Below are positions 1-64,000 of a stretch of 64,000 nucleotides of DNA, piece by piece. Location of the stretch: positions 2,148 through 66,147 of the forward strand of contig JAFYYP010000010.1 of assembly GCA_017557505.1 (NCBI GenBank). Reading direction: 5' to 3'. Under the pieces are notes generated by a model. The model had not been told where the DNA came from. It made no database searches and saw nothing but the letters and a program-made list of their open reading frames with translations. This DNA is from Bacillota bacterium (GTDB lineage: Bacteria > Bacillota > Clostridia > Peptostreptococcales > Anaerovoracaceae). Positions within the stretch are counted from its first letter, which is position 1, and the number at the start of each line of letters is the position of its first letter. The translations under genes and the position numbers were made by a program.

Positions 1-59
1 TAAGCCTCCTGTCCCTGGCAGGTATCGTGGTAGTGGCTAGAAAGCGCAGAGAAGAATAG
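1..59 (+). CDS. 3' end (partial) of a third cell-wall-anchored surface-protein paralogue
   Basis: The frame reads ..SLLSLAGIVVVARKRREE-stop (stop at 57-59). It is near-identical in nt and aa to the C-terminal hydrophobic anchor plus KRREE(E) tail of the ORFs ending at 7178 and 13488. Confidence 0.6.
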   Translation, partial: SLLSLAGIVVVARKRREE

Positions 60-98
60 GGCCATTCCACTAATAACTTATAGCAATTCCTGAAAGAA

Positions 99-130
99 CA
101 GGGCTGAGGTTATCCTCAGCCCTGCTTTTT
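99..130 (+). terminator. Rho-independent terminator
   Basis: An 11-bp stem cagggctgagg/cctcagccctg with a ttat loop, followed by cttttt. Confidence 0.65.
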
Positions 131-341
131 ATGCACAAAATGCGCCATTCGTGCGTATTTGTTTGCAATCACAAAAAAATCCCTTTATACTTATTATTGG
201 GATATTATACCTATTTTGCGGTGCGTAAAAAATAACGTCTGCAAAATGATCGGACGAACGTGGAACCTTTTTTCAGGTACCCTCGTCTATATAGTGAATA
301 CGTTATAAACATCTTTGTGTCTATAAAGAGAGGAATGCTGT
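131..341 (+). promoter_or_regulatory. Conserved promoter/5' leader region, copy A (upstream of adhesin gene 1)
   Basis: About 210 nt can be aligned by eye with 7258-7476. Shared elements are ..tttata..gatattatacc (candidate -10 near 203-210), the box tcgtctatatagtgaata (283-300) and the identical start context ggaatgctgtATGagaaagttgtatgga. Confidence 0.45.
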
Positions 342-3300
342 ATGAGAAAGTTGTATGGACCCACGAGTTGGAGACGCGTACTTGCTCTCGTTCTGGTATT
401 CGCAATGATGTTCTCTGCAATGGGAACCAGCGGATATTCCGTCTTTGCAGATGAGAGTCTGCCCGAAACGGAAGAGGAAGTAGTCGCAGTCGAAGCCGAG
501 GCTGTAGATCCGGAGGTTACCGAAGACGTCCAGGGTCCGTCCCCCGGCGATGATGAGATCTCCATGCCCGCAGAAGACGCGGACGAGACTGAAGCATTAT
601 CTGAAGAAGATGCGGAAGAGGCCGCCGAACCGGCTGAAGAAGAGCCCGGAGAGATTGACGAGGAGGCTGCAGAAGAAGCCAACGAAGAGATCTCAGAAGA
701 GCCTTCGGAAGAAGACGTCGAGCCTGCCGAAGAGGCAGAGGAGGCGCAGGAACCGGAAGAGGCTGCTGAAGAAGCCGCCCAGACCGAAGAAGGCGAAGAA
801 GAGGCCGAGGAGGCTGCAGAAGAGCAGGCGGAAGAGCCTACCGGTTCCATTGTCGAGGAATTCGTAAAGGTTTCCGAGGCAGAACCCGTAGAGGAACCTG
901 TCGAAGAGCCTGCAGAAGAAGCCGAGATCGCGTATCCGAAGAAGACGTTCCGCGATTTCATTGGCGGCATGTCCGTTACCGTGGCGGCTCCCGAAGGTGC
1001 CTTCCCTGAAGGAACTGAAATGAAACTTGCCGAAGTCGAGATCGAATCGATCATCGACGCGGTTTCTGATGCCGTTGATGGCAACATCGCCAACATCAAG
1101 GCGGTGGACATCACGTTCTTCTATAACGGTAAAGAGATCCAGCCGCTGAAGCCGATCAACGTCAAGATGAACGCTTCCGGCATGGATGCCGACAGCGACC
1201 GTCAGGTGCTGCACATCGACGACGAAGGCGAAGCCACCGTTGTGGAAGACGCGGACACCAGCAAGAAGACCGTCGAGTTTGCGGCGGATAGCTTCTCGGT
1301 GTATGTTGTCGTAGAGACTGTGGTACCGAGACTGACGGTCACCTTTAAAGAAGGCGAGACTGTCCGGGCCACTATGATCGTCAAGAAGGACGATACTGAT
1401 GAGATCGCACAGATCATCTATGATCCTGGTGTTGCGTCGATTCCCACCGGCCAGGTCTTCAAAGGCTGGACCGCAGATGGTGATACTACAGTACTTACCA
1501 TTGACGCAGTTCGTACTGATGCTCTCGCAAGAGCTGCTAATTTAACAAATGCCGATGGTGCAGTCACTTATACCGCTGCATTTTATAAACAGTATAAAAT
1601 CACCTATCTGAACAGTGCCAGAATCACTGTTGGTTCCGATATCGCTGAGACTCCCGGCAATCTGTCAGAAGCAGAGTATACCGTTAATATGGGCTTCTCC
1701 ACGGATGACGAACATCTCTTTGAAGGATGGATGGTTGCAGAAGGAAGCTCGAATATTAAAGATTATCCGGAGGGTACTTTAACAGAAACCATCAATGGAG
1801 AAGAGGTCAAGTATTACCCGAACAATACGAAAATCACTGTCACAGGTGATGTTACGTTCTCGGTAACTGCTCCTGAAGGCCACTGGCTCGTATTCGATGC
1901 GAACGGGAAAGGCGCAACGTATAATGCCCCTCGCTTCATTAAGTCCGGAGAACGGACCAGCGCTGAAGGCCTTCTTGATATGCACAGGAAAGGCTATAGC
2001 TTTGACGGATGGTACACTGTAGCTCCGAGTGAAGTAGGCGGCATTCCGACAGGTGACGTCTATGAGTTTGGCGAAACCCTTACTAATGCGAAAACGATCT
2101 ATGCCAAATGGACCCCCAATGAATCCGCAGAGTATACGATCATTGTCTGGAAGCAGAATTATGACAGCATTGGACATGAGACCCTGAACAAGCAGACGGA
2201 TTATGACTTTGCTGCTTCTTATGTCGGTACCGGCGATGTAGGCGCAAGCATCAAGAATGAAGAGATCGTGATCGGAACGGAAGGCGAACTTCGCTATGTC
2301 ACGATCGATGAAGAACAGGTCTTTGGTGGTATTAAGTCTGTGGCTAATGGTGCGGTATCCGATCCTCTGACTGGTTTCACTTTGAGTCCTGGAGCGATCG
2401 ATGATGTTGCGATCAATGCAGAAGGCAATGCGGTGCTCAACCTCTACTTTGACCGCATGCAGTATACCCTGAAGCTTTATGTAACAAGAACGAATAACAC
2501 AGGAACCGGACAGTATCGCGGCTCCAATGTGGCTGGCGATGTCTTTGCCGGCGATTGGGCTACCACGCTTAACAGTATTACCACAATCTTTGGTTCAGCT
2601 CCCAGTACGTATGATTCTGAAGGAGGTTATAGATACTACTACTATCCCATCACAGCATATTACGGCCAGAAGATCGATTGGCCTACCTACGCAAACATCA
2701 ACAGCAGCACAGCGTTCGTCAGCTGGCTCGTCATGCATAGTGCAAAAGCATATCGCGGTCAGGGAAATGGCCGAGACACTCTCAAGGGTGTGATCAACGT
2801 CATGGACGAACAAATCCTCGGTGATCTGTCCCAGAGTGGTGGCAACTACGTAACTGCCCGCTATGGCGGTTCCAGCACCTGGCATTACTACATTTTCTTC
2901 GCGGATGCAAACGGCAATTATCCCGATGTGGACCATCCGAGCAAAGATATCGAGGTTCATTCCAACCAGACGGGTGACGGCAGCCAGACGGCTCCGACGT
3001 ATGATGGCTATGACTATGTTCCGTCATTAGACGTTTACAGCAGAACCCCGCTCTATATGCGTTATTACTACACGCCTTCGAAATACTCTATCCTCTACAT
3101 GGATGGCGCGTATTTTGACGGCAACGGCAATAAGGTGAAAGAAGAGAGCATCGGTGAAATTAGGCTGGCACAGGGAATTTCTTATGGCGCAGATATCAGT
3201 TCTTATAAGTCCTACAAGCCGGATGCGGATCATACGCCCGAGGGCTATGTCTTCGAAGGTTGGTATACAGACGAAGCATGCAACGACGAATATGCCTTTG

Positions 3301-6300
3301 AGACCATGCCTCAGGGAGGTATCACAGTCTATGCCAAGTGGCGTCAGATCGAATACCGTGTGTTCCTGCATCCCAAAGCAGGTCATGATACTACGCTGAG
3401 CTGGGGTGACGAATCGGCTACTACAAAGCAAGAAATGAGTTTCCGTATCCCCTATGGCGGTAAGGTCTCTCTGCCCGACGGTTACCGGAAGGGTTATGAA
3501 TTCTACGGTTGGTATACCGATGACGGCCTGGATCATGCATACGCACCGGAGACGGTCTTGAACGATCAGACCGTTACGACGGAGTATGATAAATCAAAAT
3601 CCACAGAACTCAACAAATGGGGCGAAGTGGAGTCGAATGAGAACAAAGACCTTGACCGTCCTTGGATCACCCGCGAGCTCGATCTCTATGCAAAATGGAG
3701 CGAAGTCACGGTCGGTGCGAAGGGAATCGGAGTTCTCTATGATGCCGGCGAGGGAACTGATGCTCCGTCTGATACCGCACTGTATAAAGACAATGCAAAG
3801 GTCGGTGCCGGCGCTGCTGCAACGGCACCTGCCAACAAGATGTTTGACCACTGGGTCCTGCAGACCTGGAACGGCACCAAATATGTGGATACTGAAACTG
3901 AAGTATATCCCGGTCAGTCCTTCACGATCTTAAAGAAAGACGCGAAGATCACGGACGCAGAAACTGGCGCTCTTGTGGCTCCCGGTGCTGTTCAGGATGA
4001 CGGAAAGTATAACTATACGGTACAGTTAAGGGCTGAATATGTACCTTTCGGCACGGAAGTGAAGACTCATATCTACTGGTACAGCAACTTCGGCACCGAC
4101 AATGACGGTAAGGGTATTCGTTACCGTGAAGATACGAATATCAAAATCAATGAAGGTGTAAGTATTCTTGCTGCTCAGACCCGTGCAGGTTATGACTTCA
4201 AGGGCTGGACCAAGACCAAGGGCGGCACGACTGCAGACTTCCTGATTTGGACCGGCAGCGGATATACTGACGCAAGTGGCAATACTGCCACGCAGGTTGC
4301 TGCAGATGAAAGACAGAATTCCGGTTCCTATGACGACCTGTATGCCGTCTGGGCAGAAGCCACCGTCAAAATCGAGTATAAGGTAGCTGAAGGCCAGACC
4401 GCTATGGGTTCTGTCTCTCCGGCTTCTGAAGAGATCAGCGCGATCAACGATACCGCTGAAGGCTCTACCGCAACGCCTGCAAGCGAAGCGTATGTGTTCG
4501 ATTACTGGTCTGTTGACGATAAGGCTGCATCGATCAGTACGAATGCGAAGTATGTTCCGCAGAAGGTGAATGGGGCATATGAAGCGCATACTTACTGTGC
4601 ACACTTCAAGGCAACGGTCGAGGTCACGGTCCACCATTACCTGAAGGGTACGGAGATCCAGGTCGCAACAGATGTGACCGAACGCGTACCGGAGGGTGCG
4701 AGCTATACGGCATCGCCTGTGACGACTTATCAGGAAAAGCCTCTGACGGTCGCCAGCTACGATCCCAGCCAGACGATCACGGTCAGTGCAAGCGCTCATG
4801 AGATAACTGTGTACTATACGCTGCCGCTGCTGATTGCTGCAAATACGGCAAGCAAGATCTACGATGGCGCTCCGCTTGATGGCGGATACACGATCACGGG
4901 TGCTCTGAGCAGCGATGAGGAAACTGCGATCCGTAATAAGCTTCCTGCTGCACCGTCTATCACGAATGTTGCCGAAAGCGAGAAGAAGTATTTGACTGAG
5001 ACCGAGCAGGCTGCCATTACCGGCATCCCGGAATACTATGCGGTCGAATTCGTATCCGGCACGCTGAGCATCGCGAAGAGACCGGTAACGTTCACCGGCG
5101 AGACTGCTTCCAAGACTTACACTGGAAAAGAAATCGAACTGACTGCGGTCACGCCGAGCTCTGGTGAAAACGAAGGTTTGGTTGACGGTCACACCTTCAC
5201 CGTTGCATACTCTGCAAAGGGTAAGGAGATGGGTAACTATCCCGGAACGATCGCGGAAGCAAAAGACGTGATCATCAAGGATGCAAGCGGAGAAGTTGTA
5301 ACCGGAAACTACAAAATTGAAACTGTTCCCGGTACCCTGAAGATCGTAGGCGAAGGATACGTATCCATCACCAAGGAGGTTACTTCCACGCCCAAGGAAG
5401 GCGATGCCTACGGACTTGGCGAAGTGATCGAGTATAAGATCACGGCCAAGAATGAAGGCGAGACGGTAACGCTCTACAATGTCGTCGTGGCGGATGAAAT
5501 GACCGATCAGACCTGGACGATTCCCGTTCTGGGGCCTGGTGAGGCAAAGGATTTTATTCCTAACTCTCATACCGTAACGGAAGATGATATTAAGGCTGGC
5601 AAGGTGATCAATAAAGCCGTGATAAAATCCGGCACTCCGGATAATCCCAACACTCCGGACACTCCGGAAAATCCGGACATTCCGTTCACTCCGGATCCGC
5701 CGATCATCATCGATGTCCCGACCGAGGATCCGAACCCGCACCTGACCATCACCAAGGTCGTTACTTCCACGCCTGCAAAGGACGGTAAGTATGCGCTTGG
5801 CGAAACGATCAATTATAAGATCACGGTCACGAATGACGGTAATCTGACGATCACTGACATCAATGTCATCGATAAACTGGAAGGCGTTGTTCTCGATGAG
5901 CCGGAAGATTGGACGATCGAAAGCCTGGCTCCCGACGCAAGCGTAGAACTCACTGCGAGCTACACCGTAACGGAAGCCGACATCCTTGCCGGCAAAGTGA
6001 AGAACGAGGCTGTCGGACAGTTCCTGGATCCCAGGGAGCCTGTCGATCCTCCGACGACTCCTGACGATCCCCCGACGACTCCGGAGGATCCTCCGGTCAT
6101 CAATGTGCCGACCGAAGAACCGCCTGAGGTCCTGACCGAAACTCCGAAGGCTTACCTGGTCATCACCAAGGTGACCACTTCTTCGCCGGAAGACGAAAAG
6201 TACAAGTTGGGCGAAGAGCTCACCTATACGATCACGGTCAAGAACGAGGGTAATGTTACGGTCACGAACATCACGGTGACGGATGCCAAGACCAAGGACA

Positions 6301-7178
6301 CTTGGGAAATCGGCGATCTCGCTCCCGGTGAAGAACTTGAGGCGCCTCTTTTCACCGGATATATGGTGGGTGAAGAGGATGTCATTCAGGGCAAAGTCAT
6401 CAACGAAGCTACCGCAACGGGTACTGTCCCTGAAGGCGTTGAACTGACAGTCAAGAAGGGCCATACGGAAGATGACGTAGCGACTCCGGTCGGCAAGACC
6501 ATCAAGGTTATCTTCTACACGAACTACCCGAGTGACGCAACCAGGTCGAACGATCGCGTCCCAATGGAAAATGCGTACAGTGACCTTAAGGCGGTTGAGA
6601 TTCCTTACAGGCTTCCTGGTTTCGTAGTGGCCTTTAACAACAATAACGATTTGCTACCCATCAACTACGACTTCACCGGTTGGGAACTGCATAGACCGAA
6701 CAAGACGCAGAACGTAGACGAAGGCGATACGATCTCTGATGCCGGAACCAGCAGCATCGCTTCTGCCTCCAGCAGCAGTGAAGCGACGGATCCGACGGAA
6801 GGTGCAGATTACATCTTCTACGCACAGTGGGAGGATAATGGTTACGTATTCCCGACCCACGGCGCCGTTATCATTGATAAGCCCGATCCCGACCCGGATG
6901 ATCCGGATCCGGATGACGAACCCGATCCTGATGATCAGATCGACGACGAACCGACTCCGCTGAGTCCCTTCGAGGAAATTCCGGACGAAGACATCGAAGA
7001 ACCCGACACCCCGTACGCCGGTTGGGAAGAAGAGCCTGACGAGGAGATCTCCGAAGAGCCGACCCCGCTCAGCCCGTACACCGGTGACGACCGTCACACG
7101 GCGGCATGGGGCTTCGTAAGCCTGATGTCCCTGGCCGGCATCGCGGTGCTTGGCAGAAAGCGCAGGGAAGAAGAGTAG
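342..7178 (+). CDS. Giant (2278 aa) cell-wall-anchored surface adhesin-like protein
   Basis: RBS agagga lies upstream. The signal peptide is MRKLYGPTSWRRVLALVLVFAMMFSAMGTSGYSVFA, followed by a long E/A/P acidic spacer. There are several G(Y/F)xFxGW...(I/L)YAxW modules (Listeria-Bacteroides/Flg_new-type repeats), a MucBP-like segment (VTVHHYLKGTEI..ITVYY) and MBG-like segments (KIYDG..., KTYTGKEI...GNYKIETVPGTLKI). Three DUF11/TIGR01451-like repeats follow. The C-terminus is SPYTGDD plus a hydrophobic helix plus RKRREEE, a (S/P)PxTG-type sorting signal. Confidence 0.9.
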   Translation: MRKLYGPTSWRRVLALVLVFAMMFSAMGTSGYSVFADESLPETEEEVVAVEAEAVDPEVTEDVQGPSPGDDEISMPAEDADETEALSEEDAEEAAEPAEEEPGEIDEEAAEEANEEISEEPSEEDVEPAEEAEEAQEPEEAAEEAAQTEEGEEEAEEAAEEQAEEPTGSIVEEFVKVSEAEPVEEPVEEPAEEAEIAYPKKTFRDFIGGMSVTVAAPEGAFPEGTEMKLAEVEIESIIDAVSDAVDGNIANIKAVDITFFYNGKEIQPLKPINVKMNASGMDADSDRQVLHIDDEGEATVVEDADTSKKTVEFAADSFSVYVVVETVVPRLTVTFKEGETVRATMIVKKDDTDEIAQIIYDPGVASIPTGQVFKGWTADGDTTVLTIDAVRTDALARAANLTNADGAVTYTAAFYKQYKITYLNSARITVGSDIAETPGNLSEAEYTVNMGFSTDDEHLFEGWMVAEGSSNIKDYPEGTLTETINGEEVKYYPNNTKITVTGDVTFSVTAPEGHWLVFDANGKGATYNAPRFIKSGERTSAEGLLDMHRKGYSFDGWYTVAPSEVGGIPTGDVYEFGETLTNAKTIYAKWTPNESAEYTIIVWKQNYDSIGHETLNKQTDYDFAASYVGTGDVGASIKNEEIVIGTEGELRYVTIDEEQVFGGIKSVANGAVSDPLTGFTLSPGAIDDVAINAEGNAVLNLYFDRMQYTLKLYVTRTNNTGTGQYRGSNVAGDVFAGDWATTLNSITTIFGSAPSTYDSEGGYRYYYYPITAYYGQKIDWPTYANINSSTAFVSWLVMHSAKAYRGQGNGRDTLKGVINVMDEQILGDLSQSGGNYVTARYGGSSTWHYYIFFADANGNYPDVDHPSKDIEVHSNQTGDGSQTAPTYDGYDYVPSLDVYSRTPLYMRYYYTPSKYSILYMDGAYFDGNGNKVKEESIGEIRLAQGISYGADISSYKSYKPDADHTPEGYVFEGWYTDEACNDEYAFETMPQGGITVYAKWRQIEYRVFLHPKAGHDTTLSWGDESATTKQEMSFRIPYGGKVSLPDGYRKGYEFYGWYTDDGLDHAYAPETVLNDQTVTTEYDKSKSTELNKWGEVESNENKDLDRPWITRELDLYAKWSEVTVGAKGIGVLYDAGEGTDAPSDTALYKDNAKVGAGAAATAPANKMFDHWVLQTWNGTKYVDTETEVYPGQSFTILKKDAKITDAETGALVAPGAVQDDGKYNYTVQLRAEYVPFGTEVKTHIYWYSNFGTDNDGKGIRYREDTNIKINEGVSILAAQTRAGYDFKGWTKTKGGTTADFLIWTGSGYTDASGNTATQVAADERQNSGSYDDLYAVWAEATVKIEYKVAEGQTAMGSVSPASEEISAINDTAEGSTATPASEAYVFDYWSVDDKAASISTNAKYVPQKVNGAYEAHTYCAHFKATVEVTVHHYLKGTEIQVATDVTERVPEGASYTASPVTTYQEKPLTVASYDPSQTITVSASAHEITVYYTLPLLIAANTASKIYDGAPLDGGYTITGALSSDEETAIRNKLPAAPSITNVAESEKKYLTETEQAAITGIPEYYAVEFVSGTLSIAKRPVTFTGETASKTYTGKEIELTAVTPSSGENEGLVDGHTFTVAYSAKGKEMGNYPGTIAEAKDVIIKDASGEVVTGNYKIETVPGTLKIVGEGYVSITKEVTSTPKEGDAYGLGEVIEYKITAKNEGETVTLYNVVVADEMTDQTWTIPVLGPGEAKDFIPNSHTVTEDDIKAGKVINKAVIKSGTPDNPNTPDTPENPDIPFTPDPPIIIDVPTEDPNPHLTITKVVTSTPAKDGKYALGETINYKITVTNDGNLTITDINVIDKLEGVVLDEPEDWTIESLAPDASVELTASYTVTEADILAGKVKNEAVGQFLDPREPVDPPTTPDDPPTTPEDPPVINVPTEEPPEVLTETPKAYLVITKVTTSSPEDEKYKLGEELTYTITVKNEGNVTVTNITVTDAKTKDTWEIGDLAPGEELEAPLFTGYMVGEEDVIQGKVINEATATGTVPEGVELTVKKGHTEDDVATPVGKTIKVIFYTNYPSDATRSNDRVPMENAYSDLKAVEIPYRLPGFVVAFNNNNDLLPINYDFTGWELHRPNKTQNVDEGDTISDAGTSSIASASSSSEATDPTEGADYIFYAQWEDNGYVFPTHGAVIIDKPDPDPDDPDPDDEPDPDDQIDDEPTPLSPFEEIPDEDIEEPDTPYAGWEEEPDEEISEEPTPLSPYTGDDRHTAAWGFVSLMSLAGIAVLGRKRREEE
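5356..6470 (+). repeat. Three tandem DUF11-like (LxITKxVTS..G..I.Y.I.V.N.GN..) domain repeats separated by Pro/Asp/Thr-rich linkers
   Basis: Protein-level repeats start near 5358 (YVSITKEVTSTP), 5739 (HLTITKVVTSTP) and 6153 (YLVITKVTTSSP). Each contains ..YKITxxNxGNxT.. and ..T(E/V)xDIxxGKVxN.. Boundaries are approximate. Confidence 0.55.
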
Positions 7179-7226
7179 ATCTTAACGATCCCAAAACACT
7201 AATAATTGAATAAAAAGACATACCGG

Positions 7227-7260
7227 AAGGGCGGCCCGCAAGGGTCGCCTTTCACCTTTC
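7227..7260 (+). terminator. Rho-independent terminator
   Basis: Stem ggcggccc/gggtcgcc (one G-U pair) with a gcaa tetraloop. The stem is extended by gaag/tttc and followed by a T-rich tail. Confidence 0.5.
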
Positions 7261-7476
7261 GTGCAAAAAAACGACCGTTTGTGCAGTTTCGCTTGAAAAT
7301 TCCACAAATTGTCTTTATAATTCAAGTTGGTATATAATACCCATTTTTGCGTACGCCTAAAACCTCGACATAGGCAAAAATGAACCGGACGAGCAGGGAA
7401 CAATTCCGCCCCGTCTTCGTCTATATAGTGAATAAGTTAATTATTTCTTTTGGATTTATTAAGAAAGGAATGCTGT
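7258..7476 (+). promoter_or_regulatory. Conserved promoter/5' leader region, copy B (upstream of adhesin gene 2)
   Basis: Candidate -35 ttgtct (7309-7314), an 18-nt spacer, and -10 tataat (7333-7338) preceded by tgg. The shared box tcgtctatatagtgaata is at 7417-7434. The RBS/start context matches copy A. Confidence 0.5.
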
Positions 7477-10400
7477 ATGAGAAAGTTGTATGGATCCACA
7501 AGCTGGAGACGCGTACTGGCTCTCGTCCTGGTATTCGTGATGATGTTCTCCGTCATGGGAACATCCGGCTATTCCGTCTTTGCGGAAAGCGAACCGACCG
7601 AAACCCAGGAAGAGGTCATCGCGGCCGAGCCTGAGGTCGTCGACCAGGAAGTCACAGAAGACATCCAGGGCCCGTCCCCCGGCGAGGAAGAAGCCGAAGC
7701 GATCGTCGAACCTGTCGAAGAGGCAGAGGAAGACGAAGCGGACGTCGAAGCTGTAGAAGAGGCAACCGAAGAAGCGGAAGAGCCCGCGGAAGAAGCTGTC
7801 GAAGAAGCAGTCGAAGACGAAGAGGCTGAAGAACCTGCTGCAGAGGTCGAAGAAGCGGAAGAACCCGCTGAAGAAGCCGAAGCGGTGGAAGAAGACGAAG
7901 CCGAGGCAGAAGAGCCTGCGGAAGAGTCTGAAGAAGAACCTGCTGAAGAAGTTGAAGCAGGCGAAGCCGAAGATACTCTGATCGCAGAAGCTGCACAGGC
8001 CATCATCGAAGATGACGGTTCTGAAGCGCCGGCTGAAGAGGCGGAAGAAGTTGCTGAAGAAGCAGTCAAAGAGGCTGAAGAAGAAGCAATCGAAGAACTT
8101 CCCGAGGAAGAAGTTATCCCCGAAGGGCCCACGTCCTTCGCGCCGAAGAAATTCGGTGACACGACGGTTACTGTAACCGCCGAGCCCTACACCTTCCCGG
8201 AAGGCACTACGGTAACGATCGAAGAGGTTTTCCTTGGCAGAACCCAGAAGGCTGCCATTGCTGACGCTGTCGAAGAAAAAGTTGAAATCGTTAAAGCATA
8301 CGATATCACTTTCTTTGATGCGGATGGAAGCGAAGTTCAGCCTGCTATTCCGGTAAAGGTAAGCATTGTTTCCGATGCTATTGCTGAATCTGATAACCTC
8401 CAGGTCGTCCATATGGAAAACGAGAAGAAGGCTGAGGTCGTCGATATTGACGTTACCGAAGAGGGCGTCGAGTTCGGTGCGAAGCACTTCTCGGTTTATG
8501 TTGTTGTCGAGACGGTGGTTCCCAGACTGACGGTCTACTTTGGTGATCAGGGTTCAATTGCTTCCATGATTATCAAAAAGGCAGATACCGCCGCTGAGGT
8601 TGACGATATCATCTATGATCCCGGTGTCGGCACGGTTCCTGCTGGCCAGACCTTCAAAGGTTGGACCACAGAAGGCGCAACCGAATTGATGACCATTGAA
8701 GGCGTTAGAACCGATGCGATGGCGAAGGTGGCTGAGTTAACTGCAAATGGTGAGGTTACGTATACTCCAGTATTCTATAAGCAGTATACCGTCACTTATG
8801 TCGATATTAACGGCATTGCTGTTGGAACTGAAGCTGTTGACCTCCCCAGCACTGAAACCAATGCTGAGTATACCGTTAATATGAATTATTCAACGGATGA
8901 TACTCACAATTTTGAGGGATGGCATATCGCTGACGCTGATAGCTTAGAGAGTATTGTCTCCCCGACGGGTTTAACAATCGAGTCGCTCATAGCAAATGAG
9001 ACGGATATAGTTATCAAAGGCGATCTTAAGCTTTCTGCTGTTGCCCCCGAGGGGTGTTGGCTTGTTTTTGATGAAAACGGCAAAGGTGCATCTTATGTAG
9101 CCCCGCAGTTCGTTAAGGCTGATACAGTCACCAAAGAACCTTTAATTGAAATGAGCCGTTTTGGCTATACCTTTGGTGGTTGGTATGATACCAAAGAACA
9201 TGCAGATGCACACGGAAATGCTGAGGATCCCTCGACGGTAACAACTGGTGAGTTTGCCTTTAACGAACTGCTTGACAAGGCAACTACAATTTATGCTAGC
9301 TGGATTCCCAATAAAAACGCTGCTTATGCCATTGTATTTTGGACACAGAGTTTGGACAAAGATGGTTACGAAGTGGCCGGTTCATATGTTGGCAAAAATG
9401 GTATAGTTGGACAGAATATCCCTTATACCGTTATTGAAAATGGAGATGAGGATTACGTCGCCAGAAAATCCGGAGATTCAGATTCGATTTCTTATGATTT
9501 CGGCACCTATGAGGACGAGCATGGAGAAACTAAGGATCAGGGTCACTTTACGGGTTTCTGCCTGACGGATGACAGCAAGAATCTGGAGGTTGCTATTACA
9601 CCAGAAGGTGATGCGGTTTTGAATCTTTATTATGACCGTATTACTTACAACTTCAAATTCTACCTATACAGAGACGGAGCACAGGGTGGTTATGACTATG
9701 CTAATAACTCGGGTAGTGGTTCTGATTTAGATGGACTTGTTACTTGGCATACGAATCAGACCCAGCACCCTTCTGTAAAAAATGTCGATGAGCTTGAATC
9801 TGAAGTCGTTGGAGGAAGAACCTATTACTATTATGTAATGGAGGCTTACTACGGCGAGGATATAAGCGAAAAGTGGTTGACTTATGACATGATTGAAGGG
9901 GCGAATAATCGTGAGCCTGTTAGTTATGTCATGATGATTCATACATATTTAAAGCCGAATCCTACAAACCAGGGCTCTGGTACTGTTAAGGGTGTTATTT
10001 CAGTTTTGAATGATAATATCCTTGGTGCAACGAATGATTCGAATGGAAACTATGTAGTTGTTCGTTTCCCGGCTAATTTCTTTAACTGGAGATATCATAT
10101 CTGGCTCGAGGCTGCTGAGGGGAATGATTATACTGATAAAGAAACTTACGAGTATAATGGAAAAACTTATTATGAAGAGACTGTTATGGAGGTTCGTTCC
10201 AGCAATATAACAGATAATAACCAGAATGAGCCTAAGTATACAGGATTCGACTATGTTACAAGGCTTGGACAAAATCAAGCCGGAGAATGGGGCGGCGGTC
10301 ACTGGGCATATAACGCAAATGGTGCCTGGGCAGGCCAGAATAATACAGAAAACCAGAATTGGGAGTATCATCTTAATTACGTTTACAATCGTCAGCAATA

Positions 10401-13400
10401 TAGAATCAGTTATTTTGATGGGGCTTATGTAAACGAAAAGAATGATTCACTTCAAAATCGTTCATCTCAGTTGTTACATGAAAGTGCTTTAATTGGCCAA
10501 GGTGTAACAATTGCAGATGAGTACCGTAATTATACGCCTGAGTTGCCTGAAGGCCAGGCCGGATATGTCTTTGAGGGCTGGTATTTAGATAAAGACTGCA
10601 AGGTGGCTTATACCTTCGATAAAATGCCCATTGGTGGTATTATGGTATACGCTAAGTGGCGTCAGGTTCAGTATCGTGTATTCCTCCATCCCAAAGCTGA
10701 TTTGGACGTTCCCCTTGATTGGGGTAAAAACGATGACGGATCTTCACCTTCAATGTGCTTCCGCGTCGACTACGGTGAACAGATTTCTGCGCCTACTGGC
10801 AGGCAGACTGGTTACGAGTTTTATGGATGGTATTGGGAAGACGGGTCTGTATTCAATGAATCAACCAAAATAAAGAGTGGGACTCCATACAACATGGATA
10901 CAGATTATACTGATCCTATGGATGAATATGGGGTCATTGGAAGCAATCCCACCAACTCTGATAAAACCGGATTTAATGGTGAAAAACGTTTCTGGGTCAT
11001 TGGAAGGGTCGACCTTTATGCTAAGTGGGGCGAGATCATTACCGGTGCCGATGGCATTACCGTAAAGTATGATGCCAATGGTGGTACCAATGCTCCGACA
11101 GACAGCGTGCTCCATAAGGACAATACTCCCGTTGGCGCAGGCGCTGCCGCAACTGCACCTGAAGGCAAGGTCTTTGATCGTTGGATGGTACAGACTTGGA
11201 ACCCCGATACTGAAGAATACGATGATACCAATAATACTTATTTACCTGGTGTAGAGTTTGATGTTCGCAAGAGTGATGCGAAGATCACAAAGGCAGGTAC
11301 TGAAACGGTTGTTGCGCCTACGGCTGTTGTCGAAGGCGAGAAGTACGATTATACCGTCATGCTGAAGGCTGTGTATAAAGATGTCGAAGAAAAGACTCCG
11401 ACTCATATCGGCTGGTACAGCAATTATGGTGAAGGTAAAGGCGAAGAATACCGTTACGATACGTTAGACGAGGCGGGTAATCCTTCTCTTGGCATCAACG
11501 TTGGCGTAGATATCTATGCTGCTCCGAGCCGTCCTGGTTATACGTTCAAGGGTTGGACAAAGACTCAGGGTGGTACGACTGCAGACTTCCTGATCTGGAC
11601 TGGCAGCGAGTATACAGATGTAAATGGTAATACTGCTACTCAGGTCGCAGCTGATGAAAAGCAGAATCAAGGCCAGTATGATGACCTCTTTGCTGTTTGG
11701 GAAGAGGCTGAAGTAACCATCAACTATGCAGTTGCGGAAGACAGTGCCAATATGGGCAGTGTGGCTCCGACATCTGAAACAGTGAAGGCTGAGACCGGAA
11801 CTGCTGCAGGCTCTACTGCAACTCCAAGCGGAGAATATCTCTTCGATTACTGGACTTGCGACACCGGTACCGATCATGTTGGTACTGCGGCGGCATTTGC
11901 ACCTTCCAAGAATGCGGATGGTGTATATGAAGCTCACACCTACTATGCACACTTTAAAGAAGTTGAGCCCGAAACCTACACCATCCTCTACAATTCCAAC
12001 TACTCGTCCTATGTGGAAGAGCTTACGGAAGATGATGATCTGAAGGTCCAGACGGAGCCGGCTACTTCTCTGAAGATTCTGAGCCCGGCTGATGAAGCAC
12101 TGAAATTTGCTGAAGAAGAAGGGTCAGATTGCATCTGGACTGCCGAAGATGGCACTAAGTTCAGATTCATTGGCTGGTTCACTGACCGGCAGAAGCAGGT
12201 AGGCAAGCACGAGATTGACTCCTCTTTCCCCGAAAATGGAACTTCTGGAGATGAGGACGATAATAACAACGGACAGATCGGCGATGACCAGATTAGCGAA
12301 CAGACCGATCCTACTCCCGCTACTGGAGAAGGTACTTCTTCCAGCGCAATCTCGACCAGCGCACAGAGACTCCGTGCAATGATCGCGACTACCAGTGAGG
12401 GTGATGATCCCGACCTCGTGCTCTACGCTCAGTGGGAAGAGGTTGTGGAACCGGTTGAACCGAATGCAGAATTAACTATCACTAAGGTAACTACTTCTAC
12501 TCCCGCAAGCGAAGATGGAAAGTATGCACTTGGTGAGGAAATCACCTATGAGATTACGGTTAAGAATACCGGTAACCAGACTATTACGAACGTCGTGGTC
12601 ACTGACGACCTGACCGGTGATGTATGGCCTGGCGAAGGTGAAGATCCGCTGACTCTGGAACCGGACGAAACTAAGGTATATACTACCAGCTATACTGTCC
12701 AGGAAAAGGATATCCTGGCTGGCGAAGTTGTGAACGTAGCAACTGCGACCGGTGACGATCCTAATGGTGATGATCCCACTATCGTTCCGGGTGAAGATCC
12801 CGAACCGACGGAAGATCCGAATCCGCACATCTTGGTTGAAAAGAAGACCACTTCTGCTCCGGCTAATGGCAAGTATTATGTCGAGGGCGAGACGATCACT
12901 TACGAGATCACTGTTACCAACGATGGTAACCTGACAGTTACCAACATTACGGTGATCGACGAGCTTACAGGATTGGAAGAAACGATTCAGAGTCTTGCAC
13001 CGCAGAGTGTTGATCCAGACGCAAAGGAAGTCTTTACCACAACTTATGTGGTTACTGCAGATGACGTGACAGCGGGCAGCGTAAAGAACGTTGCAACTGC
13101 TGAGGCAGAGAATCCCGCAGACGATCCTGAGAATCCGAACGTTCCGGTGAAGGACGGCGAGACTGAAGATCCGACAAAGGATCAGACTCCGGACAATCCG
13201 GGTCCGCGTCCAAGACCGACTCCGACCGAGGAAGAACCGGACGAAGTGATCCCTGAAGACGATACTCCGCTGGCTCCCTATGAGGAAGACCCCGAGGAAG
13301 TGATTCCCGAAGACGATACTCCGTTCGCACCTTACGAGGAAGAACCGGACGAAGAAGTCGCTGAAGAGCCGACTCCGTTCAGCCCGTACACCGGCGATGA

Positions 13401-13488
13401 TCGCCACACGGCAGCTTGGGGCTTCGTAAGCCTCCTGTCCCTGGCAGGCATCGCGGTCGTGGCCAGAAAGCGCAGAGAAGAGGAGTAA
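7477..13488 (+). CDS. Giant (2003 aa) cell-wall-anchored surface adhesin-like protein, paralogue of 342-7178
   Basis: The start was moved from the track's 7450 to the ATG at 7477, which matches the paralogue's start and RBS. The signal peptide is near-identical (MRKLYGSTSWRRVLALVLVFVMMFSVMGTSGYSVFA). It also has an acidic spacer, GYxFxGW..YAxW modules, two DUF11-like repeats, and a C-terminal SPYTGDDRHTAAWGFVSLLSLAGIAVVARKRREEE. Confidence 0.9.
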   Translation: MRKLYGSTSWRRVLALVLVFVMMFSVMGTSGYSVFAESEPTETQEEVIAAEPEVVDQEVTEDIQGPSPGEEEAEAIVEPVEEAEEDEADVEAVEEATEEAEEPAEEAVEEAVEDEEAEEPAAEVEEAEEPAEEAEAVEEDEAEAEEPAEESEEEPAEEVEAGEAEDTLIAEAAQAIIEDDGSEAPAEEAEEVAEEAVKEAEEEAIEELPEEEVIPEGPTSFAPKKFGDTTVTVTAEPYTFPEGTTVTIEEVFLGRTQKAAIADAVEEKVEIVKAYDITFFDADGSEVQPAIPVKVSIVSDAIAESDNLQVVHMENEKKAEVVDIDVTEEGVEFGAKHFSVYVVVETVVPRLTVYFGDQGSIASMIIKKADTAAEVDDIIYDPGVGTVPAGQTFKGWTTEGATELMTIEGVRTDAMAKVAELTANGEVTYTPVFYKQYTVTYVDINGIAVGTEAVDLPSTETNAEYTVNMNYSTDDTHNFEGWHIADADSLESIVSPTGLTIESLIANETDIVIKGDLKLSAVAPEGCWLVFDENGKGASYVAPQFVKADTVTKEPLIEMSRFGYTFGGWYDTKEHADAHGNAEDPSTVTTGEFAFNELLDKATTIYASWIPNKNAAYAIVFWTQSLDKDGYEVAGSYVGKNGIVGQNIPYTVIENGDEDYVARKSGDSDSISYDFGTYEDEHGETKDQGHFTGFCLTDDSKNLEVAITPEGDAVLNLYYDRITYNFKFYLYRDGAQGGYDYANNSGSGSDLDGLVTWHTNQTQHPSVKNVDELESEVVGGRTYYYYVMEAYYGEDISEKWLTYDMIEGANNREPVSYVMMIHTYLKPNPTNQGSGTVKGVISVLNDNILGATNDSNGNYVVVRFPANFFNWRYHIWLEAAEGNDYTDKETYEYNGKTYYEETVMEVRSSNITDNNQNEPKYTGFDYVTRLGQNQAGEWGGGHWAYNANGAWAGQNNTENQNWEYHLNYVYNRQQYRISYFDGAYVNEKNDSLQNRSSQLLHESALIGQGVTIADEYRNYTPELPEGQAGYVFEGWYLDKDCKVAYTFDKMPIGGIMVYAKWRQVQYRVFLHPKADLDVPLDWGKNDDGSSPSMCFRVDYGEQISAPTGRQTGYEFYGWYWEDGSVFNESTKIKSGTPYNMDTDYTDPMDEYGVIGSNPTNSDKTGFNGEKRFWVIGRVDLYAKWGEIITGADGITVKYDANGGTNAPTDSVLHKDNTPVGAGAAATAPEGKVFDRWMVQTWNPDTEEYDDTNNTYLPGVEFDVRKSDAKITKAGTETVVAPTAVVEGEKYDYTVMLKAVYKDVEEKTPTHIGWYSNYGEGKGEEYRYDTLDEAGNPSLGINVGVDIYAAPSRPGYTFKGWTKTQGGTTADFLIWTGSEYTDVNGNTATQVAADEKQNQGQYDDLFAVWEEAEVTINYAVAEDSANMGSVAPTSETVKAETGTAAGSTATPSGEYLFDYWTCDTGTDHVGTAAAFAPSKNADGVYEAHTYYAHFKEVEPETYTILYNSNYSSYVEELTEDDDLKVQTEPATSLKILSPADEALKFAEEEGSDCIWTAEDGTKFRFIGWFTDRQKQVGKHEIDSSFPENGTSGDEDDNNNGQIGDDQISEQTDPTPATGEGTSSSAISTSAQRLRAMIATTSEGDDPDLVLYAQWEEVVEPVEPNAELTITKVTTSTPASEDGKYALGEEITYEITVKNTGNQTITNVVVTDDLTGDVWPGEGEDPLTLEPDETKVYTTSYTVQEKDILAGEVVNVATATGDDPNGDDPTIVPGEDPEPTEDPNPHILVEKKTTSAPANGKYYVEGETITYEITVTNDGNLTVTNITVIDELTGLEETIQSLAPQSVDPDAKEVFTTTYVVTADDVTAGSVKNVATAEAENPADDPENPNVPVKDGETEDPTKDQTPDNPGPRPRPTPTEEEPDEVIPEDDTPLAPYEEDPEEVIPEDDTPFAPYEEEPDEEVAEEPTPFSPYTGDDRHTAAWGFVSLLSLAGIAVVARKRREEE
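12466..13110 (+). repeat. Two tandem DUF11-like domain repeats
   Basis: ELTITKVTTSTPASEDGKYALGEEITYEITVKNTGNQT.. and HILVEKKTTSAPANGKYYVEGETITYEITVTNDGNLT.. Boundaries are approximate. Confidence 0.55.
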
Positions 13489-13526
13489 TCCGAATCCGGC
13501 TGACTAGCCAAAACAACTGAAACACG

Positions 13527-13562
13527 CAGCCCCGCTGGTTTTCCGGCGGGGCTGTTTGTGTT
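13527..13562 (+). terminator. Rho-independent terminator
   Basis: Stem cagccccgc/gcggggctg, followed by tttgtgtt. Confidence 0.6.
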
Positions 13563-13601
13563 ATACTGTTAAGGCAGTCTATCAGAAAAGGAGATTTATC
13601 T

Positions 13602-15101
13602 ATGACAGTAAACGAAGCAAAACAGGCCCTGGCCGAGCTGCAGCGCAAGATGGCAGCATACGACCATGCCATGAGCCTGATCTATTACGACGGCACGACT
13701 TCTGCCCCGAAGGGAACCGCGGCCAACCGCGGGGTCGCGCTCTCCGTGCTCAGCGAAGAAGAGTATAAGTTGTGCACCGGCAAGGAGACCGTGGAACTGC
13801 TGGAGTTCCTCGATGCCAACAAGGAAGAACTGGACGACAAGGAAAAGCGCATCGTCTACCTGCTGCTGAAGGATATCCGCAACATGGCGAAGATCCCCAT
13901 GGACGAATACGTCGCCTACGAGGAGCTGCTCGTGGAAGCGGACGACGTCTGGCATACGGCGAAGGAAACGAGCGATTTCGCGCTGTTCGAGCCCATCCTG
14001 CAGAAGATCTTCGACACGAATCTGCGTTTTGCGGGATATATCGATCCGGAAAAGGATCCGTATGATCTCTGGCTCAACGAATACGAAGAAGGCCTGAACA
14101 AGGAGTTCTGCGACAAGTTCTTCAACACGCTTAAAGAGCGCCTCGTACCGCTGATCAAGAAGGTCGGCGAGATGCCGCAGGTCGACACGTCCTGCCTGAA
14201 GGGCTATTTCCTGGCGTCTGACCAGGAGAAGCTCGCTCACTGGCTCATGCGCACCATGGCCATGGATCTCGATCACATCGGTCTGGCCACGACGGAGCAC
14301 CCGTTCACGACGAGCTTCGGCAGCCACAACGACGTGCGCATCACAACGCACTATTACGAGGAGAACGTCAGCTTTTCCATGTATTCCGTCATCCATGAGG
14401 GCGGTCACGCGCTGTACGATTCCGGCTCCGCCGACGAATTCGCCTACACCGCGCTGGACGGCGGCATTTCCATGGGCATCCACGAGAGCCAGAGCCGTTT
14501 CTACGAGAACATCCTGGGACGCAGCAGAGCGTTCTGCAACTGCGTGCTGCCCGTGATGAAGGCGCTGTTCCCGCAGATGGGCGCGACGACGGAAGAGGAG
14601 TTCTTCAAAGCGATCAACGTCGTCGAACCCTCGCTGATCCGCACAGAAGCCGACGAGGTCACGTACTGCCTGCACGTCATGATCCGCTACGAGATCGAAA
14701 AGCGCGTCATGGCAGGCGAACTGGCCGTGCACGACATCCCCGCAGAGTGGAACCGCCTGTACAAGGAATACCTGGGCATTGACGTGCCCGACGACAAGCA
14801 CGGCTGCCTGCAGGATTCGCACTGGAGCGGTGGCAGCATCGGTTACTTCCCCAGCTATGCGCTCGGCAGTGCTTACGGCGCCCAGTTCCTGCGCAAGATG
14901 AAGGAAGACCTCGACGTGGACGCGCTGATGGCCAAGGGCGATTTCGCGCCCATCAACGCCTGGCTGAGAGAGAAGATCTGGCAGTACGGCTGCCTGTACA
15001 CGCCGGCAGAGATCCTGGATCGCGTGCTCGGCGAGCCGTTCGATCCGCAGGTTTACCTCGACTATCTCGAAGAAAAGTGCAAGGCCGTTTACGGGATCTA
15101 G
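13602..15101 (+). CDS. M32 family carboxypeptidase (thermostable carboxypeptidase Taq-like)
   Basis: RBS aaaggag. The motifs EHPFT, HEGGHALYD (HExxH) and GIHESQSRFYEN are typical of family M32. Confidence 0.85.
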   Translation: MTVNEAKQALAELQRKMAAYDHAMSLIYYDGTTSAPKGTAANRGVALSVLSEEEYKLCTGKETVELLEFLDANKEELDDKEKRIVYLLLKDIRNMAKIPMDEYVAYEELLVEADDVWHTAKETSDFALFEPILQKIFDTNLRFAGYIDPEKDPYDLWLNEYEEGLNKEFCDKFFNTLKERLVPLIKKVGEMPQVDTSCLKGYFLASDQEKLAHWLMRTMAMDLDHIGLATTEHPFTTSFGSHNDVRITTHYYEENVSFSMYSVIHEGGHALYDSGSADEFAYTALDGGISMGIHESQSRFYENILGRSRAFCNCVLPVMKALFPQMGATTEEEFFKAINVVEPSLIRTEADEVTYCLHVMIRYEIEKRVMAGELAVHDIPAEWNRLYKEYLGIDVPDDKHGCLQDSHWSGGSIGYFPSYALGSAYGAQFLRKMKEDLDVDALMAKGDFAPINAWLREKIWQYGCLYTPAEILDRVLGEPFDPQVYLDYLEEKCKAVYGI

Positions 15102-15145
15102 ACGACAGGACCCCGAGGCATTCAATAAAAGCAGAAAGGATAACC

Positions 15146-16849
15146 ATGAAATTTTCTGAAATGCCCTACAGCCGCCCCGACGTCGAGGCGCTGAAAACGC
15201 AGATGACAGCCATCACGGAGCGTCTGAAGGCTGCAAAGACTTACGAAGAGGCGAAGGCTGCTTTCCTCGAAAACGAGGAACTAGGCTGCCACGTCAACAC
15301 CTTGGCTCAGCTCGTCTCCATCCGCCATTCCATCGATACGCGCGACAAGTTCTACGACGAGGAGCAGACCTGGTGGAACAGCCAGGTCCCCATCCTGCAG
15401 GAATACGCACAGAACTGGATGGCTGCCATGCTGGCGAGCCCGTTCCGCCCGCAGTTCGCCGAAGAATACGGCGAGCTGATGTTCATCAACGGCGACATGG
15501 CCCTCAAGACCTTCAAGCCGGAGATCATCCCTCTGCTGCAGGCCGAGAATGACGAGGCTGACGCCTACGAAAAACTGCTGTCTTCCGCGCAGATCCCCTT
15601 CGAGGGAAGCGTGTATACGCTGTCCCAGCTGACCCCGTTCAAGACCGACGCGGACGACGCGCGCCGGCTGGCTGCGTGGAAAGCGGAAGGGCAGTGGTAC
15701 AAGGACAACCAGGAAGCTCTGGATGCCCACTACGACAAGCTCGTACACCTGCGCGACGAAATGGGCAAAAAGCTCGGCTACGAAGGCTACACGACGCTCG
15801 GCTACTACCGCATGAGCCGCAACTGCTACACCAAGGAAGACGTCGAAAAATTCCGCGCCATGGTGCGCAAGTACATCGTGCCCCTGGCCGATCTGACGTA
15901 CCGTCAGCAGGCGGAGCGCCTCGGCAAGGCCTATCCGATGGATTACGCGGACAACGCGCTGGCTTTCCGCAGCGGCAATCCCAAGCCGTTCGGCACGCCG
16001 GAACAGATCCTCGCGCACGGCCTGAAGTTCTACAGTGAACTGTCCCCGGAGACGAAGGAATTCTTCACGACCATGATGGACAACGAGCTGCTGGACGTGC
16101 TGTCCACAGAAGGCAAAATGGCCGGCGGTTACTGCACGGAGCTGCAGGATTACAAGTGCCCGTTCATCTTCGCGAACTTCAACGGCACGCAGGGCGACGT
16201 CGAGGTCGTGACCCACGAGGCGGGTCACGCGTTCGAAGTCTGGACGAACCGCAATCGCATCCCGAGCGAATACCACTGGCCGTCCATGGAAGCCTGTGAA
16301 GTGCATTCCATGTCCATGGAATTCTTCGCGTGGCCCTGGGAAGAGGGCTTCTTCGGCGAGGATACGCGCAAGTTCTACTACAGCCACCTCGCGAGCGCAC
16401 TGCAGTTCATCCCGTACGGCACGCTCGTGGACCACTTCCAGCACGAAGTCTACGCTCATCCGGACATGACCCCGGCCGAACGCCACGCCTGCTGGAAGGA
16501 GCTGCAGCAGATCTACATGCCCTGGGTAAAGCTGGACGGAGATATCCCGTTCTACGGAGAAGGCATGGCCTGGCAGCGCCAGCATCACATCTATTCCAGC
16601 CCGTTCTATTACATTGACTACTGCCTGGCGCAGACTGTCTCGTTGGAATTCTGGGCGCTGATACAGAAGGATTTCAAGTCCGCCTGGAAGACGTACATGG
16701 ACTACACCGTGCAGGGCGGCAGCGACACGTTCACGAACATGCTGAAGAAGGCCGGTCTCGATACGCCGTTCGACGAGAACTGCTTAAAGACCGCCTCCGA
16801 GGCCGCCAAGAAGTGGCTGGACGAATTTGACCTGACAGGGATCGAATAA
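15146..16849 (+). CDS. M3 family oligoendopeptidase (PepF-like)
   Basis: The start was reassigned to the ATG at 15146, after RBS aaaggataacc. It has the zinc motif THEAGHAFE and an overall PepF-like length of 567 aa. Confidence 0.85.
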   Translation: MKFSEMPYSRPDVEALKTQMTAITERLKAAKTYEEAKAAFLENEELGCHVNTLAQLVSIRHSIDTRDKFYDEEQTWWNSQVPILQEYAQNWMAAMLASPFRPQFAEEYGELMFINGDMALKTFKPEIIPLLQAENDEADAYEKLLSSAQIPFEGSVYTLSQLTPFKTDADDARRLAAWKAEGQWYKDNQEALDAHYDKLVHLRDEMGKKLGYEGYTTLGYYRMSRNCYTKEDVEKFRAMVRKYIVPLADLTYRQQAERLGKAYPMDYADNALAFRSGNPKPFGTPEQILAHGLKFYSELSPETKEFFTTMMDNELLDVLSTEGKMAGGYCTELQDYKCPFIFANFNGTQGDVEVVTHEAGHAFEVWTNRNRIPSEYHWPSMEACEVHSMSMEFFAWPWEEGFFGEDTRKFYYSHLASALQFIPYGTLVDHFQHEVYAHPDMTPAERHACWKELQQIYMPWVKLDGDIPFYGEGMAWQRQHHIYSSPFYYIDYCLAQTVSLEFWALIQKDFKSAWKTYMDYTVQGGSDTFTNMLKKAGLDTPFDENCLKTASEAAKKWLDEFDLTGIE

Positions 16850-17406
16850 TGGCTTTCGGTGACAGAAAGAAAAAGAAATACGCGGAATTCATCGAGACGG
16901 CTTCGGGCGAGGTCGTGTATATCGGCAAGTATCTTGTCTACGACGTGAACAACCCGCTGCCCTACAACCGTTACCGCACCGCGATCGCTCTGGCCTGCAC
17001 AGGCGCAGCGATCCTGGCTGCTGCGATGGGTCTTTACCGCGCGCCCGGCACGGACCGCACGCTTTACGTCGTGCTGCCGTACGTGCTGCTGCTCGGCTTT
17101 ACGCTGCTGCTGTGCTACCGCGGCGCGAAGGTCGTGAAGGCCGGCAATCCGATGAAGGCCTTCGATTACCGCAACGCGCTGCAGCCCATGCTGCACTGGT
17201 CGTACACGTCCATCGTGTTCGCGGTCATCCTGCTGGCGTGCTATTTCTTCCATCTCGTGCGCGCCGGAACGCAGGGGTGCGCGATGGCTGCTGTCGTGGC
17301 GTTCCCGCTCATGGCCGCGCTGATCGGTGCGCTCAACGTCTGGCTCGTGACAGTCATTAAGAAAAATGCATGGAACGAGGCGGAAGAAACGACGGAAGAA
17401 GAATAA
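16849..17406 (+). CDS. Hypothetical integral membrane protein (about 4 TM helices)
   Basis: Its start overlaps the upstream stop (ATAATG). It has four hydrophobic stretches and an acidic C-terminal tail EAEETTEEE. I recognise no family motif. Confidence 0.55.
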   Translation: MAFGDRKKKKYAEFIETASGEVVYIGKYLVYDVNNPLPYNRYRTAIALACTGAAILAAAMGLYRAPGTDRTLYVVLPYVLLLGFTLLLCYRGAKVVKAGNPMKAFDYRNALQPMLHWSYTSIVFAVILLACYFFHLVRAGTQGCAMAAVVAFPLMAALIGALNVWLVTVIKKNAWNEAEETTEEE

Positions 17407-17415
17407 TACGCATGC

Positions 17416-17450
17416 AAAAACTCCGGGCCGGACGGTCCGGAGTTTTGTGT
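17416..17450. terminator. Bidirectional hairpin between convergent genes
   Basis: aaaaactccgg...ccggagtttt inverted repeat, flanked by A and T tracts. Confidence 0.5.
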
Positions 17451-17463
17451 TGCATTGCAAATA

Positions 17464-18651
17464 TTACTCGATGGGGATCTTCACCTTGCAGTCCGAGAGC
17501 GGATAGGCCGCGCACGCGTGGATGTAGCCGAAATCCTTATCGGCTGCACGTCTGCCGTCGTTCTCCGGGCAGATGAACGTGTTGCCGGAGATCAGCTTGC
17601 TGCGGCAGAACCCGCACTCGCCGCTGCGGCAGCCCGTTTCGATGCGGATGCCGGCTCTTTCGAGCGCCACGACGATGCTTTCGGTAGCCTTTGCCGGGAT
17701 CACGTCTTCGTGGATGCCACGGACGACCGTCAGATTGAAGGTCTGGTCCGACAGTTCCTTCGGGAAGCCTTCGTAGACCGTGATGTCCTTCGCCTGGCCG
17801 AATACCTCGAAGCGGATGCGCCGCTTGGGCGTACCCATCTTCTTCAGTTCTTCGTGCAGGAAGCGGTACATGACCTGCGGTCCGCAGATAAAGTACGTCG
17901 TATCCGGCGCGGAGTACTTCTGGATCAGTTCAGCGGAGAGGAAGCCCCTTTCGCCTTGCCAGTCAGGTTCGTCTCCGGACAGCACGTGGACGATCTTCAG
18001 GCGGTCGCTCTTCAGCGCTTCCAGTTCTTCCTTCAGCGCGATGTCGTCAGAGCTTACCGAACCGAACAGGATCGTCAGATCCATGTCCAGCGTGCCGTGC
18101 GCGACTTCCTTCGCCATGGAAGCGAACGGAGTGATGCCAACGCCGCCGGCCAGCGCCACGACGTTTTTCGCGTCTCTCAGCGGTTCGTAATAGAACTGTC
18201 CGTGTCCCATGCTTCCCATAAAGGTGTCGCCCACCTTTACGTTGTCGTTGATGTGGTCACAGATAAAGCCGTCGCCCTTGGACCGCCGCACCGTGATCTC
18301 CACGAACGGCTTTTCTTCCAACCGCGCCTCGAACGGCGCGGAGGAGATGGAGTAGGGGCGGGAGATGAGGCTCTCGCCGATGGGGAAGTCCAGCACGATG
18401 TACTGACCCGCGTAGAACGGGGGCAGCTTCTTGCCGTCCGGGCGTTCGAATCTCAGCGTTTTCGAGGTCTTGCTCGCGGGACGGATGTCCGTCACGACCA
18501 GTTCGATCTTGCCGGGATGCCACTCTCTGGCGACGTCCCCGATCGGGTCGGTCTGCACGGGTACCGGAGAAGCGTTCGCGAACGCTTCGAGTCTTGCTTT
18601 CGTGATGCGGGAGGCGCCGCCGACGTCTTTCAGAAATCCTTTAACTTTCAT
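17464..18651 (-). CDS. FNR-type FAD/NAD(P)-binding reductase fused to a C-terminal plant-type 2Fe-2S ferredoxin domain
   Basis: RPYSISS (RxYS FAD motif), LAGGVGITPF (NAD-binding motif) and C-terminal CRSGECGFCRSKL...C. The start codon directly abuts the upstream stop. Confidence 0.85.
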   Translation of the reverse strand: MKVKGFLKDVGGASRITKARLEAFANASPVPVQTDPIGDVAREWHPGKIELVVTDIRPASKTSKTLRFERPDGKKLPPFYAGQYIVLDFPIGESLISRPYSISSAPFEARLEEKPFVEITVRRSKGDGFICDHINDNVKVGDTFMGSMGHGQFYYEPLRDAKNVVALAGGVGITPFASMAKEVAHGTLDMDLTILFGSVSSDDIALKEELEALKSDRLKIVHVLSGDEPDWQGERGFLSAELIQKYSAPDTTYFICGPQVMYRFLHEELKKMGTPKRRIRFEVFGQAKDITVYEGFPKELSDQTFNLTVVRGIHEDVIPAKATESIVVALERAGIRIETGCRSGECGFCRSKLISGNTFICPENDGRRAADKDFGYIHACAAYPLSDCKVKIPIE

Positions 18652-20178
18652 CTACTTCGCCTCCTCTGCCATGGAATCCAGCACGTATTTCGCGGCTTTT
18701 CTGCCGTTGGTCACCTGCGGGCCCATGCCGTTGCCAGTCAGCTGGTGCGCCGAGCCGAATTCCAGATGTTTGATGAAGTGCTCGGCGTCCGCGGTCTGCA
18801 GTCTCGCGACGACGTGGTCTTTCATGTCGTGCATATAGCCGTAGACGCAGCCGTTCCACATGCCGGTGTAGTGCGCGACCGTCATGGGAGTCTCGATGAT
18901 CACTTCCAGCGCGTGATCCAGCAGGTTTACGCCGTAGTACTTGCTCATCTCTTCGACCATGGAACGGGCGATGTCGTGCTTCACCTTGTCGACTTCATCC
19001 GCGCCGACCTTCAGCCAGCCGTCCACGCGCGGCAGCGCCGTGATGGACAGGATGCACGTACCTTCCGGCGTGCACGTCGGATTGGCCAGATTGAGGCAGA
19101 TCGTCGTGATGTAGTTGTACGGTCCCAGCGTCTTGTAGTTCTCGAAGATCGCGTCCGTGTCCATGGTATCGCCCTTGAACACGTTGTAATCCTTGATGCC
19201 CAGCTCTTCCGCCGTCTTATCGAGCAGCAGGAAGACCGTAAAGGCTGTGACCCCGATCTTACGGCCGTTCACGGCTTTGATGGCGCCTGCAGGCACTTCG
19301 CCCGCCGGTTCGATCATGGACGTGTAGACCTTATTGGGGTAGGCGGAGCAGATGACGTAATCGCCGTGGATCTCGTCGCCGCGCTTCGTGCGCACGCCGT
19401 AGGCTTTGCCGTCCTTGACGAGGATCTTTTCGACGGGCTGCTTCAGCTCGATCTGCACGCCCATTTCCTCTGCGCGCGCGAACATCTTCATGGACATCTC
19501 GTGCGAGAGCTTTTTAGGCACTTTCGAACCGCTGCCGATGTAGTCTGCCATCAGGAACGCGTAGATCGTGAAGGGCAGGGTGGACAGCGGCGCGCCGACG
19601 TAGATCCAGTAGGGGGACATCAGGTCGATGGCCTTCTGAGGCAGGTCGAACGTGTCGATGACTTCCTGCGCGGAATAGCCGGCTGTCTTGACGAAGTCCG
19701 TGTGCTTTAAGAGCATGGCGGGCTTGCTCATCGGGTGGATGCCGAGCTCGTTCATGCTGTTGCACACGCGGTCGCACAGCATCAGCAGATCGTAGACCTT
19801 CTGATAGCTGCCGGGGACTGCGGCGTCCACTTCCTTCGCAAAGCGCTCGTATCCGGGGTGCAGCGTCACTTCGAGGCCGGGCAGGGAAGCGTGATATGCC
19901 TCGGGCACTTCGAGCCAGTCGATGTTCACGCCCATGTCGTCGAAGAACTGACCGACCTTCAGGCGCTTGCCGGGGTCACCGATGGACATCATCTCGTGCA
20001 GCGTCGCTTCGATCTCCACGCCGCCCCGCACGAAGCTGGTGGCAAGGCCTCCGGGCAGATTGTGGCGCTCGAGCACCAGCACGTCCTTGCCTTTGTCCGC
20101 CAGCATCAGAGCGGAAGACAGACCGGAAAGACCGCCGCCGACGATGATGACGTCGTAATGGTCTTTGTAAAACTTCAT
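18652..20178 (-). CDS. Phytoene-desaturase (CrtI)/RetSat-like NAD(P)/FAD-dependent oxidoreductase
   Basis: N-terminal dinucleotide fold DVIIVGGGLSGLSSALMLADKGKDVLVLERHNLPGG. The length (508 aa) and overall pattern fit the CrtI family. Confidence 0.8.
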   Translation of the reverse strand: MKFYKDHYDVIIVGGGLSGLSSALMLADKGKDVLVLERHNLPGGLATSFVRGGVEIEATLHEMMSIGDPGKRLKVGQFFDDMGVNIDWLEVPEAYHASLPGLEVTLHPGYERFAKEVDAAVPGSYQKVYDLLMLCDRVCNSMNELGIHPMSKPAMLLKHTDFVKTAGYSAQEVIDTFDLPQKAIDLMSPYWIYVGAPLSTLPFTIYAFLMADYIGSGSKVPKKLSHEMSMKMFARAEEMGVQIELKQPVEKILVKDGKAYGVRTKRGDEIHGDYVICSAYPNKVYTSMIEPAGEVPAGAIKAVNGRKIGVTAFTVFLLLDKTAEELGIKDYNVFKGDTMDTDAIFENYKTLGPYNYITTICLNLANPTCTPEGTCILSITALPRVDGWLKVGADEVDKVKHDIARSMVEEMSKYYGVNLLDHALEVIIETPMTVAHYTGMWNGCVYGYMHDMKDHVVARLQTADAEHFIKHLEFGSAHQLTGNGMGPQVTNGRKAAKYVLDSMAEEAK

Positions 20179-20193
20179 GCGAAACCCTTTCGT

Positions 20194-21579
20194 TTAGAAG
20201 AATCTGTCGACGAGTTCGCGGGAGTATTCGGCCGTTTCGTCCATGTCGCCGTAGCTCATGACTTCGCCCGCGTAGAACGTGTCGTACTTGCCCTGCATGG
20301 CTTCGACCTTGTCGTACCAGCCCGCGGTGTAGTCTTCGGAGAAGACGTGGGGGAAGTAATACACGGACCACTCGTTGATAACGTTGCTCGCGGGGTTGCC
20401 CATGATCTTCAGATCGTCGAGCACCATCTGACGGCACTTCTCGTACGGGATCTCGGCCATGTTCTTATGCTTTCTGAGGGCGTAAGTCGTGATGACCTGG
20501 TCCTTAGTGTCTTTCCAGCGTCTGTAGTAGACCATGAGGTGACCCAGCTTGGAGGGGACCATGTTGTCGAACACGTAGTAGGAGATCTCGGGGTGGTCTT
20601 CGGGCTTGGTCTCGACTGCCAGCACGTCGTAGCGCTCGTAGTCGATCTTGGAGAACAGTTCCTTCTCGTCTTCGCGGACGTCGAAGTATTCGTCCATGCC
20701 TCTCTGGCCGTCGGCTCTGGTGCCGGGGATGTGCAGCGGCGCGGTGACGATGATCTTATCGTATTCTTCGACCTGGCCGTTCACGGTGACGTAAACCTTG
20801 CCGTCGCGTCTTTCGACCTTCTCGATGTTGCTGTTCAGGCGGGCGTGGTTCTTGAGCTTGGCGTCCAGCTGCTCCCAGATCCACTGCGTGCCTTCTTTCC
20901 AGGTCCACAGATTGATCTTGACGAAGTTCATGGTGGTCTGGAAGTCGAGGTACTTCAGGACGTAAGCTGCGGGGATCTCGTCGAAGTAGCCGTAGCCGAA
21001 GGACGTGAACGGTCCGATCCAGATATCCTGGATGAGCTCGACGCCGTTCATCTCGCAGAACTTGTTGAAGGGCATGCACAGATCCTTCAGGTTGGGGTTC
21101 TCGCCGGAAACGGGTTCTCTGCCCGGGGTCACGGCATAGCCTTCGTAACGGCCTTCCGCAACGCCTCTGTGGCCGTTCAGGTCGTAGCCTTTGTATTTGG
21201 TCTCCAGCAGTTCGCCGAACTTCTGGACCTGCTTCTTCATCTTGAGCAGGCGGGGGATCTTGAAGATGTTCTTCTTCGGCTCGAACGGTTCGATGACCTT
21301 GCCGGCGCCGTTCTTGTAGTTGCGGTTGAGCTTGGGGCCGTCGTGCGTGATGCCGCAGAACTCTTCGACGTCGTGGACCGCATAGTAGGAGGGTACGCCC
21401 ATGATGGCGCCCATCTCGTAGCGGCGTCCGTTGTAGGTCGGGGACCAGCACTTGCCGCCGACGCGGTTCTGGCGCTCGAGGATCGTGTAGTTCTCGTAGC
21501 CTTTCTGCTCGAGGTACATGCCTGCGGAGAGACCGGCGGGGCCGCCTCCGATGATGCAGATACGGGTATTCTTGTCCAT
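20194..21579 (-). CDS. FAD-dependent oxidoreductase/isomerase, amine-oxidase fold (polyenoic fatty-acid isomerase-like)
   Basis: RICIIGGGPAGLSAGMYLEQKGYENYTILERQNRVGGKC dinucleotide fold with RBS ggagaa. As I recall it, the layout resembles the Cutibacterium acnes polyunsaturated fatty acid isomerase family. This is unverified. Confidence 0.7.
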   Translation of the reverse strand: MDKNTRICIIGGGPAGLSAGMYLEQKGYENYTILERQNRVGGKCWSPTYNGRRYEMGAIMGVPSYYAVHDVEEFCGITHDGPKLNRNYKNGAGKVIEPFEPKKNIFKIPRLLKMKKQVQKFGELLETKYKGYDLNGHRGVAEGRYEGYAVTPGREPVSGENPNLKDLCMPFNKFCEMNGVELIQDIWIGPFTSFGYGYFDEIPAAYVLKYLDFQTTMNFVKINLWTWKEGTQWIWEQLDAKLKNHARLNSNIEKVERRDGKVYVTVNGQVEEYDKIIVTAPLHIPGTRADGQRGMDEYFDVREDEKELFSKIDYERYDVLAVETKPEDHPEISYYVFDNMVPSKLGHLMVYYRRWKDTKDQVITTYALRKHKNMAEIPYEKCRQMVLDDLKIMGNPASNVINEWSVYYFPHVFSEDYTAGWYDKVEAMQGKYDTFYAGEVMSYGDMDETAEYSRELVDRFF

Positions 21580-21687
21580 AGAAATTCTCCTTCTGAGTTA
21601 ATGATAGTTAACAAAATAATTATACTATAAAAGAGGCGCGCGTATGTTATACTATTAACGAAATTGTTCGAAATTTTGGAGAATACC

Positions 21688-23022
21688 ATGCGGTTTCAAA
21701 CTTTTTTTGGGATGCTGGGACATTGGGCAGCCATTGACTCCGATGCGCCGGCATTGATCTACGAAAAAGACGGAGAAAAAAGGACGGAAAGCTATGCGCA
21801 GTTGCTGGCTGCCGTGCGTGACCGCGCGGAAACGCTGAAGGTCTGTGCCGGACGCTGCGAAGCGATCCTCGCGGACGGTTCGAGAGACTGTATCGTGGAG
21901 GTGTTTGCGGCGCTGAAGGCGGGTCTTTCGGTCGCGTTGCTGGATGCAGCCGCGCCGGACGAAACGCTGCGCGAGCAGCTGAAGGCCTGCGATACGGGAC
22001 TGGTCTGGGGCGATGAAGATCTGTGCGAAGAACTCGGGTTTACCGCGCTAGCGCAGACGGATGCGAAGCCCGGCGACGTGCTGTTCTTCACATCCGGAAC
22101 GACGCACCGCGCGAAGGCCGTCGTCCTGACGGAGGAAAGCCTCTGCAGCAGCGCCTATAACGGCGGCGCCCTGCTGCCGCTGCAGCCTTCCGATCTGCTG
22201 ATGTGCATGCTGCCTCTGTCGCACGTGTTCGGTTTCGTGTGCGGCCTGCTGTGGGGACTGTCCTGCGGCGCTTGTGTCGCGCTCTGCCGCGGTGTGCGCC
22301 ATTATCTGGACGATCTGGCGACGTTCCGTCCCACGGCATTGTCGGCGGTGCCTCTGCTGCTTGGATTCCTCGTGCAGCACGAGCTTCTGAATCCTGAGTT
22401 GAAGCTGGTGCTGGTCGGGGCAGGCGATTGTCCGCGGCCGCTGCTGCAGCGGGTCAAGGACAGGAACATCCGCGTCTCGTTCGGCTACGGTCTGACCGAG
22501 ACCAGTTCCGGCCTCGCGTTGTCCCTGGGCACGGATCCCATGAGCATGACGGTCTGTCCGGACGACCGCATCCGCATCGCGGAAGATGGGGAGATCCTCG
22601 TCGACGCGCCGACCTGCGTCATGAAAGGGTATTATAAGGATCCGGAAGCCACAAAAGAGGCCTTTACGGAAGACGGCTGGCTGCGCACCGGAGACCTCGG
22701 CAGGCTGGACGAAGAAGGGAAGCTGACCATCACAGGCCGCAAGAAGGACATGCTCGTGTTCGAAGACGGCACGAAGCTGTTCCTGCCGGAAGCAGAGGCC
22801 GAACTGGCCGCGCTGCTGCCGGGACTGGAGCTGGCGCTGTATCAGAAAGACGGCAAAGTCTGGCTGGCTGTGGCCGGAGATGCCGACGAAAAAGACGTCA
22901 AACGCAAGATCGTTCCCTGGCAGGACAGACAGGACCGCAGCCATAAGATCGCAGGGATCACGCTGCGCGAAGACCCGCTGCCGCGCACAGCGACCGGCAA
23001 AGTCAGGCGCTGGGAATTATAA
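21688..23022 (+). CDS. AMP-dependent synthetase/ligase (fatty-acyl-AMP/ACP ligase-like)
   Basis: The start was reassigned to the ATG at 21688, after ttggagaatacc. Adenylation motifs are FFTSGTTHRAKAV, GYGLTETSS, GDLGRLDEEGKLTITGRKKDMLV and LPRTATGKVRR. Confidence 0.85.
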   Translation: MRFQTFFGMLGHWAAIDSDAPALIYEKDGEKRTESYAQLLAAVRDRAETLKVCAGRCEAILADGSRDCIVEVFAALKAGLSVALLDAAAPDETLREQLKACDTGLVWGDEDLCEELGFTALAQTDAKPGDVLFFTSGTTHRAKAVVLTEESLCSSAYNGGALLPLQPSDLLMCMLPLSHVFGFVCGLLWGLSCGACVALCRGVRHYLDDLATFRPTALSAVPLLLGFLVQHELLNPELKLVLVGAGDCPRPLLQRVKDRNIRVSFGYGLTETSSGLALSLGTDPMSMTVCPDDRIRIAEDGEILVDAPTCVMKGYYKDPEATKEAFTEDGWLRTGDLGRLDEEGKLTITGRKKDMLVFEDGTKLFLPEAEAELAALLPGLELALYQKDGKVWLAVAGDADEKDVKRKIVPWQDRQDRSHKIAGITLREDPLPRTATGKVRRWEL

Positions 23023-23031
23023 GGAGAACCA

Positions 23032-23277
23032 ATGAGCAGAGAAGAACTCAGAGAACGGACCATCAAGATCATCCGCGACTGCGTGCCCGAACTCGCGGAT
23101 ACGGAGATCACGGAGGCGTCCGTCGTCAATACGGACATGGGCATGGATTCCATGAACTTCATCCTCGTCATCTGCAAGCTCGAGGCGGAGTTCGGGGTCA
23201 AGATCCCCAATAAGCTGTGGAAGAAGCTCTCCAGCCTCGGCGACGTGCTGGACGCGCTGCAGAAATACGGGGCGTAG
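23032..23277 (+). CDS. Stand-alone acyl carrier protein
   Basis: An 81-aa protein with the phosphopantetheine attachment motif DMGMDSMNFILV. RBS aaggagaacc. Confidence 0.8.
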   Translation: MSREELRERTIKIIRDCVPELADTEITEASVVNTDMGMDSMNFILVICKLEAEFGVKIPNKLWKKLSSLGDVLDALQKYGA

Positions 23278-23280
23278 GCG

Positions 23281-23994
23281 ATGTACGAACAGAAGCTCCT
23301 GTTGGGATCCGAACACGTGGATCTGCACCGGCGCATGCGCACTTCGGTGCTGTTTTCGCTGCTGCAGACCGTTTCGATCCGCCATACGGAGCAGCTCGGC
23401 ATGGGCCGCGACAAGACGCTGGACAAAGGCTTGTTGTGGGTCGTGACCCGCATGCACGCCGAGATCACGCGTATGCCCGAATACGACGAGACCGTTGTTA
23501 TCCGCAGCTGGCCCGGCGAAACGATGCACCTGCTGTTTCCGCGGTATTACGAGATCGCGCTGGAAAGCGGGGAAGTGCTCGTGCGCGCGAGCGCGGTATG
23601 GTCGCTGATGGATGAGAAGGAGCGCACTGCTGTGTTTCCGGACGAGTACGGCATCGTGATCGAGGGTGAGGAGAACGGCCGCGAACTGCCGTGGCTGGTG
23701 CCCGTAAAACCCTTGGAAACGACGCAGAGCGACGTGTTCCGCGTGCCGTACAGCTACGTGGACATCAACGGGCATCTGAACAACACGCGGTATTTCGACC
23801 TGGCGGAGGACCGCATCCCGGCGGCTGCCGCAGGGTGCGCCCTGAAGGCCGTGACCGCCGAATACAACAGGGAAGTGCGCCTGGGCGAGGATCTAAACAT
23901 CTCGCTGGGTGTTAACGATAACGATTATTACGTTGCAGGGGAGACGGACCACCCGTGCTTCCGTCTGCAGCTGACATTTGCGGAAAAGGAGTAG
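23281..23994 (+). CDS. Acyl-ACP thioesterase (FatA/B-type hotdog)
   Basis: 237 aa. The pattern ..VDLHRRMRTSVLFSLLQ...GLLWVVTRMHAEI..WPGE.. and ..YVDINGHLNNTRYFD.. is typical of bacterial acyl-ACP thioesterases. Confidence 0.8.
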   Translation: MYEQKLLLGSEHVDLHRRMRTSVLFSLLQTVSIRHTEQLGMGRDKTLDKGLLWVVTRMHAEITRMPEYDETVVIRSWPGETMHLLFPRYYEIALESGEVLVRASAVWSLMDEKERTAVFPDEYGIVIEGEENGRELPWLVPVKPLETTQSDVFRVPYSYVDINGHLNNTRYFDLAEDRIPAAAAGCALKAVTAEYNREVRLGEDLNISLGVNDNDYYVAGETDHPCFRLQLTFAEKE

Positions 23995-23997
23995 ACC

Positions 23998-24666
23998 ATG
24001 GACCCGATCAAGATCATCGAAGTAAAAGAGAGCGTATTTGAAGACAACAACGCGGACGCGGCGAAGCTGCGCGCGGAACTGAAGGAGATGAAGACGTTCC
24101 TGCTCAACCTGATGTCCTCGCCCGGCAGCGGCAAGACGACGCTGCTGAAACAGGTGCTGGGCCGACTGAAGGACGAGATGCGCATCGGGGTCATGGAGGC
24201 CGATATCGACTCCGACGTCGACGCTAAGGCGATCTCGGAGACCGGCGTGCGCGCCATCCAGCTGCACACGGGCGGCATGTGCCACCTCGACGCGGACATG
24301 ACCCGCCAGGGCGTGCGCGAACTGGGCATCGACGACCTGGACCTCGCGATCCTGGAGAACGTCGGCAACCTGGTGTGCCCGGCGGAATTCGACACCGGCT
24401 CCGTAAAGAACGCGGTCATCGTGTCCGTTCCCGAGGGTCACGACAAGCCGCTGAAGTACCCGCTGATGTTCGAAGTCGCGAACGTGATGATCATCAACAA
24501 GATCGACGTGCTGCCGTATTTCGATTTCGACATGGACAGGGTCGTCGAATACGCGCACATGCGCCATCCGGGGCTGGAGATCTTCCCGGTCTGCGCGAAG
24601 ACTGGCGAGGGCGTCGATGCGCTCTGCGATTGGCTGCGCAGGGAAGTGAAGGCCTGGAACGAATAG
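23998..24666 (+). CDS. hypB: Hydrogenase/urease-type nickel-incorporation GTPase HypB
   Basis: P-loop SSPGSGKTTLL, metal site GGMCHLD, ENVGNLVCPAEFD and NKIDV. Confidence 0.9.
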   Translation: MDPIKIIEVKESVFEDNNADAAKLRAELKEMKTFLLNLMSSPGSGKTTLLKQVLGRLKDEMRIGVMEADIDSDVDAKAISETGVRAIQLHTGGMCHLDADMTRQGVRELGIDDLDLAILENVGNLVCPAEFDTGSVKNAVIVSVPEGHDKPLKYPLMFEVANVMIINKIDVLPYFDFDMDRVVEYAHMRHPGLEIFPVCAKTGEGVDALCDWLRREVKAWNE

Positions 24667-24673
24667 CAGAAGC

Positions 24674-24762
24674 AATAAAAAGCCGGATCTCGAACGGGAG
24701 GCAGTCGCTAACGCACGAGCGAAGCGAGGAGTGGTGCCGACCGACGAGATCCGGTTTTTATT
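24674..24762. terminator. Long-loop inverted repeat between convergent genes (probable bidirectional terminator)
   Basis: aataaaaagccggatctcg (24674-24692) pairs with cgagatccggtttttatt (24745-24762). The arms are separated by a 52-nt GC-rich loop. Confidence 0.45.
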
Positions 24763-24771
24763 GTGCCCCTA

Positions 24772-27591
24772 TTATTCCTGCCAGGTCGGGTAATCCGACT
24801 TGCCGGTGACCTTCTTCTTGACGATCTTGACCATGCGCTTGAGCGCGTACGGTCCGACGACCTTCATCATCTCCTCCGCTGTATGCATGTCGCTGGCAGC
24901 GGGCAGGTCTCTCTGCAGATGGATGGCGTCGAATTCGCAGCGCGTCGTGCACAGGCCGCAGCCTATGCACTGGTTCAGGTCGACGGTCGTGGCGCCGCAC
25001 TTCAGGCAGCGGTTGGCCTCGATGCGCACCTGCTCTTCGGTGAGCGGCAGGCGCAGGTCGTCGAACGTTGCGGCTGCTTCTCCGGGTTTGAGGCCTGGCA
25101 TCTGGCGCTGCGCGTTGTCGTAGCATTCGACCGAGATATCGTCGCGGTCCAGTTCGATGAACTCGCGCAGGTCGCGGCCGATCGTGAGCGACTGGCCCGG
25201 ATGCACGAAGCGGTTGATGGACACGGCGCCCTGGCGTCCGGCTGCGATGGCGTCGATCACGAACTTCTGACCCGTGTAAGCGTCGCCGCCGACGAAGATG
25301 TCGGGTTCGCCGGTCTGATAGGTGACCGGATCCGCAACGACCGTGCCGTTGCGGTTGAACTCGACCTTCGTGCCTTCGAGCAGCTTGCCCCAGTCAGGCT
25401 TCTGACCGATGCAGAACAGCACGTTCGCGCACTCTGCGGTCTCCATCTGCGCATCGTCGAACTTCGGGTCGAATCTGCCTTCCGCGTTCTTGACGGACAG
25501 GCACTTGCGGAACGCGATGCTGCTCGCTCTGCCTTCTGCGTCCTTGAAGATCTCTGTCTGGCCCCATCCCGCGTGGATGCGGATGCCTTCTTCTTCGCAT
25601 TCTCTGCGGTCGTCCGGCCCCATAGGCATCTCGTCGTAGCTTTCGAGGCAGTAGAGGTCGACGCTTTCCGCGCCGGCTCGCAAAGCCGTTCTGGCCACGT
25701 CCGCCGCGATGTTGCCGCCGCCGATGACGACAGTCTTTCCGCTCAGGCGAATGCTCTCATCCTGGTTGATCTCCCGGGCGAATTCGATGCCGGCGCGCAC
25801 GCCAATTGCGTCTTCTCCGGGAATGCCCATCTTGCCGCCGCTCTGCAGGCCCGTCGCGATGTAGAAGGCTTTGTAGCCCTGATTGCGCAGCTGCTGCAGG
25901 GTCACGTCCTTGCCGACGTCCACGCCGCAGCGGATCTCGACGCCCATCTTCCGGATGATGTCGATCTCGCCCTCGATGACCTTCTTTTCCAGGCGGAAGT
26001 TGGGGATGCCGTTCATCATCATGCCGCCGGGGCGCTGTTCGCGGTCGAAGACGGTAACGGGATAGCCGTTCATGCGCAGATAATACGCCGCGGTGAGCCC
26101 CGCAGGGCCCGCGCCGATGACGGCGATGGGGAACTCGTCCCACTGCTTGCCGTCCATGTTGTCGCAGATGGGCACGAAATCGCTCGGATTCATGAGTTCC
26201 CACTGCGCAAGGAATTTCTTGATCTCGTCGATGGCGACAGCCTTGTCGATCGTGCCGCGCGTGCAGCGGTCTTCGCATCTTCTGTTGCAGATCGCGCCGC
26301 AGACGGCAGGGAAGGGGTTATCCTGGCGGATGAGCTTCACGGCGTCCGCATAGCGGCCGTCCGCTGCCATCTTGATGTATCCCTGGACTGCCAGGTGAGC
26401 CGGGCAGGCCGTCTTGCACGGCGACGTGCCGGTGTCGTAACAGTTGATCTTGTTGTGGTCGCGGTAATCCCAGTCCCACTTGTCTTCGCCCCACACGTTG
26501 TCGTCGGGCAGGTCGTGCATGGGATAGCGCACCTTGCTGCCGTCAGCCCTACACAGCTTCTGACCGAGCTTGGCCGCGCCGGCCGGGCACACTTCGACGC
26601 ATTTGCCGCAGGCGACGCACTTTTCCTTGTCCACATGCGCGCGGTAGGCGCTGCGGGACATGTTCGGTGTATTGAACAGCTGGGAAGTCCTCAGGCCGTA
26701 GCAGCTGCCCGGAGAGCAGTTGCAGATGCCGACGATGCGGTTCGGGCCGTCCAGGTTCGTGATCTGGTGCACGTAGCCCTTGCGTTCGGCGCGCTTGATG
26801 ATCTCCATAGCTTCTTCGCGGGTGATGTAATGCGCGTCCTTGCCGGTCTCCACGAGGAACTCCGCGATGTCGCCGACGCCGATGCACATGTAGCCTTCGA
26901 TGTCGCCGACGCCTTCGCCGCGCACGCGCTGAGCCTTGCGGCACGCGCAGACCATGGTGCAGAACTTGTCATATTTCTGCAGCCAGTGAGACAGATGCTC
27001 GACGGAGACAGACTGCGATGCGCCATCGATGGCTTCCTCCACCGGGATGACGTGCATGCCGATGCCGGCGCCGCCGGGCGGGATGAGCTTTGCAGCGAGT
27101 TCGAGCGGTTCCTGCGGCGCGAGATTGAACATCGTCGCGACTTCCGGATTCGTGTCGGTCAGGGTGGGGTGCTCGACCATGTATTCGCCCGAGCCTACGA
27201 CCCATTTCGGGATCCAGTACTGGATATGCTCGTCGGCGTTGTCGCGGTTCTGCTCGATGATGCCGATCCACAGCAGATGGTCGATGACCTTCTGCGCTTC
27301 TTCTTCGGTCATTTGATTGCGCTTTGCGAGCTCGGGCGTCGTGAGTCCGACGCGGCGCTTTTCGAAGCTGAGCATGAACTTCACCTCATCCTTCGTCAGC
27401 AGCCGGTCGAGGATCCAGAAATCCATGTGGTTTTCCTTCATGCCGCCGGGCAGCTTGCGGGGGATGTTGTCCGTGATCATGCGCGCGAGCTTTAAGACGA
27501 GTTCCTTCTTCTCGGGGTCATCGCACTTGTGGTCCGTGACCGGATAATCGCGCTCGTTGACGTGGATCTTGGGGTTGACTTCTTTGACCAT
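24772..27591 (-). CDS. Multidomain Fe-S flavoprotein: Cys-rich N-terminal module, GltD/NfnB-like FAD/NAD(P) oxidoreductase core and C-terminal 2x[4Fe-4S] ferredoxin motif
   Basis: The start was reassigned to the ATG at 27591, with RBS ggagg 7 nt upstream. That ATG overlaps the hypA stop (TGATG). Motifs: CVACGKCVEVCP; CGAICNRRCEDRCTRG; VIGAGPAGLTAAYYL...GGMM..GIPNFRL; VVIGGGNIAADVA; CLKCG...CIGCGLCTTRCEFDAI. Confidence 0.85.
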   Translation of the reverse strand: MVKEVNPKIHVNERDYPVTDHKCDDPEKKELVLKLARMITDNIPRKLPGGMKENHMDFWILDRLLTKDEVKFMLSFEKRRVGLTTPELAKRNQMTEEEAQKVIDHLLWIGIIEQNRDNADEHIQYWIPKWVVGSGEYMVEHPTLTDTNPEVATMFNLAPQEPLELAAKLIPPGGAGIGMHVIPVEEAIDGASQSVSVEHLSHWLQKYDKFCTMVCACRKAQRVRGEGVGDIEGYMCIGVGDIAEFLVETGKDAHYITREEAMEIIKRAERKGYVHQITNLDGPNRIVGICNCSPGSCYGLRTSQLFNTPNMSRSAYRAHVDKEKCVACGKCVEVCPAGAAKLGQKLCRADGSKVRYPMHDLPDDNVWGEDKWDWDYRDHNKINCYDTGTSPCKTACPAHLAVQGYIKMAADGRYADAVKLIRQDNPFPAVCGAICNRRCEDRCTRGTIDKAVAIDEIKKFLAQWELMNPSDFVPICDNMDGKQWDEFPIAVIGAGPAGLTAAYYLRMNGYPVTVFDREQRPGGMMMNGIPNFRLEKKVIEGEIDIIRKMGVEIRCGVDVGKDVTLQQLRNQGYKAFYIATGLQSGGKMGIPGEDAIGVRAGIEFAREINQDESIRLSGKTVVIGGGNIAADVARTALRAGAESVDLYCLESYDEMPMGPDDRRECEEEGIRIHAGWGQTEIFKDAEGRASSIAFRKCLSVKNAEGRFDPKFDDAQMETAECANVLFCIGQKPDWGKLLEGTKVEFNRNGTVVADPVTYQTGEPDIFVGGDAYTGQKFVIDAIAAGRQGAVSINRFVHPGQSLTIGRDLREFIELDRDDISVECYDNAQRQMPGLKPGEAAATFDDLRLPLTEEQVRIEANRCLKCGATTVDLNQCIGCGLCTTRCEFDAIHLQRDLPAASDMHTAEEMMKVVGPYALKRMVKIVKKKVTGKSDYPTWQE

Positions 27592-27938
27592 CAGTAAGCC
27601 TCCAGTTCTTTGATATTGATCTCGTTGCCCCGCAGCAGCCACGTGTCCGGGCTCTGGCAATGGGGGCATATCTTACCGTACTGGACGGTGGGGTATGTTC
27701 TTTTGCAATTCTCGCAGTATGTGACCGCGGGGATCTCTTCGATCTTCAGTTCGGCTTCCTGCAGGACGGGCGGGCGTTTCTTGACGGCCCAGTTCCAGCA
27801 GCGCACCATCTCCGACGTGATGACGCCGGAAACCTCGCCGAATTCCATGGTAACGGAGGCGATTTTCGTCAGTTCGTTCTCTTCTGCCAGCCTTTCGACG
27901 CGGTCCAGCGCGTGGAAGACGATGCCGAGTTCGTGCAT
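27591..27938 (-). CDS. hypA: Hydrogenase nickel-insertion protein HypA
   Basis: N-terminal MHELGI plus the zinc site CENC...CPHC in a 115-aa protein. Confidence 0.9.
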   Translation of the reverse strand: MHELGIVFHALDRVERLAEENELTKIASVTMEFGEVSGVITSEMVRCWNWAVKKRPPVLQEAELKIEEIPAVTYCENCKRTYPTVQYGKICPHCQSPDTWLLRGNEINIKELEAY

Positions 27939-28102
27939 ACAGCCGTTCCTTTCTCAAAACACAAAAATCTTAAGATAATAATAGCGTATTTTATGGGTCG
28001 AGCACAACTATTTTAGACCGCTTTTTATTTACTATTTCGGGAAGTTGTGATATTATAACTTTAACTGTTTTTGTTATATCTTTGTTAGGAGGAAAACAAA
28101 CA

Positions 28103-30385
28103 ATGAGCAAAATGAAAAAGATGCTTGCCATCCTGCTGGCTCTTGCCATGATCTTCGGTCTGGCAGCCTGCACCAGCGGCGGCGGCAGCCAGGGCGGCGG
28201 TTCGGACGAGCCGGAAGAGAGCACGACTCCTCTCGTAGTCGGTTACTCTCCGTTCTCCAGCAAGTTCTCCCCGTTCTTCAGCGAAACCGCGTATGACCAG
28301 GACGTCTATGCCATGACCCAGGTAGGTCTGCTGACTTCCGACCGTACCGGCGCTATCATCTACAAGGGCATCGAAGGCGAGACCATTCCGTACAACGGAA
28401 CGGACTACACCTACTATGGCCCTGCAGATCTGGACGTAGTTGAAAATGCCGACGGCACCGTAGACTACAACTTCAAGCTGAGAGAAGACCTCGTGTTCTC
28501 CGATGGCACTCCGATGACCATCGACGACGTCATCTTCTCCATGTACGTTCTGTGCGACCCGACTTATGACGGTTCTTCCACGCTGTTCGCCCAGCCCATC
28601 ACCGGCATGGCCGAATACAGAAGCGGTATGGAAACCCTGCTGAACCTCATCTACAATGCGGGCAGAGAAAGCACGGACTACACCTACTTCACTGCTGAAC
28701 AGCAGGCTGATTTCTGGGGCAAGTATGATGCCGCTACGCAGGCTCTGGCCCAGGAGATCACCGATTACTGCATCGCGAACTACGGCGACTACGGCGCAGA
28801 AGACGTTCAGACTTCCGCAGCGCTCTGGGGCTTCGACGTTCCCGACAACACCATCGAGGGATTCGCGGCAGCTCTGGAAGATGCTTACGGCGCAGATATT
28901 CAGAACATGATCAACACTGAGAACGCTGGTTCTTCCGTCGACGATCTGTTCCCCAACCTGACGGATTACTCCGCAGCAGGCGTCACCACCGGCGCTTCCG
29001 CTCCGAATATCGCGGGCATCAAGAAGACCGGCGACTACTCCATGACCATCCACATGGACGAAGTCGACGCTACCGCCATCTATCAGCTGGGCGTTTCCAT
29101 CGCTCCGCTGCACTACTATGGCGACAAGGATGCGTATGACTACGACAACAACAACTTCGGTTTCCCCAAGGGCGACCTGTCCAGCGTAAGAGCCAAGACC
29201 ACGCAGCCCATGGGCGCAGGCCCCTACAAGTTCATCAAGTTCGAAAACGGCGTTGTGTACTTCGAGGCGAACGACTCTTACTTCAAGGGCGCTCCCAAGA
29301 CCAAGTACATCAACTTCCAGGAATGCCTGTCCGACGATGACAAGCTGAACGGCGTCATCACCGGCACCATCGATATCACCGATCCGTCCTTCTCCACCGA
29401 TACCATCAACGCGATCGAGAAGGCCAACGGCGGCGAGCTGACCGGCGCAAAGGTCGCGACCAACACGGTCGACAACCTCGGCTACGGCTACATCGGCCTC
29501 AACGCCAAGAACATGTCTGTCGGCGGCGTCAAGGATTCCTATGAATCCAAGTGCCTGAGAAAGGCCTTCGGCACCATCTACAGCGTTTACAGAGACGTAG
29601 CGATCGACTCCTACTATGGAGACAGAGCTTCCGTCATCAACTACCCGATCTCCAACACGTCCTGGGCTGCTCCGCAGTCTACCGACGCCGGCTACAAGCT
29701 TGCGTTCTCCACCGACGTGAACGGAAACGACATCTACACTTCCGACATGGATGCTGACGCCAAGTACGCAGCAGCCAGAGAGGCAGCACTGGGCTTCTTC
29801 GAAGCAGCAGGCTACACCGTCGAAGACGGCAAGTGCGTTGCGGCTCCCGAAGGCGCAGCACTCGAATACGAAGTATGGATCCCGGGCGACGGCTCCGGCG
29901 ACCACCCCTCCTTCATGATCCTGACCGAAGCGTCTGACTCCCTGAAGGAAATCGGCATCAACCTGGTCGTTAAGGACCTCTCCAACTCCTCCGATCTGTG
30001 GACCGGCCTCGAAGCTGAATCCGTACCCATGTGGTGCGCAGCATGGGGCGCCACGGTCGACCCCGACATGTATCAGATCTACTACTCTGACGTTGCCAAC
30101 GGCGGCGCTCAGGCTGGCGGCTCCAACTACATGTACGGCATCGCTGACCCGGATCTCGACCAGATGATCCTCGACGCAAGAAAGTCCACCGACCAGACCT
30201 ACCGTAAGGCGATGTACAAGGCTTGCCTCGACACCATCATCGACTGGGCAGTCGAAATTCCTGTCTATCAGAGACAGAACGCCATCATCTTCTCCGCTGA
30301 GAGAGTAAACCTCGACACCGTTACTCCGGACATCACCACGTTCTATGGCTGGATGAGCGAGATCGAGAACACCGAGCTGAAGTAA
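28103..30385 (+). CDS. ABC transporter substrate-binding lipoprotein, family 5 (Opp/Dpp/Nik type), unusually large (760 aa)
   Basis: The start was reassigned to the ATG at 28103, after aggagg. The lipoprotein signal is MSKMKKMLAILLALAMIFGLAAC. The fold call rests on operon context with Opp-type permeases/ATPases and on general sequence character. Confidence 0.85.
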   Translation: MSKMKKMLAILLALAMIFGLAACTSGGGSQGGGSDEPEESTTPLVVGYSPFSSKFSPFFSETAYDQDVYAMTQVGLLTSDRTGAIIYKGIEGETIPYNGTDYTYYGPADLDVVENADGTVDYNFKLREDLVFSDGTPMTIDDVIFSMYVLCDPTYDGSSTLFAQPITGMAEYRSGMETLLNLIYNAGRESTDYTYFTAEQQADFWGKYDAATQALAQEITDYCIANYGDYGAEDVQTSAALWGFDVPDNTIEGFAAALEDAYGADIQNMINTENAGSSVDDLFPNLTDYSAAGVTTGASAPNIAGIKKTGDYSMTIHMDEVDATAIYQLGVSIAPLHYYGDKDAYDYDNNNFGFPKGDLSSVRAKTTQPMGAGPYKFIKFENGVVYFEANDSYFKGAPKTKYINFQECLSDDDKLNGVITGTIDITDPSFSTDTINAIEKANGGELTGAKVATNTVDNLGYGYIGLNAKNMSVGGVKDSYESKCLRKAFGTIYSVYRDVAIDSYYGDRASVINYPISNTSWAAPQSTDAGYKLAFSTDVNGNDIYTSDMDADAKYAAAREAALGFFEAAGYTVEDGKCVAAPEGAALEYEVWIPGDGSGDHPSFMILTEASDSLKEIGINLVVKDLSNSSDLWTGLEAESVPMWCAAWGATVDPDMYQIYYSDVANGGAQAGGSNYMYGIADPDLDQMILDARKSTDQTYRKAMYKACLDTIIDWAVEIPVYQRQNAIIFSAERVNLDTVTPDITTFYGWMSEIENTELK

Positions 30386-30415
30386 TCGAGTCCATCGTCA
30401 ACAAAGCTTGAATTT

Positions 30416-30458
30416 GCGCCTGCAGCGCAGAGGCCGCGAGGCCTCTTGCGCTGCAGGC
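30416..30458 (+). promoter_or_regulatory. Intercistronic GC-rich stem-loop after the binding-protein gene
   Basis: gcgcctgcagcgcagaggcc / ggcctcttgcgctgcaggc, about 18 bp with one bulge. It is not followed by a clean T-tract. Such hairpins often act as a partial terminator or mRNA stabiliser in ABC operons. Confidence 0.55.
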
Positions 30459-30492
30459 ACAACTGTTTATTCTTACTGTACGGAGGAGACCC

Positions 30493-31479
30493 GTGAAAAA
30501 GTACATTCTGAAGAGATTATTGCTATCCATTGTGATACTCTTCTTCGTCACACTCATTATTTACACGCTGATCCGCTGTCTGCCGACGTCGTACATCGAG
30601 AACATCGCGCGGCAGAAGTCCATGCAGCCCGGCTCCAAGAGCTTCGAGGAATGGATGGAACAGCTGTCAGCCATGTACAATCTCGACACAGGCATCCTGA
30701 CCGGCTTCTTCCGCTGGTGGGGTCAGATGCTCCGCGGAAACTTCGGCGACAGCTGGGTCTACACGATCCCCGTCACCGAGGAGTTCAACAAGACCATCTG
30801 GCTGAGCTTCGTCATGGGCCTGATCACGATGTTCTTCGAGATCATCATCGCCGTTCCCCTCGGCATCATTTCCGCCACGAAACAGTACAGCAAAACGGAC
30901 TACACGATCAGCGTCATCGCCCTTGCGGGCATTTCGCTGCCGACGTTCTTCTTTGCGTCTTTGCTGAAACTGCTGTTCTCCGTCAAGCTGGGCTGGTTCG
31001 ACCTGTTCGGCCTTGTCGGCAGAAATTACGAGCAATTGGACAGCTTCGGCCAGTTCATGGACAAGGCGCACCATCTGGTGCTGCCGTGCGTCACGCTCAT
31101 CGTCATCAGCATCGGCGGTCTGATGCGTTATACGAGAACGAACATGCTGGAAGTGCTGAATTCGGACTACATCCGCACAGCCAGAGCCAAAGGGCTTTCC
31201 GAACGGAAAGTCGTGTTCCATCACGCTTTCCGCAACACGCTCATTCCTCTGGTCACCATCATCGGCGGATCGCTGCCCGGCCTGTTCTCCGGCGCGCTGA
31301 TCACCGAGACGCTGTACGCGATCCCGGGCATCGGCTACGCTTCGTATAAAGCCATGGTCGGCGGCGACATCCCGTTCTCGATGTTCTATTTAACGTTCCT
31401 CGCCATACTGACGCTCCTCGGCAACCTGATCGCGGATATCCTGTACGCGGTCGTCGACCCGAGAGTGCGCATCTCTTAG
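30493..31479 (+). CDS. ABC transporter permease (OppB/DppB/NikB type)
   Basis: GTG start after ggaggag. N-terminal MKKYILKRLLLSIVILFFVTLIIY and the EAA-like region YIRTARAKGLSERKVVFHHAFRN. Confidence 0.9.
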   Translation: MKKYILKRLLLSIVILFFVTLIIYTLIRCLPTSYIENIARQKSMQPGSKSFEEWMEQLSAMYNLDTGILTGFFRWWGQMLRGNFGDSWVYTIPVTEEFNKTIWLSFVMGLITMFFEIIIAVPLGIISATKQYSKTDYTISVIALAGISLPTFFFASLLKLLFSVKLGWFDLFGLVGRNYEQLDSFGQFMDKAHHLVLPCVTLIVISIGGLMRYTRTNMLEVLNSDYIRTARAKGLSERKVVFHHAFRNTLIPLVTIIGGSLPGLFSGALITETLYAIPGIGYASYKAMVGGDIPFSMFYLTFLAILTLLGNLIADILYAVVDPRVRIS

Positions 31480-31495
31480 GAAAGGAGGTTCTGAC

Positions 31496-33073
31496 ATGTC
31501 TGACGAAATCAGAAAAGACGTGCAGGAAGCAGCGGAAACTGCGGAACCTGCAGAAAACAAGGAACCTCAGTATTCCTTAAACGACGACAGACGCGTGAAG
31601 GTCCTTTCTCCGGGCGCCATGGTCGCGAAGCGTTTCTTCCGCAACCGCATCGCCATGGTCGGCCTCGTGATCCTGATCTTCATGTTCGCGTTCTCGTTCA
31701 TCGGAGGCATCATTTCCCCGTATAAGCAGGACCAGCGGTTCTACCGCACGGACTCCCTGAGCAAGGAGTACTGCTCCGCGATCGAGAACAAGGAATTCCG
31801 CTATGCGCAGGCGCCGGACCAGGACTTCTCTTCCATCATCCAGGCGCAGATGGTGCTCGCGACCCAGCAAGGGGTCACCGAGTTCTCCTTCAAGGGCGTC
31901 GATTACGTGATGGAACCGGTCGGTGACGATTTCTACATCGTCAAGCTGGCGAACGGCACCGAGATCGGTCTTGCGTTCAAGAACGTGTTCTCCGAGAGCG
32001 ATCCTTCGTTCAAGGCGGACTATGAATTCTTAAGAGAAGCGCTCACCGCAGACGCGACAGGGGAGAGCAGTTTCACTGCGAACGGAGAATCGTATTCGCT
32101 GGATGAAAACGGCATCGTCATGCAGGGAAGCCGCGAAGTCGGCTACATCAGCCGCTACGTCGTGCAGCCCCTGATGAGCGACGTTTTCCTGACGAGAGAC
32201 TTCAAGGAGCAGCTCCTCGAAGCCCTCGAGACCGGCGACAACGACTTCTTCTTCAAGGACCCCGACGGCGTCGAATCCGAGTATAAGATCGAATACAACG
32301 CCGCGTCCCAGAAGTACACCATCAAGCAGTCCAGAGAGAGCCAGGTATACGATACCTACGCCTCTCCCAGCAAGGAACACTGGCTGGGCACGGACCGCAA
32401 CGGCATGGACATGCTCACCCGTCTGATGTACGGCGGCAGAGTGTCGCTGATCATCGGCTTCATCGTCGAGTTCATCGCGAACTTCATCGGCGTCATCATG
32501 GGCGGCATCTCCGGCTACTTCGGCGGCTGGGTCGACATGCTGATCATGCGTATCGTCGATATCTTCTACTGCATTCCGTCGACGCCCATCCTCATCATTC
32601 TGGGTGCGGCAATGGACGCGCAGATGGTCGACCCGACGGTCCGTATGGTATACCTGATGCTCATCCTGGGCTTCCTGTCCTGGCCGGGCGTTGCCCGCAT
32701 GATCCGCGGACAGATCCTGTCCCTGCGTGAACAGGAATTCATGGTGGCCACGGAAGCGACGGGCATCAAGGTGTCCCGCAGGATCTTCCGCCACCTGGTT
32801 CCCAACGTCATTCCTCTGCTGATCGTTTCCGCCTCCATGGGAATCGGCGGCACCATCATCATGGAAGCGACGCTGTCGTTCCTGGGCCTGGGCGTCAAGT
32901 TCCCGTTCGCCTCCTGGGGCAACATCATCAACGACGTAAACAACACCTTTGTTCTCACGAACTACTGGTTCATCTGGATCCCCGCGGGCGTTCTGCTGCT
33001 GGGCACCGTCCTCGCCTTCAACCTGGTGGGCGACGGCCTGCGCGACGCGTTTGACCCGCGCATGAAGCGTTAG
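31496..33073 (+). CDS. ABC transporter permease (OppC/DppC/NikC type) with a large N-terminal extracytoplasmic insertion
   Basis: The C-terminal half has a typical OppC core (HWLGTDRNGMDMLTRLMYGGRVSL..., ..ATGIKVSRRIFRHLVPN..). About 230 residues lie between TM1 and this core. Confidence 0.85.
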   Translation: MSDEIRKDVQEAAETAEPAENKEPQYSLNDDRRVKVLSPGAMVAKRFFRNRIAMVGLVILIFMFAFSFIGGIISPYKQDQRFYRTDSLSKEYCSAIENKEFRYAQAPDQDFSSIIQAQMVLATQQGVTEFSFKGVDYVMEPVGDDFYIVKLANGTEIGLAFKNVFSESDPSFKADYEFLREALTADATGESSFTANGESYSLDENGIVMQGSREVGYISRYVVQPLMSDVFLTRDFKEQLLEALETGDNDFFFKDPDGVESEYKIEYNAASQKYTIKQSRESQVYDTYASPSKEHWLGTDRNGMDMLTRLMYGGRVSLIIGFIVEFIANFIGVIMGGISGYFGGWVDMLIMRIVDIFYCIPSTPILIILGAAMDAQMVDPTVRMVYLMLILGFLSWPGVARMIRGQILSLREQEFMVATEATGIKVSRRIFRHLVPNVIPLLIVSASMGIGGTIIMEATLSFLGLGVKFPFASWGNIINDVNNTFVLTNYWFIWIPAGVLLLGTVLAFNLVGDGLRDAFDPRMKR

Positions 33074-33087
33074 GAAAGGAGACTGCA

Positions 33088-34239
33088 ATGGCTAAGAAAC
33101 AAGACGGTTACCTTTCCGCGAAGGAGTCCAGACGGATCTCCAAAGAGAACAGAAGGATCACGAACGAATACGAAAAGAAGCGCAAGCGCAAGAACGTGCC
33201 GGAATCCGAATACGTCACGACGATGCGCGATCCGGACAACGCCGTGGAGTTCGACAATCTGCACACCTACTTCTTCACGGACGTGGGCGTGGTCAGATCC
33301 GTCGACGGCGTCACGTTCGACGTGCCCATCGGCAAGACGGTCGGCGTCGTCGGCGAATCCGGCTGCGGCAAGTCCGTTACGAGCCTCTCCCTGATGCAGC
33401 TGCTGCAGCGGCCGCAGGGTCAGACCGTCGAAGGTGAGATCCGTCTCAACCTGAAGGACGGCAAGGCGGTCGACGTGACGAAGGCGCCGGAAGAGTTCAT
33501 GCAGACGCTGCGCGGCAACTACATCTCGATGATCTTCCAGGAACCCATGACCGCGCTGAACCCGGTCTTCCGCATCGGCGACCAGGTGGACGAGGTCATC
33601 GCGCTGCACGACGGCGAAGGCAAGAGCGAAGCGGACATCAAAGCCCGTACGATCGAACTGCTGGAGATGGTCGGCATCGCGAACAGCGAGGGCGTGTACG
33701 CCATGTTCCCGCACGAGCTGTCCGGCGGTATGCGCCAGAGAGTCATGATCGCCATGGCCTTGGCCTGCAACCCGCGCATCATCATCGCGGATGAGCCCAC
33801 GACCGCGCTGGACGTTACGATCCAGGCGCAGATCCTGGACCTGCTGCGCAACCTGAAGGATAAGATCAATTCTTCGATCATGTTCATCACGCACGACCTG
33901 GGCGTCATCGCCGAGATGGCGGACTTCGTCGTCGTCATGTACTCGGGCCGCATCGTGGAAGCGGGTACGGCCGAAGAGGTGTTCCTGCACCCGTGCCACC
34001 CGTATACCATCGGCCTGATGGCCAGTAAGCCCGTGGTCGGCAAGAAAGTCGACAAGCTGTATTCCATCCCGGGCAAGGTGCCCAATCCCATCAACATGCC
34101 GGACTACTGCTACTTCAAGGACCGCTGCGAGATGCAGCTGCCGTGCTGCACCGGAGAATATCCGCACTACGTGTACGTCAGCCCGACCCACAGAGTAGCC
34201 TGCTACCGGTATTATGAAGACCAGAAGGGAGGGGAGTAA
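33088..34239 (+). CDS. ABC transporter ATP-binding protein (OppD/DppD type)
   Basis: Walker A GESGCGKS, signature LSGGMRQR, Walker B IIIADEPTTALD. A basic N-terminal extension of about 50 aa. Confidence 0.9.
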   Translation: MAKKQDGYLSAKESRRISKENRRITNEYEKKRKRKNVPESEYVTTMRDPDNAVEFDNLHTYFFTDVGVVRSVDGVTFDVPIGKTVGVVGESGCGKSVTSLSLMQLLQRPQGQTVEGEIRLNLKDGKAVDVTKAPEEFMQTLRGNYISMIFQEPMTALNPVFRIGDQVDEVIALHDGEGKSEADIKARTIELLEMVGIANSEGVYAMFPHELSGGMRQRVMIAMALACNPRIIIADEPTTALDVTIQAQILDLLRNLKDKINSSIMFITHDLGVIAEMADFVVVMYSGRIVEAGTAEEVFLHPCHPYTIGLMASKPVVGKKVDKLYSIPGKVPNPINMPDYCYFKDRCEMQLPCCTGEYPHYVYVSPTHRVACYRYYEDQKGGE

Positions 34240-34241
34240 GC

Positions 34242-35258
34242 ATGAGCGAAGAGATCAAGAGCACATACACTCCCGTGGAATATGACGATCAGTACATCCT
34301 GATGGTCAACGGCCTGAAGAAGCATTTCCCCATCAAGGGCGGTATGTTTTCGCAGACCGTCGGCTGGGTCAAGGCTGTGGACGGCGTCACGTTCAATCTG
34401 AAGCGCGGCACCACCATGGGCCTTGTCGGCGAATCCGGCTGCGGCAAGACCACGGTCGGAAGGACGATTTTAAGGCTTACAGACTCGAAAACGGACGGGC
34501 AGGTATTATTTAACGGCAAAGAGGTCTACGACCTTCCTAAGGACGAATTAAGGGCCTTACGGCCGAAGATGCAGATCATCTTCCAGGATCCGTTTTCCAG
34601 CCTGTCCCCGAGACTGCCGGTCGGCGAGATCATCGGCGAAGCCGTGCGCGAGCACAACCTCGTGCCCGAAGCGGAGTACGACGATTACATCGACCACGTC
34701 ATGGACCAGTGCGGCCTGCAGCCGTTCCACAAGGACCGCTATCCGCACGAGTTCTCCGGCGGTCAGCGCCAGAGGATCTGCATCGCCAGAGCTCTCGCGC
34801 TCAGCCCGGAATTCATCGTGTGCGACGAGCCGGTCTCCGCGCTGGACGTTTCGATCCAGGCGCAGATCATCAACCTGCTGGAAGAACTGCAGAACGAACA
34901 TAAGCTGAGCTACCTGTTCATCTCCCACGACCTGTCCGTCGTCGAGCACATCTCCGACGCGGTCGGCGTCATGTACCTGGGCAACCTGGTGGAATACGGC
35001 GACAAAGCGGATATCTTCCGCAACCCGCTGCACCCCTACACCGAGGCGCTGTTCTCGGCTATCCCGGTGCCCGATCCGACGGTGAAGATGAACCGCATCG
35101 TGCTGCAGGGCAGCATTCCTTCCCCGGCCAATCCGCCGGAAGGGTGCAAATTCCACACGCGCTGCGCGAAATGCATGGAGAAGTGCAAGCACGAGGCGCC
35201 TGTCCAGAAAGAGATGGAACCGGGCCACTTCGTAGCGTGCCACCTGTACGATGAATAG
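34242..35258 (+). CDS. ABC transporter ATP-binding protein (OppF/DppF type)
   Basis: Walker A GESGCGKT, signature FSGGQRQR, Walker B FIVCDEPVSALD. Confidence 0.9.
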   Translation: MSEEIKSTYTPVEYDDQYILMVNGLKKHFPIKGGMFSQTVGWVKAVDGVTFNLKRGTTMGLVGESGCGKTTVGRTILRLTDSKTDGQVLFNGKEVYDLPKDELRALRPKMQIIFQDPFSSLSPRLPVGEIIGEAVREHNLVPEAEYDDYIDHVMDQCGLQPFHKDRYPHEFSGGQRQRICIARALALSPEFIVCDEPVSALDVSIQAQIINLLEELQNEHKLSYLFISHDLSVVEHISDAVGVMYLGNLVEYGDKADIFRNPLHPYTEALFSAIPVPDPTVKMNRIVLQGSIPSPANPPEGCKFHTRCAKCMEKCKHEAPVQKEMEPGHFVACHLYDE

Positions 35259-35559
35259 CGAAGAAGAGCTGCGCAAAGACGCGGAAGAATTAGACGAAGA
35301 CATGGTCGTCGCGGACATGAGCGGTCTCGCTCCGAAGCGCCCCATCCTGTTCCCGGTGTTCGACGCCGGCAAGCAGATGGACGCGCAGAAGGAACAGGTT
35401 CGTGCCAAGTCCGAACAGCCCCCGGTCGACATCGACCGGGAGGGACGGCTGGCGGCCGTGAAAGGCGCTCTGGGCGCCACGCTGCTGATCTGGCTGGTGT
35501 ACGCCGTCGGATTCGGCATCTTCATCTTTGTGCTGACGAGATTGTTCAAATTGTTATAG
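35251..35559 (+). CDS. Hypothetical small protein with a C-terminal membrane anchor
   Basis: Its start overlaps the end of the upstream ATPase gene (ATGAATAG). It has an acidic N-terminus and a C-terminal hydrophobic helix LLIWLVYAVGFGIFIFVLT. I recognise no family. Confidence 0.45.
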   Translation: MNSEEELRKDAEELDEDMVVADMSGLAPKRPILFPVFDAGKQMDAQKEQVRAKSEQPPVDIDREGRLAAVKGALGATLLIWLVYAVGFGIFIFVLTRLFKLL

Positions 35560-35566
35560 GCAAACG

Positions 35567-35609
35567 AAAAGACCCGCCTGAAGTCCAGGCGGGTCTTGTT
35601 TCGCTTTTT
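35567..35609. terminator. Bidirectional Rho-independent terminator
   Basis: Stem aaaagacccgcctg/caggcgggtctt, flanked by an A-tract on one side and gtttcgcttttt on the other. It sits between convergent genes. Confidence 0.7.
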
Positions 35610-35618
35610 GGAAAGATT

Positions 35619-36665
35619 TTATCCTTCGCAGTTGTAATCCGCGCAATCTGCTGCTTCCTCGCATCCTTCGCAGACGCCGTCGCATTCCTCTTCGATGACG
35701 CCGTAGTCGTACTCGGCGAATTCGATCAGGTCTTCGAGCGGGTCATGCTCGGTAATGTGCAGCGAGAGCACGTCCGGTCTGGAGTAGTGGCCGGTCGCGT
35801 CGAATTCCATGCGGCTGGCGGGCACCTGCTGCATGTCGAGGTCGGCGTAGATGATCTTGTCCTTATCCCAGACGGGCTTTGTCAGGTAGTGGCCATACGG
35901 GTCGATGACCGCGGAGCCGCCGTTGCAGGGCCGCTCGGGCAGATTCTCGTATTCATGCGGGCAGTGGAAATCCTTCGGATAGTCGTCTCTGTGGAAGTTC
36001 TGGTTCGCGTGGATCACGTAGCAGTGGCCCTCGATGGCGATGTGCTTGATCGTATCGTGCCATTCGGGGTTGTTGTTCGTGTTGGGCGCCAGGTAGATCG
36101 TGACGCCTTTTTCGTACAGCGCGACGCGCGCCAGCGGCATGTAGTTCTCCCAGCAGATGAGGGCGCCGATGTTGCCCCAGGGCGTTTCGACGATGGGAAA
36201 TTCGCCCTTGTTGCCGTCGCCCCAGCACAGGCGTTCCGCGCCGGTCGGCTTGAGTTTTCTGTGGCGGGCCAGCAGAGCGCCGTCCGGTCCGAAGATCAGG
36301 TTCGTGCAGTACAGCGTGGCGTTCTCGACGGCTCTTTCGGTGATGCCGATAGAGACGTAGGCGCCGGCCTGGGCTGCGGCGTCCGCCAGACGGTCGGTAT
36401 CTTCGCTCGGTACGACGACGGAGTTATCGTAATAGACCTTCCAGTCCAGTCTGCCGTACTTGTCTCTGTTGCCTACGGTAAAGCCGAACGTGAGGCCGAA
36501 CGGATAGCAGGGGATGTAGCTCTCGGGGAAGACGATCAGTTCCGCGCCTTTGTTGCCGGCTTCGATGATCTCCTTGCAGGCCTTTTCGATGGTCGCAGCT
36601 TTGTCGAACATCACGGGGCCGGCCTGGACGATGGCGATCCGGCAGGTATCTTTCAGGTCTTTCAT
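35619..36665 (-). CDS. Nitrilase / carbon-nitrogen hydrolase family protein with a Cys/acid-rich C-terminal tail
   Basis: Catalytic Glu-Lys-Cys contexts LIVFPESYIP, HRKLKPT and LICWENYMPLAR. Confidence 0.85.
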   Translation of the reverse strand: MKDLKDTCRIAIVQAGPVMFDKAATIEKACKEIIEAGNKGAELIVFPESYIPCYPFGLTFGFTVGNRDKYGRLDWKVYYDNSVVVPSEDTDRLADAAAQAGAYVSIGITERAVENATLYCTNLIFGPDGALLARHRKLKPTGAERLCWGDGNKGEFPIVETPWGNIGALICWENYMPLARVALYEKGVTIYLAPNTNNNPEWHDTIKHIAIEGHCYVIHANQNFHRDDYPKDFHCPHEYENLPERPCNGGSAVIDPYGHYLTKPVWDKDKIIYADLDMQQVPASRMEFDATGHYSRPDVLSLHITEHDPLEDLIEFAEYDYGVIEEECDGVCEGCEEAADCADYNCEG

Positions 36666-36755
36666 ATGGTTCTCCTTATTGCGAAAATAGGGTATAATTG
36701 ATTACAGTATCATTATATCGGTTTTGCTTACAGGCGACAACACGAAAGGGACCCT

Positions 36756-37814
36756 ATGGAAAGCAAAAAATATAAGGTGGCCGTGATCGGCGGCGACGGC
36801 ATCGGGCCGGAGGTCTGCGACGCGGCGAAGCGGGTGATGCAGAGAGCTGCAGAACTCGACGGTCACATCGCCTTCGAATTCACGGACTTCCCCTGGGGCT
36901 GCACGTGGTACAAGGAAAACGGCCGCATGATGCCCGAAGACGGGCTGGAGATCCTGAAGGGCTTTGACGCGATCCTGCTGGGCGCCGTAGGGCGTCCCGA
37001 CGTGCCCGACCACGTCTCGCTGCACGGTCTGCTGATCGCGGTCCGGCAGGGCTTCGACCAGTACGTGAACCTGCGTCCGGTCAAGCTGCTGAAAGGCGCA
37101 CCGTGCCCGCTGAAGGACGTAAAGCGCGAAGACGTCGACATGATCTTCGTGCGCGAGAATTCCGAAGGCGAATACGCCGGCAAAGGCGTGCTGGAGGAGG
37201 ACAGGGCCGAGCAGGTCGGCGTGTTCACGCGCAAGGGCTGCGAACGCATCATCCGCTATGCGTTCGAGCTGGCCGTAAAAGAAGGCCGCCGCAAGGTGAC
37301 CAGCGTCAGCAAGGGCAACGCGCTCAACTATTCCATGGTGTTCTGGGACAGGATCTTCAAAGAGGTCGCCGCGGAATATCCGCAGATCGAGGCGGATGGC
37401 CTGCTCGTGGACGCGGCGTCCATGTTCATGGTGCGCGACCCCGGCAGGTTCGACGTCGTCGTGTGCTCCAATCTGTTCGGAGACATCCTGACAGACCTCG
37501 GCGCTGCCATCGCGGGCGGCATGGGCATGTCCGCAGGCGCGAACCTCAACCCGGAAGGCCATTTCCCGTCCATGTTCGAACCTGTGCATGGCTCCGCGCC
37601 TGACATCATGGGGCAGAAGAAGGCAAATCCGATGGCGACATGCTGGGCGGCATCCCAGATGATGGACCACTTCGGAAGGCCGGATCTGGGCAAGAAGATC
37701 CTGGACGCAATCGAGGCGGTGCTGGAAGAAGGCGTGTACCTCACGCCGGATCTGGGCGGGTCAGCGAAGACCTCTGACGTCACAAAGGCGATCATCGATC
37801 ATTTGGAATTATAA
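36756..37814 (+). CDS. Tartrate dehydrogenase / 3-isopropylmalate dehydrogenase family oxidative decarboxylase
   Basis: KVAVIGGDGIGPEV, NLRPVK, RENSEGEY and SNLFGDILTDLGA, all typical of the isocitrate/isopropylmalate dehydrogenase superfamily. Confidence 0.85.
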   Translation: MESKKYKVAVIGGDGIGPEVCDAAKRVMQRAAELDGHIAFEFTDFPWGCTWYKENGRMMPEDGLEILKGFDAILLGAVGRPDVPDHVSLHGLLIAVRQGFDQYVNLRPVKLLKGAPCPLKDVKREDVDMIFVRENSEGEYAGKGVLEEDRAEQVGVFTRKGCERIIRYAFELAVKEGRRKVTSVSKGNALNYSMVFWDRIFKEVAAEYPQIEADGLLVDAASMFMVRDPGRFDVVVCSNLFGDILTDLGAAIAGGMGMSAGANLNPEGHFPSMFEPVHGSAPDIMGQKKANPMATCWAASQMMDHFGRPDLGKKILDAIEAVLEEGVYLTPDLGGSAKTSDVTKAIIDHLEL

Positions 37815-37829
37815 GGAGAAACAGAACAA

Positions 37830-38651
37830 ATGGCTGAAAATTGCAATCATAACTGCAGCGGCTGCGACAAGGATTGCGGCGAAAGAAAAACAGGTTTTGA
37901 AGAGCATCTGAACGAATACTCTTCCGTGAAGAAGGTCATCGGCGTCGTGTCCGGCAAGGGCGGCGTCGGCAAGAGCCTCGTTACGTCCCTGCTGGCGGTT
38001 TCGGCTGCCAGAAAGGGCATGAAGACCGCGATCCTCGACGCGGACATCACCGGACCGTCCATCCCCAAGGCGTTCGGCCTTCATGACAAGGCCTACGCGG
38101 TCGACCAGGGTATTGTTCCCGTGCAGACTGCGACAGGCATTGACGTCATGTCTTTAAATCTGCTTATCGACAACGAGACGGATCCCGTCGTCTGGCGCGG
38201 ACCCATCATCGCGGGCACGGTCAAGCAGTTCTGGACGGACGTCATCTGGGAAGACGAGGACGTCATGTTCATCGATATGCCTCCCGGCACCGGCGACGTT
38301 ACGCTCACCGTGTTCCAGAGCCTGCCCATCGACGGACTGGTCATCGTCACGTCCCCGCAGGAGCTCGTCGGCATGATCGTCGAAAAGGCCGTCAAGATGG
38401 CGGGCCTCATGAACATCCCCGTGCTTGCCATCGTGGAGAACATGAGCTACGTCGAGTGCCCGAACTGCGGTGAAAAGATCTATCCGTTCGGCGCGAGCCG
38501 TCTCGTGGAACTGGCGGATAAATACAAGATCCGCCTGGCCGCGTCGCTGCCCATCGATCCGAAACTGGCGGAAGCCTGCGATGCGGGACGTATCGAGAAT
38601 TTCTCCGGCGAGTGGCTCGACGGCATCGTGGACGCGGTCGCAGAACTGTAG
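37830..38651 (+). CDS. Mrp/NBP35 (ApbC) family Fe-S cluster carrier ATPase
   Basis: N-terminal CNHNCSGCDKDCGE, deviant Walker A VVSGKGGVGKS, and the CPNCG motif. Confidence 0.9.
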   Translation: MAENCNHNCSGCDKDCGERKTGFEEHLNEYSSVKKVIGVVSGKGGVGKSLVTSLLAVSAARKGMKTAILDADITGPSIPKAFGLHDKAYAVDQGIVPVQTATGIDVMSLNLLIDNETDPVVWRGPIIAGTVKQFWTDVIWEDEDVMFIDMPPGTGDVTLTVFQSLPIDGLVIVTSPQELVGMIVEKAVKMAGLMNIPVLAIVENMSYVECPNCGEKIYPFGASRLVELADKYKIRLAASLPIDPKLAEACDAGRIENFSGEWLDGIVDAVAEL

Positions 38652-38659
38652 GAGGACCC

Positions 38660-38959
38660 ATGCTGACCGGAAAACAGAGAGCATATTTAAGAGGCCTCGC
38701 TGCGCAGCTGCAGCCGGCTGTCTACATCGGAAAAGAGAACCTGACCGCTGCGGTGGTCACGGAGATGCACGATTACCTGAACGCGCACGAACTGCTGAAG
38801 GTGAAGATCCAGGAAGGGTCGGACCTGCAGACGAAAGAGGCCGCGAACGAAGCGGCTCATCGTCTCGGCGCGGAATTCGTGCAGGCCATCGGCCGCCGTT
38901 TCGTGCTGTACCGCCGCGCGGACGACCCAGATAAGCGTACCATCGTATTACCGAAATAG
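38660..38959 (+). CDS. YhbY/CRS1-type RNA-binding protein
   Basis: The start was reassigned to the ATG at 38660, after ggagga. MLTGKQRAYLRGLAAQLQPAVYIGKENLT... and ..GRRFVLYR are typical of YhbY. Confidence 0.8.
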   Translation: MLTGKQRAYLRGLAAQLQPAVYIGKENLTAAVVTEMHDYLNAHELLKVKIQEGSDLQTKEAANEAAHRLGAEFVQAIGRRFVLYRRADDPDKRTIVLPK

Positions 38960-38969
38960 GAGGCGAACC

Positions 38970-39587
38970 ATGAAGATCACGTACTACGGACATTCCTGCT
39001 TTATCCTGGAATCTCAAGGTTTCCGGATCGCGCTCGATCCGTATGACGACCACGTCCCCGGCTACCGTCCTTTGCGGCTGGAAGCGGAGGCGGTCTATTG
39101 TTCGCACGGTCACAGCGACCACTGCTGGGTGCAGGCGGTCGACGTGCTGGAGAGCGGAGAACCGTCGCCCTTTACCGTGACGGAAGTCCCCGGTTTCCAC
39201 GACGACGTCCGCGGCGCAAAGAGAGGTCCGAACATGATGTGCGTCTTCGAGGCGGAAGGCCTGAAGGTTGCCCATCTGGGCGACATCGGCTGCATGCCGG
39301 ACGAAGAAAGCCTGGAGAAACTGAATGGCCTGGACGTCTGCCTGGTGCCCGTCGGCGGATTCTTTACGATCGACGCAAAGCAGGCGAAGGCGCTGATGGA
39401 CGTTCTGCAGCCCCGCGTCGTCATCCCCATGCATTACCGCCTGGGCGGCACCGGCTTCGACGTGATCGGCACGCTGGAGGAATTCACGAAGCTATACCCG
39501 GCGGATGCGGTCACGTTTGCCGGCGGCAACGCGCTGGAATTGAGCGAAGCGACGCCTGCGGGCGTCACTGTCCTGCAGTATCAGTAA
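38970..39587 (+). CDS. MBL-fold metal-dependent hydrolase (UPF0173-like)
   Basis: MKITYYGHSCFILE..., SHGHSDH motif, 205 aa. Confidence 0.75.
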   Translation: MKITYYGHSCFILESQGFRIALDPYDDHVPGYRPLRLEAEAVYCSHGHSDHCWVQAVDVLESGEPSPFTVTEVPGFHDDVRGAKRGPNMMCVFEAEGLKVAHLGDIGCMPDEESLEKLNGLDVCLVPVGGFFTIDAKQAKALMDVLQPRVVIPMHYRLGGTGFDVIGTLEEFTKLYPADAVTFAGGNALELSEATPAGVTVLQYQ

Positions 39588-39612
39588 GAGCGCTGACATA
39601 CGGAGGTGTTCC

Positions 39613-41847
39613 ATGTCCGAGAAATATCAAGACATCCCATGGAGAAGGCAAGAGGACCTGGACCGGTACGCGGTGCGGCGGAACGTTCCCGTCTGGATCG
39701 GCGGGAAAAAGGTGATCGCCGACCGCGTCGTCAAGACGTGCTGCCCGCATAACTGCTACGATACCTGCGGCGAGCTGGTCTACGTCAAAGACGAAAAGGT
39801 GATCAAGATCGAAGGCGATCCGGACCACCCGGTCACGAAGGGCCACCTCTGCCTGAAGGGTTTCGCGAACGTGCAGAAGATCAACAGTCCCGACCGGGTG
39901 AAATACCCGCTGCTTCGCGTGGGCGAACGGGGCGAGGGCAAGTTCCGGCGTATCAGCTGGGACGAAGCCATGGACTGGATGGTCGGAAAGATCCAAACCA
40001 TTCAGAAAACATACGGGCCGGAAGCGATCCTCGAGTATTGTTATTCCGGCAACAGAGAACATATGGCGAAAGCTGTCGCCGCAAGATTGTGGAACCTGAT
40101 GGGGGCCACGAAACTTGTGGGCAGCTTTTGTTTGTTATCGGGGGTCGCCGGTTCTGTCGGCACGGTCGGCAGCCAGTACACCATGGACCCGCAGATCTGG
40201 TCCGAACACGCGCAGACCGTGTTCCTCGTCGGGCGCAACTGCAGCGCTACAAATCCGCACATCTTCCCGTTCCTGTACCGTGCGAAAGAGCGCGGCGCGA
40301 AGCTCATCGTCGTCGATCCGTACGCGACAGGCGTCGCAGCAAAGGCGGACATCCATTTGAGACCCCGTCCGGGTACGGACGGCGCGCTGGCGCTTGGACT
40401 CATCCACTGGATCCTCGCGAACGGCTGGGAAGATAAAGAGTTTATCGCGGAAAAGACCGTTGGTTTCGAGGAACTGGCGGAATACGTGAAGGAATGGACG
40501 CCGGAAAAGACCGAGCAGGTGACGACGGTGCCGCGGGCGCAGATCAAGGAGGTCGCGGAGCTTCTGGCGAAAACGGAGACCCTGTTCGAGACAGGTTACG
40601 GCCAGCAGCGATACAGCAACGGCCACCAGGTTCAGCAGGCGCTGGCTTGCCTTGCTGCGGTCTGCGGCAGTTTCGGCAAGCCTTCTGCGAACTACGACTG
40701 CATCTCCGGCATGGCGTTCCCGGGGGTCACGGGGTTTGCGGACAATGCCGCTGTGAGCGCACCGGAAGGCGCGGACATTCCCAAGACCCGCCTCGTGAAC
40801 ATCGCAGCCATCGCGAAAGCCATGCACGAAGCGAAGGAACCGCCCATCAAAGGCATCATCTCGTACCGCGGCGGCCTGATCTCGCAGCAGCCCAACGTCG
40901 ATTATACGATCGAAGCCGTAAAGTCGCTCGACATGTTCGTGACCATCGAACAGTTCATGACGGACGACACGGATTACGCGGACCTCGTGCTGCCCGCCTG
41001 CCACTATCTGGAGCAGTACGGCGTGCATCCGTCTTACTGGCACAACTGGAATCAGGTGCTCGTGCCCGTGTGTCAGCCGCCGTACGAGTGCGTGCCCGAC
41101 ATCGAGATCTTCGCGGAGCTGGGCAGAAGACTCGGCTACGAAGAATACTTCCCGCGCGAAATGTCCGGCCTCGACTGGTGCCGGCTGCTGATCGGCAAGG
41201 AGATCGATTTCGACGCGTGCGTCTCCCCGAACGGTCCCGTGCGTGACCCGGAGAAATGGTGTCCGCAGGTGCCGTATCAGGAGTTCGACACGCCGTCCGG
41301 CAAATTCGAGTTCCATGCCTCGAAACTCGAGGAGAGGGGAAAGCGCTTCCCGGGTCACTACGACCCGCTGCCGGTGTATTACGAACCGGACGAGAGCGTC
41401 GCGGCGACGCCGCAGCTGGCGGAGAAGTATCCGCTGAACATCATCTCGCAGCACCCGTCGTTCCGCACGCATTCACAGTACTACAACCTGCCCTGGATCA
41501 AGGAAATCGAGGGTCCTGCGCGCGTGTTCCTGAGCAAAAAAGACGCAGCAGACCGCGGCATCGCGGACGGCGATAAGGTGCGCATTTTCAACGACCGCGG
41601 GTGTCTTGAAAATATAGTCGCGCGCGTCGGCATCCGCTTAAAGCCCGGCGTTGCGGAGATGTCGAGCGGCATGTGGGTCAAGCTCGGCGGCAGTGTGAAC
41701 AAGCTGACGAAACTGGTGCCGGCGGGGCCGAGAGATATCCTGGCCGAGGACGGCATCCTGAGCGAATACGATCCGCTGCTGGACGGCAACACGGGGTCGT
41801 ATTTCAACACGCTCGTGCAGATCGAGAAGATGGAACAGGAGGGCTAG
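39613..41847 (+). CDS. Molybdopterin (bis-PGD) oxidoreductase catalytic subunit, cytoplasmic (no Tat signal)
   Basis: N-terminal Fe-S motif CCPHNCYDTCG...C. The 744-aa DMSO-reductase-family layout ends with a ..GDKVRIFNDRG.. beta-barrel. There is no twin-arginine leader. Confidence 0.85.
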   Translation: MSEKYQDIPWRRQEDLDRYAVRRNVPVWIGGKKVIADRVVKTCCPHNCYDTCGELVYVKDEKVIKIEGDPDHPVTKGHLCLKGFANVQKINSPDRVKYPLLRVGERGEGKFRRISWDEAMDWMVGKIQTIQKTYGPEAILEYCYSGNREHMAKAVAARLWNLMGATKLVGSFCLLSGVAGSVGTVGSQYTMDPQIWSEHAQTVFLVGRNCSATNPHIFPFLYRAKERGAKLIVVDPYATGVAAKADIHLRPRPGTDGALALGLIHWILANGWEDKEFIAEKTVGFEELAEYVKEWTPEKTEQVTTVPRAQIKEVAELLAKTETLFETGYGQQRYSNGHQVQQALACLAAVCGSFGKPSANYDCISGMAFPGVTGFADNAAVSAPEGADIPKTRLVNIAAIAKAMHEAKEPPIKGIISYRGGLISQQPNVDYTIEAVKSLDMFVTIEQFMTDDTDYADLVLPACHYLEQYGVHPSYWHNWNQVLVPVCQPPYECVPDIEIFAELGRRLGYEEYFPREMSGLDWCRLLIGKEIDFDACVSPNGPVRDPEKWCPQVPYQEFDTPSGKFEFHASKLEERGKRFPGHYDPLPVYYEPDESVAATPQLAEKYPLNIISQHPSFRTHSQYYNLPWIKEIEGPARVFLSKKDAADRGIADGDKVRIFNDRGCLENIVARVGIRLKPGVAEMSSGMWVKLGGSVNKLTKLVPAGPRDILAEDGILSEYDPLLDGNTGSYFNTLVQIEKMEQEG

Positions 41848-42387
41848 ATGATGGATACGAGAACACAGAGGATCCTGTACATCGATACGCAGCGCTGCAT
41901 GGGCTGCCGCGCCTGCGAGACTGTCTGCAAGCTTGAGAACGACCTGCCGGCGGGTCCGCGCTACACCATGGTGACGGAAGTCGAGACCGGCACAGGTCTT
42001 ACGGAAAAACTGAATTTCCTGCCCGTTCCGTGCCAGCACTGCGGGGACGCTCCCTGCGTGCGGGCCTGCCCGACGGGCGCCTTATACAAGCGTGCGGACG
42101 GCATCGTGCTCGTGGAGCAGAGCCGCTGCATCGGTTGTCACGAATGCCTGATGGCCTGCCCGTTCGGGGTGCCGCAGTTCGGTAAGAACGGCCGCATGAC
42201 GAAATGCACGATGTGCGTGCACCGCATCGACGAAGGCTCTCTGCCCGCCTGCGCGGCGAACTGTCCGGCGGAAGCAATCCTGTGCGATACGCCGGAGAAC
42301 ATCTCGCGCATCCTGCGCCAGCGCTACAGCGGCAGCGCTTCGCTGTACGGACCCTTTTCAGCCCTGCTGCAGGAGGTGGCGGAATGA
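41848..42387 (+). CDS. 4Fe-4S dicluster electron-transfer subunit (DmsB/PsrB-like)
   Basis: CMGCRACETVC, CQHCGDAPCVRACP, CIGCHECLMACP and CTMC...C. The start abuts the upstream stop. Confidence 0.85.
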   Translation: MMDTRTQRILYIDTQRCMGCRACETVCKLENDLPAGPRYTMVTEVETGTGLTEKLNFLPVPCQHCGDAPCVRACPTGALYKRADGIVLVEQSRCIGCHECLMACPFGVPQFGKNGRMTKCTMCVHRIDEGSLPACAANCPAEAILCDTPENISRILRQRYSGSASLYGPFSALLQEVAE

Positions 42388-42956
42388 AGCGCGTCACGTT
42401 CGACCCCTATCGCTGCGATCTCTGCGGCGTCTGCAGCGCCGCTTGTTCGCTTGTCAAGACAGGCAAGTTTGACGCTTCGCAGTCGCGCATCCGCATCGAG
42501 ACCGCGGGCAGCCGCGTGCCTTTAAGGGCCGCCGTCTGCCGTCACTGCGAAGAACCCGCCTGCGTCACGGCCTGCATGCGCGGCATCATCGATCAGGATC
42601 CGCAGACCGGCCTCGTGACCCGCCGCCACGACGGATGCTTCCGCTGCGCGGCCTGCGCGGTCAGCTGTCCGGCAGGCGCCTGCGTGCTGGACGAGGCTCT
42701 GAACGCCTTCACTGCCTGCGACCTGTGCGGCGGCGATCCCCTGTGCGTCAAGGTGTGTCTGACCGGCGCGCTGCGCTTCGAGGACGACGCGGAGAACAGC
42801 GCGCATCTGAGGGCCCTGTACGCGGAAAAGATGTTCGAGGAAAGGGAAGAACTGCCCGGTGAACTGACGGACGCGCAGTGGGAAGAGATCTGCAGCATTC
42901 TCAATGCGGAAGGTCTCTCCGTTGCGCCTGATGAACTGAGGAGGGGATGCAGATGA
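42384..42956 (+). CDS. Second 4Fe-4S ferredoxin-domain protein
   Basis: The start was reassigned to the ATG at 42384, which overlaps the upstream stop (ATGA). CDLCGVCSAAC, CRHCEEPACVTAC, CFRCAACAVSCP and CDLCGGDPLCVKVC. Confidence 0.75.
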   Translation: MKRVTFDPYRCDLCGVCSAACSLVKTGKFDASQSRIRIETAGSRVPLRAAVCRHCEEPACVTACMRGIIDQDPQTGLVTRRHDGCFRCAACAVSCPAGACVLDEALNAFTACDLCGGDPLCVKVCLTGALRFEDDAENSAHLRALYAEKMFEEREELPGELTDAQWEEICSILNAEGLSVAPDELRRGCR

Positions 42957-44266
42957 GAAAAACAGACATCCTGATCCTCGGCAACGGCGCGGCGGGCAGC
43001 AGCGCGGCTTTTGCGGCAAAGCAGACCGCGCCGGAGCTCAACGTTTTGGTTTTAAGCAAAGAGGATGAACCGGTCTATTCCGCTCCCGCTCTGCCGGACC
43101 TGCTGTCCGGCGAACTGACGCGCGCTCAGGTGACCGTCAGCCCGTGGGACGATTACCGTAATGCCGGGATCGAAGCGCTTTGCGCTTCCGCCGTGCGCAT
43201 CGACGCGGGCACCCGCACTGTAATATTGGAAAACGGCGGAGAGGTCTCCTACGGCGAACTCATCCTCGCGACGGGCAGCCAGCCCATCCGGCTGCGGAAG
43301 ATGCAGGGGACAGGTCTCCCCGGCAATTTCGTCATGAAAACGATCGCAGACGTCGAAGACATGGCTGCTTACGGCGGTTCACGGGCTGTCGTCGTCGGTT
43401 CCGGCGCCATAGGCATCGAGGGCAGCATGGCGCTCAAAGCGCGCGGCTTCGAACAGGTGGTCATGGTGGAAGCCCTGGAATGGCTGAGTCCGAAGTCGCT
43501 GGACCGCGCAACGTCTGACGAACTGAAAGCGAAACTGGAATCGTTCGGCGTCAAAGTCCTGACTGGGGAAGCCGTACAGGGCGTGCTGGGAGAGACAAAA
43601 GTCGAAGGCGTCCGCACGGAGAAGCGCGACATTCCCTGCGACCTCATCCTCTGGGGCATCGGTATGCGTCCGGATACGGAGCTTGCGAAAGCCGCCGGCA
43701 TCGAATGCGGTGCTTCCGGCGCGATCCTCACGGACGATCATATGCGCACGAACCTGCCGCACGTTTATGCCTGCGGCGACTGTACGGAATCCGTGGACGT
43801 GTTCAGCGGGCAGCGGGGCGCCTATCTGTTCTGGGAGCCTGCCCGCAGGGGCGGGGCGGCTGCCGGGGTCAACGCGGCGGAGGAAGGACAGGACGTAAGA
43901 CAGGAGAACCGTCCCCGTGTCTTCCTTGGCACAACGCCGTTCTTCCTGACGAACAAGGGCGGCCTTTCCATCCTGGCAATGGGCAGGACGGAGGCGCAGC
44001 TCGCGGAAGGGCGGGGCACCGTTCTGGAAGAAAAAAAAGACGGCGTCTACAGGCGTCTGCTGTTCGAGGACGGAAAACTCGCCGGCGCGCAGATGCTCGG
44101 CACGTTGGAAGATGCTGACCTGTTTGCCGCGCAGATCCGTAAGAACGCAATGCAGCGCGAGGATACCTGGGACCTGACGGAACCGGTTCCGAACCTCGAG
44201 CAACTCAGCCTGCAGGAAGCCGTTTTCTTTCTGCGGAAGCAGAGACGGAACGCGTTCAGTAAATAA
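42947..44266 (+). CDS. FAD-dependent pyridine-nucleotide oxidoreductase (NAD(P)H:ferredoxin/rubredoxin-reductase-like)
   Basis: ILILGNGAAGSSAAF and VVVGSGAIGIEGSMAL dinucleotide folds, plus YACGDC. It overlaps the preceding gene by 10 nt. Confidence 0.85.
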   Translation: MQMRKTDILILGNGAAGSSAAFAAKQTAPELNVLVLSKEDEPVYSAPALPDLLSGELTRAQVTVSPWDDYRNAGIEALCASAVRIDAGTRTVILENGGEVSYGELILATGSQPIRLRKMQGTGLPGNFVMKTIADVEDMAAYGGSRAVVVGSGAIGIEGSMALKARGFEQVVMVEALEWLSPKSLDRATSDELKAKLESFGVKVLTGEAVQGVLGETKVEGVRTEKRDIPCDLILWGIGMRPDTELAKAAGIECGASGAILTDDHMRTNLPHVYACGDCTESVDVFSGQRGAYLFWEPARRGGAAAGVNAAEEGQDVRQENRPRVFLGTTPFFLTNKGGLSILAMGRTEAQLAEGRGTVLEEKKDGVYRRLLFEDGKLAGAQMLGTLEDADLFAAQIRKNAMQREDTWDLTEPVPNLEQLSLQEAVFFLRKQRRNAFSK

Positions 44267-44275
44267 AAAACACAC

Positions 44276-44304
44276 AAAAAGCCGCCCGGGCGGGCGGCTT
44301 TTTT
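44276..44304. terminator. Bidirectional Rho-independent terminator
   Basis: aaaaa-gccgccc-gggc-gggcggc-tttttt, between convergent genes. Confidence 0.75.
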
Positions 44305-44313
44305 CTTTTGACC

Positions 44314-44508
44314 TCAGTTTTCCATGGGTTCGACGATGATGTAATTGTCCATCAGGTCGATCTTCTGCACCTTGGCGTCGATCTTGCGCTGGATGCCCAT
44401 GATGTCCGTCATCACGAGGGTATCGCCTTCGAAGCGGACGTCCGCGATGTTGCGGAACAGCAGGCGGTCGTCGCTGCGGCTGCCGTCATAAACGTTGGAA
44501 AGACACAT
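44314..44508 (-). CDS. cooT: CooT-family small nickel-binding protein
   Basis: A 64-aa protein beginning MCLSNVY, with the invariant Cys2. The size and beta-rich pattern match CooT. Confidence 0.7.
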   Translation of the reverse strand: MCLSNVYDGSRSDDRLLFRNIADVRFEGDTLVMTDIMGIQRKIDAKVQKIDLMDNYIIVEPMEN

Positions 44509-44509
44509 G

Positions 44510-44737
44510 TTACGCCTCCAGAAGCTTTAAGGCTTCTTCGATCTTTTTATTACTATCCTCGATCTCGTGCACCGCTTCGTGCAGCAGCGCGGCCGCTTCT
44601 CCTTCGCAGCCGTGGGCCAGATCGTGCAGCTCTTCCGCATGATGCGCGTTGTGCTGGATCATGTATTTCAGCAGGGCCAGACGCTCTTCGGGAGAGACTG
44701 CCTGGGCATGGTCGTGGTCATGATGATGTTCGTGCAT
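44510..44737 (-). CDS. His-rich helical putative metal-binding protein
   Basis: The start was reassigned to MHEHHHDHDHAQ.., with RBS ggagg 6 nt upstream. The 75-aa protein has further His pairs (HNAHHAEELHDLAH) and one Cys. Its stop lies 1 nt before the cooT start. Confidence 0.55.
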   Translation of the reverse strand: MHEHHHDHDHAQAVSPEERLALLKYMIQHNAHHAEELHDLAHGCEGEAAALLHEAVHEIEDSNKKIEEALKLLEA

Positions 44738-44766
44738 AAATAACCTCCGGAAAGGCAACGTTTAAA

Positions 44767-44795
44767 TTGATTTAGTAGACAGTTTCCTATAAAAT
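44767..44795 (+). promoter_or_regulatory. Candidate sigma-A promoter of the dehydratase-family operon
   Basis: ttgatt (44767-44772), 17-nt spacer, taaaat (44790-44795), in the only AT-rich gap upstream of 44866. Confidence 0.35.
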
Positions 44796-44865
44796 TATAA
44801 CATAGCGTATTGTGTCCAAAACACACTTTTTCAAATATTTTTCACCTCGTAAAGGAGATGAGTGG

Positions 44866-46059
44866 ATGCGAGACTTAAAACACCTGATCTATTTTGAAGA
44901 TCTTCTGCAGGAGGCTCACAACGAACTGGTCCGCAAGGGCAAGGAAGACGGCAATCTCGCCCTCGGCTACACCTGCTACTTCATGCCGGAAGTGCTGCTG
45001 GACCTTCCCGGCTGCTTCTCTGTCAGACTGCGCGCTCCGCGCTGCGTTTCGCCCGACATGGCGACGTATTACATGTCCGGGCGCACCTGTCACTATGGCC
45101 GCTCCCTGTTCGAGCGTGCCCTCGAAGGCGGCTTCAACTTCCTCGACGCGCAGCTGGCTACCGAGACCTGCACGGTCACGTGCCGCTTCCAGGAACACCT
45201 GAAGGCGATGCCGGATGTCATCAACAACGTGAAGTTCAAGGTTTCGTTCTCCGACGTGCCGTTCAAGAAGAACGAGAACAGCATTGAACACTACGAAAAG
45301 CAGCTGCAGGCGCACGTGCTGGATTTCCTGAAGAGCGAATACGGCGTCGATACGTCCGACGAAGCGATCATGCGCGCGATCATCGCACATAACGAAGTGT
45401 GCCGCATCATCCGCGAGATCGGTGATTTCCGCAAACTGGACGAGCCGACCATCACCGGTTACGAATTCGCGGTCATCAATCTCGTATCCATGTGCTGCCC
45501 GAAGTATCTCATCATCGACAAGCTCAGAGAGACGCTCGAAGAGCTGAAGACGCGCGAACCGGACCAGCGCAAGACCTATCGCTGCAAAGTGCTGCTCGCG
45601 GGTTCCGAGAACGACGACCCCGAGTTCACGAAGCTCATCGAGAGCTGCGGCGCCCTCGTCGTCTGCGACCGCTACTGCTACGGCGCGGTCGAAGCGAGAG
45701 AACCGATCGAGATCCGCGAAGGCGAGACCCCGCTGCGCGCCGTCGCCCGCCACTATCTTCTGACGAGCCAGTGCACGCGCTTCATGGAGCAGGACGAGAT
45801 GCGCTACCGCAAGAAGAGGATCGCCGAACTGGCCAAGGAATACAAGGCGGACGGCGTCATCATCCTGTCCAATAAGTTCTGCGAATACTGGAGCTACGAG
45901 CGCATGATCGATACGATCGTCATTCCCAGGGACTACGGGTTCCCGGTCTGCTCCATCGAGAAAGAATACATCAACTCCGCGTCCGGCCAGCTGCGTACGC
46001 GCTTCCAGGCCTTCGTGGAGAGCATCGAGATCAAGAAACTCCAGGAGGGTGCAAAATGA
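44866..46059 (+). CDS. 2-hydroxyacyl-CoA dehydratase / benzoyl-CoA reductase family subunit (beta-like, set 1)
   Basis: The start was reassigned to the ATG at 44866, after aaaggag. LGYTCYFMPEVLL, ..VCDRYCYG.. and C-terminal SGQLRTRFQAFVESIEIKK. It is a clear paralogue of 50568-51773. Confidence 0.8.
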   Translation: MRDLKHLIYFEDLLQEAHNELVRKGKEDGNLALGYTCYFMPEVLLDLPGCFSVRLRAPRCVSPDMATYYMSGRTCHYGRSLFERALEGGFNFLDAQLATETCTVTCRFQEHLKAMPDVINNVKFKVSFSDVPFKKNENSIEHYEKQLQAHVLDFLKSEYGVDTSDEAIMRAIIAHNEVCRIIREIGDFRKLDEPTITGYEFAVINLVSMCCPKYLIIDKLRETLEELKTREPDQRKTYRCKVLLAGSENDDPEFTKLIESCGALVVCDRYCYGAVEAREPIEIREGETPLRAVARHYLLTSQCTRFMEQDEMRYRKKRIAELAKEYKADGVIILSNKFCEYWSYERMIDTIVIPRDYGFPVCSIEKEYINSASGQLRTRFQAFVESIEIKKLQEGAK

Positions 46060-47663
46060 AGAAGCCCGATTTAAACAAGATCAAGAAACTCGCGAAGGAC
46101 TTCCTCTACGGCAAGCCTCACGGAGAAAGACGCCTCGGCGATCTGTACGAGCCGAAGACCGGTCTCTACAAGCACAGAGAGTGGAGAGGCGTAAAAGATA
46201 CGTTCTATTACTTCAACAACATCTGGCTGTACAACTACGGCATGATGGTCGCCGACATCATGAAGTACGGCGGCCTCATCACGTTCGCGAAGGGCGTGTG
46301 GCGCTACCGCTGGGTAGGCCAATCCTATCTGCCGGTCATGCACTGGTTCGACAGAGGCCTCGAAGGCGTGCGGGGCGAAGCGCTGAGAGCTTCCGCCTGG
46401 CATTACCGCGCCATGGTCAATCAGACGATCGACCAGTTCATGCGCATGTTCAAGGCAGACCAGAACATCGGCGGCAGCAAGGATCTGTACGACCGCACCA
46501 TCGCCCATGACGAAACGGTCTGGGGCGGCGTCTTCTATCCGTACAGAGACCAGCTCGACGATATCCCTCTGCAGATGATCCCGTATTTCGTCACCTGCCA
46601 CGTCAACAACCATACCGTGCTCAACTACATCGACGCGACCCAGGCCCTGGGCCTGCCGGGCGACCCGTGCCCGATGTGCCAGGCGGAATGCGGCCTGATG
46701 ATCCTCGACGACGAGCCGGATTATTATCCCGCCTTCATCACGACGAACGAAGCCTGCGACGCATCCGTTGCGACGTCCGTCATCCAGGACTGGATGATCA
46801 ACAAGCCGCTGTACGCGATGCCGCAGCCGATGCAGTTCGACGACCCGCTCGTGCAGGAGCACTGCGCCAAGGAGATCGAAGGCGCGTTCCGCTTTATCGA
46901 AGAGCAGATGGGCGTCGAATTCCACTGGTCCGAATTGGTCAAGCACCTCGAAGAGCAGAACGAACTGCAGCGCTTCGAGTGGGAGAAGTGGGACGTCGCG
47001 GCCAACACGCCGTACTATCCCATCACCGGCACGGCGCAGGCGCTGTACCGCATCTACCAGAGCCAGCGCGGCAACCGCAAGATCTGGCACGACACCGACA
47101 AGCGGGTCCGCAAGATCCTCGAGAAGTGCGTCGAGCAGAAGATCGAGACGTTCCCGATGACCCGCCACAGAGTCATCGCCTGGTCCTGCGCGCCTCTGTA
47201 TTATTCGCACTGGTGCACCTGGGCCTATAACTGCTGGGGCCTGAACTGCGTCATCAACATGGACTCCCTGATGTTCGACATGACCATCCGCACCGACAAC
47301 TACGACGACATGCTGCTGGATATGGCGCGCTACCACGAATGGGCGCCCATGCGCAGAATGGCCGTCGGCGGCATGCAGCACATCTTCGAGCTGTGGGAGA
47401 ACATGGAGAAGTTCCACTGCGACATGGTCATGATGTACGACCAGCTGCAGTGCAAGGGCATGCAGGGCGTCCACGGCCTGTTCGAGGACGAGTTCCGCGC
47501 CCGCGACATCCACGCGATCTGGATGCCGCACTCGCTGCCCGACAAGCGCACGGTCTCCAGAGCGGAGATCCGCCAGATCATCAACGATTACATGTTCACC
47601 GTCATGCAGGAGGAACCTCTGGATCCCTCCCTGCTGGAATTCGACGACGGCGAAGGCTGGTAA
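46056..47663 (+). CDS. Enlarged 2-hydroxyacyl-CoA dehydratase family subunit (alpha-like, set 1)
   Basis: ATGA overlap with the upstream gene. 535 aa. Conserved Cys contexts GDPCPMCQAECG and NEACDASV. Paralogue of 51774-53771, sharing REWRGxKDTxY and DPSL(L/V)EFDD. Confidence 0.75.
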   Translation: MKKPDLNKIKKLAKDFLYGKPHGERRLGDLYEPKTGLYKHREWRGVKDTFYYFNNIWLYNYGMMVADIMKYGGLITFAKGVWRYRWVGQSYLPVMHWFDRGLEGVRGEALRASAWHYRAMVNQTIDQFMRMFKADQNIGGSKDLYDRTIAHDETVWGGVFYPYRDQLDDIPLQMIPYFVTCHVNNHTVLNYIDATQALGLPGDPCPMCQAECGLMILDDEPDYYPAFITTNEACDASVATSVIQDWMINKPLYAMPQPMQFDDPLVQEHCAKEIEGAFRFIEEQMGVEFHWSELVKHLEEQNELQRFEWEKWDVAANTPYYPITGTAQALYRIYQSQRGNRKIWHDTDKRVRKILEKCVEQKIETFPMTRHRVIAWSCAPLYYSHWCTWAYNCWGLNCVINMDSLMFDMTIRTDNYDDMLLDMARYHEWAPMRRMAVGGMQHIFELWENMEKFHCDMVMMYDQLQCKGMQGVHGLFEDEFRARDIHAIWMPHSLPDKRTVSRAEIRQIINDYMFTVMQEEPLDPSLLEFDDGEGW

Positions 47664-47678
47664 AGGAAGGAACGCGAT

Positions 47679-47882
47679 ATGAAAAAAGCACTGAAAGTTT
47701 TAGGCAAGATCGCCGCAATCGGCGCTGCCGTTTACGCCGCGCTGTTCGCTGTCTTCTATTTCGACCTGGACGGCAAAGCGCTGTTCAAATTCGTGGAGCC
47801 TACGCTGGTCAAGCACTATGACAACATGCCGCGCCGCGACCCGATGAGCCGTCCGTACGGCGACAAGCCCACGAACGAATAA
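47679..47882 (+). CDS. Small single-pass membrane protein (paralogue of 54630-54866)
   Basis: 67 aa with one TM helix IAAIGAAVYAALFAVFYF. It shares LKVLG...YF.(x)LD.K.L with the 78-aa ORF at 54630. Its stop overlaps the htpG start. Confidence 0.55.
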   Translation: MKKALKVLGKIAAIGAAVYAALFAVFYFDLDGKALFKFVEPTLVKHYDNMPRRDPMSRPYGDKPTNE

Positions 47883-49771
47883 TGGAGAAAAGAGAGTTCA
47901 AAGCCGAATCGAGAAGACTGCTCGACCTGATGGTCAACTCGATCTATACGAATAAGGAGATCTTCCTGCGCGAGATCATCTCGAACGCGTCTGACGCCAT
48001 CGACAAACTGTGCCTGATGGCGCTCACGGACCCGTCCATCGGCCTGCGCCGCAGCGACTTCGAGATCACGATCGCGATCGACAAAGAGAATAGGACGCTT
48101 ACCGTTTCCGACAACGGTATCGGCATGAGCGCCGAAGAACTTGAGCAGAATCTCGGCACCATCGCGTTCTCCGGCAGTTCGGAATTCCGTGAACAGCTGC
48201 AGAAAGAACCTTCTGAAAACGCTTCGCAGACCGACATCATCGGCCAGTTCGGCGTGGGATTTTACTCTGCGTTCATGGTGTCCGACCATATCGACGTCGT
48301 CAGCCGCAGGTTCGGAGAAGAGCAGGCGTACCGCTGGAGTTCCGGCGGCGCTGACGGGTTCACGATCGAGCCCGCGGAGCGCGGCACCTGGGGCACGGAC
48401 GTCATCATGCACATCCGCCCGGACGGCGAAGAAAAAGACGAATACAGCCGCTATATGCGCGAATATCCGGTGTACAAACTGGTGAAGAAGTATTCGGATT
48501 ACGTGCGCTTTCCGATCAAGATGCTGCTGCCGAGACCCAAAGAGATGGAAGGCAGCACGCCGGAAGACCCGAAATTCGAAGAGGAGTGGGTGTACGAGAC
48601 GCTCAACTCCATGGTACCGATCTGGAAGCGCCGCAAGACGGAAGTCGAGCCTGAGGAATACGACCGTTTCTATACGGAGACCTACGGCGACCAGAACGTG
48701 CCTCAGACCGTCCTGCCCATATCGGTGGACGGACGCGTCAGCTACGACGCGCTGCTGTACATCCCGTCGAAAGCTCCCGCGGATTACTATTCCGACGAAT
48801 TCCGTCCCGGGCTTTCGCTGTACAGCTCGGGCATTCTGATCATGGAGCGCTGTGAAGAGTTGTTGCCGGAGTATTTCAATTTCGTTCGCGGCGTCGTCGA
48901 TTCGCCCGACCTGTCGCTGAACATCTCCCGCGAGATGCTGCAGCACGACAGGCAGCTGAAACTGATCGGCGAGCACCTCGAAAAGAAGGTGAGGGGCGAG
49001 CTCGAGCGTATGCTGAAGGACGACCGCAAGGCGTACGAACGCTTCTACGGCAACTTCGGCCGCCAGCTGAAGCTGTGCGCGCTCGAGGACTACGGCGCCA
49101 AGCAGGACCTGCTGCAGGATCTGCTGCTGTTCTGGTCCAACACGCAGAACGGCCTGAGCCTGCTGAGCGAATACGTTTCGCGCATGAAGCCCGATCAGAA
49201 ATATATCTACTACGCCTCCGGCGATACTGTTGAGTCTATCGACCGCCTGCCGCAGACGGAAGTCTTAAAGGACGGCGGCTACGAGATCCTGTACTTCAGC
49301 GAAAAGATGGATGAGTTCGTGGCCGACATGTTCCGCAAGTACGCGGACAAGCCGTTCCGCTCCGTGCTGGACGGCGACCTGGGTCTGCCGCCCGCCGAAA
49401 AGAAGGACGAGGCGCTGTACAAGGACGGTCTGGACTTCATCAAGAAGTCGCTGGGAGATAAGGTGGACGAAGTCGTTTCTTCCGCGCGCCTGAAGTCCCA
49501 TCCCGTGTGCCTGTCCAGCGGGGACGGCATCACGTTCGAGATGGAGCGCTATTTCAAGGCGATCGGACAGGAGATGCCCGTCAAGGCGAAACGCATTCTG
49601 GAGGTCAACACGGAACACCCGGCGTTCGCGGCCATCGACCGCACGATGACGGCGAATCCCGAAAAAGCAGCCAAGTACTGCGAAGTGCTGTACAACCAGG
49701 CGCTGCTGATCGCAGGGCTTCCCATCGAGGACCCTAGCGCCTACACGGACCTGCTGTGCAGTCTGTGGTAG
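47882..49771 (+). CDS. htpG: Molecular chaperone HtpG (Hsp90)
   Basis: N-terminal FKAESRRLLDLMVNSIYTNKEIFLREIISNASDAIDKL and GQFGVGFYSAFMV. 629 aa. Confidence 0.95.
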   Translation: MEKREFKAESRRLLDLMVNSIYTNKEIFLREIISNASDAIDKLCLMALTDPSIGLRRSDFEITIAIDKENRTLTVSDNGIGMSAEELEQNLGTIAFSGSSEFREQLQKEPSENASQTDIIGQFGVGFYSAFMVSDHIDVVSRRFGEEQAYRWSSGGADGFTIEPAERGTWGTDVIMHIRPDGEEKDEYSRYMREYPVYKLVKKYSDYVRFPIKMLLPRPKEMEGSTPEDPKFEEEWVYETLNSMVPIWKRRKTEVEPEEYDRFYTETYGDQNVPQTVLPISVDGRVSYDALLYIPSKAPADYYSDEFRPGLSLYSSGILIMERCEELLPEYFNFVRGVVDSPDLSLNISREMLQHDRQLKLIGEHLEKKVRGELERMLKDDRKAYERFYGNFGRQLKLCALEDYGAKQDLLQDLLLFWSNTQNGLSLLSEYVSRMKPDQKYIYYASGDTVESIDRLPQTEVLKDGGYEILYFSEKMDEFVADMFRKYADKPFRSVLDGDLGLPPAEKKDEALYKDGLDFIKKSLGDKVDEVVSSARLKSHPVCLSSGDGITFEMERYFKAIGQEMPVKAKRILEVNTEHPAFAAIDRTMTANPEKAAKYCEVLYNQALLIAGLPIEDPSAYTDLLCSLW

Positions 49772-49787
49772 GCAGAAAGGACGCAAA

Positions 49788-50552
49788 GTGAACGATAAAA
49801 CGATCATCATAGCCGTCTCAGGCAAAGGAGGCGTGGGAAAGACTTCGCTTTCCGCCGCTTTCGTGCGCCTGCTGGCGGAACGCAAACCGGACGCGAAGAT
49901 CCTCGCGATCGACGCGGACCCGGCCATCGGTCTTTCCACGGCGCTCGGCGTCGACGTCAAGACGACGCTCGACGACATCCGCAAGGGCATCGTCACGAGC
50001 GTGGAGGACGGGCGGCCCAAAGAAGCCATCGAGATGCTGTCCGAAGCCCGGTACCGCATCATCGATTCGCTGATCGAGGAGCGGTCGTTTTCCTTCCTGG
50101 CCATCGGACGGCCGGAAGGGGCGGGCTGCTACTGCAAGGTGAATGCCTACCTCAAGGAGGTCATCAGCCTGCTGGCCGGAGACTTCGACTACGTCGTCAT
50201 CGACGGCGAGGCGGGGATCGAACAGATCAACCGCAGGGTCATGGAAAAGGTGACCCACCTGGTGCTCGTCACCGACCCCAGCCGCAAGGGGACCCAAGTC
50301 GTGCAGACCATCAAGAAAGTTGCGGACGAAATGGTGATGTACGAGCGCTGCGGCGCTGTCATCAACAGGGTGTCGGACCCGGACGCCCTGCCATATATCC
50401 ATATCGAGGGCGTGCCCATCCTTGCCGTCGTTCCGGACGACAAGGCGCACGCGACCAACGATATCAAGGGTCTGAGCGTATTCGACCTTCCGCAGGACGC
50501 GCCCGTCATGAAAGGTGCCGCGGAAGCGCTTACAAAACTGGATATTCTGTAA
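49788..50552 (+). CDS. CooC-type (MinD/ParA-fold) metallocentre-maturation ATPase
   Basis: GTG start. Deviant Walker A AVSGKGGVGKTS, DADP, the CooC-type metal motif GAGCYCKVN, and DGEAGIEQ. Confidence 0.8.
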   Translation: MNDKTIIIAVSGKGGVGKTSLSAAFVRLLAERKPDAKILAIDADPAIGLSTALGVDVKTTLDDIRKGIVTSVEDGRPKEAIEMLSEARYRIIDSLIEERSFSFLAIGRPEGAGCYCKVNAYLKEVISLLAGDFDYVVIDGEAGIEQINRRVMEKVTHLVLVTDPSRKGTQVVQTIKKVADEMVMYERCGAVINRVSDPDALPYIHIEGVPILAVVPDDKAHATNDIKGLSVFDLPQDAPVMKGAAEALTKLDIL

Positions 50553-50567
50553 ACCGGGAAGGAGGAT

Positions 50568-51773
50568 TTGCATTTGAAAGATCTGAAGCATCTGATCTAC
50601 TTTGAAGACCTTCTGGAGAATGCGGATAACGAACTCGTCGAGAAGGCGAAGGCCGAAGGGGGCCTTGCCATCGGCTACACCTGCTACCACATTCCCGAAG
50701 TCCTGCTCAACGTAGACAACTGCTTCTCCGTCCGTCTGCGCGCGCCGCGCACGGGATCCATCGACATCGCGACGTACTACATGTCCAACTACACCTGCGA
50801 ATTCGCAAGAGCGCTGGTGGAGAGAGGCATCGAGGGAGGATTCAATTTCCTCGACGGCCTGGCAGGGGTCGACGCGTGCTCGATGATGAACCGCTTTTAC
50901 GAGCACTTCGAGATCCTGAAGATGAACGGGAAGCCAAACTTTTTCGTGACCCACACGGATATGCCGTATAAGATCGAGGATTATACGGTCCGTTCCTACG
51001 TCAAGCAGATGCAGATACGCCTTCTGGACGTGATGCACGAAAGCTACGGCGTGGACGTCTCCGACGCCGCGATCCGCAAGGCGGTCGAAGAGCACAACGA
51101 AGTCTGCCGCATCATCTCCGAAATGAAGGAGATGAGAAAGGCCGACAATCCGGTCATCACAGGTTACGAGTTCCATATCATCAACCTCGTCAGCTACACC
51201 TGTCCGAAGCGGCTCATCCTGCCGTATCTGCGCGAGACGCTCGAAGAGCTGAAGACGCGCGAACCGGACGTCAAGCCGCCGTTCCGCGCCAGAGTAGCGG
51301 TCGTCGGTTCCGAGATCGACGATCCGGGCTTCACGAAGCTGCTGGAGGAATGCGGTGCGCTCGTCGTATCCGACCGGTACTGCTTCGGGTCCACGCCGGG
51401 CAGAGAAGTCATCGAACTGAAAGACGACGAACCGGCGCTCGACCAGATCTGCCGCCGCTACATGGAACTGTCCGAATGCGCGCGCTACATCTCCGACGAG
51501 AAGGTGGCCCAGCGCAGACAGACAGCGGACCGTCTCGCAAGGGAATACAAGGCGGACGGCATCGTGTACGAGCAGATGAAGTACTGCGACTTCTGGGGCT
51601 TCGAAAGAGCGCTCGTCAGCCACATCATGAGCGAAGAGATGGGCTGGCCCGTCCTCTCGATCGACAGAGTGTACAACGCCAAGGCCTCTGGCCAGCTGCG
51701 CACGCGCTTCCAGGCGTTCGTCGAATCTCTGGAGATCAAGAAGATCCATCAGCAGAAAGGAGGAAGGAGCTAA
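50568..51773 (+). CDS. 2-hydroxyacyl-CoA dehydratase / benzoyl-CoA reductase family subunit (beta-like, set 2)
   Basis: TTG start at 50568, or alternatively 50574, after ggaggat. IGYTCYHIPEVLL, VSDRYCFG and SGQLRTRFQAFVESLEIKK. Confidence 0.8.
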   Translation: MHLKDLKHLIYFEDLLENADNELVEKAKAEGGLAIGYTCYHIPEVLLNVDNCFSVRLRAPRTGSIDIATYYMSNYTCEFARALVERGIEGGFNFLDGLAGVDACSMMNRFYEHFEILKMNGKPNFFVTHTDMPYKIEDYTVRSYVKQMQIRLLDVMHESYGVDVSDAAIRKAVEEHNEVCRIISEMKEMRKADNPVITGYEFHIINLVSYTCPKRLILPYLRETLEELKTREPDVKPPFRARVAVVGSEIDDPGFTKLLEECGALVVSDRYCFGSTPGREVIELKDDEPALDQICRRYMELSECARYISDEKVAQRRQTADRLAREYKADGIVYEQMKYCDFWGFERALVSHIMSEEMGWPVLSIDRVYNAKASGQLRTRFQAFVESLEIKKIHQQKGGRS

Positions 51774-53771
51774 ATGGCAGACATCATGAATGCGATCGGC
51801 AAGACGCTGGACCTGGCGAATGACCTGCCCCCTATGCGCATGCCCGACGTGAAAATGCCCAATATCAAATTGCCGAACGTGAACCTTCCGAAAGTGGAAC
51901 TGCCGAAAGTCGACACTTCCAAGGCGAAGGCCGCGGCGGAAAAGCTCCCAAAGTTCTCCGTGCCGAAGTTCTCTCTGCCGAAGTTCGAGAAGAAGGCAAA
52001 GTATCCGAATCCTGCGTTCTTCAAGGCGAAGGACAACATGGACTGGAAGGCCCAGGGCGAAAACCTGAAGGAAGTCGGCGGCATCATCATGCAGCTGTTC
52101 AAGGAAGCGGACTGGAAGGACTTCCTGCTGCGCCAGAAGAATGGCTTTGCAGCTGATTTCGCCCGCGTGAAGAGCGAAGTCGAAGAGCTGTCCGCGATGA
52201 CCCCCGAAGAGCGCAAGGACATCTTCCTCCACGGCGAAAAGCATCTGGGCAAGCTGTACCGCTCCGGCTGCATGGCCACCGTCAGAAGAGAGTGGAGAGG
52301 CGCGAAAGACACCGCCTACGACTTCTACGAATGGCTGCACATGTGGGGCATGCTGCTGGGAACGTTCTCGCACGACCTCGTTCCCGCGCTGAACGCGACG
52401 TTCCACTACCGCTGGATGATCAGCTACATGTGCTGCGTGGGCTTCATGGATAAGAACACGCTCGGCCAGAAGGGCTCCGCCTTGAAGATGAGCCACCTGA
52501 TGATCTACGACATCTTCCGTTACGTAGCGGAGAACCTTGTGTTCCTGGCCAAGTGCGACGAAAAGAACGGCAACAGCAAGGAGCTGAACAAGAAGGTCGT
52601 CCTGTTCGACGAGATGACCATGGGTCAGATCATGGCGGGCTTCCCGGACCTGCTGGGCATTCCGTACCAGCTGATGCCGGTGTTCCTCGTCTCCGAGATC
52701 GACCAGCTCACCTGCGTTCCCTACATCGACGCCGTCGAATCGTTCGGCCTGCCGGCGGATACCTGCCCGGTTCCGTCCTCCGAATGCGGCGCGCTGGTGC
52801 TGGATGCGCTGCCCCACATGGGCGCGTGCTTCATTTCCAGCTCCATGCCGTGCGACGGCTCCGTCATGGCGTCCTCGTACATGTCCAGACGCTTCCCGGA
52901 CCTGCCGGTGTTCCACCTGACGTTCCCGGTGCGTTACGAGTACGAAGAGACCGTCGAAGACGCAGCCGAAGACATCAAGGCGTGCATTAAGTTCGTGGAA
53001 GAAAAGACCGGCGCCAAGTGGAATTGGGACGCTTACTTCACGAACATGAAGCGGTTCAACGAAGAGACGAAGTACGAGCTCGAGAAGTGGGAAGTCAACA
53101 AGACCCCGTATCCGCAGATCATAGGCCCGGCGTACGAACTGTTCCGCAAGTGGAACTACGAGATGGACGGCGGCTCCGATCCGCGCGTTCCCAAGACGTT
53201 CCGCAAGGTCGACAAGATCATGAAGCAGGCGTACGAGCGCAGGGAAGAGGCGTGGCGCGGCAAGATGAAGTACCGCGGCATCGTCTGGAGCTGCCCGGCT
53301 CACTACTACGCGAACTTCAGCAACTGGATCGCGAACTGCTGGGGCGTGGACATCCTCGTTGAGATGGAGAGCCTGAACTTCACCAAGCCTCTGGAGACCG
53401 AGGACAAGGAACTCGCGCTGCAGGATCTGGCAAGGCTGTACGAACGCATGGTCATGAGACGCCACACGAACGGCGGCTACCGCAACGTCGTGGACGAACT
53501 GTGGCGCCAGTGCGAAGCCTGGAACGTCGAGATCATCATCATGTACCAGAACGTGGCATGCAAGAATATGTCCACGCTGCAGGGCATCCTGGATGAACAG
53601 GCCAGAGACAAAGGCTATCACATGATCTGGCTCGAGCACGACCTGATGGATCCGCGTACGGTATCCCGCAAGTCGATGCGCGCGAAGGTCAACGAATATA
53701 TGAGGACCGTCATGAAGGCGGAACCTGTCGATCCGTCCCTTGTGGAATTCGACGACGAAAACGCTATGTAA
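51774..53771 (+). CDS. Enlarged 2-hydroxyacyl-CoA dehydratase family subunit (alpha-like, set 2) with a repeat-bearing N-terminal extension
   Basis: The start directly follows the upstream stop (TAAATG). 665 aa. Cys contexts ADTCPVPSSECG and SMPCDGSV. C-terminal DPSLVEFDDENAM. Confidence 0.75.
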   Translation: MADIMNAIGKTLDLANDLPPMRMPDVKMPNIKLPNVNLPKVELPKVDTSKAKAAAEKLPKFSVPKFSLPKFEKKAKYPNPAFFKAKDNMDWKAQGENLKEVGGIIMQLFKEADWKDFLLRQKNGFAADFARVKSEVEELSAMTPEERKDIFLHGEKHLGKLYRSGCMATVRREWRGAKDTAYDFYEWLHMWGMLLGTFSHDLVPALNATFHYRWMISYMCCVGFMDKNTLGQKGSALKMSHLMIYDIFRYVAENLVFLAKCDEKNGNSKELNKKVVLFDEMTMGQIMAGFPDLLGIPYQLMPVFLVSEIDQLTCVPYIDAVESFGLPADTCPVPSSECGALVLDALPHMGACFISSSMPCDGSVMASSYMSRRFPDLPVFHLTFPVRYEYEETVEDAAEDIKACIKFVEEKTGAKWNWDAYFTNMKRFNEETKYELEKWEVNKTPYPQIIGPAYELFRKWNYEMDGGSDPRVPKTFRKVDKIMKQAYERREEAWRGKMKYRGIVWSCPAHYYANFSNWIANCWGVDILVEMESLNFTKPLETEDKELALQDLARLYERMVMRRHTNGGYRNVVDELWRQCEAWNVEIIIMYQNVACKNMSTLQGILDEQARDKGYHMIWLEHDLMDPRTVSRKSMRAKVNEYMRTVMKAEPVDPSLVEFDDENAM

Positions 53772-53819
53772 GCAAGGGCGGAAAGCCCATATCAGAGAAT
53801 AGAAAAGGAGAAATAGAAA

Positions 53820-54617
53820 ATGAAATATTTTGGCGGATGCGACGTAGGTTCCACCTATACCAAGGCAGTCATCCTCGATGAAAACGGCAATATCTGCGCA
53901 GATACGACCATCAAGAGCAAGATCAACGCGGAGCAGTCCGCGAAGATCGCGATGGAAGAAGTCCTGAACAAGGTGGGTCTGAAGTCCTCCGAAGATCTGG
54001 AATACCTGATCGGTACCGGCTACGGCCGCAACAAGGTTCCCTTCGCTGACGAGAACATCTCCGAGATCTCCTGCCACGCGATGGGCGTGCACGTCACCGA
54101 TCCGACCGTCAAGGCGATCATCGACATCGGCGGCCAGGACGTCAAGGGTATCAGCGTCGACACCGACGGCACCGTGAAGAACTTCGCGATGAACGACAAG
54201 TGCGCCGCAGGCACGGGCCGCTTCTACGAAGCGATGGCCAGAGGTTTCGAGATGACCCTTCCCGAATTCTCCAACCTCAGCCTGAACGCGAAGAACGTCA
54301 TCCCCATCACCGCGCAGTGCACGGTATTTGCCGAATCTGAAGTCATCACCCTGGTAGGCGAAGGCAAGCCCATGGACGAGATCGCGGCCGGCATCCAGAT
54401 GGCTGTCGCCAAGAGATGTTTCGTCATGGCCAAGAAGGCCGGCGCCACCGACAGCATCACCCTGACCGGCGGCTGCGCGAAGAACGCAGGACTGAAGCAG
54501 GCCATCGAGCACGTTCTGAAGCTGAAGGTCATCGACCTGAAGACCGACCCGCAGCTGATGGGCGCTCTGGGCGCAGCGGAATATGCCCGCCAGAAGGGAC
54601 TCGCAAAACTGCAGTAA
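53820..54617 (+). CDS. Acyl-CoA dehydratase activase (HgdC/BcrAD_BadFG ATPase)
   Basis: GCDVGSTYTKAV, EISCHAMG, IDIGGQDVK, MNDKCAAGTGRF and QCTVFAESEVI. Both cluster-bridging Cys contexts are present. Confidence 0.9.
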   Translation: MKYFGGCDVGSTYTKAVILDENGNICADTTIKSKINAEQSAKIAMEEVLNKVGLKSSEDLEYLIGTGYGRNKVPFADENISEISCHAMGVHVTDPTVKAIIDIGGQDVKGISVDTDGTVKNFAMNDKCAAGTGRFYEAMARGFEMTLPEFSNLSLNAKNVIPITAQCTVFAESEVITLVGEGKPMDEIAAGIQMAVAKRCFVMAKKAGATDSITLTGGCAKNAGLKQAIEHVLKLKVIDLKTDPQLMGALGAAEYARQKGLAKLQ

Positions 54618-54629
54618 AGGAGACCTCCC

Positions 54630-54866
54630 ATGACATTTCTTGAGAGAAGAGCCTTGAAAAAGGCCAAGAAAAAGGAAAAGGCCAGGAAGAAGGCCCGCAG
54701 ACAGGCGATCCTGAAGGTATCCGGCACGCTGCTGAAGGTGCTGGGTGCCGTCACAGGCGTGCTGTTTATCGTGTACTTCTGGAACCTGGACCAGAAGCTT
54801 CTGGGCTGGTCCTACGTTCAGGTGAACAAGATCTTCGACCGCAAGGAAGCGGACATCAAGTTCTAA
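54630..54866 (+). CDS. Small single-pass membrane protein (paralogue of 47679-47882)
   Basis: 78 aa. Highly basic N-terminus KKAKKKEKARKKARR and TM helix LKVLGAVTGVLFIVYFW. Confidence 0.55.
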   Translation: MTFLERRALKKAKKKEKARKKARRQAILKVSGTLLKVLGAVTGVLFIVYFWNLDQKLLGWSYVQVNKIFDRKEADIKF

Positions 54867-54867
54867 G

Positions 54868-55605
54868 ATGCAGCTATACGATACCATCATCCGGGATACG
54901 CTGGCCGCGTTATTTTCCCGGCCTTCCAGAAGCTATGCGTACGCGCAGGGCAGGGCCTGGAAAGATACCGGTGCCAGCGAACTCGTGATGCAGCGCGACG
55001 CGGCGTACGAGCTGGGCGGAGACGACAAGCCCGCCGTCAATTTCTCGTGCGTCACGACGGACGCGTCCTTTGTGGACAAAGACGAGATCGTGGTCATCGG
55101 AAAAGACCTGGGCGAGATCGGCTCGTCCGTTCCGTTCGCCCGCCTGGCGTTCGTCCTCATCGACGACATCAAGGTGGAAGAAGGGGATACGGAGCCGCTG
55201 TTCCGGGCCATCCAGGACATCGATTTCGTGAAGTACCACGTCTTTCCGGAAGGCTATATGGTGCGCACGTCCTCGGAAAACAACCGCGAGCAGGTGCGCA
55301 TCAGCAAGAAGGCAAAGCAGGCCGGCATCAGCTTCGAACGCGTCGGCTGCGACTACATCGCGCAGTACAAGCGTGACCCGAACATCCGCGCGGTCAAACT
55401 GGTGTTCGTCACCGACCCGTCTGTGGATTACAAGAAGTTGGCGGCGGACGCAAAGACCGTACACGACATTACGCTCACGCTCTCGAAGATCCTCGAGGGC
55501 ATGCCCACAGACTGCAATTCCTGCAACCTCAAGCCGATCTGCGACGAGGTGGAGGGCATGAAAGAACTGCACTTCGGACAGAACAAAGCTGAATTCAGAA
55601 GTTAA
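54868..55605 (+). CDS. Hypothetical protein resembling the central domain of acetyl-CoA synthase (AcsB/CdhC), with a C-terminal CxxCx5C motif
   Basis: 245 aa. The stretch ..DEIVVIGKDLGEIGSSVPFARLAFVLID...FVKYHVFPEGYMVRT...QVRISKKAKQAGISFERVG..IRAVKLVFVTDP.. parallels, from memory, the AcsB middle domain. The protein ends DCNSCNLKPICDEVEG. Confidence 0.5.
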   Translation: MQLYDTIIRDTLAALFSRPSRSYAYAQGRAWKDTGASELVMQRDAAYELGGDDKPAVNFSCVTTDASFVDKDEIVVIGKDLGEIGSSVPFARLAFVLIDDIKVEEGDTEPLFRAIQDIDFVKYHVFPEGYMVRTSSENNREQVRISKKAKQAGISFERVGCDYIAQYKRDPNIRAVKLVFVTDPSVDYKKLAADAKTVHDITLTLSKILEGMPTDCNSCNLKPICDEVEGMKELHFGQNKAEFRS

Positions 55606-55614
55606 GGAGAAACT

Positions 55615-57675
55615 ATGGATAAGAAATTCGAACCCCTATTTACCCCGTGGAAGATCCGCAACGTCGAGATCCCGAACCGCATCGTCCAGCCTTCCATGGG
55701 CGGCACGTCGCTGTTCGGCTGGCTCGAACCCTGCCACTTCGACAAGGAGGCTGCTTACCACATCCTGAACCGCGCGCAGAACAACGTCGGCCTGGTGCTG
55801 CCGGGCATGCAGTGCGTGCGCGATACCATGGGCAAGCGCTGGCTGTATACGAACAAGCAGATGTTCAAGGATCTGTCCAAGTGGATGCCCGAATTCGACG
55901 CGACCGGCTCCAAGCTGTTCGTCCAGCTGGCCGGCGGTTTCGGCCGCTCCATGGCCATCAACCAAATGATGGTCGACATGCTGGAAAAGCCGGCGTTCGG
56001 CAAGGTCGCCAAACCCTTCCTGGACGTCGAATACTGCTGCGCTTCCGCTTCGGAGACGCCCAACCGCTGGTATCCGTCCCTGAAGTCCCGTCCGATGACC
56101 GTCGAAGAGATCCATGAGATGGTCGACGCGTTCGGCAAGACCGCGTATCTGCTGCAGCAGGCAGGCGTGCACGGCGTCGAGATCCACGCCGTACACGAAG
56201 GCTACCTGCTCGACCAGTTCACGATCGCGAACTGGAACTACCGTACCGACGAATACGGCGGATCCTTCGAGAACCGCTATCGCTTCCCGGTGGAGATCGT
56301 CCAGGCGATCAAGAAGCAGTGCGGAGACGACTTCCCCGTATCGCTGCGCTACTCCGTCGTTTCCAAGACGAAGGGCTTCGGCGAAGGTGCCGTTCCCGGC
56401 GAGGAATTCGAGGAATTCGGCCGCGACATGGAAGAATCCGAAAAAGCCATCAAGTACCTCGGCGACGCGGGCTACGACATGTTCAACTGCGACAACGGCA
56501 CGTACGACGCCTGGTACTGGGCACATCCGCCCGTATACATGCCGCATAACTGCAACCTGCCCGAAGTCGAGCACATCAAGAACTTCACGGACAAACCCGT
56601 CGTGTGCGCGGGTAAGATGACCATGGACGTCGCGGCGGAAGAGATCGCTGCTGGCAGACTGGATGCTGTCGGCGTTGCCCGTCAGAACCTCGTAGACCCC
56701 GAATGGGTCAACAAGATCCTCGAGGGCAGAGAAGACGAGATCAAGCCGTGCATCAACTGCCACAACGCCTGCTTCTCGTTCAGCAAGTCTAAGAGCACGC
56801 CGAACATGCAGAGCCTCGACGACTCGCTGCACCTCGCGCGCTGCGCGCTCACCCCGTCCACGATGCAGCACAACAAGTACAAGATCGTCCCGACGAAGCA
56901 CCCGAAGAAGGTCGCGATCATCGGCGGCGGCATCGGCGGCATGGAAGCTGCGCTCGTGCTGAAGAAGCGCGGCCACGAGCCCGTCATCTTCGAGAAGAGC
57001 GACAAGCTCGGCGGCATGTACATCTATGCGTCCGAGATGTCCTTCAAGGAAGCGGACAAGGCGTTGCTGAGATGGTACGACAGAGAGCTGAAGAAGTACG
57101 ATATCGAAGTGCGCTACAATATGGAGATCAACGCGCCGCAGACGCTGAGAAGAGAGTTCGACGAAGTGCTCGTCGCGACCGGCGCTGCACCCAAGACGCT
57201 TCCCGTCAAGGGCTTCCACAAGTGCCTCACCTTCAAGGAACTGCTCCTCAAGGAGAAGGATGCCGGCGACAAGATCGTGTTCTTCGGCGGCGGTCAGTCC
57301 TCATGCGAAGCGGCTTACGAGATGGTGCTGCAGGGCAAGCATCCGATGATCGTTGAATTCGCGGACGACCTGATCGTCACGCCGGGCACCTGCCTCGCGA
57401 ACTCCTCGTTCCTCAGAGACATGCTGAAGTTCAAGAACGTACCCGTTTATCTGGAGCACACCATCACCGAGATCGGCGACGGCTACGTCATGGTCAAGCC
57501 CAATAACGGCGAACCGTTCAAACTGGAGTGCGACAGCGTCGTATCCGGTATCGGCTTCGTTCCCGCTCCCGTTGCGGCGGACGACAGGAAGGTAAAGCGC
57601 ATCGGCACCTGCGAGAAGTGGGGCAACCTGCGCGACGTCATCTGGTCCGCCTGGGACGTGTGCATGAAGATCTGA
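55615..57675 (+). CDS. Old-yellow-enzyme-type FMN / 4Fe-4S / FAD-NAD(P) oxidoreductase (2-enoate reductase / 2,4-dienoyl-CoA reductase family)
   Basis: OYE core (VEIHAVHEGYLLDQF, RTDEYGGSFENRYRF), Cys motif CINCHNAC, and a second dinucleotide fold VAIIGGGIGGMEAA. 686 aa. Confidence 0.9.
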   Translation: MDKKFEPLFTPWKIRNVEIPNRIVQPSMGGTSLFGWLEPCHFDKEAAYHILNRAQNNVGLVLPGMQCVRDTMGKRWLYTNKQMFKDLSKWMPEFDATGSKLFVQLAGGFGRSMAINQMMVDMLEKPAFGKVAKPFLDVEYCCASASETPNRWYPSLKSRPMTVEEIHEMVDAFGKTAYLLQQAGVHGVEIHAVHEGYLLDQFTIANWNYRTDEYGGSFENRYRFPVEIVQAIKKQCGDDFPVSLRYSVVSKTKGFGEGAVPGEEFEEFGRDMEESEKAIKYLGDAGYDMFNCDNGTYDAWYWAHPPVYMPHNCNLPEVEHIKNFTDKPVVCAGKMTMDVAAEEIAAGRLDAVGVARQNLVDPEWVNKILEGREDEIKPCINCHNACFSFSKSKSTPNMQSLDDSLHLARCALTPSTMQHNKYKIVPTKHPKKVAIIGGGIGGMEAALVLKKRGHEPVIFEKSDKLGGMYIYASEMSFKEADKALLRWYDRELKKYDIEVRYNMEINAPQTLRREFDEVLVATGAAPKTLPVKGFHKCLTFKELLLKEKDAGDKIVFFGGGQSSCEAAYEMVLQGKHPMIVEFADDLIVTPGTCLANSSFLRDMLKFKNVPVYLEHTITEIGDGYVMVKPNNGEPFKLECDSVVSGIGFVPAPVAADDRKVKRIGTCEKWGNLRDVIWSAWDVCMKI

Positions 57676-57704
57676 TCTTCGAACATATTACGGAAATAAA
57701 AAAG

Positions 57705-57735
57705 GGCCTCTGCAGTTCTGCAGAGGCCTTTTCAT
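57705..57735. terminator. Bidirectional Rho-independent terminator
   Basis: An 11-bp perfect stem ggcctctgcag/ctgcagaggcc with a tt loop, an A-tract upstream and a T-tract downstream. It sits between convergent genes. Confidence 0.8.
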
Positions 57736-57740
57736 ATGTT

Positions 57741-58742
57741 CTATTCTTCTAACCCGTCCCATTCCACGATCTTGACGATATGGACGGCCAGGGCGTCGCC
57801 CCGGAGAACACGGAAGTCTTCGGGAGGAAGGATCTTTGCCATGCCCCTCCGCACGACGAGGATCGAAACGCCGAATTCTTCTTCGATCTCCTTGACGGTC
57901 ATGCCGATCCATTTGCTGTCGAAATCGACGTAGACGGTCTGGATGTTCAGGTCTCTGGGATCGGAACTGGCCTGCATCTCCGTATAGCGCTCCACGAAAC
58001 CGGCGGAGATGATGCCGGTGGGGATCGCCACGACGCCGACGCCCAGGAACGCGATGATGATGCCCATGAACTGCCCGACCGGCGTGATGGGGCTGATGTC
58101 ACCGTAGCCGACCGTGAGGATCGTCGACATGCTCCACCAGATGCCGGAGAAGGCATTTTTGAACGCTTCGGGCTGCGCTTCGTGCTCGGCGCTGTACATG
58201 CAAAGCGAAGATGCCAGCATCAGGACAAAGATGATGAAGCAGGACGAAAAGATCTGGTTCCTCTTATCGTACAGGACGGACGTGATGACGTTGAATGAGT
58301 CGGACGTCTGGTTGACCTTGAACAGGCGCAGGATGCGCACGACCCGCAGCATACGGAACACCACGAAGCCGGACAGCGGCAGGAAGGGCAGAATCGTCAG
58401 CAGCAGGATGATGCCGTCGAACGACTTGACAAAACGCCAGGCTGCCTTTGCATGGCTCTGTTCTTCCGGGTACAGCTGATCTGCGGTCCAAAGGCGCAGG
58501 ATGTATTCCACGACGAAGAACAGGCCCGTGATGCCTTCCAGAACGCGGATAACGCCCATATATGGTTCAAAGCGCTCGAACGTCTGCACGAACATCAGGA
58601 CGATGTTCAGCAGCACCATGACGATCAGGATATCGTCGAACAGGCGGCTTGGTGTATCGGACGTATTGCCGATCTGGATGACCTCGAACACACGCTTTTT
58701 CCGGGCGCCTTTTTCTTTTTTTGCTGTGTTTTTCTCTGTCAT
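57741..58742 (-). CDS. Voltage-gated-type K+ channel with a C-terminal RCK/TrkA-C-like domain
   Basis: Selectivity filter TVGYGD, an S4-like segment RMLRVVRILRLFK, and a six-TM layout. Confidence 0.85.
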   Translation of the reverse strand: MTEKNTAKKEKGARKKRVFEVIQIGNTSDTPSRLFDDILIVMVLLNIVLMFVQTFERFEPYMGVIRVLEGITGLFFVVEYILRLWTADQLYPEEQSHAKAAWRFVKSFDGIILLLTILPFLPLSGFVVFRMLRVVRILRLFKVNQTSDSFNVITSVLYDKRNQIFSSCFIIFVLMLASSLCMYSAEHEAQPEAFKNAFSGIWWSMSTILTVGYGDISPITPVGQFMGIIIAFLGVGVVAIPTGIISAGFVERYTEMQASSDPRDLNIQTVYVDFDSKWIGMTVKEIEEEFGVSILVVRRGMAKILPPEDFRVLRGDALAVHIVKIVEWDGLEE

Positions 58743-58773
58743 TGCACTTTAAGAATACTACTGCGGGCAGGGG

Positions 58774-58803
58774 TTGGCAACCGTTATCGCGCAGGGGTAT
58801 AAT
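58774..58803 (+). promoter_or_regulatory. Candidate sigma-A promoter
   Basis: ttggca (58774-58779), 18-nt spacer, tataat (58798-58803), 27 nt upstream of the ATG at 58831. Confidence 0.5.
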
Positions 58804-58830
58804 AAGAGGAGTTTAAGGGGGAAAGAGATT

Positions 58831-59487
58831 ATGAGAAAACTGAACCGCAAATACGGAAAGGCCGCCATCAGCTTCGCGCTGTTCATCCTGACGATCGCGC
58901 TCGTGACGTGCGTCGACATCGGCTCTGTCGGTCCGGCCGGCACGACCGTCGGTCTGTCACACCTGAACAAGGGCGTGCACGATCTGGTCGGCGTGCACAT
59001 GATCTGGTATAAACTGACGAACTATCTTGGCTATCTGGCGCTCGCGGCGGGGGGCGTGTTCGCCGTAATCGGATTAAAACAGCTGATCGAGCGCAGGAGC
59101 CTGAAAGACGTGGATCATGAGATCCTGGCGCTCGGCGGTCTGTTCGTGCTGCTCGGGGTCATCTACGTGCTGTTCGAAAAAGTGGTCGTGAATTATCGGC
59201 CCGTGCTGATGGAAGGGGAGACTGTGCCGGAAGCGTCGTTCCCGTCGTCGCATACGGTGCTGGCCTTTGTGATTTTCGGCGCTGTGGCCATGATGCTGAA
59301 AGATTACGTGAAGGACAAGAAAACAGCAGCCCTGCTGCAGAACGTCTGCATGGTGCTGCTGATCGTTGCGGTCATCGGCCGCCTGATCTCCGGCGTGCAC
59401 TGGCTGACGGATATCATCGGCGGTATCTTCCTGAGCGCCGCGCTGCTGCAGGCGTTCTCAGGGATACTGGAAAAACTGAAAGAATAG
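58831..59487 (+). CDS. PAP2-family membrane phosphatase
   Basis: The start was reassigned to the ATG at 58831. PAP2 motifs NYRP, SFPSSHT and SGVHWLTDIIGG. Confidence 0.8.
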   Translation: MRKLNRKYGKAAISFALFILTIALVTCVDIGSVGPAGTTVGLSHLNKGVHDLVGVHMIWYKLTNYLGYLALAAGGVFAVIGLKQLIERRSLKDVDHEILALGGLFVLLGVIYVLFEKVVVNYRPVLMEGETVPEASFPSSHTVLAFVIFGAVAMMLKDYVKDKKTAALLQNVCMVLLIVAVIGRLISGVHWLTDIIGGIFLSAALLQAFSGILEKLKE

Positions 59488-59495
59488 GGCAGCCG

Positions 59496-60818
59496 CTACA
59501 GGTCGAACCAGCCGCTGAAACGATCCAGCGGCTTTTTTAATTGTTCGTTCATGCTCCGGCGCATTTCTTCGATCTGCGCGAAGACGTCCATCAGCGCGCC
59601 GTTGGCGGCCAGGATGCCATCCTGTATGCGCATATGTTTCGGGTATCGCCCGCTGCGGTAGTTGTCGATCACCGTTTCGTAGCGCTCGTAAGCGTTGCTC
59701 ACGGCGTCCGCCCAGGAAAGATACAGATCTTCTGCGGCCTGTTCGCCCGCACGGCGTATCGCGTCCCTGTCCTGCGACAGTTCCGTGAGTTTGGCAAATA
59801 ACGCGTCCGCGTTGTCTTCGATCAGCCAGCCGTCTTTTCCGTCTGTGACCCCTTCGGCAGCGCAGCTTCTGCGGATCAGCACGGAAGGCAGGCTGCAGGC
59901 AGCAGCTTCGCGGACGACGAGTCCGTTCGTATCGAAGGTGGATGGGAAGAGGAACAGATCCGCCCGGCAGTACCAGGCCCGGATCTCGCTGCGGTCATGG
60001 ATCGCGCCGGTAAAGAGTACTTTTCCGCTCAACCCGAGTTTTTCTGTCAGCGCTCGAATCTCCGTTTCATCCCCGCCGGAGCCGACGAAGACCATGCGGA
60101 AATCCGCTCCGGTCGCCTGCAGTTTCGCCAGCGCTTCCAGGATGATGCGGATGCCTTTATACCACATGAGTCTTCCGACGAAGAGATAGACGGGCAGATC
60201 TTCCGGCAGGTCATACTCGCCGGTGACCCGTTCGATCTCTTCCGCACCGACCCGTCCGCGCGGCACGTCCACGCCGTTGGGCATGAGGGTCAGCTCGCCT
60301 TCATAGCCGAGGCTGCGCAGGTTTTCGCCTGCGCCGCGGCTGACGATCCAGACTTCGTCGCAGGCGGAAATGTTGCGCACGAGGATGCGGACGGCTTCTT
60401 CCTGCAGCAGCCGTCCCCGTATCGCGTTTTCGATATCGATGTCGAATTTCGTGTGGTAGGTAAGGACGAGAGGGATATCCAAAGTTTCTCTCAGTTCGCG
60501 GGCCAGGATCGTAGAGGAGACGGGGCAGTGGCTGTGCAGCAGTGTTGCGTTCTCCTTATACAGGCGGGCGGAAAGCTCCGCGGAAAAGGGGATGCCGGCA
60601 ACGTAACCGACGAGTGGTCTCGTATCGATGCTGGGATAGCGGACGACGGGGAAATCATAGCCGCTGTCGTCCGCCCCGGGTACGTCCGGGGTCGCGACGA
60701 TCGCGTGTCCATGTTTTTCTTCGATCTCCCGGGCGTAATTCTCCACGGCGTTTGCCACGCCGTCGATGACGGGCGGGAAGGAATCATTTAAAAGACAGAT
60801 AGTGTTTTTGCGGTCCAT
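59496..60818 (-). CDS. Glycosyltransferase family 4
   Basis: The start was reassigned to MDRKNTICLLNDSFPPVIDGVANAV. C-terminal GT-B region with ..LFPSTFDTNGLVVREAAA.. (E-x7-E-like). Confidence 0.8.
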   Translation of the reverse strand: MDRKNTICLLNDSFPPVIDGVANAVENYAREIEEKHGHAIVATPDVPGADDSGYDFPVVRYPSIDTRPLVGYVAGIPFSAELSARLYKENATLLHSHCPVSSTILARELRETLDIPLVLTYHTKFDIDIENAIRGRLLQEEAVRILVRNISACDEVWIVSRGAGENLRSLGYEGELTLMPNGVDVPRGRVGAEEIERVTGEYDLPEDLPVYLFVGRLMWYKGIRIILEALAKLQATGADFRMVFVGSGGDETEIRALTEKLGLSGKVLFTGAIHDRSEIRAWYCRADLFLFPSTFDTNGLVVREAAACSLPSVLIRRSCAAEGVTDGKDGWLIEDNADALFAKLTELSQDRDAIRRAGEQAAEDLYLSWADAVSNAYERYETVIDNYRSGRYPKHMRIQDGILAANGALMDVFAQIEEMRRSMNEQLKKPLDRFSGWFDL

Positions 60819-60876
60819 GCATAGTATTGTATATGATATACTGACAAAAAGAAACGATAAGCTACAGGAAGCCTTT

Positions 60877-61389
60877 ATGAGACTGTTTATTGCCATACAA
60901 CTGAGTGAAAAGCTGAAAGGTTCCGCCCGGGATGTGCAGGAGACCTTCCGTTGGCAGCAGGTCAGGGGGAACTACACTCCTGCAGAGAATCTGCATCTGA
61001 CGCTTGCCTTTATCGGAGAATACGGAAACCCGGAAGAAGTCCTGGATGCGATGGAACGGATAAAATTCGCTCCGTTTACGATCCGGATGGATAAGATCGG
61101 TTGCTTCAATGATCTCTGGTGGACCGGATTTGCAGACAGCAGGGAATTGGCGGACCTAGTTCGGAACCTGCGTCATGCGTTGGCTGAGGCCGGGATCCTG
61201 TATGACAGAAAGAAATTCAAGGCGCATTGCACGGTATTGCGAAAGGCTCAATATGCAAAAGGGGGACAACCCGTCCACATGAGCATCGAGCCGGCAGATA
61301 TGCAGGTAGGCCGCATCTGTCTGATGCAGTCTACAAGAGGGAAGCACGGGATGATCTATACCGAGCTGGGATCGGTCGAAGCGCAGTAA
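60877..61389 (+). CDS. thpR: RNA 2',3'-cyclic phosphodiesterase (2H phosphoesterase, ThpR/LigT)
   Basis: The start was reassigned to MRLFIAIQL. There are two HxT motifs, HLTLAF and HCTVLR. 170 aa. Confidence 0.8.
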   Translation: MRLFIAIQLSEKLKGSARDVQETFRWQQVRGNYTPAENLHLTLAFIGEYGNPEEVLDAMERIKFAPFTIRMDKIGCFNDLWWTGFADSRELADLVRNLRHALAEAGILYDRKKFKAHCTVLRKAQYAKGGQPVHMSIEPADMQVGRICLMQSTRGKHGMIYTELGSVEAQ

Positions 61390-61399
61390 AAGCAGAAAA

Positions 61400-61434
61400 A
61401 AGGCGTTCCGCAGCATTGCGGAGCGCCTTTTCGC
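61400..61434 (+). terminator. Rho-independent terminator
   Basis: Stem aaggcgttccgca/tgcggagcgcctt (one G-U pair) with a gcat loop and a T-rich tail. Confidence 0.6.
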
Positions 61435-61454
61435 TTGGAGCGGATGAAGGGAAT
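61435..61454 (-). repeat. 20-nt exact direct copy of the 3' end of tRNA-Gly
   Basis: ttggagcggatgaagggaat is identical to 61610-61629 (discriminator/CCA, acceptor 3' strand and part of the T-arm). The two sequences diverge beyond that. Confidence 0.8.
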
Positions 61455-61580
61455 TACACAAATTTGCTGCGCAAATTTGCCGTCCTGCGCGCAGCACGGC
61501 TGTGCTCGGACCAGAACGGTCCACCGGACCGTTCTGCCCTTTCGGGTTCGATCCCCTCCATCCGCCGGTTTCCCAAAGCA

Positions 61581-61605
61581 AAAGACCCCCTGTTTGGGGG
61601 TCTTT
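61581..61605 (-). terminator. Hairpin immediately downstream of tRNA-Gly
   Basis: aaagaccccc-tgttt-gggggtcttt, a perfect 10-bp stem that starts 6 nt after the tRNA 3' end. Confidence 0.55.
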
Positions 61606-61610
61606 CACTT

Positions 61611-61684
61611 TGGAGCGGATGAAGGGAATCGAACCCTCGACTTAGCCTTGGGAAGGCCACGTTTTACCATTAAACTACATCCGC
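61611..61684 (-). tRNA. tRNA-Gly (anticodon CCC), CCA encoded
   Basis: The reverse complement is gcggatg ta gttt aatggta aaac g tggcc ttcccaa ggcta agtc gaggg ttcgatt ccctt catccgc t cca. It folds as a full cloverleaf with all four stems paired. Confidence 0.9.
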
Positions 61685-61693
61685 ACAAGAAGA

Positions 61694-61720
61694 AGTATAG
61701 TGTTACATAAAGTGTTACAA
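61694..61720 (-). promoter_or_regulatory. Candidate promoter of tRNA-Gly
   Basis: On the minus strand, ttgtaa (61720-61715) and tatact (61699-61694). The spacer is only 15 nt. The -10 ends 9 nt before the tRNA 5' end. Confidence 0.35.
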
Positions 61721-61793
61721 TTACGACTTATTCAAAATAGTGATGCCGAAACATGTTGAAAAATCAATATTTTTAAATTGCGATGTAATCGGT

Positions 61794-61830
61794 TTGGGAA
61801 GCTGCTGTTTTACCATTAAACTACATCCGC
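61794..61830 (-). pseudogene. Truncated tRNA-Gly 5' half (acceptor 5' strand through the anticodon loop)
   Basis: The reverse complement gcggatgtagtttaatggtaaaac agcag cttcccaa matches the intact tRNA except for 5 clustered changes in the anticodon stem. No 3' half follows. Confidence 0.7.
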
Positions 61831-61946
61831 ATATCCAGATTTCGGCCTCATCATTATAAGACGGAAAAGGGCCCTTGCGCAAGTGTTATTCGTCCTGCTT
61901 TTGTGATATACTATAATTACCTATGAGAAGGTAAAGGAGATCGAGC

Positions 61947-63716
61947 ATGAAGATTACCTTTTGCGGCGCGGCATCCGGGGTCACCGGCAGCTGCCATATG
62001 ATCACGACGGACCAGCATAAGATCCTGTTCGACTGCGGACAGTTCCAGGGCGGCGCGGCCGAAGAGGCCAGGAACCGGGAACCGTTCCCGTTCAACCCGG
62101 CAGAGATCGAGTGCGTGGTCCTTTCACATGCCCACATCGACCACTGCGGCAGGCTGCCTCTGCTGGTCAAGCAGGGCTTTAAGGGCGAGATCTACTGCAC
62201 GGACGCCACGGCGGAACTGCTGGACGTCATGCTGAAAGACTCGGCCCACATCCACGAGCAGGAAGCGGAGTGGAAGAACCGCAAGGCCGAACGGGCAGGG
62301 CACGCGCTCGTCGAACCGCTGTACACGGCTGACGATGCGCTGGATACGCTCAAATTCGTGCGTCCGGTGCTGTACGACACGCTGTTCTCGCTGAACGACC
62401 AGATGAAGATCGTGTTCAACGACGCGGGGCATATCCTCGGTTCGGCTATCATCGAGCTGTGGGTCGAAGAGAACGGCAAGAGCAAGAAGCTCGTGTTCTC
62501 CGGCGACCTCGGCATGACGAACCGTCCCATCCTGAAGGATCCCGTGACCATCCACAAGGCGGACTACGTCATCATGGAGACGACGTACGGCAACCGCCTG
62601 CACGAAGCGAACGCAACGAGCATCAAGAAGCTGCTGGACATCGTCGTCGAGACGACGAAGCGCGGCGGCAACGTCGTCATCCCGAGCTTCGCGGTCGGCA
62701 GAACGCAGGAGCTTATCTTCGAACTCAACCGCATCTACGACGGCGACAGCGAATACAAGAGCCAGCTGAAGGACGTGCACGTCTACGTCGACAGCCCGAT
62801 GGCCATGCAGGCGACCGAGATCTTCAAGAACAACGCCCAGACATACGACGACGAGATGCGCGAATTCATCATGCGGGGTGATCATCCGCTGGACTTCCCG
62901 AACCTGCACTTCACCAGGACGAGCGAAGAGAGCCGCATGATCAACGTCGACACCAAGCCGAAGATCATCATCTCCGCGAGCGGCATGTGCGACGCGGGCC
63001 GCATCCGCCACCACCTGAAGCACAACCTGTACAATCCGCTGAACAGCATCGTGTTCGTCGGCTACCAGGCGGAAGGCACGCTGGGCCGCAGCCTGATCGA
63101 AGGCGCCCAGGAAGTGACCCTGTTCGGCGAAGAGATCGCTGTGAAGGCGCAGATCCACAACCTCGAGGGTTTCTCGGGTCACGCGGACAGAGACGCGCTG
63201 TACAACTGGATCACCGGCTTTACGCAGCAGCCGCACGACATCTTCCTCGTACACGGCGAAATGGACGCCAAGAGGGATTTCGCGGCGTACGTCAAAGAGC
63301 ATAAGGGCTGGGACTGCGTCGTCGTAGACGGCATCAGCGAATACGAACTGACCGAAGAGACGAAACTGACCGGAAAACGGCAGAAGCAGGAGCCCGAGGA
63401 AAAGCCCGCCGAGACCGCTGTGGAAGAGTTCACCTCGCCGACCAAGATTGACGACCTGAAGCTCCGCCTGATGGAGATGCACGAGACGCTGGACAAGGTG
63501 CTGTCCAATACGGGCGACGCCGTGGGCAGCGACGCCAGCCCCGAGAAGCTGGCGGAGATCAAGAACCTCGTCGCATCGCTGGAAAAGGACGTGCTGAACC
63601 TCGGATCCACCATCACGAAGGAGGACCGCCCGGCGGACGAAGAGCTGCCGCTCGAGGGCGAACTGCCTCCGAAGGAGATCCCCGATAAGGAAGAGAAGAA
63701 GAGCAAGAAAAAGTAG
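61947..63716 (+). CDS. MBL-fold beta-CASP ribonuclease (CPSF73/TTHA0252-like) with a charged C-terminal extension
   Basis: MKITFCGAASGVTGSCHMI, LSHAHIDHCGRLP, ..GHILGSA.., ETTYG.., SGMCDAGRIRHHLK and GFSGHAD. Confidence 0.85.
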   Translation: MKITFCGAASGVTGSCHMITTDQHKILFDCGQFQGGAAEEARNREPFPFNPAEIECVVLSHAHIDHCGRLPLLVKQGFKGEIYCTDATAELLDVMLKDSAHIHEQEAEWKNRKAERAGHALVEPLYTADDALDTLKFVRPVLYDTLFSLNDQMKIVFNDAGHILGSAIIELWVEENGKSKKLVFSGDLGMTNRPILKDPVTIHKADYVIMETTYGNRLHEANATSIKKLLDIVVETTKRGGNVVIPSFAVGRTQELIFELNRIYDGDSEYKSQLKDVHVYVDSPMAMQATEIFKNNAQTYDDEMREFIMRGDHPLDFPNLHFTRTSEESRMINVDTKPKIIISASGMCDAGRIRHHLKHNLYNPLNSIVFVGYQAEGTLGRSLIEGAQEVTLFGEEIAVKAQIHNLEGFSGHADRDALYNWITGFTQQPHDIFLVHGEMDAKRDFAAYVKEHKGWDCVVVDGISEYELTEETKLTGKRQKQEPEEKPAETAVEEFTSPTKIDDLKLRLMEMHETLDKVLSNTGDAVGSDASPEKLAEIKNLVASLEKDVLNLGSTITKEDRPADEELPLEGELPPKEIPDKEEKKSKKK

Positions 63717-63725
63717 GTGGGACAC

Positions 63726-64000
63726 ATGAAAGATCCTATCATCATCGGGATCGCCGGAGGCACCGGTTCCGGAAAATCCACGCTCGTGCAGGAGATTGCT
63801 GCGGAATTCAAGGACGATTCCGTATGCCTGCTCAGCCACGACTATTACTATAAAGCGCACGACGACATGCCGTTCGAACAGCGCTGCAAGCTGAACTACG
63901 ACCATCCGAACGCCTACGATACGGACATGCTCATCGAGCATCTGCAGCTTTTAAAGCAGGGGCTTCCCGTACACCGCCCCGTGTACGATTTCGCGGATCA
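63726..64000 (+). CDS. udk: Uridine kinase (5' part; runs off the window)
   Basis: MKDPIIIGIAGGTGSGKSTLVQEI...SHDYYYK...NYDHPNAYD. This open frame is not in the ORF track because no stop is reached. Confidence 0.85.
   Translation, partial: MKDPIIIGIAGGTGSGKSTLVQEIAAEFKDDSVCLLSHDYYYKAHDDMPFEQRCKLNYDHPNAYDTDMLIEHLQLLKQGLPVHRPVYDFAD

What the first reader, a model, noticed from the sequence alone, without database searches (positions are those of the whole stretch)
17464..23994. Divergent six-gene cluster suggesting on-carrier remodelling (isomerisation/saturation) of fatty acids
The minus-strand operon encodes a PAI-like FAD enzyme (20194-21579), a CrtI/RetSat-like flavoenzyme (18652-20178) and an FNR-type reductase with a 2Fe-2S domain (17464-18651; zero-nt junction). 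The plus-strand operon encodes an acyl-AMP ligase, a dedicated ACP and an acyl-ACP thioesterase (gaps of 9 and 3 nt). The logic would be: activate a free acid, load it on a private carrier, modify double bonds with two amine-oxidase-fold flavoenzymes fed by a ferredoxin-reductase module, then release the product. If the first enzyme really belongs to the polyenoic fatty-acid isomerase family, this would be a candidate conjugated-linoleic-acid formation/biohydrogenation locus. The reductase step of that process is poorly defined genetically in gut and rumen Clostridia.
Basis: inference. Interest (0 to 1): 0.72.

Follow-up and report, generated by a model that had tools for sequence, protein, structure and literature searches.

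The report
Rumen fatty-acid biohydrogenation gene island
A gene cluster shared by many uncultured rumen bacteria joins a close relative of the only structurally solved linoleic-acid isomerase to two separate reductase systems and an acyl-carrier module. It is a strong, untested candidate for the missing genes that turn dietary polyunsaturated fat into trans and saturated fat in ruminants.

Summary
The six ORFs, their junctions and their domain calls are all real. The first flavoenzyme belongs to the C. acnes PAI family (E 1.8e-137, 54% identity, three recalled channel residues invariant). The second has a CrtI-type fold but reaches no curated carotenoid family, and no carotenoid gene accompanies it.

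hypB follows the thioesterase after 3 nt. Next to it lie hypA and a 939-aa Fe-S flavoprotein with the described features of the putative isoprene (conjugated-diene) reductase IsrA of Acetobacterium.

In 80 species-level genomes, at least 55 named as ruminant-gut MAGs, PAI-CrtI-FNR is constant. Ligase-ACP-thioesterase is present in 51 of 54 informative loci and the IsrA-like gene in 40 of 50, in 31 directly after the FNR gene.

Best reading: an island for linoleate/linolenate biohydrogenation, with one isomerase, two NAD(P)H-linked C=C reductase systems and an acyl-handling module. The invariant carboxylate-gate residues argue against it for the isomerase step. No activity has been shown. PAI homologues in rumen MAGs were already reported, but I found no description of this cluster.

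The parts
17417..17446 (.). Bidirectional terminator-like hairpin between the FNR gene and the convergent membrane-protein gene
   Evidence: 14-nt arms, 93% complementary, 2-nt loop, flanked by A and T runs. One search also lists it.
17464..18651 (-). FNR-type reductase with a C-terminal plant-type 2Fe-2S domain (395 aa); proposed NAD(P)H-dependent electron donor for the CrtI-like enzyme
   Evidence: FAD_binding_6, NAD_binding_1 and Fer2 domains; best PDB matches are benzoate dioxygenase reductase, flavohaemoprotein and phthalate dioxygenase reductase. Cx4Cx2C motif in 77/77 homologues. Zero-nt junction with the upstream gene. It follows the CrtI-like gene in 80/80 loci.
18652..20178 (-). CrtI/CRTISO-fold FAD enzyme (508 aa); proposed reduced-flavin-dependent C=C saturase, or possibly an isomerase
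   Evidence: Amino_oxidase; carot_isom 99 bits against a cut-off of 587, and crtI_fam 69 against 238; model pLDDT 84.8; 4rep TM 0.77/0.80 at 17% identity, and 4dgk TM 0.56/0.69; 1112 relatives, annotated only as generic oxidoreductases.
20194..21579 (-). PAI-family polyunsaturated fatty-acid double-bond isomerase homologue (461 aa)
   Evidence: PDB 2b9w, E 1.8e-137; 54% identity; Arg88 and Phe168 in 67/67 homologues and Phe193 in 66/67; two insertions (about 24 aa at residues 139-162, about 10 aa at 283-294). Median 85.5% identity across 68 homologues.
21580..21687 (.). AT-rich divergent promoter region shared by the two operons, with TTATACTAT twice
   Evidence: No regulator gene lies in the cluster. 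Function inferred.
21688..23022 (+). ANL-family acyl-AMP-forming ligase (444 aa); proposed loader of the adjacent ACP
   Evidence: AMP-binding E 5.6e-40; best PDB matches are FadD13 and MenE; gene call of 444 aa. The C-terminal TGKVRR Lys is present.
23032..23277 (+). Dedicated acyl carrier protein (81 aa)
   Evidence: PP-binding 27.9 bits against a cut-off of 20.8; below the AcpP equivalog cut-offs. Asp39-Ser40 invariant in 58/58.
23281..23994 (+). FatA/B-type acyl-ACP thioesterase (237 aa)
   Evidence: Acyl-ACP_TE and Acyl-ACP_TE_C domains. DxNxHxNN motif in 52/56 homologues.
23998..24666 (+). HypB nickel-insertion GTPase, last gene of the ligase-ACP-TE operon (3-nt gap)
   Evidence: TIGR00073 238.6 bits against a cut-off of 121.2. 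A CH motif is present. It recurs in related loci, often in tandem.
24772..27591 (-). IsrA-like 939-aa Fe-S flavoprotein. It has an N-terminal Cys-rich domain of about 310 aa with no Pfam hit, Fer4, Fer4_20, Pyr_redox_2 and a C-terminal Fer4. Proposed conjugated-diene (CLA) reductase.
   Evidence: Searches give the architecture, the true start at Met27 of the long ORF, and CxC motifs at residues 215/217 and 290/292. Cys 23, 211, 215, 217 and 236 are invariant in 40/40, Cys 290, 292 and 297 in 39/40, and the N-terminal domain is the best-conserved part. PDB relatives cover only residues 398-930 of the 965-aa long ORF (the N-terminal third is unmatched); it follows FNR directly in 31/50 loci. The features match the description of IsrA in PMC10134865.
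27591..27938 (-). HypA nickel metallochaperone (115 aa); its stop overlaps the IsrA-like start by 1 nt
   Evidence: Pfam HypA E 7.3e-30; the sequence at the junction is TGATG; independent gene call.

Best explanation
This is a conserved gene island of uncultured rumen Clostridia for biohydrogenation of dietary linoleic and linolenic acid.

Shown: gene content, family assignments, and conserved synteny in ruminant-gut genomes.

Inferred mechanism:
1. The PAI-family flavoenzyme converts the free cis-9,cis-12 acid into a conjugated diene, most likely trans-10,cis-12 as in C. acnes.
2. The IsrA-like Fe-S flavoprotein is matured by HypA and HypB, presumably with nickel at its N-terminal Cys-rich site. 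It passes NAD(P)H electrons through FAD and a chain of 4Fe-4S clusters to reduce the conjugated diene to a trans monoene. The analogy is isoprene to methylbutene.
3. The CrtI/CRTISO-fold flavoenzyme is kept reduced by its translationally coupled FNR-2Fe-2S partner. It saturates a further double bond (monoene to stearate, or the extra bond of linolenate products). The two reductase roles could be swapped.
4. The ligase, dedicated ACP and thioesterase share an operon with hypB. They handle the acyl chain around these steps by trapping, trafficking or releasing it, rather than carrying it through the isomerase.
For: - PAI membership.
- Constant PAI-CrtI-FNR order in 80 species-level genomes. Ligase and TE are in 51/54 informative loci. 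The IsrA-like gene is in 40/50, and in 31/50 it lies directly after FNR on the same strand.
- In the window hypB is fused to the ligase operon with a 3-nt gap, and hypA overlaps the IsrA-like start. The nickel system is therefore interleaved with the other genes even after rearrangement.
- IsrA-like hallmarks match PMC10134865.
- Four of six distant IsrA-like relatives also have hypA next to them.
- That paper reports an oleate hydratase gene beside the IsrA homologues of A. woodii and A. fimetarium.
- One isomerase plus two reductase systems equals the three classical steps of linoleate biohydrogenation.
- At least 55 of the 80 host genomes are named as ruminant-gut MAGs.
- Catalytic genes are much more conserved (PAI median 85.5%, IsrA-like 76%, FNR 74%, CrtI-like 72%) than ligase, ACP and TE (47-54%).
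Against: - No enzyme of this cluster has been assayed.
- IsrA itself is only a proteogenomic candidate, and nickel in it is unproven.
- I could not align the window protein with IsrA (VUZ27132.1) directly.
- The CrtI-like enzyme is 12-17% identical to its nearest solved structures, so saturase, isomerase or desaturase chemistry cannot be told apart from sequence.
- Positional specificity of the isomerase (trans-10,cis-12 or cis-9,trans-11) is unknown.
- Ten of 50 informative loci lack an IsrA-like gene within 8 kb, and 3 of 54 lack ligase and TE.
- The role of ligase, ACP and TE is the weakest link.
Confidence: 0.55

Rival explanations
1. The free acid is loaded on the private ACP, all double-bond isomerisation and saturation occurs on acyl-ACP, and the thioesterase releases the product.
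For: - Ligase, ACP and TE accompany the flavoenzymes in 51/54 informative loci.
- They look catalytically competent: ACP Ser40 invariant in 58/58, TE DxNxHxNN motif in 52/56, ligase C-terminal Lys present.
- They share an operon with hypB.
- A ligase-ACP-desaturase precedent exists in jamaicamide JamABC (my own knowledge).
- A 33%-identical IsrA-like relative lies one gene from an acyl-ACP thioesterase.
Against: - Arg88 and Phe193, which I recall as binding the free carboxylate at the PAI channel mouth, are invariant in 66-67 of 67 homologues.
- Classical work, as I recall it, shows that ruminal isomerase and PAI need a free carboxyl group.
- Ligase, ACP and TE evolve much faster than the redox enzymes.
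- They are missing next to the triad in L053, L059 and L020.
Confidence: 0.2
2. The PAI-CrtI-FNR triad is the whole fatty-acid pathway. The IsrA-like/HypA/HypB module is a functionally separate neighbour, for example a reductase for another unsaturated plant compound.
For: IsrA-like/HypA pairs occur without PAI in other organisms. Ten of 50 informative loci lack the gene nearby. In the window it sits in its own two-gene transcription unit.
Against: In 31/50 loci it directly follows FNR on the same strand (one search hit coordinates put it a few to a few tens of nt downstream). hypB, or hypB-hypB-hypA, sits inside the ligase-ACP-TE operon. Adjacency survives rearrangement, and conservation is as high as for the other catalytic genes.
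Confidence: 0.12
3. The cluster acts on isoprenoid or carotenoid-type plant lipids (phytol, carotenoids, isoprene) rather than on C18 fatty acids.
For: The CrtI-like fold is closest to carotenoid desaturases. The only proposed substrate for the IsrA family is isoprene. Rumen microbes are known to hydrogenate phytol (my own knowledge).
Against: - The PAI-like enzyme is 54% identical to a fatty-acid isomerase, and the recalled carboxylate-gate residues are conserved.
- The CrtI-like protein is far below every curated carotenoid family cut-off.
- No gene family other than those of the cluster recurs in the 80 loci, so there are no carotenoid or isoprenoid synthesis genes.
- The ligase, ACP and acyl-ACP TE point to carboxylic acids.
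Confidence: 0.06
4. It is a biosynthetic cluster that builds a specialised conjugated or polyene lipid on the ACP, with the CrtI-like enzyme acting as a desaturase. It is not a reductive sink.
For: Ligase + ACP + TE is a typical starter module of lipid natural-product pathways. CrtI enzymes are usually desaturases.
Against: The CrtI-like partner is an NAD(P)H-type reductase, which suits electron delivery rather than removal in a strict anaerobe. There are no condensing enzymes (KS, PKS or NRPS) in the window or the loci. The distribution follows the PUFA-rich ruminant gut.
Confidence: 0.05

Closest known systems
[quoted passage not shown]
   Same: Full-length homology (E 1.8e-137, 54% identity), the FAD GxGxxG motif, and Arg88, Phe168 and Phe193 conserved.
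   Different: Two insertions (about 24 and 10 aa). Encoded in a 10-gene island with two reductase systems and an acyl-carrier module. Product isomer unknown.
Putative isoprene reductase operon isrA-hypA-hypB-fdx-hypA of Acetobacterium wieringae (Kronen et al. 2023, PMC10134865)
   Same: An Fe-S flavoprotein of about 900 aa with an unannotated N-terminal domain carrying two CxC motifs 74-75 residues apart, Fer4 + Fer4_20 + Pyr_redox_2 + C-terminal Fer4, and adjacent hypA and hypB. The proposed substrate is a conjugated diene.
   Different: No IsrA-type ferredoxin gene. Linked to a fatty-acid isomerase, a CrtI-like/FNR pair and ligase-ACP-TE. Identity to IsrA could not be measured here. IsrA itself is biochemically uncharacterised.
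CrtI / CRTISO / RetSat family of FAD enzymes (phytoene desaturases, carotenoid isomerase, retinol saturase)
   Same: Fold (TM 0.77/0.80 to CrtD 4rep). The best curated-model hit is carotenoid isomerase. CRTISO and RetSat need reduced flavin or an electron donor (my own knowledge), which fits the FNR partner.
   Different: Scores are 4-6 times below the family cut-offs, with 12-17% identity to solved members. There are no carotenoid genes nearby. It is paired with an FNR-2Fe-2S reductase in a strict anaerobe.
Lactobacillus plantarum CLA-HY / CLA-DH / CLA-DC / CLA-ER polyunsaturated fatty-acid saturation system
   Same: A multi-gene bacterial route from linoleate through conjugated intermediates to monoenes.
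   Different: Entirely different enzymes (hydratase, SDR, acetoacetate-decarboxylase-like isomerase, enone reductase) and hydroxy/oxo intermediates. None of these families is present in this cluster.
Class I FNR-2Fe-2S reductases of oxygenase systems (phthalate dioxygenase reductase, BenC, PaaE)
   Same: Domain set and order of the flavin, NAD and 2Fe-2S modules.
   Different: Below every equivalog cut-off (PaaE 122 bits against 421). The partner is a CrtI-fold flavoprotein in an anaerobe, not an oxygenase.

Membership tests
PAI (polyunsaturated fatty-acid double-bond isomerase, PDB 2B9W) | Significant full-length sequence similarity to C. acnes PAI | tested here: met
   E 1.8e-137, 462 bits, covering residues 2-138 and 165-461; 54.1% identity over 416 aligned positions.
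PAI (polyunsaturated fatty-acid double-bond isomerase, PDB 2B9W) | Carboxylate-gate and channel residues Arg88, Phe168 and Phe193 (roles recalled from Liavonchanka 2006; the paper is not held here) | tested here: met
   Arg in 67/67, Phe168 in 67/67 and Phe193 in 66/67 homologues, including the window protein.
PAI (polyunsaturated fatty-acid double-bond isomerase, PDB 2B9W) | Isomerises free linoleate to trans-10,cis-12 CLA | not testable with these tools
   Needs expression and GC-MS.
CrtI / phytoene desaturase family (TIGR02734) and carotenoid isomerase (TIGR02730) | Score above the curated family cut-off | tested here: not met
   crtI_fam 68.8 bits against 238.1; carot_isom 99.2 against 586.9.
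CrtI / phytoene desaturase family (TIGR02734) and carotenoid isomerase (TIGR02730) | CrtI-type three-domain fold | tested here: met
   model pLDDT 84.8; 4rep E 5.7e-27 with TM 0.77/0.80; 4dgk TM 0.56/0.69.
CrtI / phytoene desaturase family (TIGR02734) and carotenoid isomerase (TIGR02730) | Genomic association with carotenoid or squalene synthesis genes | tested here: not met
   in 80 loci the only recurrent neighbours are PAI, FNR, IsrA-like, ligase, ACP, TE, HypA and HypB.
IsrA 'clade 9' oxidoreductases (PMC10134865) | About 900 aa, with an unannotated N-terminal domain, Fer4, Fer4_20 (DPD domain II), Pyr_redox_2 and a C-terminal Fer4 | tested here: met
   (939 aa; Fer4 at 319-339, Fer4_20 at 384-466, Pyr_redox_2 at 488-785, Fer4_8 at 872-905), compared.
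IsrA 'clade 9' oxidoreductases (PMC10134865) | Cys-rich site with two CxC motifs in the N-terminal domain | tested here: met
   C215xC217 and C290xC292, spacing 75 against 74 in IsrA. Eight N-terminal Cys are invariant or nearly so in 40 homologues.
IsrA 'clade 9' oxidoreductases (PMC10134865) | hypA and/or hypB within a few genes | tested here: met
   (window). (4 of 6 distant relatives).
IsrA 'clade 9' oxidoreductases (PMC10134865) | Full-length alignment to IsrA VUZ27132.1 and placement in clade 9 | not testable with these tools
   The sequence could not be obtained.
IsrA 'clade 9' oxidoreductases (PMC10134865) | Reduces a conjugated diene; contains nickel | not testable with these tools
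   Not shown biochemically even for IsrA.
Acyl-ACP thioesterase (PF01643 / PF20791) | Both hot-dog domains above cut-off, and the DxNxH catalytic motif (motif role from my own knowledge) | tested here: met
   81.3 and 42.2 bits. DxNxHxNN in 52/56 homologues.
Housekeeping AcpP | Score above the AcpP equivalog cut-off | tested here: not met
   best 47.1 bits against 70. The PP-binding domain and invariant Ser40 are present, so it is a carrier protein but not AcpP.
Lactobacillus CLA-HY/DH/DC/ER saturation system | Presence of an MCRA hydratase, SDR, acetoacetate-decarboxylase-like protein and enone reductase | tested here: not met
   none of these domains occurs in the cluster.

The most novel reading that the evidence does not exclude
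The island is a self-contained route from linoleate to stearate through trans-10 intermediates. The HypA/HypB-matured IsrA-like Fe-S flavoprotein would be the first genetically defined CLA reductase. It would also be the first nickel-linked reductase of an unactivated conjugated diene in lipid metabolism. The CrtI-fold enzyme with its FNR partner would be a new fatty-acid 'saturase' for an isolated trans double bond. Its carriers would be the long-sought agents of the ruminal trans-10 shift that causes milk-fat depression.
Probability: 0.3. Interest if true: 0.9.

Novelty: new variant of a known kind. Interest (0 to 1): 0.78.

Why it matters
Ruminal biohydrogenation decides how much polyunsaturated, conjugated, trans and saturated fat ends up in milk and meat. 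The trans-10 branch causes milk-fat depression.

After 60 years the isomerases are only partly known. Recent papers say the reductases are poorly characterised (PMC13188719), and uncultured taxa are linked to the process only by correlation (PMC13464031).

This island supplies a concrete, testable gene set: one isomerase, two reductase systems, their maturation factors and an acyl-handling module. It is present in dozens of uncultured rumen species.

It also offers a physiological substrate class, conjugated fatty acids, for the large uncharacterised IsrA/HypA family of anaerobes. Finally, it gives marker genes for tracking trans-10 biohydrogenation in metagenomes.

Tried and rejected
- A de novo longest-ORF clustering of the 80 loci was spoiled by long antisense ORFs in this G+C-rich DNA. 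I used tblastn with the window proteins instead, and public gene calls.
- I tried to obtain IsrA (VUZ27132.1) for a direct alignment. The paper's supplements hold no sequences.
- The exhaustive representative search gave full-length relatives at 33-60% identity, but their clusters carry almost no names. P0134, at 902 aa, looked like a candidate. Its context shows it is not IsrA.
- The PAI structure paper is not held, and a text search for its residues found nothing. The residue roles therefore rest on my memory.
- Recent horizontal transfer as the reason for the high conservation: rejected. Cluster G+C tracks flank G+C (r = 0.76).
- HypA and HypB serving a nearby hydrogenase: no [NiFe]-hydrogenase gene was found among the large ORFs of the window that I annotated.
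- Ten literature searches found no description of this cluster. The library holds open-access papers and preprints only.
- The sequence of the B. fibrisolvens CLA reductase gene (Fukuda 2007, recalled) was not available for comparison.

Full report
**Observation.** Public contigs that carry the identical PAI-like protein have the same genes called independently. Those contig records include ones labelled XIEF21, which I take to be a ruminant-gut metagenome set; that reading is my inference. The junctions hold: 0 nt between the CrtI-like and FNR genes, 15 nt between the PAI-like and CrtI-like genes, 9 nt between ligase and ACP, 3 nt between ACP and thioesterase. Pfam confirms every domain call. 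Two corrections apply. The ligase more probably starts at the ATG at 21688 (444 aa). The cluster also does not stop at 23994.

hypB (23998-24666) follows the thioesterase after 3 nt and passes its curated cut-off (TIGR00073, 238.6 bits against 121.2). Convergent with it lies a large Fe-S flavoprotein. Reading upstream of its long ORF showed the end of a HypA gene whose stop overlaps an internal ATG (TGATG). The true genes are therefore hypA (27591-27938, Pfam HypA E 7e-30) and a 939-aa protein (24772-27591) (the gene calls agree). The island spans 17464-27938 and holds ten genes in three transcription units.

**The PAI-like enzyme.** It matches the C. acnes isomerase 2B9W at E 1.8e-137. Identity is 54% over 416 aligned positions. 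From memory of the PAI structure paper, which is not held here, Arg88 and the Phe193 backbone bind the free carboxylate at the channel mouth, and Phe168 lines the channel. All three are conserved in the window protein. Across 67 homologues, Arg88 and Phe168 are present in 67 and Phe193 in 66. Two insertions distinguish the rumen clade, of about 24 aa at residues 139-162 and about 10 aa at 283-294. Family membership is as well supported as sequence can make it. Product specificity is unknown.

**The CrtI-like enzyme and its partner.** The best curated models are carotenoid isomerase (99 bits, cut-off 587) and crtI_fam (69 bits, cut-off 238). An AlphaFold model (pLDDT 84.8) is closest to the carotenoid desaturase CrtD (4rep, TM 0.77/0.80, 17% identity). 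CrtI (4dgk) comes next, followed by generic amine oxidases. It therefore has the fold but is not a member of any curated carotenoid family. The adjacent reductase has FNR-type flavin and NAD domains plus a plant-type 2Fe-2S domain. This is an electron-delivering module. It fits a reductive or reduced-flavin-dependent reaction better than a desaturation. That last step is inference.

**The IsrA-like protein.**
- About 310 residues at the N-terminus have no Pfam hit.
- These are followed by Fer4, Fer4_20, Pyr_redox_2 and a C-terminal Fer4.
- Solved structures match only the NfnB/GltD-like module and the C-terminal Fer4, leaving the N-terminal third of the protein without a solved relative.
- The N-terminal domain carries C215xC217 and C290xC292.
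- Across 40 homologues, Cys 23, 211, 215, 217 and 236 are invariant, and Cys 290, 292 and 297 are present in 39 of 40. This domain is the most conserved part of the protein.

These features match the description of IsrA, the putative isoprene reductase of Acetobacterium wieringae. IsrA is 901 aa, has an unannotated N-terminal domain and CxC motifs at 180/182 and 254/256, and has four 4Fe-4S sites. Among its 'clade 9' relatives, hypA is a neighbour in 73% and hypB in 56%. In A. woodii and A. fimetarium an oleate hydratase gene lies beside the homologue (PMC10134865).

An exhaustive search found few full-length relatives, at 33-60% identity. Of six whose contexts I read, four have hypA directly downstream, and one of those has TetR + hypA + two cobW genes. 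I could not obtain IsrA itself for alignment. IsrA also remains biochemically uncharacterised.

**Synteny.** The CrtI-like protein has 188 confirmed relatives among GTDB species genomes. The best 80 are all MAGs, and at least 55 are named as ruminant gastrointestinal MAGs (RUG, RGIG, ruminal_MAG).

| Feature | Count |
|---|---|
| CrtI-like and FNR genes | 80/80 loci |
| PAI-like gene | 72/80 loci (most of the other eight contigs end at or near the CrtI-like gene) |
| Ligase and TE, where at least 2.7 kb lies upstream of PAI | 51/54 loci |
| IsrA-like gene, where at least 3 kb lies after FNR | 40/50 loci |
| IsrA-like gene directly after FNR on the same strand | 31/50 loci |

Several loci carry a second IsrA-like paralogue. 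Several also have hypB-hypB-hypA as the tail of the ligase-ACP-TE operon. Cluster G+C follows flank G+C (r = 0.76), so the genes are long-term residents and not recent imports. Median identities are PAI 85.5%, IsrA-like 76%, FNR 74% and CrtI-like 72%. Ligase, ACP and TE are at 54%, 53% and 47%. No other gene family recurs, so there are no carotenoid genes.

**Mechanism.** The gene content is one isomerase and two NAD(P)H-linked reductase systems, which mirrors the classical scheme of one isomerisation and two reductions of linoleate. I propose four steps.
1. The PAI-like enzyme makes a conjugated diene from the free acid.
2. The IsrA-like enzyme, matured by HypA and HypB, reduces the diene to a trans monoene. 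The only substrate proposed for its family, isoprene, is also an unactivated conjugated diene.
3. The CrtI-like/FNR pair saturates another double bond.
4. Ligase, ACP and TE handle the acyl chain. All three look competent.

Only the gene content, family assignments and synteny are shown. Every catalytic assignment is inferred, and the two reductase roles could be exchanged.

It is disfavoured for the isomerase by the invariant carboxylate gate. The need of ruminal isomerases for a free carboxyl group, which I recall from the classical literature, points the same way.

**What is known.** PAI homologues in rumen Lachnospiraceae, Oscillospiraceae and Anaerovoracaceae MAGs have been counted by BLAST. 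[quoted passage not shown] Those papers and two 2025-2026 reviews name no reductase genes. The IsrA paper does not mention fatty acids as substrates. Ten full-text searches found no description of this cluster. The library covers open-access papers only.

**Verdict.** It is also over-specific, because carrier-bound chemistry is not supported. The PAI gene is a new member of a known family. The island as a whole is a new genetic form of a known process, with a realistic chance of supplying the missing reductases.

Noticed in passing
window 44812-47663, 49788-57675: Two pairs of 2-hydroxyacyl-CoA-dehydratase-like (HGD-D) genes lie with a BcrAD/BadFG activator ATPase, a CooC/ParA-like ATPase, a small CdhC-like protein and an OYE + Pyr_redox_2 enoate/dienoyl-CoA-reductase-like protein. 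This is a second reductive pathway in the same window.
   Followed up: partly
window 39613-44266: A molybdopterin oxidoreductase (744 aa) is followed by a 4Fe-4S dicluster protein and a Pyr_redox_2 flavoprotein.
   Followed up: no
window 342-7178 and 7450-13488: Two giant ORFs of 2278 and 2012 aa. The second carries long acidic Glu/Ala-rich repeats, CLIPPER-type domains and a C-terminal membrane anchor, so it looks like a surface protein. The first was not translated or annotated.
   Followed up: no
window 21580-21687: The divergent intergenic region is strongly AT-rich in a genome of about 59% G+C. It holds TTATACTAT twice (21619, 21646) and a GTTAA...GTTAAC element. This may be a shared operator, and no regulator gene lies in the island.
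   Followed up: partly
L010, L013, L028, L041, L045, L049, L056, L058, L070: L028, L045, L049, L056, L058 and L070 carry two IsrA-like paralogues, about 75% and about 60% identical to the window protein. L010, L013, L041, L045, L049, L058 and L070 carry tandem hypB genes, with hypA beside them in L010, L013 and L041, at the end of the ligase-ACP-TE operon. This may mean separate reductases for dienes and trienes.
   Followed up: partly
L084 6001-10431: A 33%-identical IsrA-like protein from another metagenome contig has no hyp genes nearby but lies one gene from an acyl-ACP thioesterase.
   Followed up: no
L089 8001-18201: A 43%-identical IsrA-like relative is followed by two 415-aa Fer4_6 proteins, an AMP-binding fragment and an OYE-type reductase. 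The ferredoxin-like genes recall the isr operon.
   Followed up: no
L059 1007-3818; L053: In these two MAG loci, ligase-ACP-TE is not next to the PAI-CrtI-FNR triad. L059 has a TRAP (DctPQM) carboxylate transporter in that region.
   Followed up: partly

What the first reader, a model, noticed from the sequence alone, without database searches (positions are those of the whole stretch)
44314..57735. Eleven-gene operon joining duplicated dehydratase/BCR-family radical-enzyme subunits to CODH/ACS-type nickel-maturation parts, HtpG and an enoate reductase
The genes from 44866 to 57675 are co-directional and tightly packed. There is an ATGA overlap at 46056, TAATG at 47880-47884 and TAAATG at 51771-51776, and all other gaps are 48 nt or less. 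The block sits between an AT-rich promoter region and the strong terminator at 57705-57735. It contains two paralogous pairs of 2-hydroxyacyl-CoA dehydratase/benzoyl-CoA reductase-family subunits (beta-like 397 and 401 aa; unusually large alpha-like 535 and 665 aa) but only one HgdC-type activase. It also encodes two homologous mini membrane proteins, HtpG, a CooC-type ATPase that keeps the CYC metal motif, a protein resembling the central domain of acetyl-CoA synthase, and an OYE/FAD enoate-reductase-type enzyme. CooT and a His-rich protein are encoded divergently. The usual partners of characterised dehydratases are absent: there is no CoA-transferase, 2-hydroxyacid dehydrogenase or acyl-CoA dehydrogenase/Etf. 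The usual clients of CooC/CooT (CooS, and AcsB with an A-cluster domain) are also absent. I do not recognise this combination as a described pathway. It suggests either an ATP-driven low-potential reductase/dehydratase whose metallocluster needs dedicated (possibly Ni-related) maturation and Hsp90 assistance, or a new reductive pathway that ends at the enoate reductase.
Basis: partly seen in the sequence, partly recalled or inferred. Interest (0 to 1): 0.88.

Follow-up and report, generated by a model that had tools for sequence, protein, structure and literature searches.

The report
Uncharacterised ATP-driven iron-sulfur enzyme cluster
A tightly conserved but uncharacterised gene cluster of gut and rumen Clostridia joins benzoyl-CoA-reductase-like, ATP-driven iron-sulfur enzymes to nickel-chaperone-type proteins, a fragment of acetyl-CoA synthase and Hsp90, which points to a new kind of low-potential metalloenzyme whose substrate is unknown.

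Summary
All eleven co-directional genes and the two divergent ones exist as described, and the overlaps, gaps, promoter-like region and terminators were all verified.

The combination is not a chance neighbourhood.
- Relatives of the large alpha subunit occur in 455 species genomes.
- The order CooC–beta2–alpha2–activase–mini-protein–ACS-like is essentially invariant: 72/72, 58/58, 58/58 and 57/58.
- A second module, beta1–alpha1–mini-protein(–HtpG) with a His-rich protein and often CooT, usually lies nearby in variable orientation.
- Cluster GC follows host GC (45–62%) while proteins stay about 80% identical, so selection is strong.
- ACS-like proteins only 24–29% identical, from environmental metagenomes, still sit beside CooC and HGD-D/activase genes.

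The beta subunits keep all six cysteines of the BzdN [8Fe-9S] double cubane. The alpha subunits have a BzdO/HadB-like fold with a remodelled cysteine/histidine set. The ACS-like protein is a true ACS middle domain that ends in an invariant C-x2-C-x5-C motif.

The enoate reductase is facultative (16/42 loci). No paper or NCBIfam equivalog describes the system.

Best reading: a new variant of BCR/HAD-family ATP-driven enzymes with dedicated, probably nickel-related, metallocentre assembly. The substrate is unknown and nickel is unproven.

The parts
44314..44508 (-). CooT-type small nickel chaperone (64 aa), divergent from the operon
   Evidence: Pfam CooT PF10133, 59.7 bits against a cut-off of 27, full length. 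Cys2 is present. A CooT gene lies within 9 kb of the core in 13 of 30 loci with full flanks.
44510..44737 (-). His-rich helical protein (DUF8180; 75 aa from the ATG at 44737, ORF extends to 44758)
   Evidence: The sequence MHEHHHDHDH... has 14 His and 1 Cys. The precomputed annotation is PF26551 DUF8180. It recurs divergently upstream of beta1 or after the ACS-like gene in many loci. No PDB or CooJ sequence homology was found.
44759..44865 (.). AT-rich divergent promoter region between the His-rich gene and beta1
   Evidence: 31% GC over 107 nt. Two sigma-70-like matches lie at 44767-44803. These are consensus matches only; function is inferred.
44866..46059 (+). beta1: BzdN-like HGD-D subunit (397 aa), predicted [8Fe-9S] double-cubane carrier
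   Evidence: HGD-D 288 bits. The best NCBIfam match is double_cubane at 136 bits, below the cut-off of 350. C37, C75, C102, C271, C303 and C339 are invariant. They correspond to beta2 C39/77/104/272/304/340, which align to BzdN Cys36/73/100/263/293/327 (PMC11971306).
46056..47663 (+). alpha1: large divergent HGD-D subunit (535 aa), catalytic-subunit analogue
   Evidence: HGD-D 95 bits over residues 190-490. It is 34% identical to alpha2. It shares the invariant Cys x5 and His x1 with alpha2. It is preceded by beta1 in 34/35 loci and followed by mini-protein 1 in 32/34.
47679..47882 (+). mini-protein 1 (67 aa), one hydrophobic helix plus a conserved tail (FDLDGK...VEP...H.D.M.RRDP)
   Evidence: Kyte-Doolittle 19-residue maximum is 2.03. 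The tail motif is conserved in 37 orthologues. The protein has no Pfam family.
47882..49771 (+). HtpG (Hsp90), 629 aa
   Evidence: NF003555 643 bits against a cut-off of 371; Pfam HSP90 328 bits. It lies within 1.2 kb downstream of alpha1 in 25/34 loci.
49788..50552 (+). CooC/AcsF-type MinD-family ATPase (254 aa) with CxC metal motif
   Evidence: The best PDB match is CooC1 3kje (E 2.7e-16), with GAGCYC aligned to GSQCYC. C114 and C116 are invariant in 75 orthologues. It lies directly upstream of beta2 in 72/72 loci and next to distant ACS-like genes in 23/24 environmental loci.
50568..51773 (+). beta2: BzdN-like HGD-D subunit (401 aa; possibly 399 aa from 50574), predicted [8Fe-9S] carrier
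   Evidence: HGD-D 301 bits. The best PDB match is BzdN 8s02_B (E 1.5e-25), with all six cluster cysteines aligned. C39, C77, C104, C272, C304 and C340 are invariant in 78 orthologues.
51774..53771 (+). alpha2: large divergent HGD-D subunit (665 aa): disordered 1-74, helical extension about 80-273, HGD-D core
   Evidence: HGD-D 126 bits over residues 317-642. The AF2 model has pLDDT 72. The Foldseek top hits are BzdO 8s02 (TMt 0.71), HadB 3o3m and DCCP 6eno. C331, C360, C507, C522, C596 and H622 are invariant in both alpha1 and alpha2. Relatives occur in 455 species genomes.
53820..54617 (+). HgdC-type activase (265 aa), ASKHA ATPase with bridging [4Fe-4S]
   Evidence: BcrAD_BadFG 193 bits; TIGR00241 217 bits against a cut-off of 125. 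C128 and C167 are invariant; they fall one position from the HgdC cluster ligands Cys127/Cys166 (own knowledge; no alignment to HgdC was made). Orthologues are 83-98% identical across families. It is present after alpha2 in 58/58 loci.
54630..54866 (+). mini-protein 2 (78 aa), basic N-terminus plus a hydrophobic helix, homologous to mini-protein 1
   Evidence: Kyte-Doolittle maximum is 2.0, and it is 42% identical to mini-protein 1 over 31 aa. It is present in 58/58 loci.
54868..55605 (+). ACS-like protein (245 aa): acetyl-CoA synthase middle domain plus invariant C216-x2-C219-x5-C225
   Evidence: Pfam CdhC 31 bits. The AF2 model has pLDDT 82.7. All 22 significant Foldseek PDB hits are acetyl-CoA synthases. 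Residues 42-195 align to Moorella ACS 335-483. The three Cys are 98-99% conserved over 103 family representatives. It is present in 57/58 loci.
55615..57675 (+). OYE/FAD/[4Fe-4S] 'enoate reductase'-type flavoenzyme (686 aa), a facultative member
   Evidence: Oxidored_FMN 164 bits plus Pyr_redox_2 87 bits. The best PDB matches are 2-naphthoyl-CoA reductase 6qkg (3e-50) and FadH 1ps9. BaiCD scores 312 bits against a cut-off of 825. A close orthologue lies downstream in 6/48 loci, and a distant paralogue lies divergently upstream of CooC in 25/64.
57701..57732 (.). bidirectional intrinsic-terminator-like hairpin ending the operon
   Evidence: 14-bp stem with 7 GC pairs and T-runs on both strands.

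Best explanation
The locus encodes two paralogous ATP-dependent, low-potential iron-sulfur enzymes of the benzoyl-CoA reductase / 2-hydroxyacyl-CoA dehydratase / double-cubane (BCR/HAD/DCCP) superfamily, together with their own metallocentre-assembly set.

Each enzyme is a beta-alpha pair plus a mini hydrophobic subunit.
- The beta subunit is BzdN-like. It carries an [8Fe-9S] double cubane that stores low-potential electrons.
- The large alpha subunit has a BzdO/HadB-like fold and is the catalytic subunit. Its metal site is remodelled. It keeps four of the six double-cubane ligand positions and adds an invariant Cys and His.
- One HgdC-type homodimeric activase hydrolyses ATP to inject electrons.

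Four further proteins form a dedicated metal-delivery or auxiliary-cluster module that serves the alpha/beta enzymes, and the metal is most likely nickel. They are a CooC/AcsF-type ATPase (CxC motif), CooT (Cys2), a His-rich protein, and a stand-alone acetyl-CoA-synthase middle domain carrying the first three A-cluster cysteines. HtpG assists folding or assembly of the alpha1/beta1 module.

Where present, the OYE/FAD flavoenzyme reduces a C=C bond in the product or in a neighbouring intermediate.

Shown: the domain identities, ligand conservation, folds and conserved gene linkage. Inferred: cluster types, nickel, the direction of electron flow, complex composition, any membrane association, and all chemistry. 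The substrate is unknown. It may not be a CoA ester made by a dedicated transferase, because none is linked.
For: - Domain and fold assignments.
- All six BzdN [8Fe-9S] ligands align with, and are invariant in, beta1 and beta2 (ligand list from PMC11971306).
- Alpha2 is structurally closest to the catalytic subunits BzdO and HadB.
- Five Cys and one His are invariant across alpha1 and alpha2 despite 34% identity.
- Activase C128 and C167 are invariant.
- The CooC CxC motif aligns to CooC1 and is invariant.
- The ACS-like protein is a true ACS homologue; its only near-universally conserved residues are three Cys placed where the A-cluster motif begins.
- Linkage: the core order is invariant in 57-72 testable loci. 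Alpha1 is followed by the mini-protein in 32/34 loci and by HtpG in 25/34.
- ACS-like proteins only 24-29% identical, from environmental metagenomes, still sit beside CooC (23/24) and HGD-D/activase genes.
- Cluster GC tracks host GC from 45 to 62% while proteins stay about 80% identical. The cluster is therefore native and under strong selection.
- In another species, a CsoR/RcnR-family repressor with a His-rich N-terminus sits inside the cluster.
- A separate Mrp/NBP35-type Fe-S carrier ATPase exists in the same window, so the CooC-like gene is not the generic carrier.
Against: - No metal content, activity or transcript data exist.
- Nickel rests on homology to chaperones whose known clients (CooS, AcsB) are absent.
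- CooT lies within 9 kb of the core in only 13/30 fully flanked loci, and HtpG in 17/30.
- The alpha-versus-beta ligand mapping relies on a low-probability hhalign alignment (6.7%) and on a DCCP alignment that covers only the N-terminal half.
- The AF2 model of alpha2 is weakest exactly around the putative ligands at residues 328-340.
- The mini-proteins' topology by the positive-inside rule would put their conserved tails outside the cell. That fits badly with a cytoplasmic Fe-S partner (inference).
- The flavoenzyme is absent from most loci.
Confidence: 0.6

Rival explanations
1. The system is the same ATP-driven BCR/HAD-type enzyme, but the CooC-like ATPase, the ACS-like protein and the small chaperones have nothing to do with nickel. 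CooC would be a MinD/Mrp-type factor that builds or inserts the unusual Fe-S clusters (the double cubane or the remodelled alpha site). The ACS-like protein would simply carry a [4Fe-4S] cluster on its three cysteines, as an electron-transfer or scaffold subunit.
For: - The ACS-like protein keeps only the cubane-type cysteines and lacks the Cys-Gly-Cys nickel ligands.
- In ACS, those same three positions bind the [4Fe-4S] part of the A-cluster (own knowledge of Moorella ACS Cys506/509/518/528 and Cys595/597).
- CooT is missing near many loci.
- MinD-family ATPases serve many metal-cluster systems (one search lists MinD, ArsA and Get3 relatives).
Against: - The CxC motif is the CooC/AcsF metal site, not the CxxC of Mrp/NBP35 carriers.
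- A separate Mrp/NBP35-type ATPase is encoded in the window.
- CooT, a His-rich protein and, in one species, an RcnR/CsoR-family repressor with a His-rich tail recur in the cluster.
- BzdNO and DCCP assemble their double cubanes in E. coli without such factors (PMC11971306, PMC7317905).
Confidence: 0.25
2. The ACS-like protein is the catalyst. It would carry an A-cluster-like Ni-[4Fe-4S] site completed by residues of alpha2. The BCR-like alpha/beta/activase machinery would be its ATP-driven reductive activator, working as RACo does for the corrinoid protein or as the MCR activation complex does for F430.
For: - The ACS-like protein and CooC are the pair most deeply co-conserved with HGD-D/activase genes.
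- The three Cys are the only invariant residues of the family.
- ATP-driven activation of nickel centres by complex Fe-S machinery has a precedent (PMC12176620, title and abstract seen).
Against: - The ACS-like protein is small and lacks the whole A-cluster domain, including the second nickel site.
- Alpha subunits are the most strongly conserved and largest proteins, and they resemble substrate-binding subunits.
- Two or three alpha/beta pairs share one ACS-like protein.
Confidence: 0.07
3. It is a dearomatising aryl-carboxyl-CoA reductase pathway of the known kind. That would be a class I benzoyl-CoA reductase plus an NCR-like OYE reductase, as in anaerobic naphthalene degradation, here acting on dietary aromatic acids.
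For: - The best solved relative of beta2 is BzdN, and that of alpha2 is BzdO.
- The best solved relative of the flavoenzyme is 2-naphthoyl-CoA reductase.
- Distant clusters have two activase-like genes, as in BcrAD/BzdPQ.
Against: - Equivalog scores are far below the cut-offs: bzdN 87-89 against 454, and no bzdO hit for the alpha subunits.
- Alpha subunits show no detectable sequence similarity to BzdO or HadB, even with a profile.
- The window has a single homodimer-type activase.
- No CoA ligase, dienoyl-CoA hydratase, dehydrogenase or ring hydrolase appears among the recurrent neighbours.
- The flavoenzyme is absent from most loci.
Confidence: 0.05
4. It is an ordinary 2-hydroxyacyl-CoA dehydratase of amino-acid fermentation that happens to lie next to housekeeping htpG and cooC genes.
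For: HGD-D and activase domains are shared with HgdAB, HadBC and FldBC. [quoted passage not shown]
Against: - The neighbourhood is conserved across families and into distant environmental lineages.
- The beta subunits have six double-cubane cysteines, not the three-Cys site of HadC; the HadC equivalog scores 70-71 bits against a cut-off of 700.
- No CoA-transferase, 2-hydroxyacid dehydrogenase or Acd/Etf is linked.
Confidence: 0.03

Closest known systems
BzdNO / class I benzoyl-CoA reductase (Aromatoleum sp. CIB; PDB 8s02; PMC11971306)
   Same: It is a heterodimer of two HGD-D-fold subunits. The electron-storing subunit has six Cys for an [8Fe-9S] double cubane, all conserved in beta1 and beta2. 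The catalytic-subunit fold is the closest structural match to alpha2. Electron injection is ATP-driven through a BcrAD-family ATPase.
   Different: The alpha subunits are 100-230 residues longer, with a helical N-terminal extension. They have no detectable sequence similarity to BzdO and carry a different invariant Cys/His set. There is a single homodimer-type activase instead of BzdPQ. Extra subunits and factors are present (mini-proteins, ACS-like, CooC, CooT, His-rich protein, HtpG). No benzoyl-CoA pathway genes are linked. The hosts are gut and rumen Clostridia.
Double-cubane cluster protein DCCP / DCCP-R (Carboxydothermus hydrogenoformans; PDB 6eno; PMC7317905)
   Same: It is the only solved protein detectable by sequence from the alpha subunits (E 8e-9 with a profile). 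The beta subunits' best NCBIfam match is the double_cubane model. It is also a two-component ATP-dependent reductase of unknown physiological substrate.
   Different: DCCP is a homodimer with a 7-Cys motif and no accessory genes. Here there are heteromeric alpha/beta pairs, scores far below the family cut-off (136-139 against 350 bits), and a dedicated accessory set.
2-hydroxyacyl-CoA dehydratases (HadBC/HadI, HgdAB/HgdC)
   Same: They share the HGD-D alpha/beta architecture and a homodimeric HgdC-type activase. HadB is among the top structural matches of alpha2.
   Different: HadC-type beta subunits bind a [4Fe-4S]/[4Fe-5S] cluster through three Cys. CoA-transferase and 2-hydroxyacid dehydrogenase genes are normally linked, and none is linked here.
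CODH/ACS nickel maturation set (CooC/AcsF, CooT, CooJ) and acetyl-CoA synthase
   Same: The system has a CooC-type ATPase with the CxC site and a CooT with Cys2. It has a His-rich helical protein that is functionally reminiscent of CooJ. It also has a protein homologous to the ACS middle domain, with cysteines at the positions of A-cluster Cys506/509/518.
   Different: There is no CooS and no AcsB A-cluster domain (Cys528 and Cys595-Gly-Cys597 are absent). The His-rich protein has no detectable homology to CooJ. The linked client is a BCR/HAD-type enzyme, and no such link has been described.
PlsA/Ger ester-to-ether lipid reductases (PMC13159169)
   Same: They belong to the same BcrAD plus HGD-D superfamily and act on a non-CoA membrane-lipid substrate. 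This is a precedent for a system without a CoA-transferase and with possible membrane association.
   Different: PlsA and Ger are large fusion proteins with two BcrAD domains and DUF2229. None of that architecture is present here.

Membership tests
BCR/HAD/DCCP superfamily (HGD-D subunits energised by a BcrAD-family ATPase) | Two homologous HGD-D-fold subunits | tested here: met
   PF06050 hits at 288, 95, 301 and 126 bits. The alpha2 model matches BzdO, HadB and DCCP with TMt 0.69-0.75.
BCR/HAD/DCCP superfamily (HGD-D subunits energised by a BcrAD-family ATPase) | ASKHA ATPase activator with the Cys pair for a subunit-bridging [4Fe-4S] | tested here: met
   TIGR00241 217 bits against a cut-off of 125.4. 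C128 and C167 are invariant in 64 orthologues. Correspondence to HgdC Cys127/166 comes from own knowledge.
BCR/HAD/DCCP superfamily (HGD-D subunits energised by a BcrAD-family ATPase) | ATP-dependent electron transfer to the HGD-D component | not testable with these tools
   This needs biochemistry.
Class I benzoyl-CoA reductase (Bzd type) | BzdN-type subunit with six Cys ligands of the [8Fe-9S] cluster | tested here: met
   The alignment to 8s02_B places beta2 C39/77/104/272/304/340 on BzdN Cys36/73/100/263/293/327. All are invariant.
Class I benzoyl-CoA reductase (Bzd type) | Membership of the bzdN / bzdO / bzdQ equivalogs | tested here: not met
   TIGR03190 scores 87-89 bits against 453.8. 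TIGR03191 gives no hit for the alpha subunits. TIGR03192 scores 178 against 380.
Class I benzoyl-CoA reductase (Bzd type) | Two different ATPase subunits and linked dienoyl-CoA pathway genes | tested here: not met
   The window has one activase gene. No hydratase, dehydrogenase, hydrolase or CoA ligase appears among the recurrent neighbours.
2-hydroxyacyl-CoA dehydratase | Equivalog-level similarity to HadC/HgdB-type beta subunits and a three-Cys cluster site | tested here: not met
   NF052456 scores 70-71 bits against a cut-off of 700. The beta subunits carry the six-Cys double-cubane set.
2-hydroxyacyl-CoA dehydratase | Linked CoA-transferase and 2-hydroxyacid dehydrogenase | tested here: not met
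   None is in the window or among the families recurring in 80 related loci.
Double-cubane cluster protein (NF040772) | Score above the family cut-off, 7-Cys motif, homodimer | tested here: not met
   Scores are 136-139 bits (beta) and 28-36 bits (alpha) against a cut-off of 350. The genes are paired alpha/beta. The six ligand Cys are nevertheless present in beta.
CooC/AcsF nickel-insertion ATPase | MinD-type P-loop with the CxC metal-binding motif | tested here: met
   The best PDB match is CooC1 3kje at E 2.7e-16. GKGGVGKT and CYC align to the CooC1 motifs. C114 and C116 are invariant.
CooC/AcsF nickel-insertion ATPase | Linked Ni-Fe-S client (CooS or AcsB) | tested here: not met
   There is no CooS or AcsB in the window or in related loci. 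Only the 245-aa ACS-domain protein is linked.
CooC/AcsF nickel-insertion ATPase | Nickel binding and ATP-dependent nickel insertion | not testable with these tools
   This needs metal analysis.
Acetyl-CoA synthase (AcsB/CdhC) | ACS middle-domain fold | tested here: met
   There are 22 Foldseek hits at E<=1e-3, all of them ACS. An hmmsearch aligns residues 42-195 to Moorella ACS 335-483.
Acetyl-CoA synthase (AcsB/CdhC) | Complete A-cluster ligand set (Cys506, 509, 518, 528, 595, 597) and the C-terminal domain | tested here: not met
   The protein ends 20 residues after C225. Only C216, C219 and C225 are present, positioned like Cys506/509/518. cdhC scores 26 bits against a cut-off of 356.
CooT | Pfam CooT domain with N-terminal Cys2 | tested here: met
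   59.7 bits against a cut-off of 27, full length. The sequence starts MC....
HtpG (bacterial Hsp90) | Equivalog-level full-length match | tested here: met
   NF003555 scores 643 bits against a cut-off of 371 over residues 2-627.
FadH/enoate-reductase family (OYE + [4Fe-4S] + FAD/NAD domain) | Oxidored_FMN plus Pyr_redox_2 architecture with the inter-domain Cys motif | tested here: met
   Pfam scores are 164 and 87 bits. A CxxCxxxC...C motif is visible in the translation. NCR and FadH are the best PDB matches.
BaiCD / bilirubin reductase (specific members of that family) | Equivalog score | tested here: not met
   BaiCD scores 312 against 825, and long-form BilR scores 263 against 750.
PlsA/Ger ether-lipid reductase | Fused BcrAD-BcrAD-DUF2229-HGD-D architecture | tested here: not met
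   No DUF2229 is present, and the subunits are separate. The reference architecture is from PMC13159169.

The most novel reading that the evidence does not exclude
The alpha subunits, alone or together with the ACS-like protein, hold a nickel-containing heterometallic Fe-S centre built on the BCR/HAD scaffold. It would be installed by CooC, CooT and the His-rich protein with Hsp90 help, and charged with ATP-energised electrons from a double cubane. That would be a new class of nickel enzyme. It would also be the first non-CODH/ACS client of the CooC system. The enzyme is abundant in human and ruminant gut Clostridia and would catalyse an unknown, very low-potential reduction.
Probability: 0.3. 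Interest if true: 0.92.

Novelty: new variant of a known kind. Interest (0 to 1): 0.78.

Why it matters
Known nickel enzymes are few, and the only established clients of CooC-type maturases are CODH and ACS. ATP-driven BCR/HAD/DCCP enzymes perform some of the lowest-potential reductions in biology, yet most family members, including DCCP and E. coli YjiM, have no known substrate.

This cluster links the two worlds. It occurs in hundreds of gut and rumen species, some of them very abundant: individual protein clusters hold 1,500-2,800 metagenomic member sequences. Its proteins are under unusually strong purifying selection.

Working out its metal content and substrate could reveal three things: a new metallocofactor, a new role for bacterial Hsp90 in metalloenzyme assembly, and a widespread unrecognised reductive reaction of the gut microbiome. 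It also corrects a database error, because the ACS-like protein is currently annotated as 'carbon monoxide dehydrogenase'.

Tried and rejected
**Literature.** Seven full-text searches found nothing on this cluster. They combined HtpG, CooC, CooT, 2-hydroxyacyl-CoA dehydratase, benzoyl-CoA reductase, double-cubane, HGD-D/PF06050 and nickel. 'Coot', the crystallography program, swamps searches for CooT.
- The putative isoprene reductase with HypA/HypB (PMC10134865) is a conceptually similar case but an unrelated protein family.
- Haft's SAO/double-cubane neighbourhood (bioRxiv 2022.07.06.499078) is a different system, with no CooC, HtpG or ACS-like protein.

**Family libraries.** NCBIfam gave no equivalog above cut-off for any alpha, beta, ACS-like, mini-protein, CooT or His-rich protein. 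DUF8180 is not in the local Pfam copy, so the His-rich family name rests on precomputed annotation.

**Solved structures.**
- A profile of alpha1 plus alpha2 against PDB sequences finds only DCCP, not BzdO or HadB.
- hhalign of alpha against beta profiles gives 6.7% probability, so the mapping of alpha cysteines onto double-cubane ligand positions is tentative.
- The His-rich protein has no relative in the PDB, including CooJ.

**Searches that failed or were limited.**
- The search for related loci with a 30-member distant ACS-like alignment failed because no conserved stretch was available. A six-member sub-alignment worked.
- The predicted structures return no coordinates, so Cys-Cys distances and possible alpha/ACS-like interfaces could not be measured. 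No multimer prediction is available.

**Ideas rejected.**
- Recent horizontal transfer as the cause of the high identity: cluster GC equals flank GC in 61 loci.
- A link to the upstream molybdopterin oxidoreductase/ferredoxin/PNDR operon: it is separated by a bidirectional terminator and absent from all other loci.
- HypA/HypB next to the 965-aa Fer4_20/Pyr_redox_2 protein at 24772-27669: none found.
- The 1690-aa ORF on the minus strand at 49818-54890: it is an antisense artefact of the conserved plus-strand genes.

**Caveat.** MAG labels such as Alistipes, Bacteroidaceae and Sphaerochaetaceae for a few loci are probably binning errors. They were not used as evidence of distribution.

Full report

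Yes. The ORF list and translations give eleven co-directional genes from 44866 to 57675 and two divergent genes (CooT 44314-44508; His-rich protein 44510-44737/44758). The inter-gene distances are -4, 15, -1, 16, 15, 0, 48, 12, 1 and 9 nt. The ATGA, TAATG and TAAATG junctions are as quoted.

The 107-nt region upstream of the first gene has 31% GC and two sigma-70-like matches. A 14-bp hairpin with T-runs on both strands closes the block at 57701-57732. A second bidirectional hairpin (44276-44303) separates the divergent pair from the upstream molybdopterin-oxidoreductase operon. No strong internal terminator was found.

- four HGD-D proteins
- one BcrAD_BadFG activase (TIGR00241, 217 bits, above cut-off)
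- HtpG (NF003555, 643 bits)
- a CbiA/MinD-type ATPase whose best solved relative is CooC1, with the CxC motif aligned
- a weak but above-threshold CdhC hit
- CooT
- an Oxidored_FMN plus Pyr_redox_2 flavoenzyme

Beta1 and beta2 are 52% identical, alpha1 and alpha2 34%, and the two mini-proteins 42% over 31 residues. There is one activase, one CooC and one ACS-like gene in the 64 kb window. The window has no CoA-transferase, 2-hydroxyacid dehydrogenase, Acd/Etf, CooS or full AcsB.

**2. Is the combination more than chance?**

The exact alpha2 protein lies on four metagenomic contigs with the same gene order. A scan of one genome per species found relatives in 455 species. Nearly all are gut or rumen Bacillota: Oscillospiraceae including Vescimonas, Oscillibacter and Brotocaccenecus; Anaerovoracaceae/Mogibacterium; Solobacterium; and some Lachnospiraceae.

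I mapped all window proteins onto the 80 fetched loci by tblastn.
- **Invariant core:** CooC-beta2-alpha2-activase-mini2-ACS-like. CooC is present in 72/72 testable loci, the activase in 58/58, mini2 in 58/58 and the ACS-like gene in 57/58.
- **Second module:** beta1-alpha1-mini1. Beta1 precedes alpha1 in 34/35 loci, and mini1 follows alpha1 in 32/34. HtpG follows within 1.2 kb in 25/34. The module lies upstream, downstream or on the opposite strand of the core, with the His-rich gene and often CooT beside it.
- **Third pair:** some species carry a third beta-alpha-mini triplet and a second activase copy.
- **Other neighbours:** clustering all flanking ORFs found one further recurrent family, an OYE/FAD flavoenzyme. 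It occurs in two forms. A close orthologue of the window gene lies downstream in 6/48 loci. A 758-aa paralogue, 25-28% identical, is transcribed divergently 306-454 nt upstream of CooC in 25/64 loci. Either form is present in 16 of 42 loci testable on both sides.

The eleven-gene operon of the window is therefore a lineage-specific end-to-end arrangement of conserved modules plus a facultative flavoenzyme.

The GC content of the cluster equals that of its flanks in 61 loci, ranging from 45 to 62% (mean difference 0.6 points). Alpha2, beta2 and the activase nevertheless stay about 75-98% identical. This excludes recent transfer and indicates strong purifying selection.

**3. A deeper test with the least ordinary part**

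The ACS-like family has 723 representatives at 50% clustering with E<=1e-3. The listed hits are stand-alone proteins no longer than about 300 residues, most of them about 235-245. Members only 24-29% identical to the window protein were fetched from environmental metagenomes.

Where flank allows, these lie in clusters of the form X-beta-alpha-activase-activase-ACS-like-CooC. X is a roughly 480-aa helical protein with no Pfam family. The cluster is often followed by a second beta'-alpha'-activase' set, which is the closer relative of the window genes. CooC is adjacent in 23 of 24 testable cases.

The linkage of an ACS-domain protein and a CooC-type ATPase to HGD-D/BcrAD enzymes is therefore old and widespread among anaerobes. 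HtpG and the mini-proteins were not detected in those distant clusters, so they may be additions of the gut-Clostridia type. The short mini-, His-rich and CooT proteins could, however, have escaped tblastn at E 1e-4 and the coverage filter.

**4. What the parts are**

*Beta subunits.* The best solved relative of beta2 is BzdN of the class I benzoyl-CoA reductase BzdNO (E 1.5e-25). The alignment puts beta2 C39/77/104/272/304/340 on the six cysteines that ligate the BzdN [8Fe-9S] double cubane (ligand list in PMC11971306). All six are invariant in 78 beta2 and 36 beta1 orthologues. The beta subunits are thus predicted double-cubane electron-storage subunits.

*Alpha subunits.* They are much more divergent. 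By sequence, only DCCP is detectable, and only over the N-terminal half.
- An AlphaFold model of alpha2 (pLDDT 72) shows a disordered, lineage-specific segment at 1-74, a helical extension at about 80-273, and an HGD-D core.
- The closest solved structures are the catalytic subunits BzdO (TM 0.71 on the target) and HadB, then DCCP and MbdO.
- Across alpha1 and alpha2, five Cys (C331, C360, C507, C522, C596 in alpha2 numbering) and H622 are invariant.
- C331 and C360 align to DCCP Cys114 and Cys144, which by the published 7-Cys spacing (PMC7317905) would be the third and fourth motif cysteines. A low-confidence profile alignment puts C522 and C596 on beta2 C272 and C340.
- Tentatively, alpha keeps four of the six double-cubane positions, loses two, and gains an invariant Cys and His. 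This differs from the three-Cys [4Fe-4S] site of BzdO and HadB and from a full double cubane.

*Activase.* It keeps C128 and C167. These fall one position from the two cysteines that bridge the [4Fe-4S] cluster in HgdC (own knowledge; no alignment to HgdC was made).

*ACS-like protein.*
- It models well (pLDDT 82.7).
- All 22 significant structural matches are acetyl-CoA synthases.
- Residues 42-195 align to Moorella ACS 335-483.
- The invariant C216-x2-C219-x5-C225 therefore lies where the A-cluster ligands Cys506-x2-Cys509-x8-Cys518 begin. This placement is positional inference, and the ligand numbering is from own knowledge.
- Over 103 representatives that are 23-52% identical, these three Cys are the best-conserved residues (98-99%). 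In 30 distant members they are the only invariant columns.
- The protein ends 20 residues later. It lacks Cys528 and the Cys595-Gly-Cys597 nickel site.
- NCBI currently names it 'carbon monoxide dehydrogenase', which is wrong.

*Flavoenzyme.* It belongs to the FadH/enoate-reductase family. The best solved relatives are 2-naphthoyl-CoA reductase and 2,4-dienoyl-CoA reductase. It is far below the BaiCD and bilirubin-reductase cut-offs.

**5. How it most likely works**

My committed model has four parts.
- Each beta-alpha(-mini) unit is an ATP-dependent, very-low-potential Fe-S enzyme of the BzdNO type. The activase dimer hydrolyses ATP and passes electrons to the beta double cubane, which feeds the catalytic metal site in alpha.
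- CooC (CxC), CooT (Cys2), the His-rich protein and the ACS-like three-Cys protein form a dedicated metal-delivery or auxiliary-cluster module. The metal is most likely nickel.
- HtpG helps fold or assemble the alpha1/beta1 module.
- Where present, the flavoenzyme reduces a C=C bond in the product.

Several observations favour a non-iron metal.
- The system has the CooC-type CxC site rather than an Mrp-type CxxC.
- A separate Mrp/NBP35-type ATPase is encoded in the same window.
- CooT and a His-rich protein recur.
- In an abundant human-gut species, a CsoR/RcnR-family repressor with a His-rich N-terminus sits inside the cluster.
- BzdNO and DCCP assemble their double cubanes in E. coli without such helpers (PMC11971306, PMC7317905).

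Other observations weaken the nickel case. No known CooC client is present. CooT is missing near many loci. The ACS-like protein keeps only the cubane-type cysteines. Nothing has been measured.

I give 0.6 to the overall model and about 0.3 to nickel actually being part of the catalytic centre.

The substrate is unknown. No CoA-transferase or CoA ligase is linked, and hydrophobic mini-subunits are present. PlsA and Ger (same superfamily, lipid substrates) set a precedent. Together these make a non-CoA or membrane-associated substrate conceivable, but this is speculation. The predicted topology of the mini-proteins is itself ambiguous.

**6. Rivals**

- (a) The same enzyme, but CooC and the ACS-like protein serve Fe-S assembly or electron transfer, with no nickel: 0.25.
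- (b) The ACS-like protein is the catalyst and the BCR-like machinery is its reductive activator: 0.07.
- (c) A conventional dearomatising aryl-CoA pathway: 0.05. Equivalog scores, the single activase and the missing pathway genes speak against it.
- (d) An ordinary 2-hydroxyacyl-CoA dehydratase beside housekeeping genes: 0.03. This is effectively refuted by synteny and by the six-Cys beta subunits.

**7. Comparison with what is known, and novelty**

The system works like BzdNO or DCCP with an HgdC-type activase, and it belongs to that superfamily. It fails the membership tests for class I BCR, 2-hydroxyacyl-CoA dehydratase, DCCP, ACS, BaiCD/BilR and PlsA/Ger (see the membership table).

Seven full-text searches found no description of it. 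No NCBIfam equivalog (release of June 2026) covers alpha, beta, the ACS-like protein or the mini-proteins. The nearest published comparative-genomics work on double-cubane proteins concerns a different neighbourhood.

I classify it as a new variant of a known kind. There is a realistic chance (about 0.3) that it is a new class of nickel enzyme and the first non-CODH/ACS client of the CooC system.

**8. Verdict**

The conserved, dedicated accessory set is real and unexplained. The 'operon of eleven' is modular, the enoate reductase is optional, and nickel and Hsp90 roles remain inferences. Interest is 0.78.

Noticed in passing
window 49818-54890 (- strand): A 1690-aa open reading frame runs antisense across CooC, beta2, alpha2, the activase and mini-protein 2. 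It overlaps strongly conserved plus-strand genes and is almost certainly a non-coding artefact of GC-rich codon usage. A naive ORF caller would pick it up.
   Followed up: partly
window 51774-51995 (alpha2 residues 1-74): This is a low-complexity Pro/Lys-rich repeat extension (…MPDVKMPNIKLPNVNLPKVELPKV…KFSVPKFSLPKF…). A full-length match to it is seen only in the two closest relatives (L005, L006). Most orthologues match only from about residue 64-77, and several show partial or weaker N-terminal matches. It is predicted disordered (pLDDT<50).
   Followed up: partly
L085-L088 (abundant human-gut species), e.g. L085:10878-20383: These loci carry a third beta-alpha-mini triplet. Between HtpG and the alpha1 module they also have a 94-aa and a 170-aa protein without Pfam families. 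A CsoR/RcnR-family repressor (PF02583) there has a His-rich N-terminal extension and C...H...C residues, reminiscent of the nickel sensor InrS (own knowledge).
   Followed up: partly
L090-L118 (environmental metagenomes), e.g. L117:2428-9495, L101:2215-13104: Distant relatives of the system have the order X-beta-alpha-activase-activase-ACS-like-CooC(-beta'-alpha'-activase'). X is a conserved, roughly 480-540-aa all-helical protein with no Pfam family. These alpha subunits are about 466 aa and keep more of the double-cubane cysteines. This appears to be a separate uncharacterised branch.
   Followed up: partly
window 39613-44266 (+): This is an operon of a molybdopterin oxidoreductase (DMSO-reductase family, 744 aa), two 4Fe-4S ferredoxin-like proteins and a pyridine-nucleotide-disulfide oxidoreductase. 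It ends at a bidirectional terminator (44276-44303). It lies next to the cluster only in this lineage and is not conserved in other loci.
   Followed up: partly
window 342-13488 (+): Two giant predicted surface proteins (2278 and 2012 aa) carry DUF7507/DUF11 and Listeria-Bacteroides repeats. Part of the second gene (about 9-11 kb) has markedly lower GC (about 42%, against 49-54% in the rest of this stretch) than the rest of the window (55-63%). This may be an acquired adhesin locus.
   Followed up: no
window 28082-35258 (+): An Opp/Nik-type ABC importer has an unusually long 767-aa SBP_bac_5 binding protein, two permeases and at least one ATPase confirmed by Pfam (33088-34239; the next ORF, 34242-35258, was not scanned). 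The same family includes nickel transporters. Specificity was not determined, and the transporter is not linked to the cluster in other loci.
   Followed up: no
window 37830-38651 (+): An Mrp/NBP35/ApbC-type Fe-S carrier ATPase (PF10609, 283 bits) is distinct from the CooC-like ATPase of the operon.
   Followed up: no
window 24772-27669 (-): A 965-aa Fer4 plus Fer4_20 plus Pyr_redox_2 protein (GltD/dihydropyrimidine-dehydrogenase-like) has the same domain class as the putative isoprene reductase IsrA discussed in PMC10134865. No HypA or HypB was found beside it.
   Followed up: partly
public annotation of the ACS-like family (P0121, P0124, P0128): NCBI records name this 245-aa protein 'carbon monoxide dehydrogenase'. 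It is an ACS middle-domain homologue, not a CODH.
   Followed up: yes
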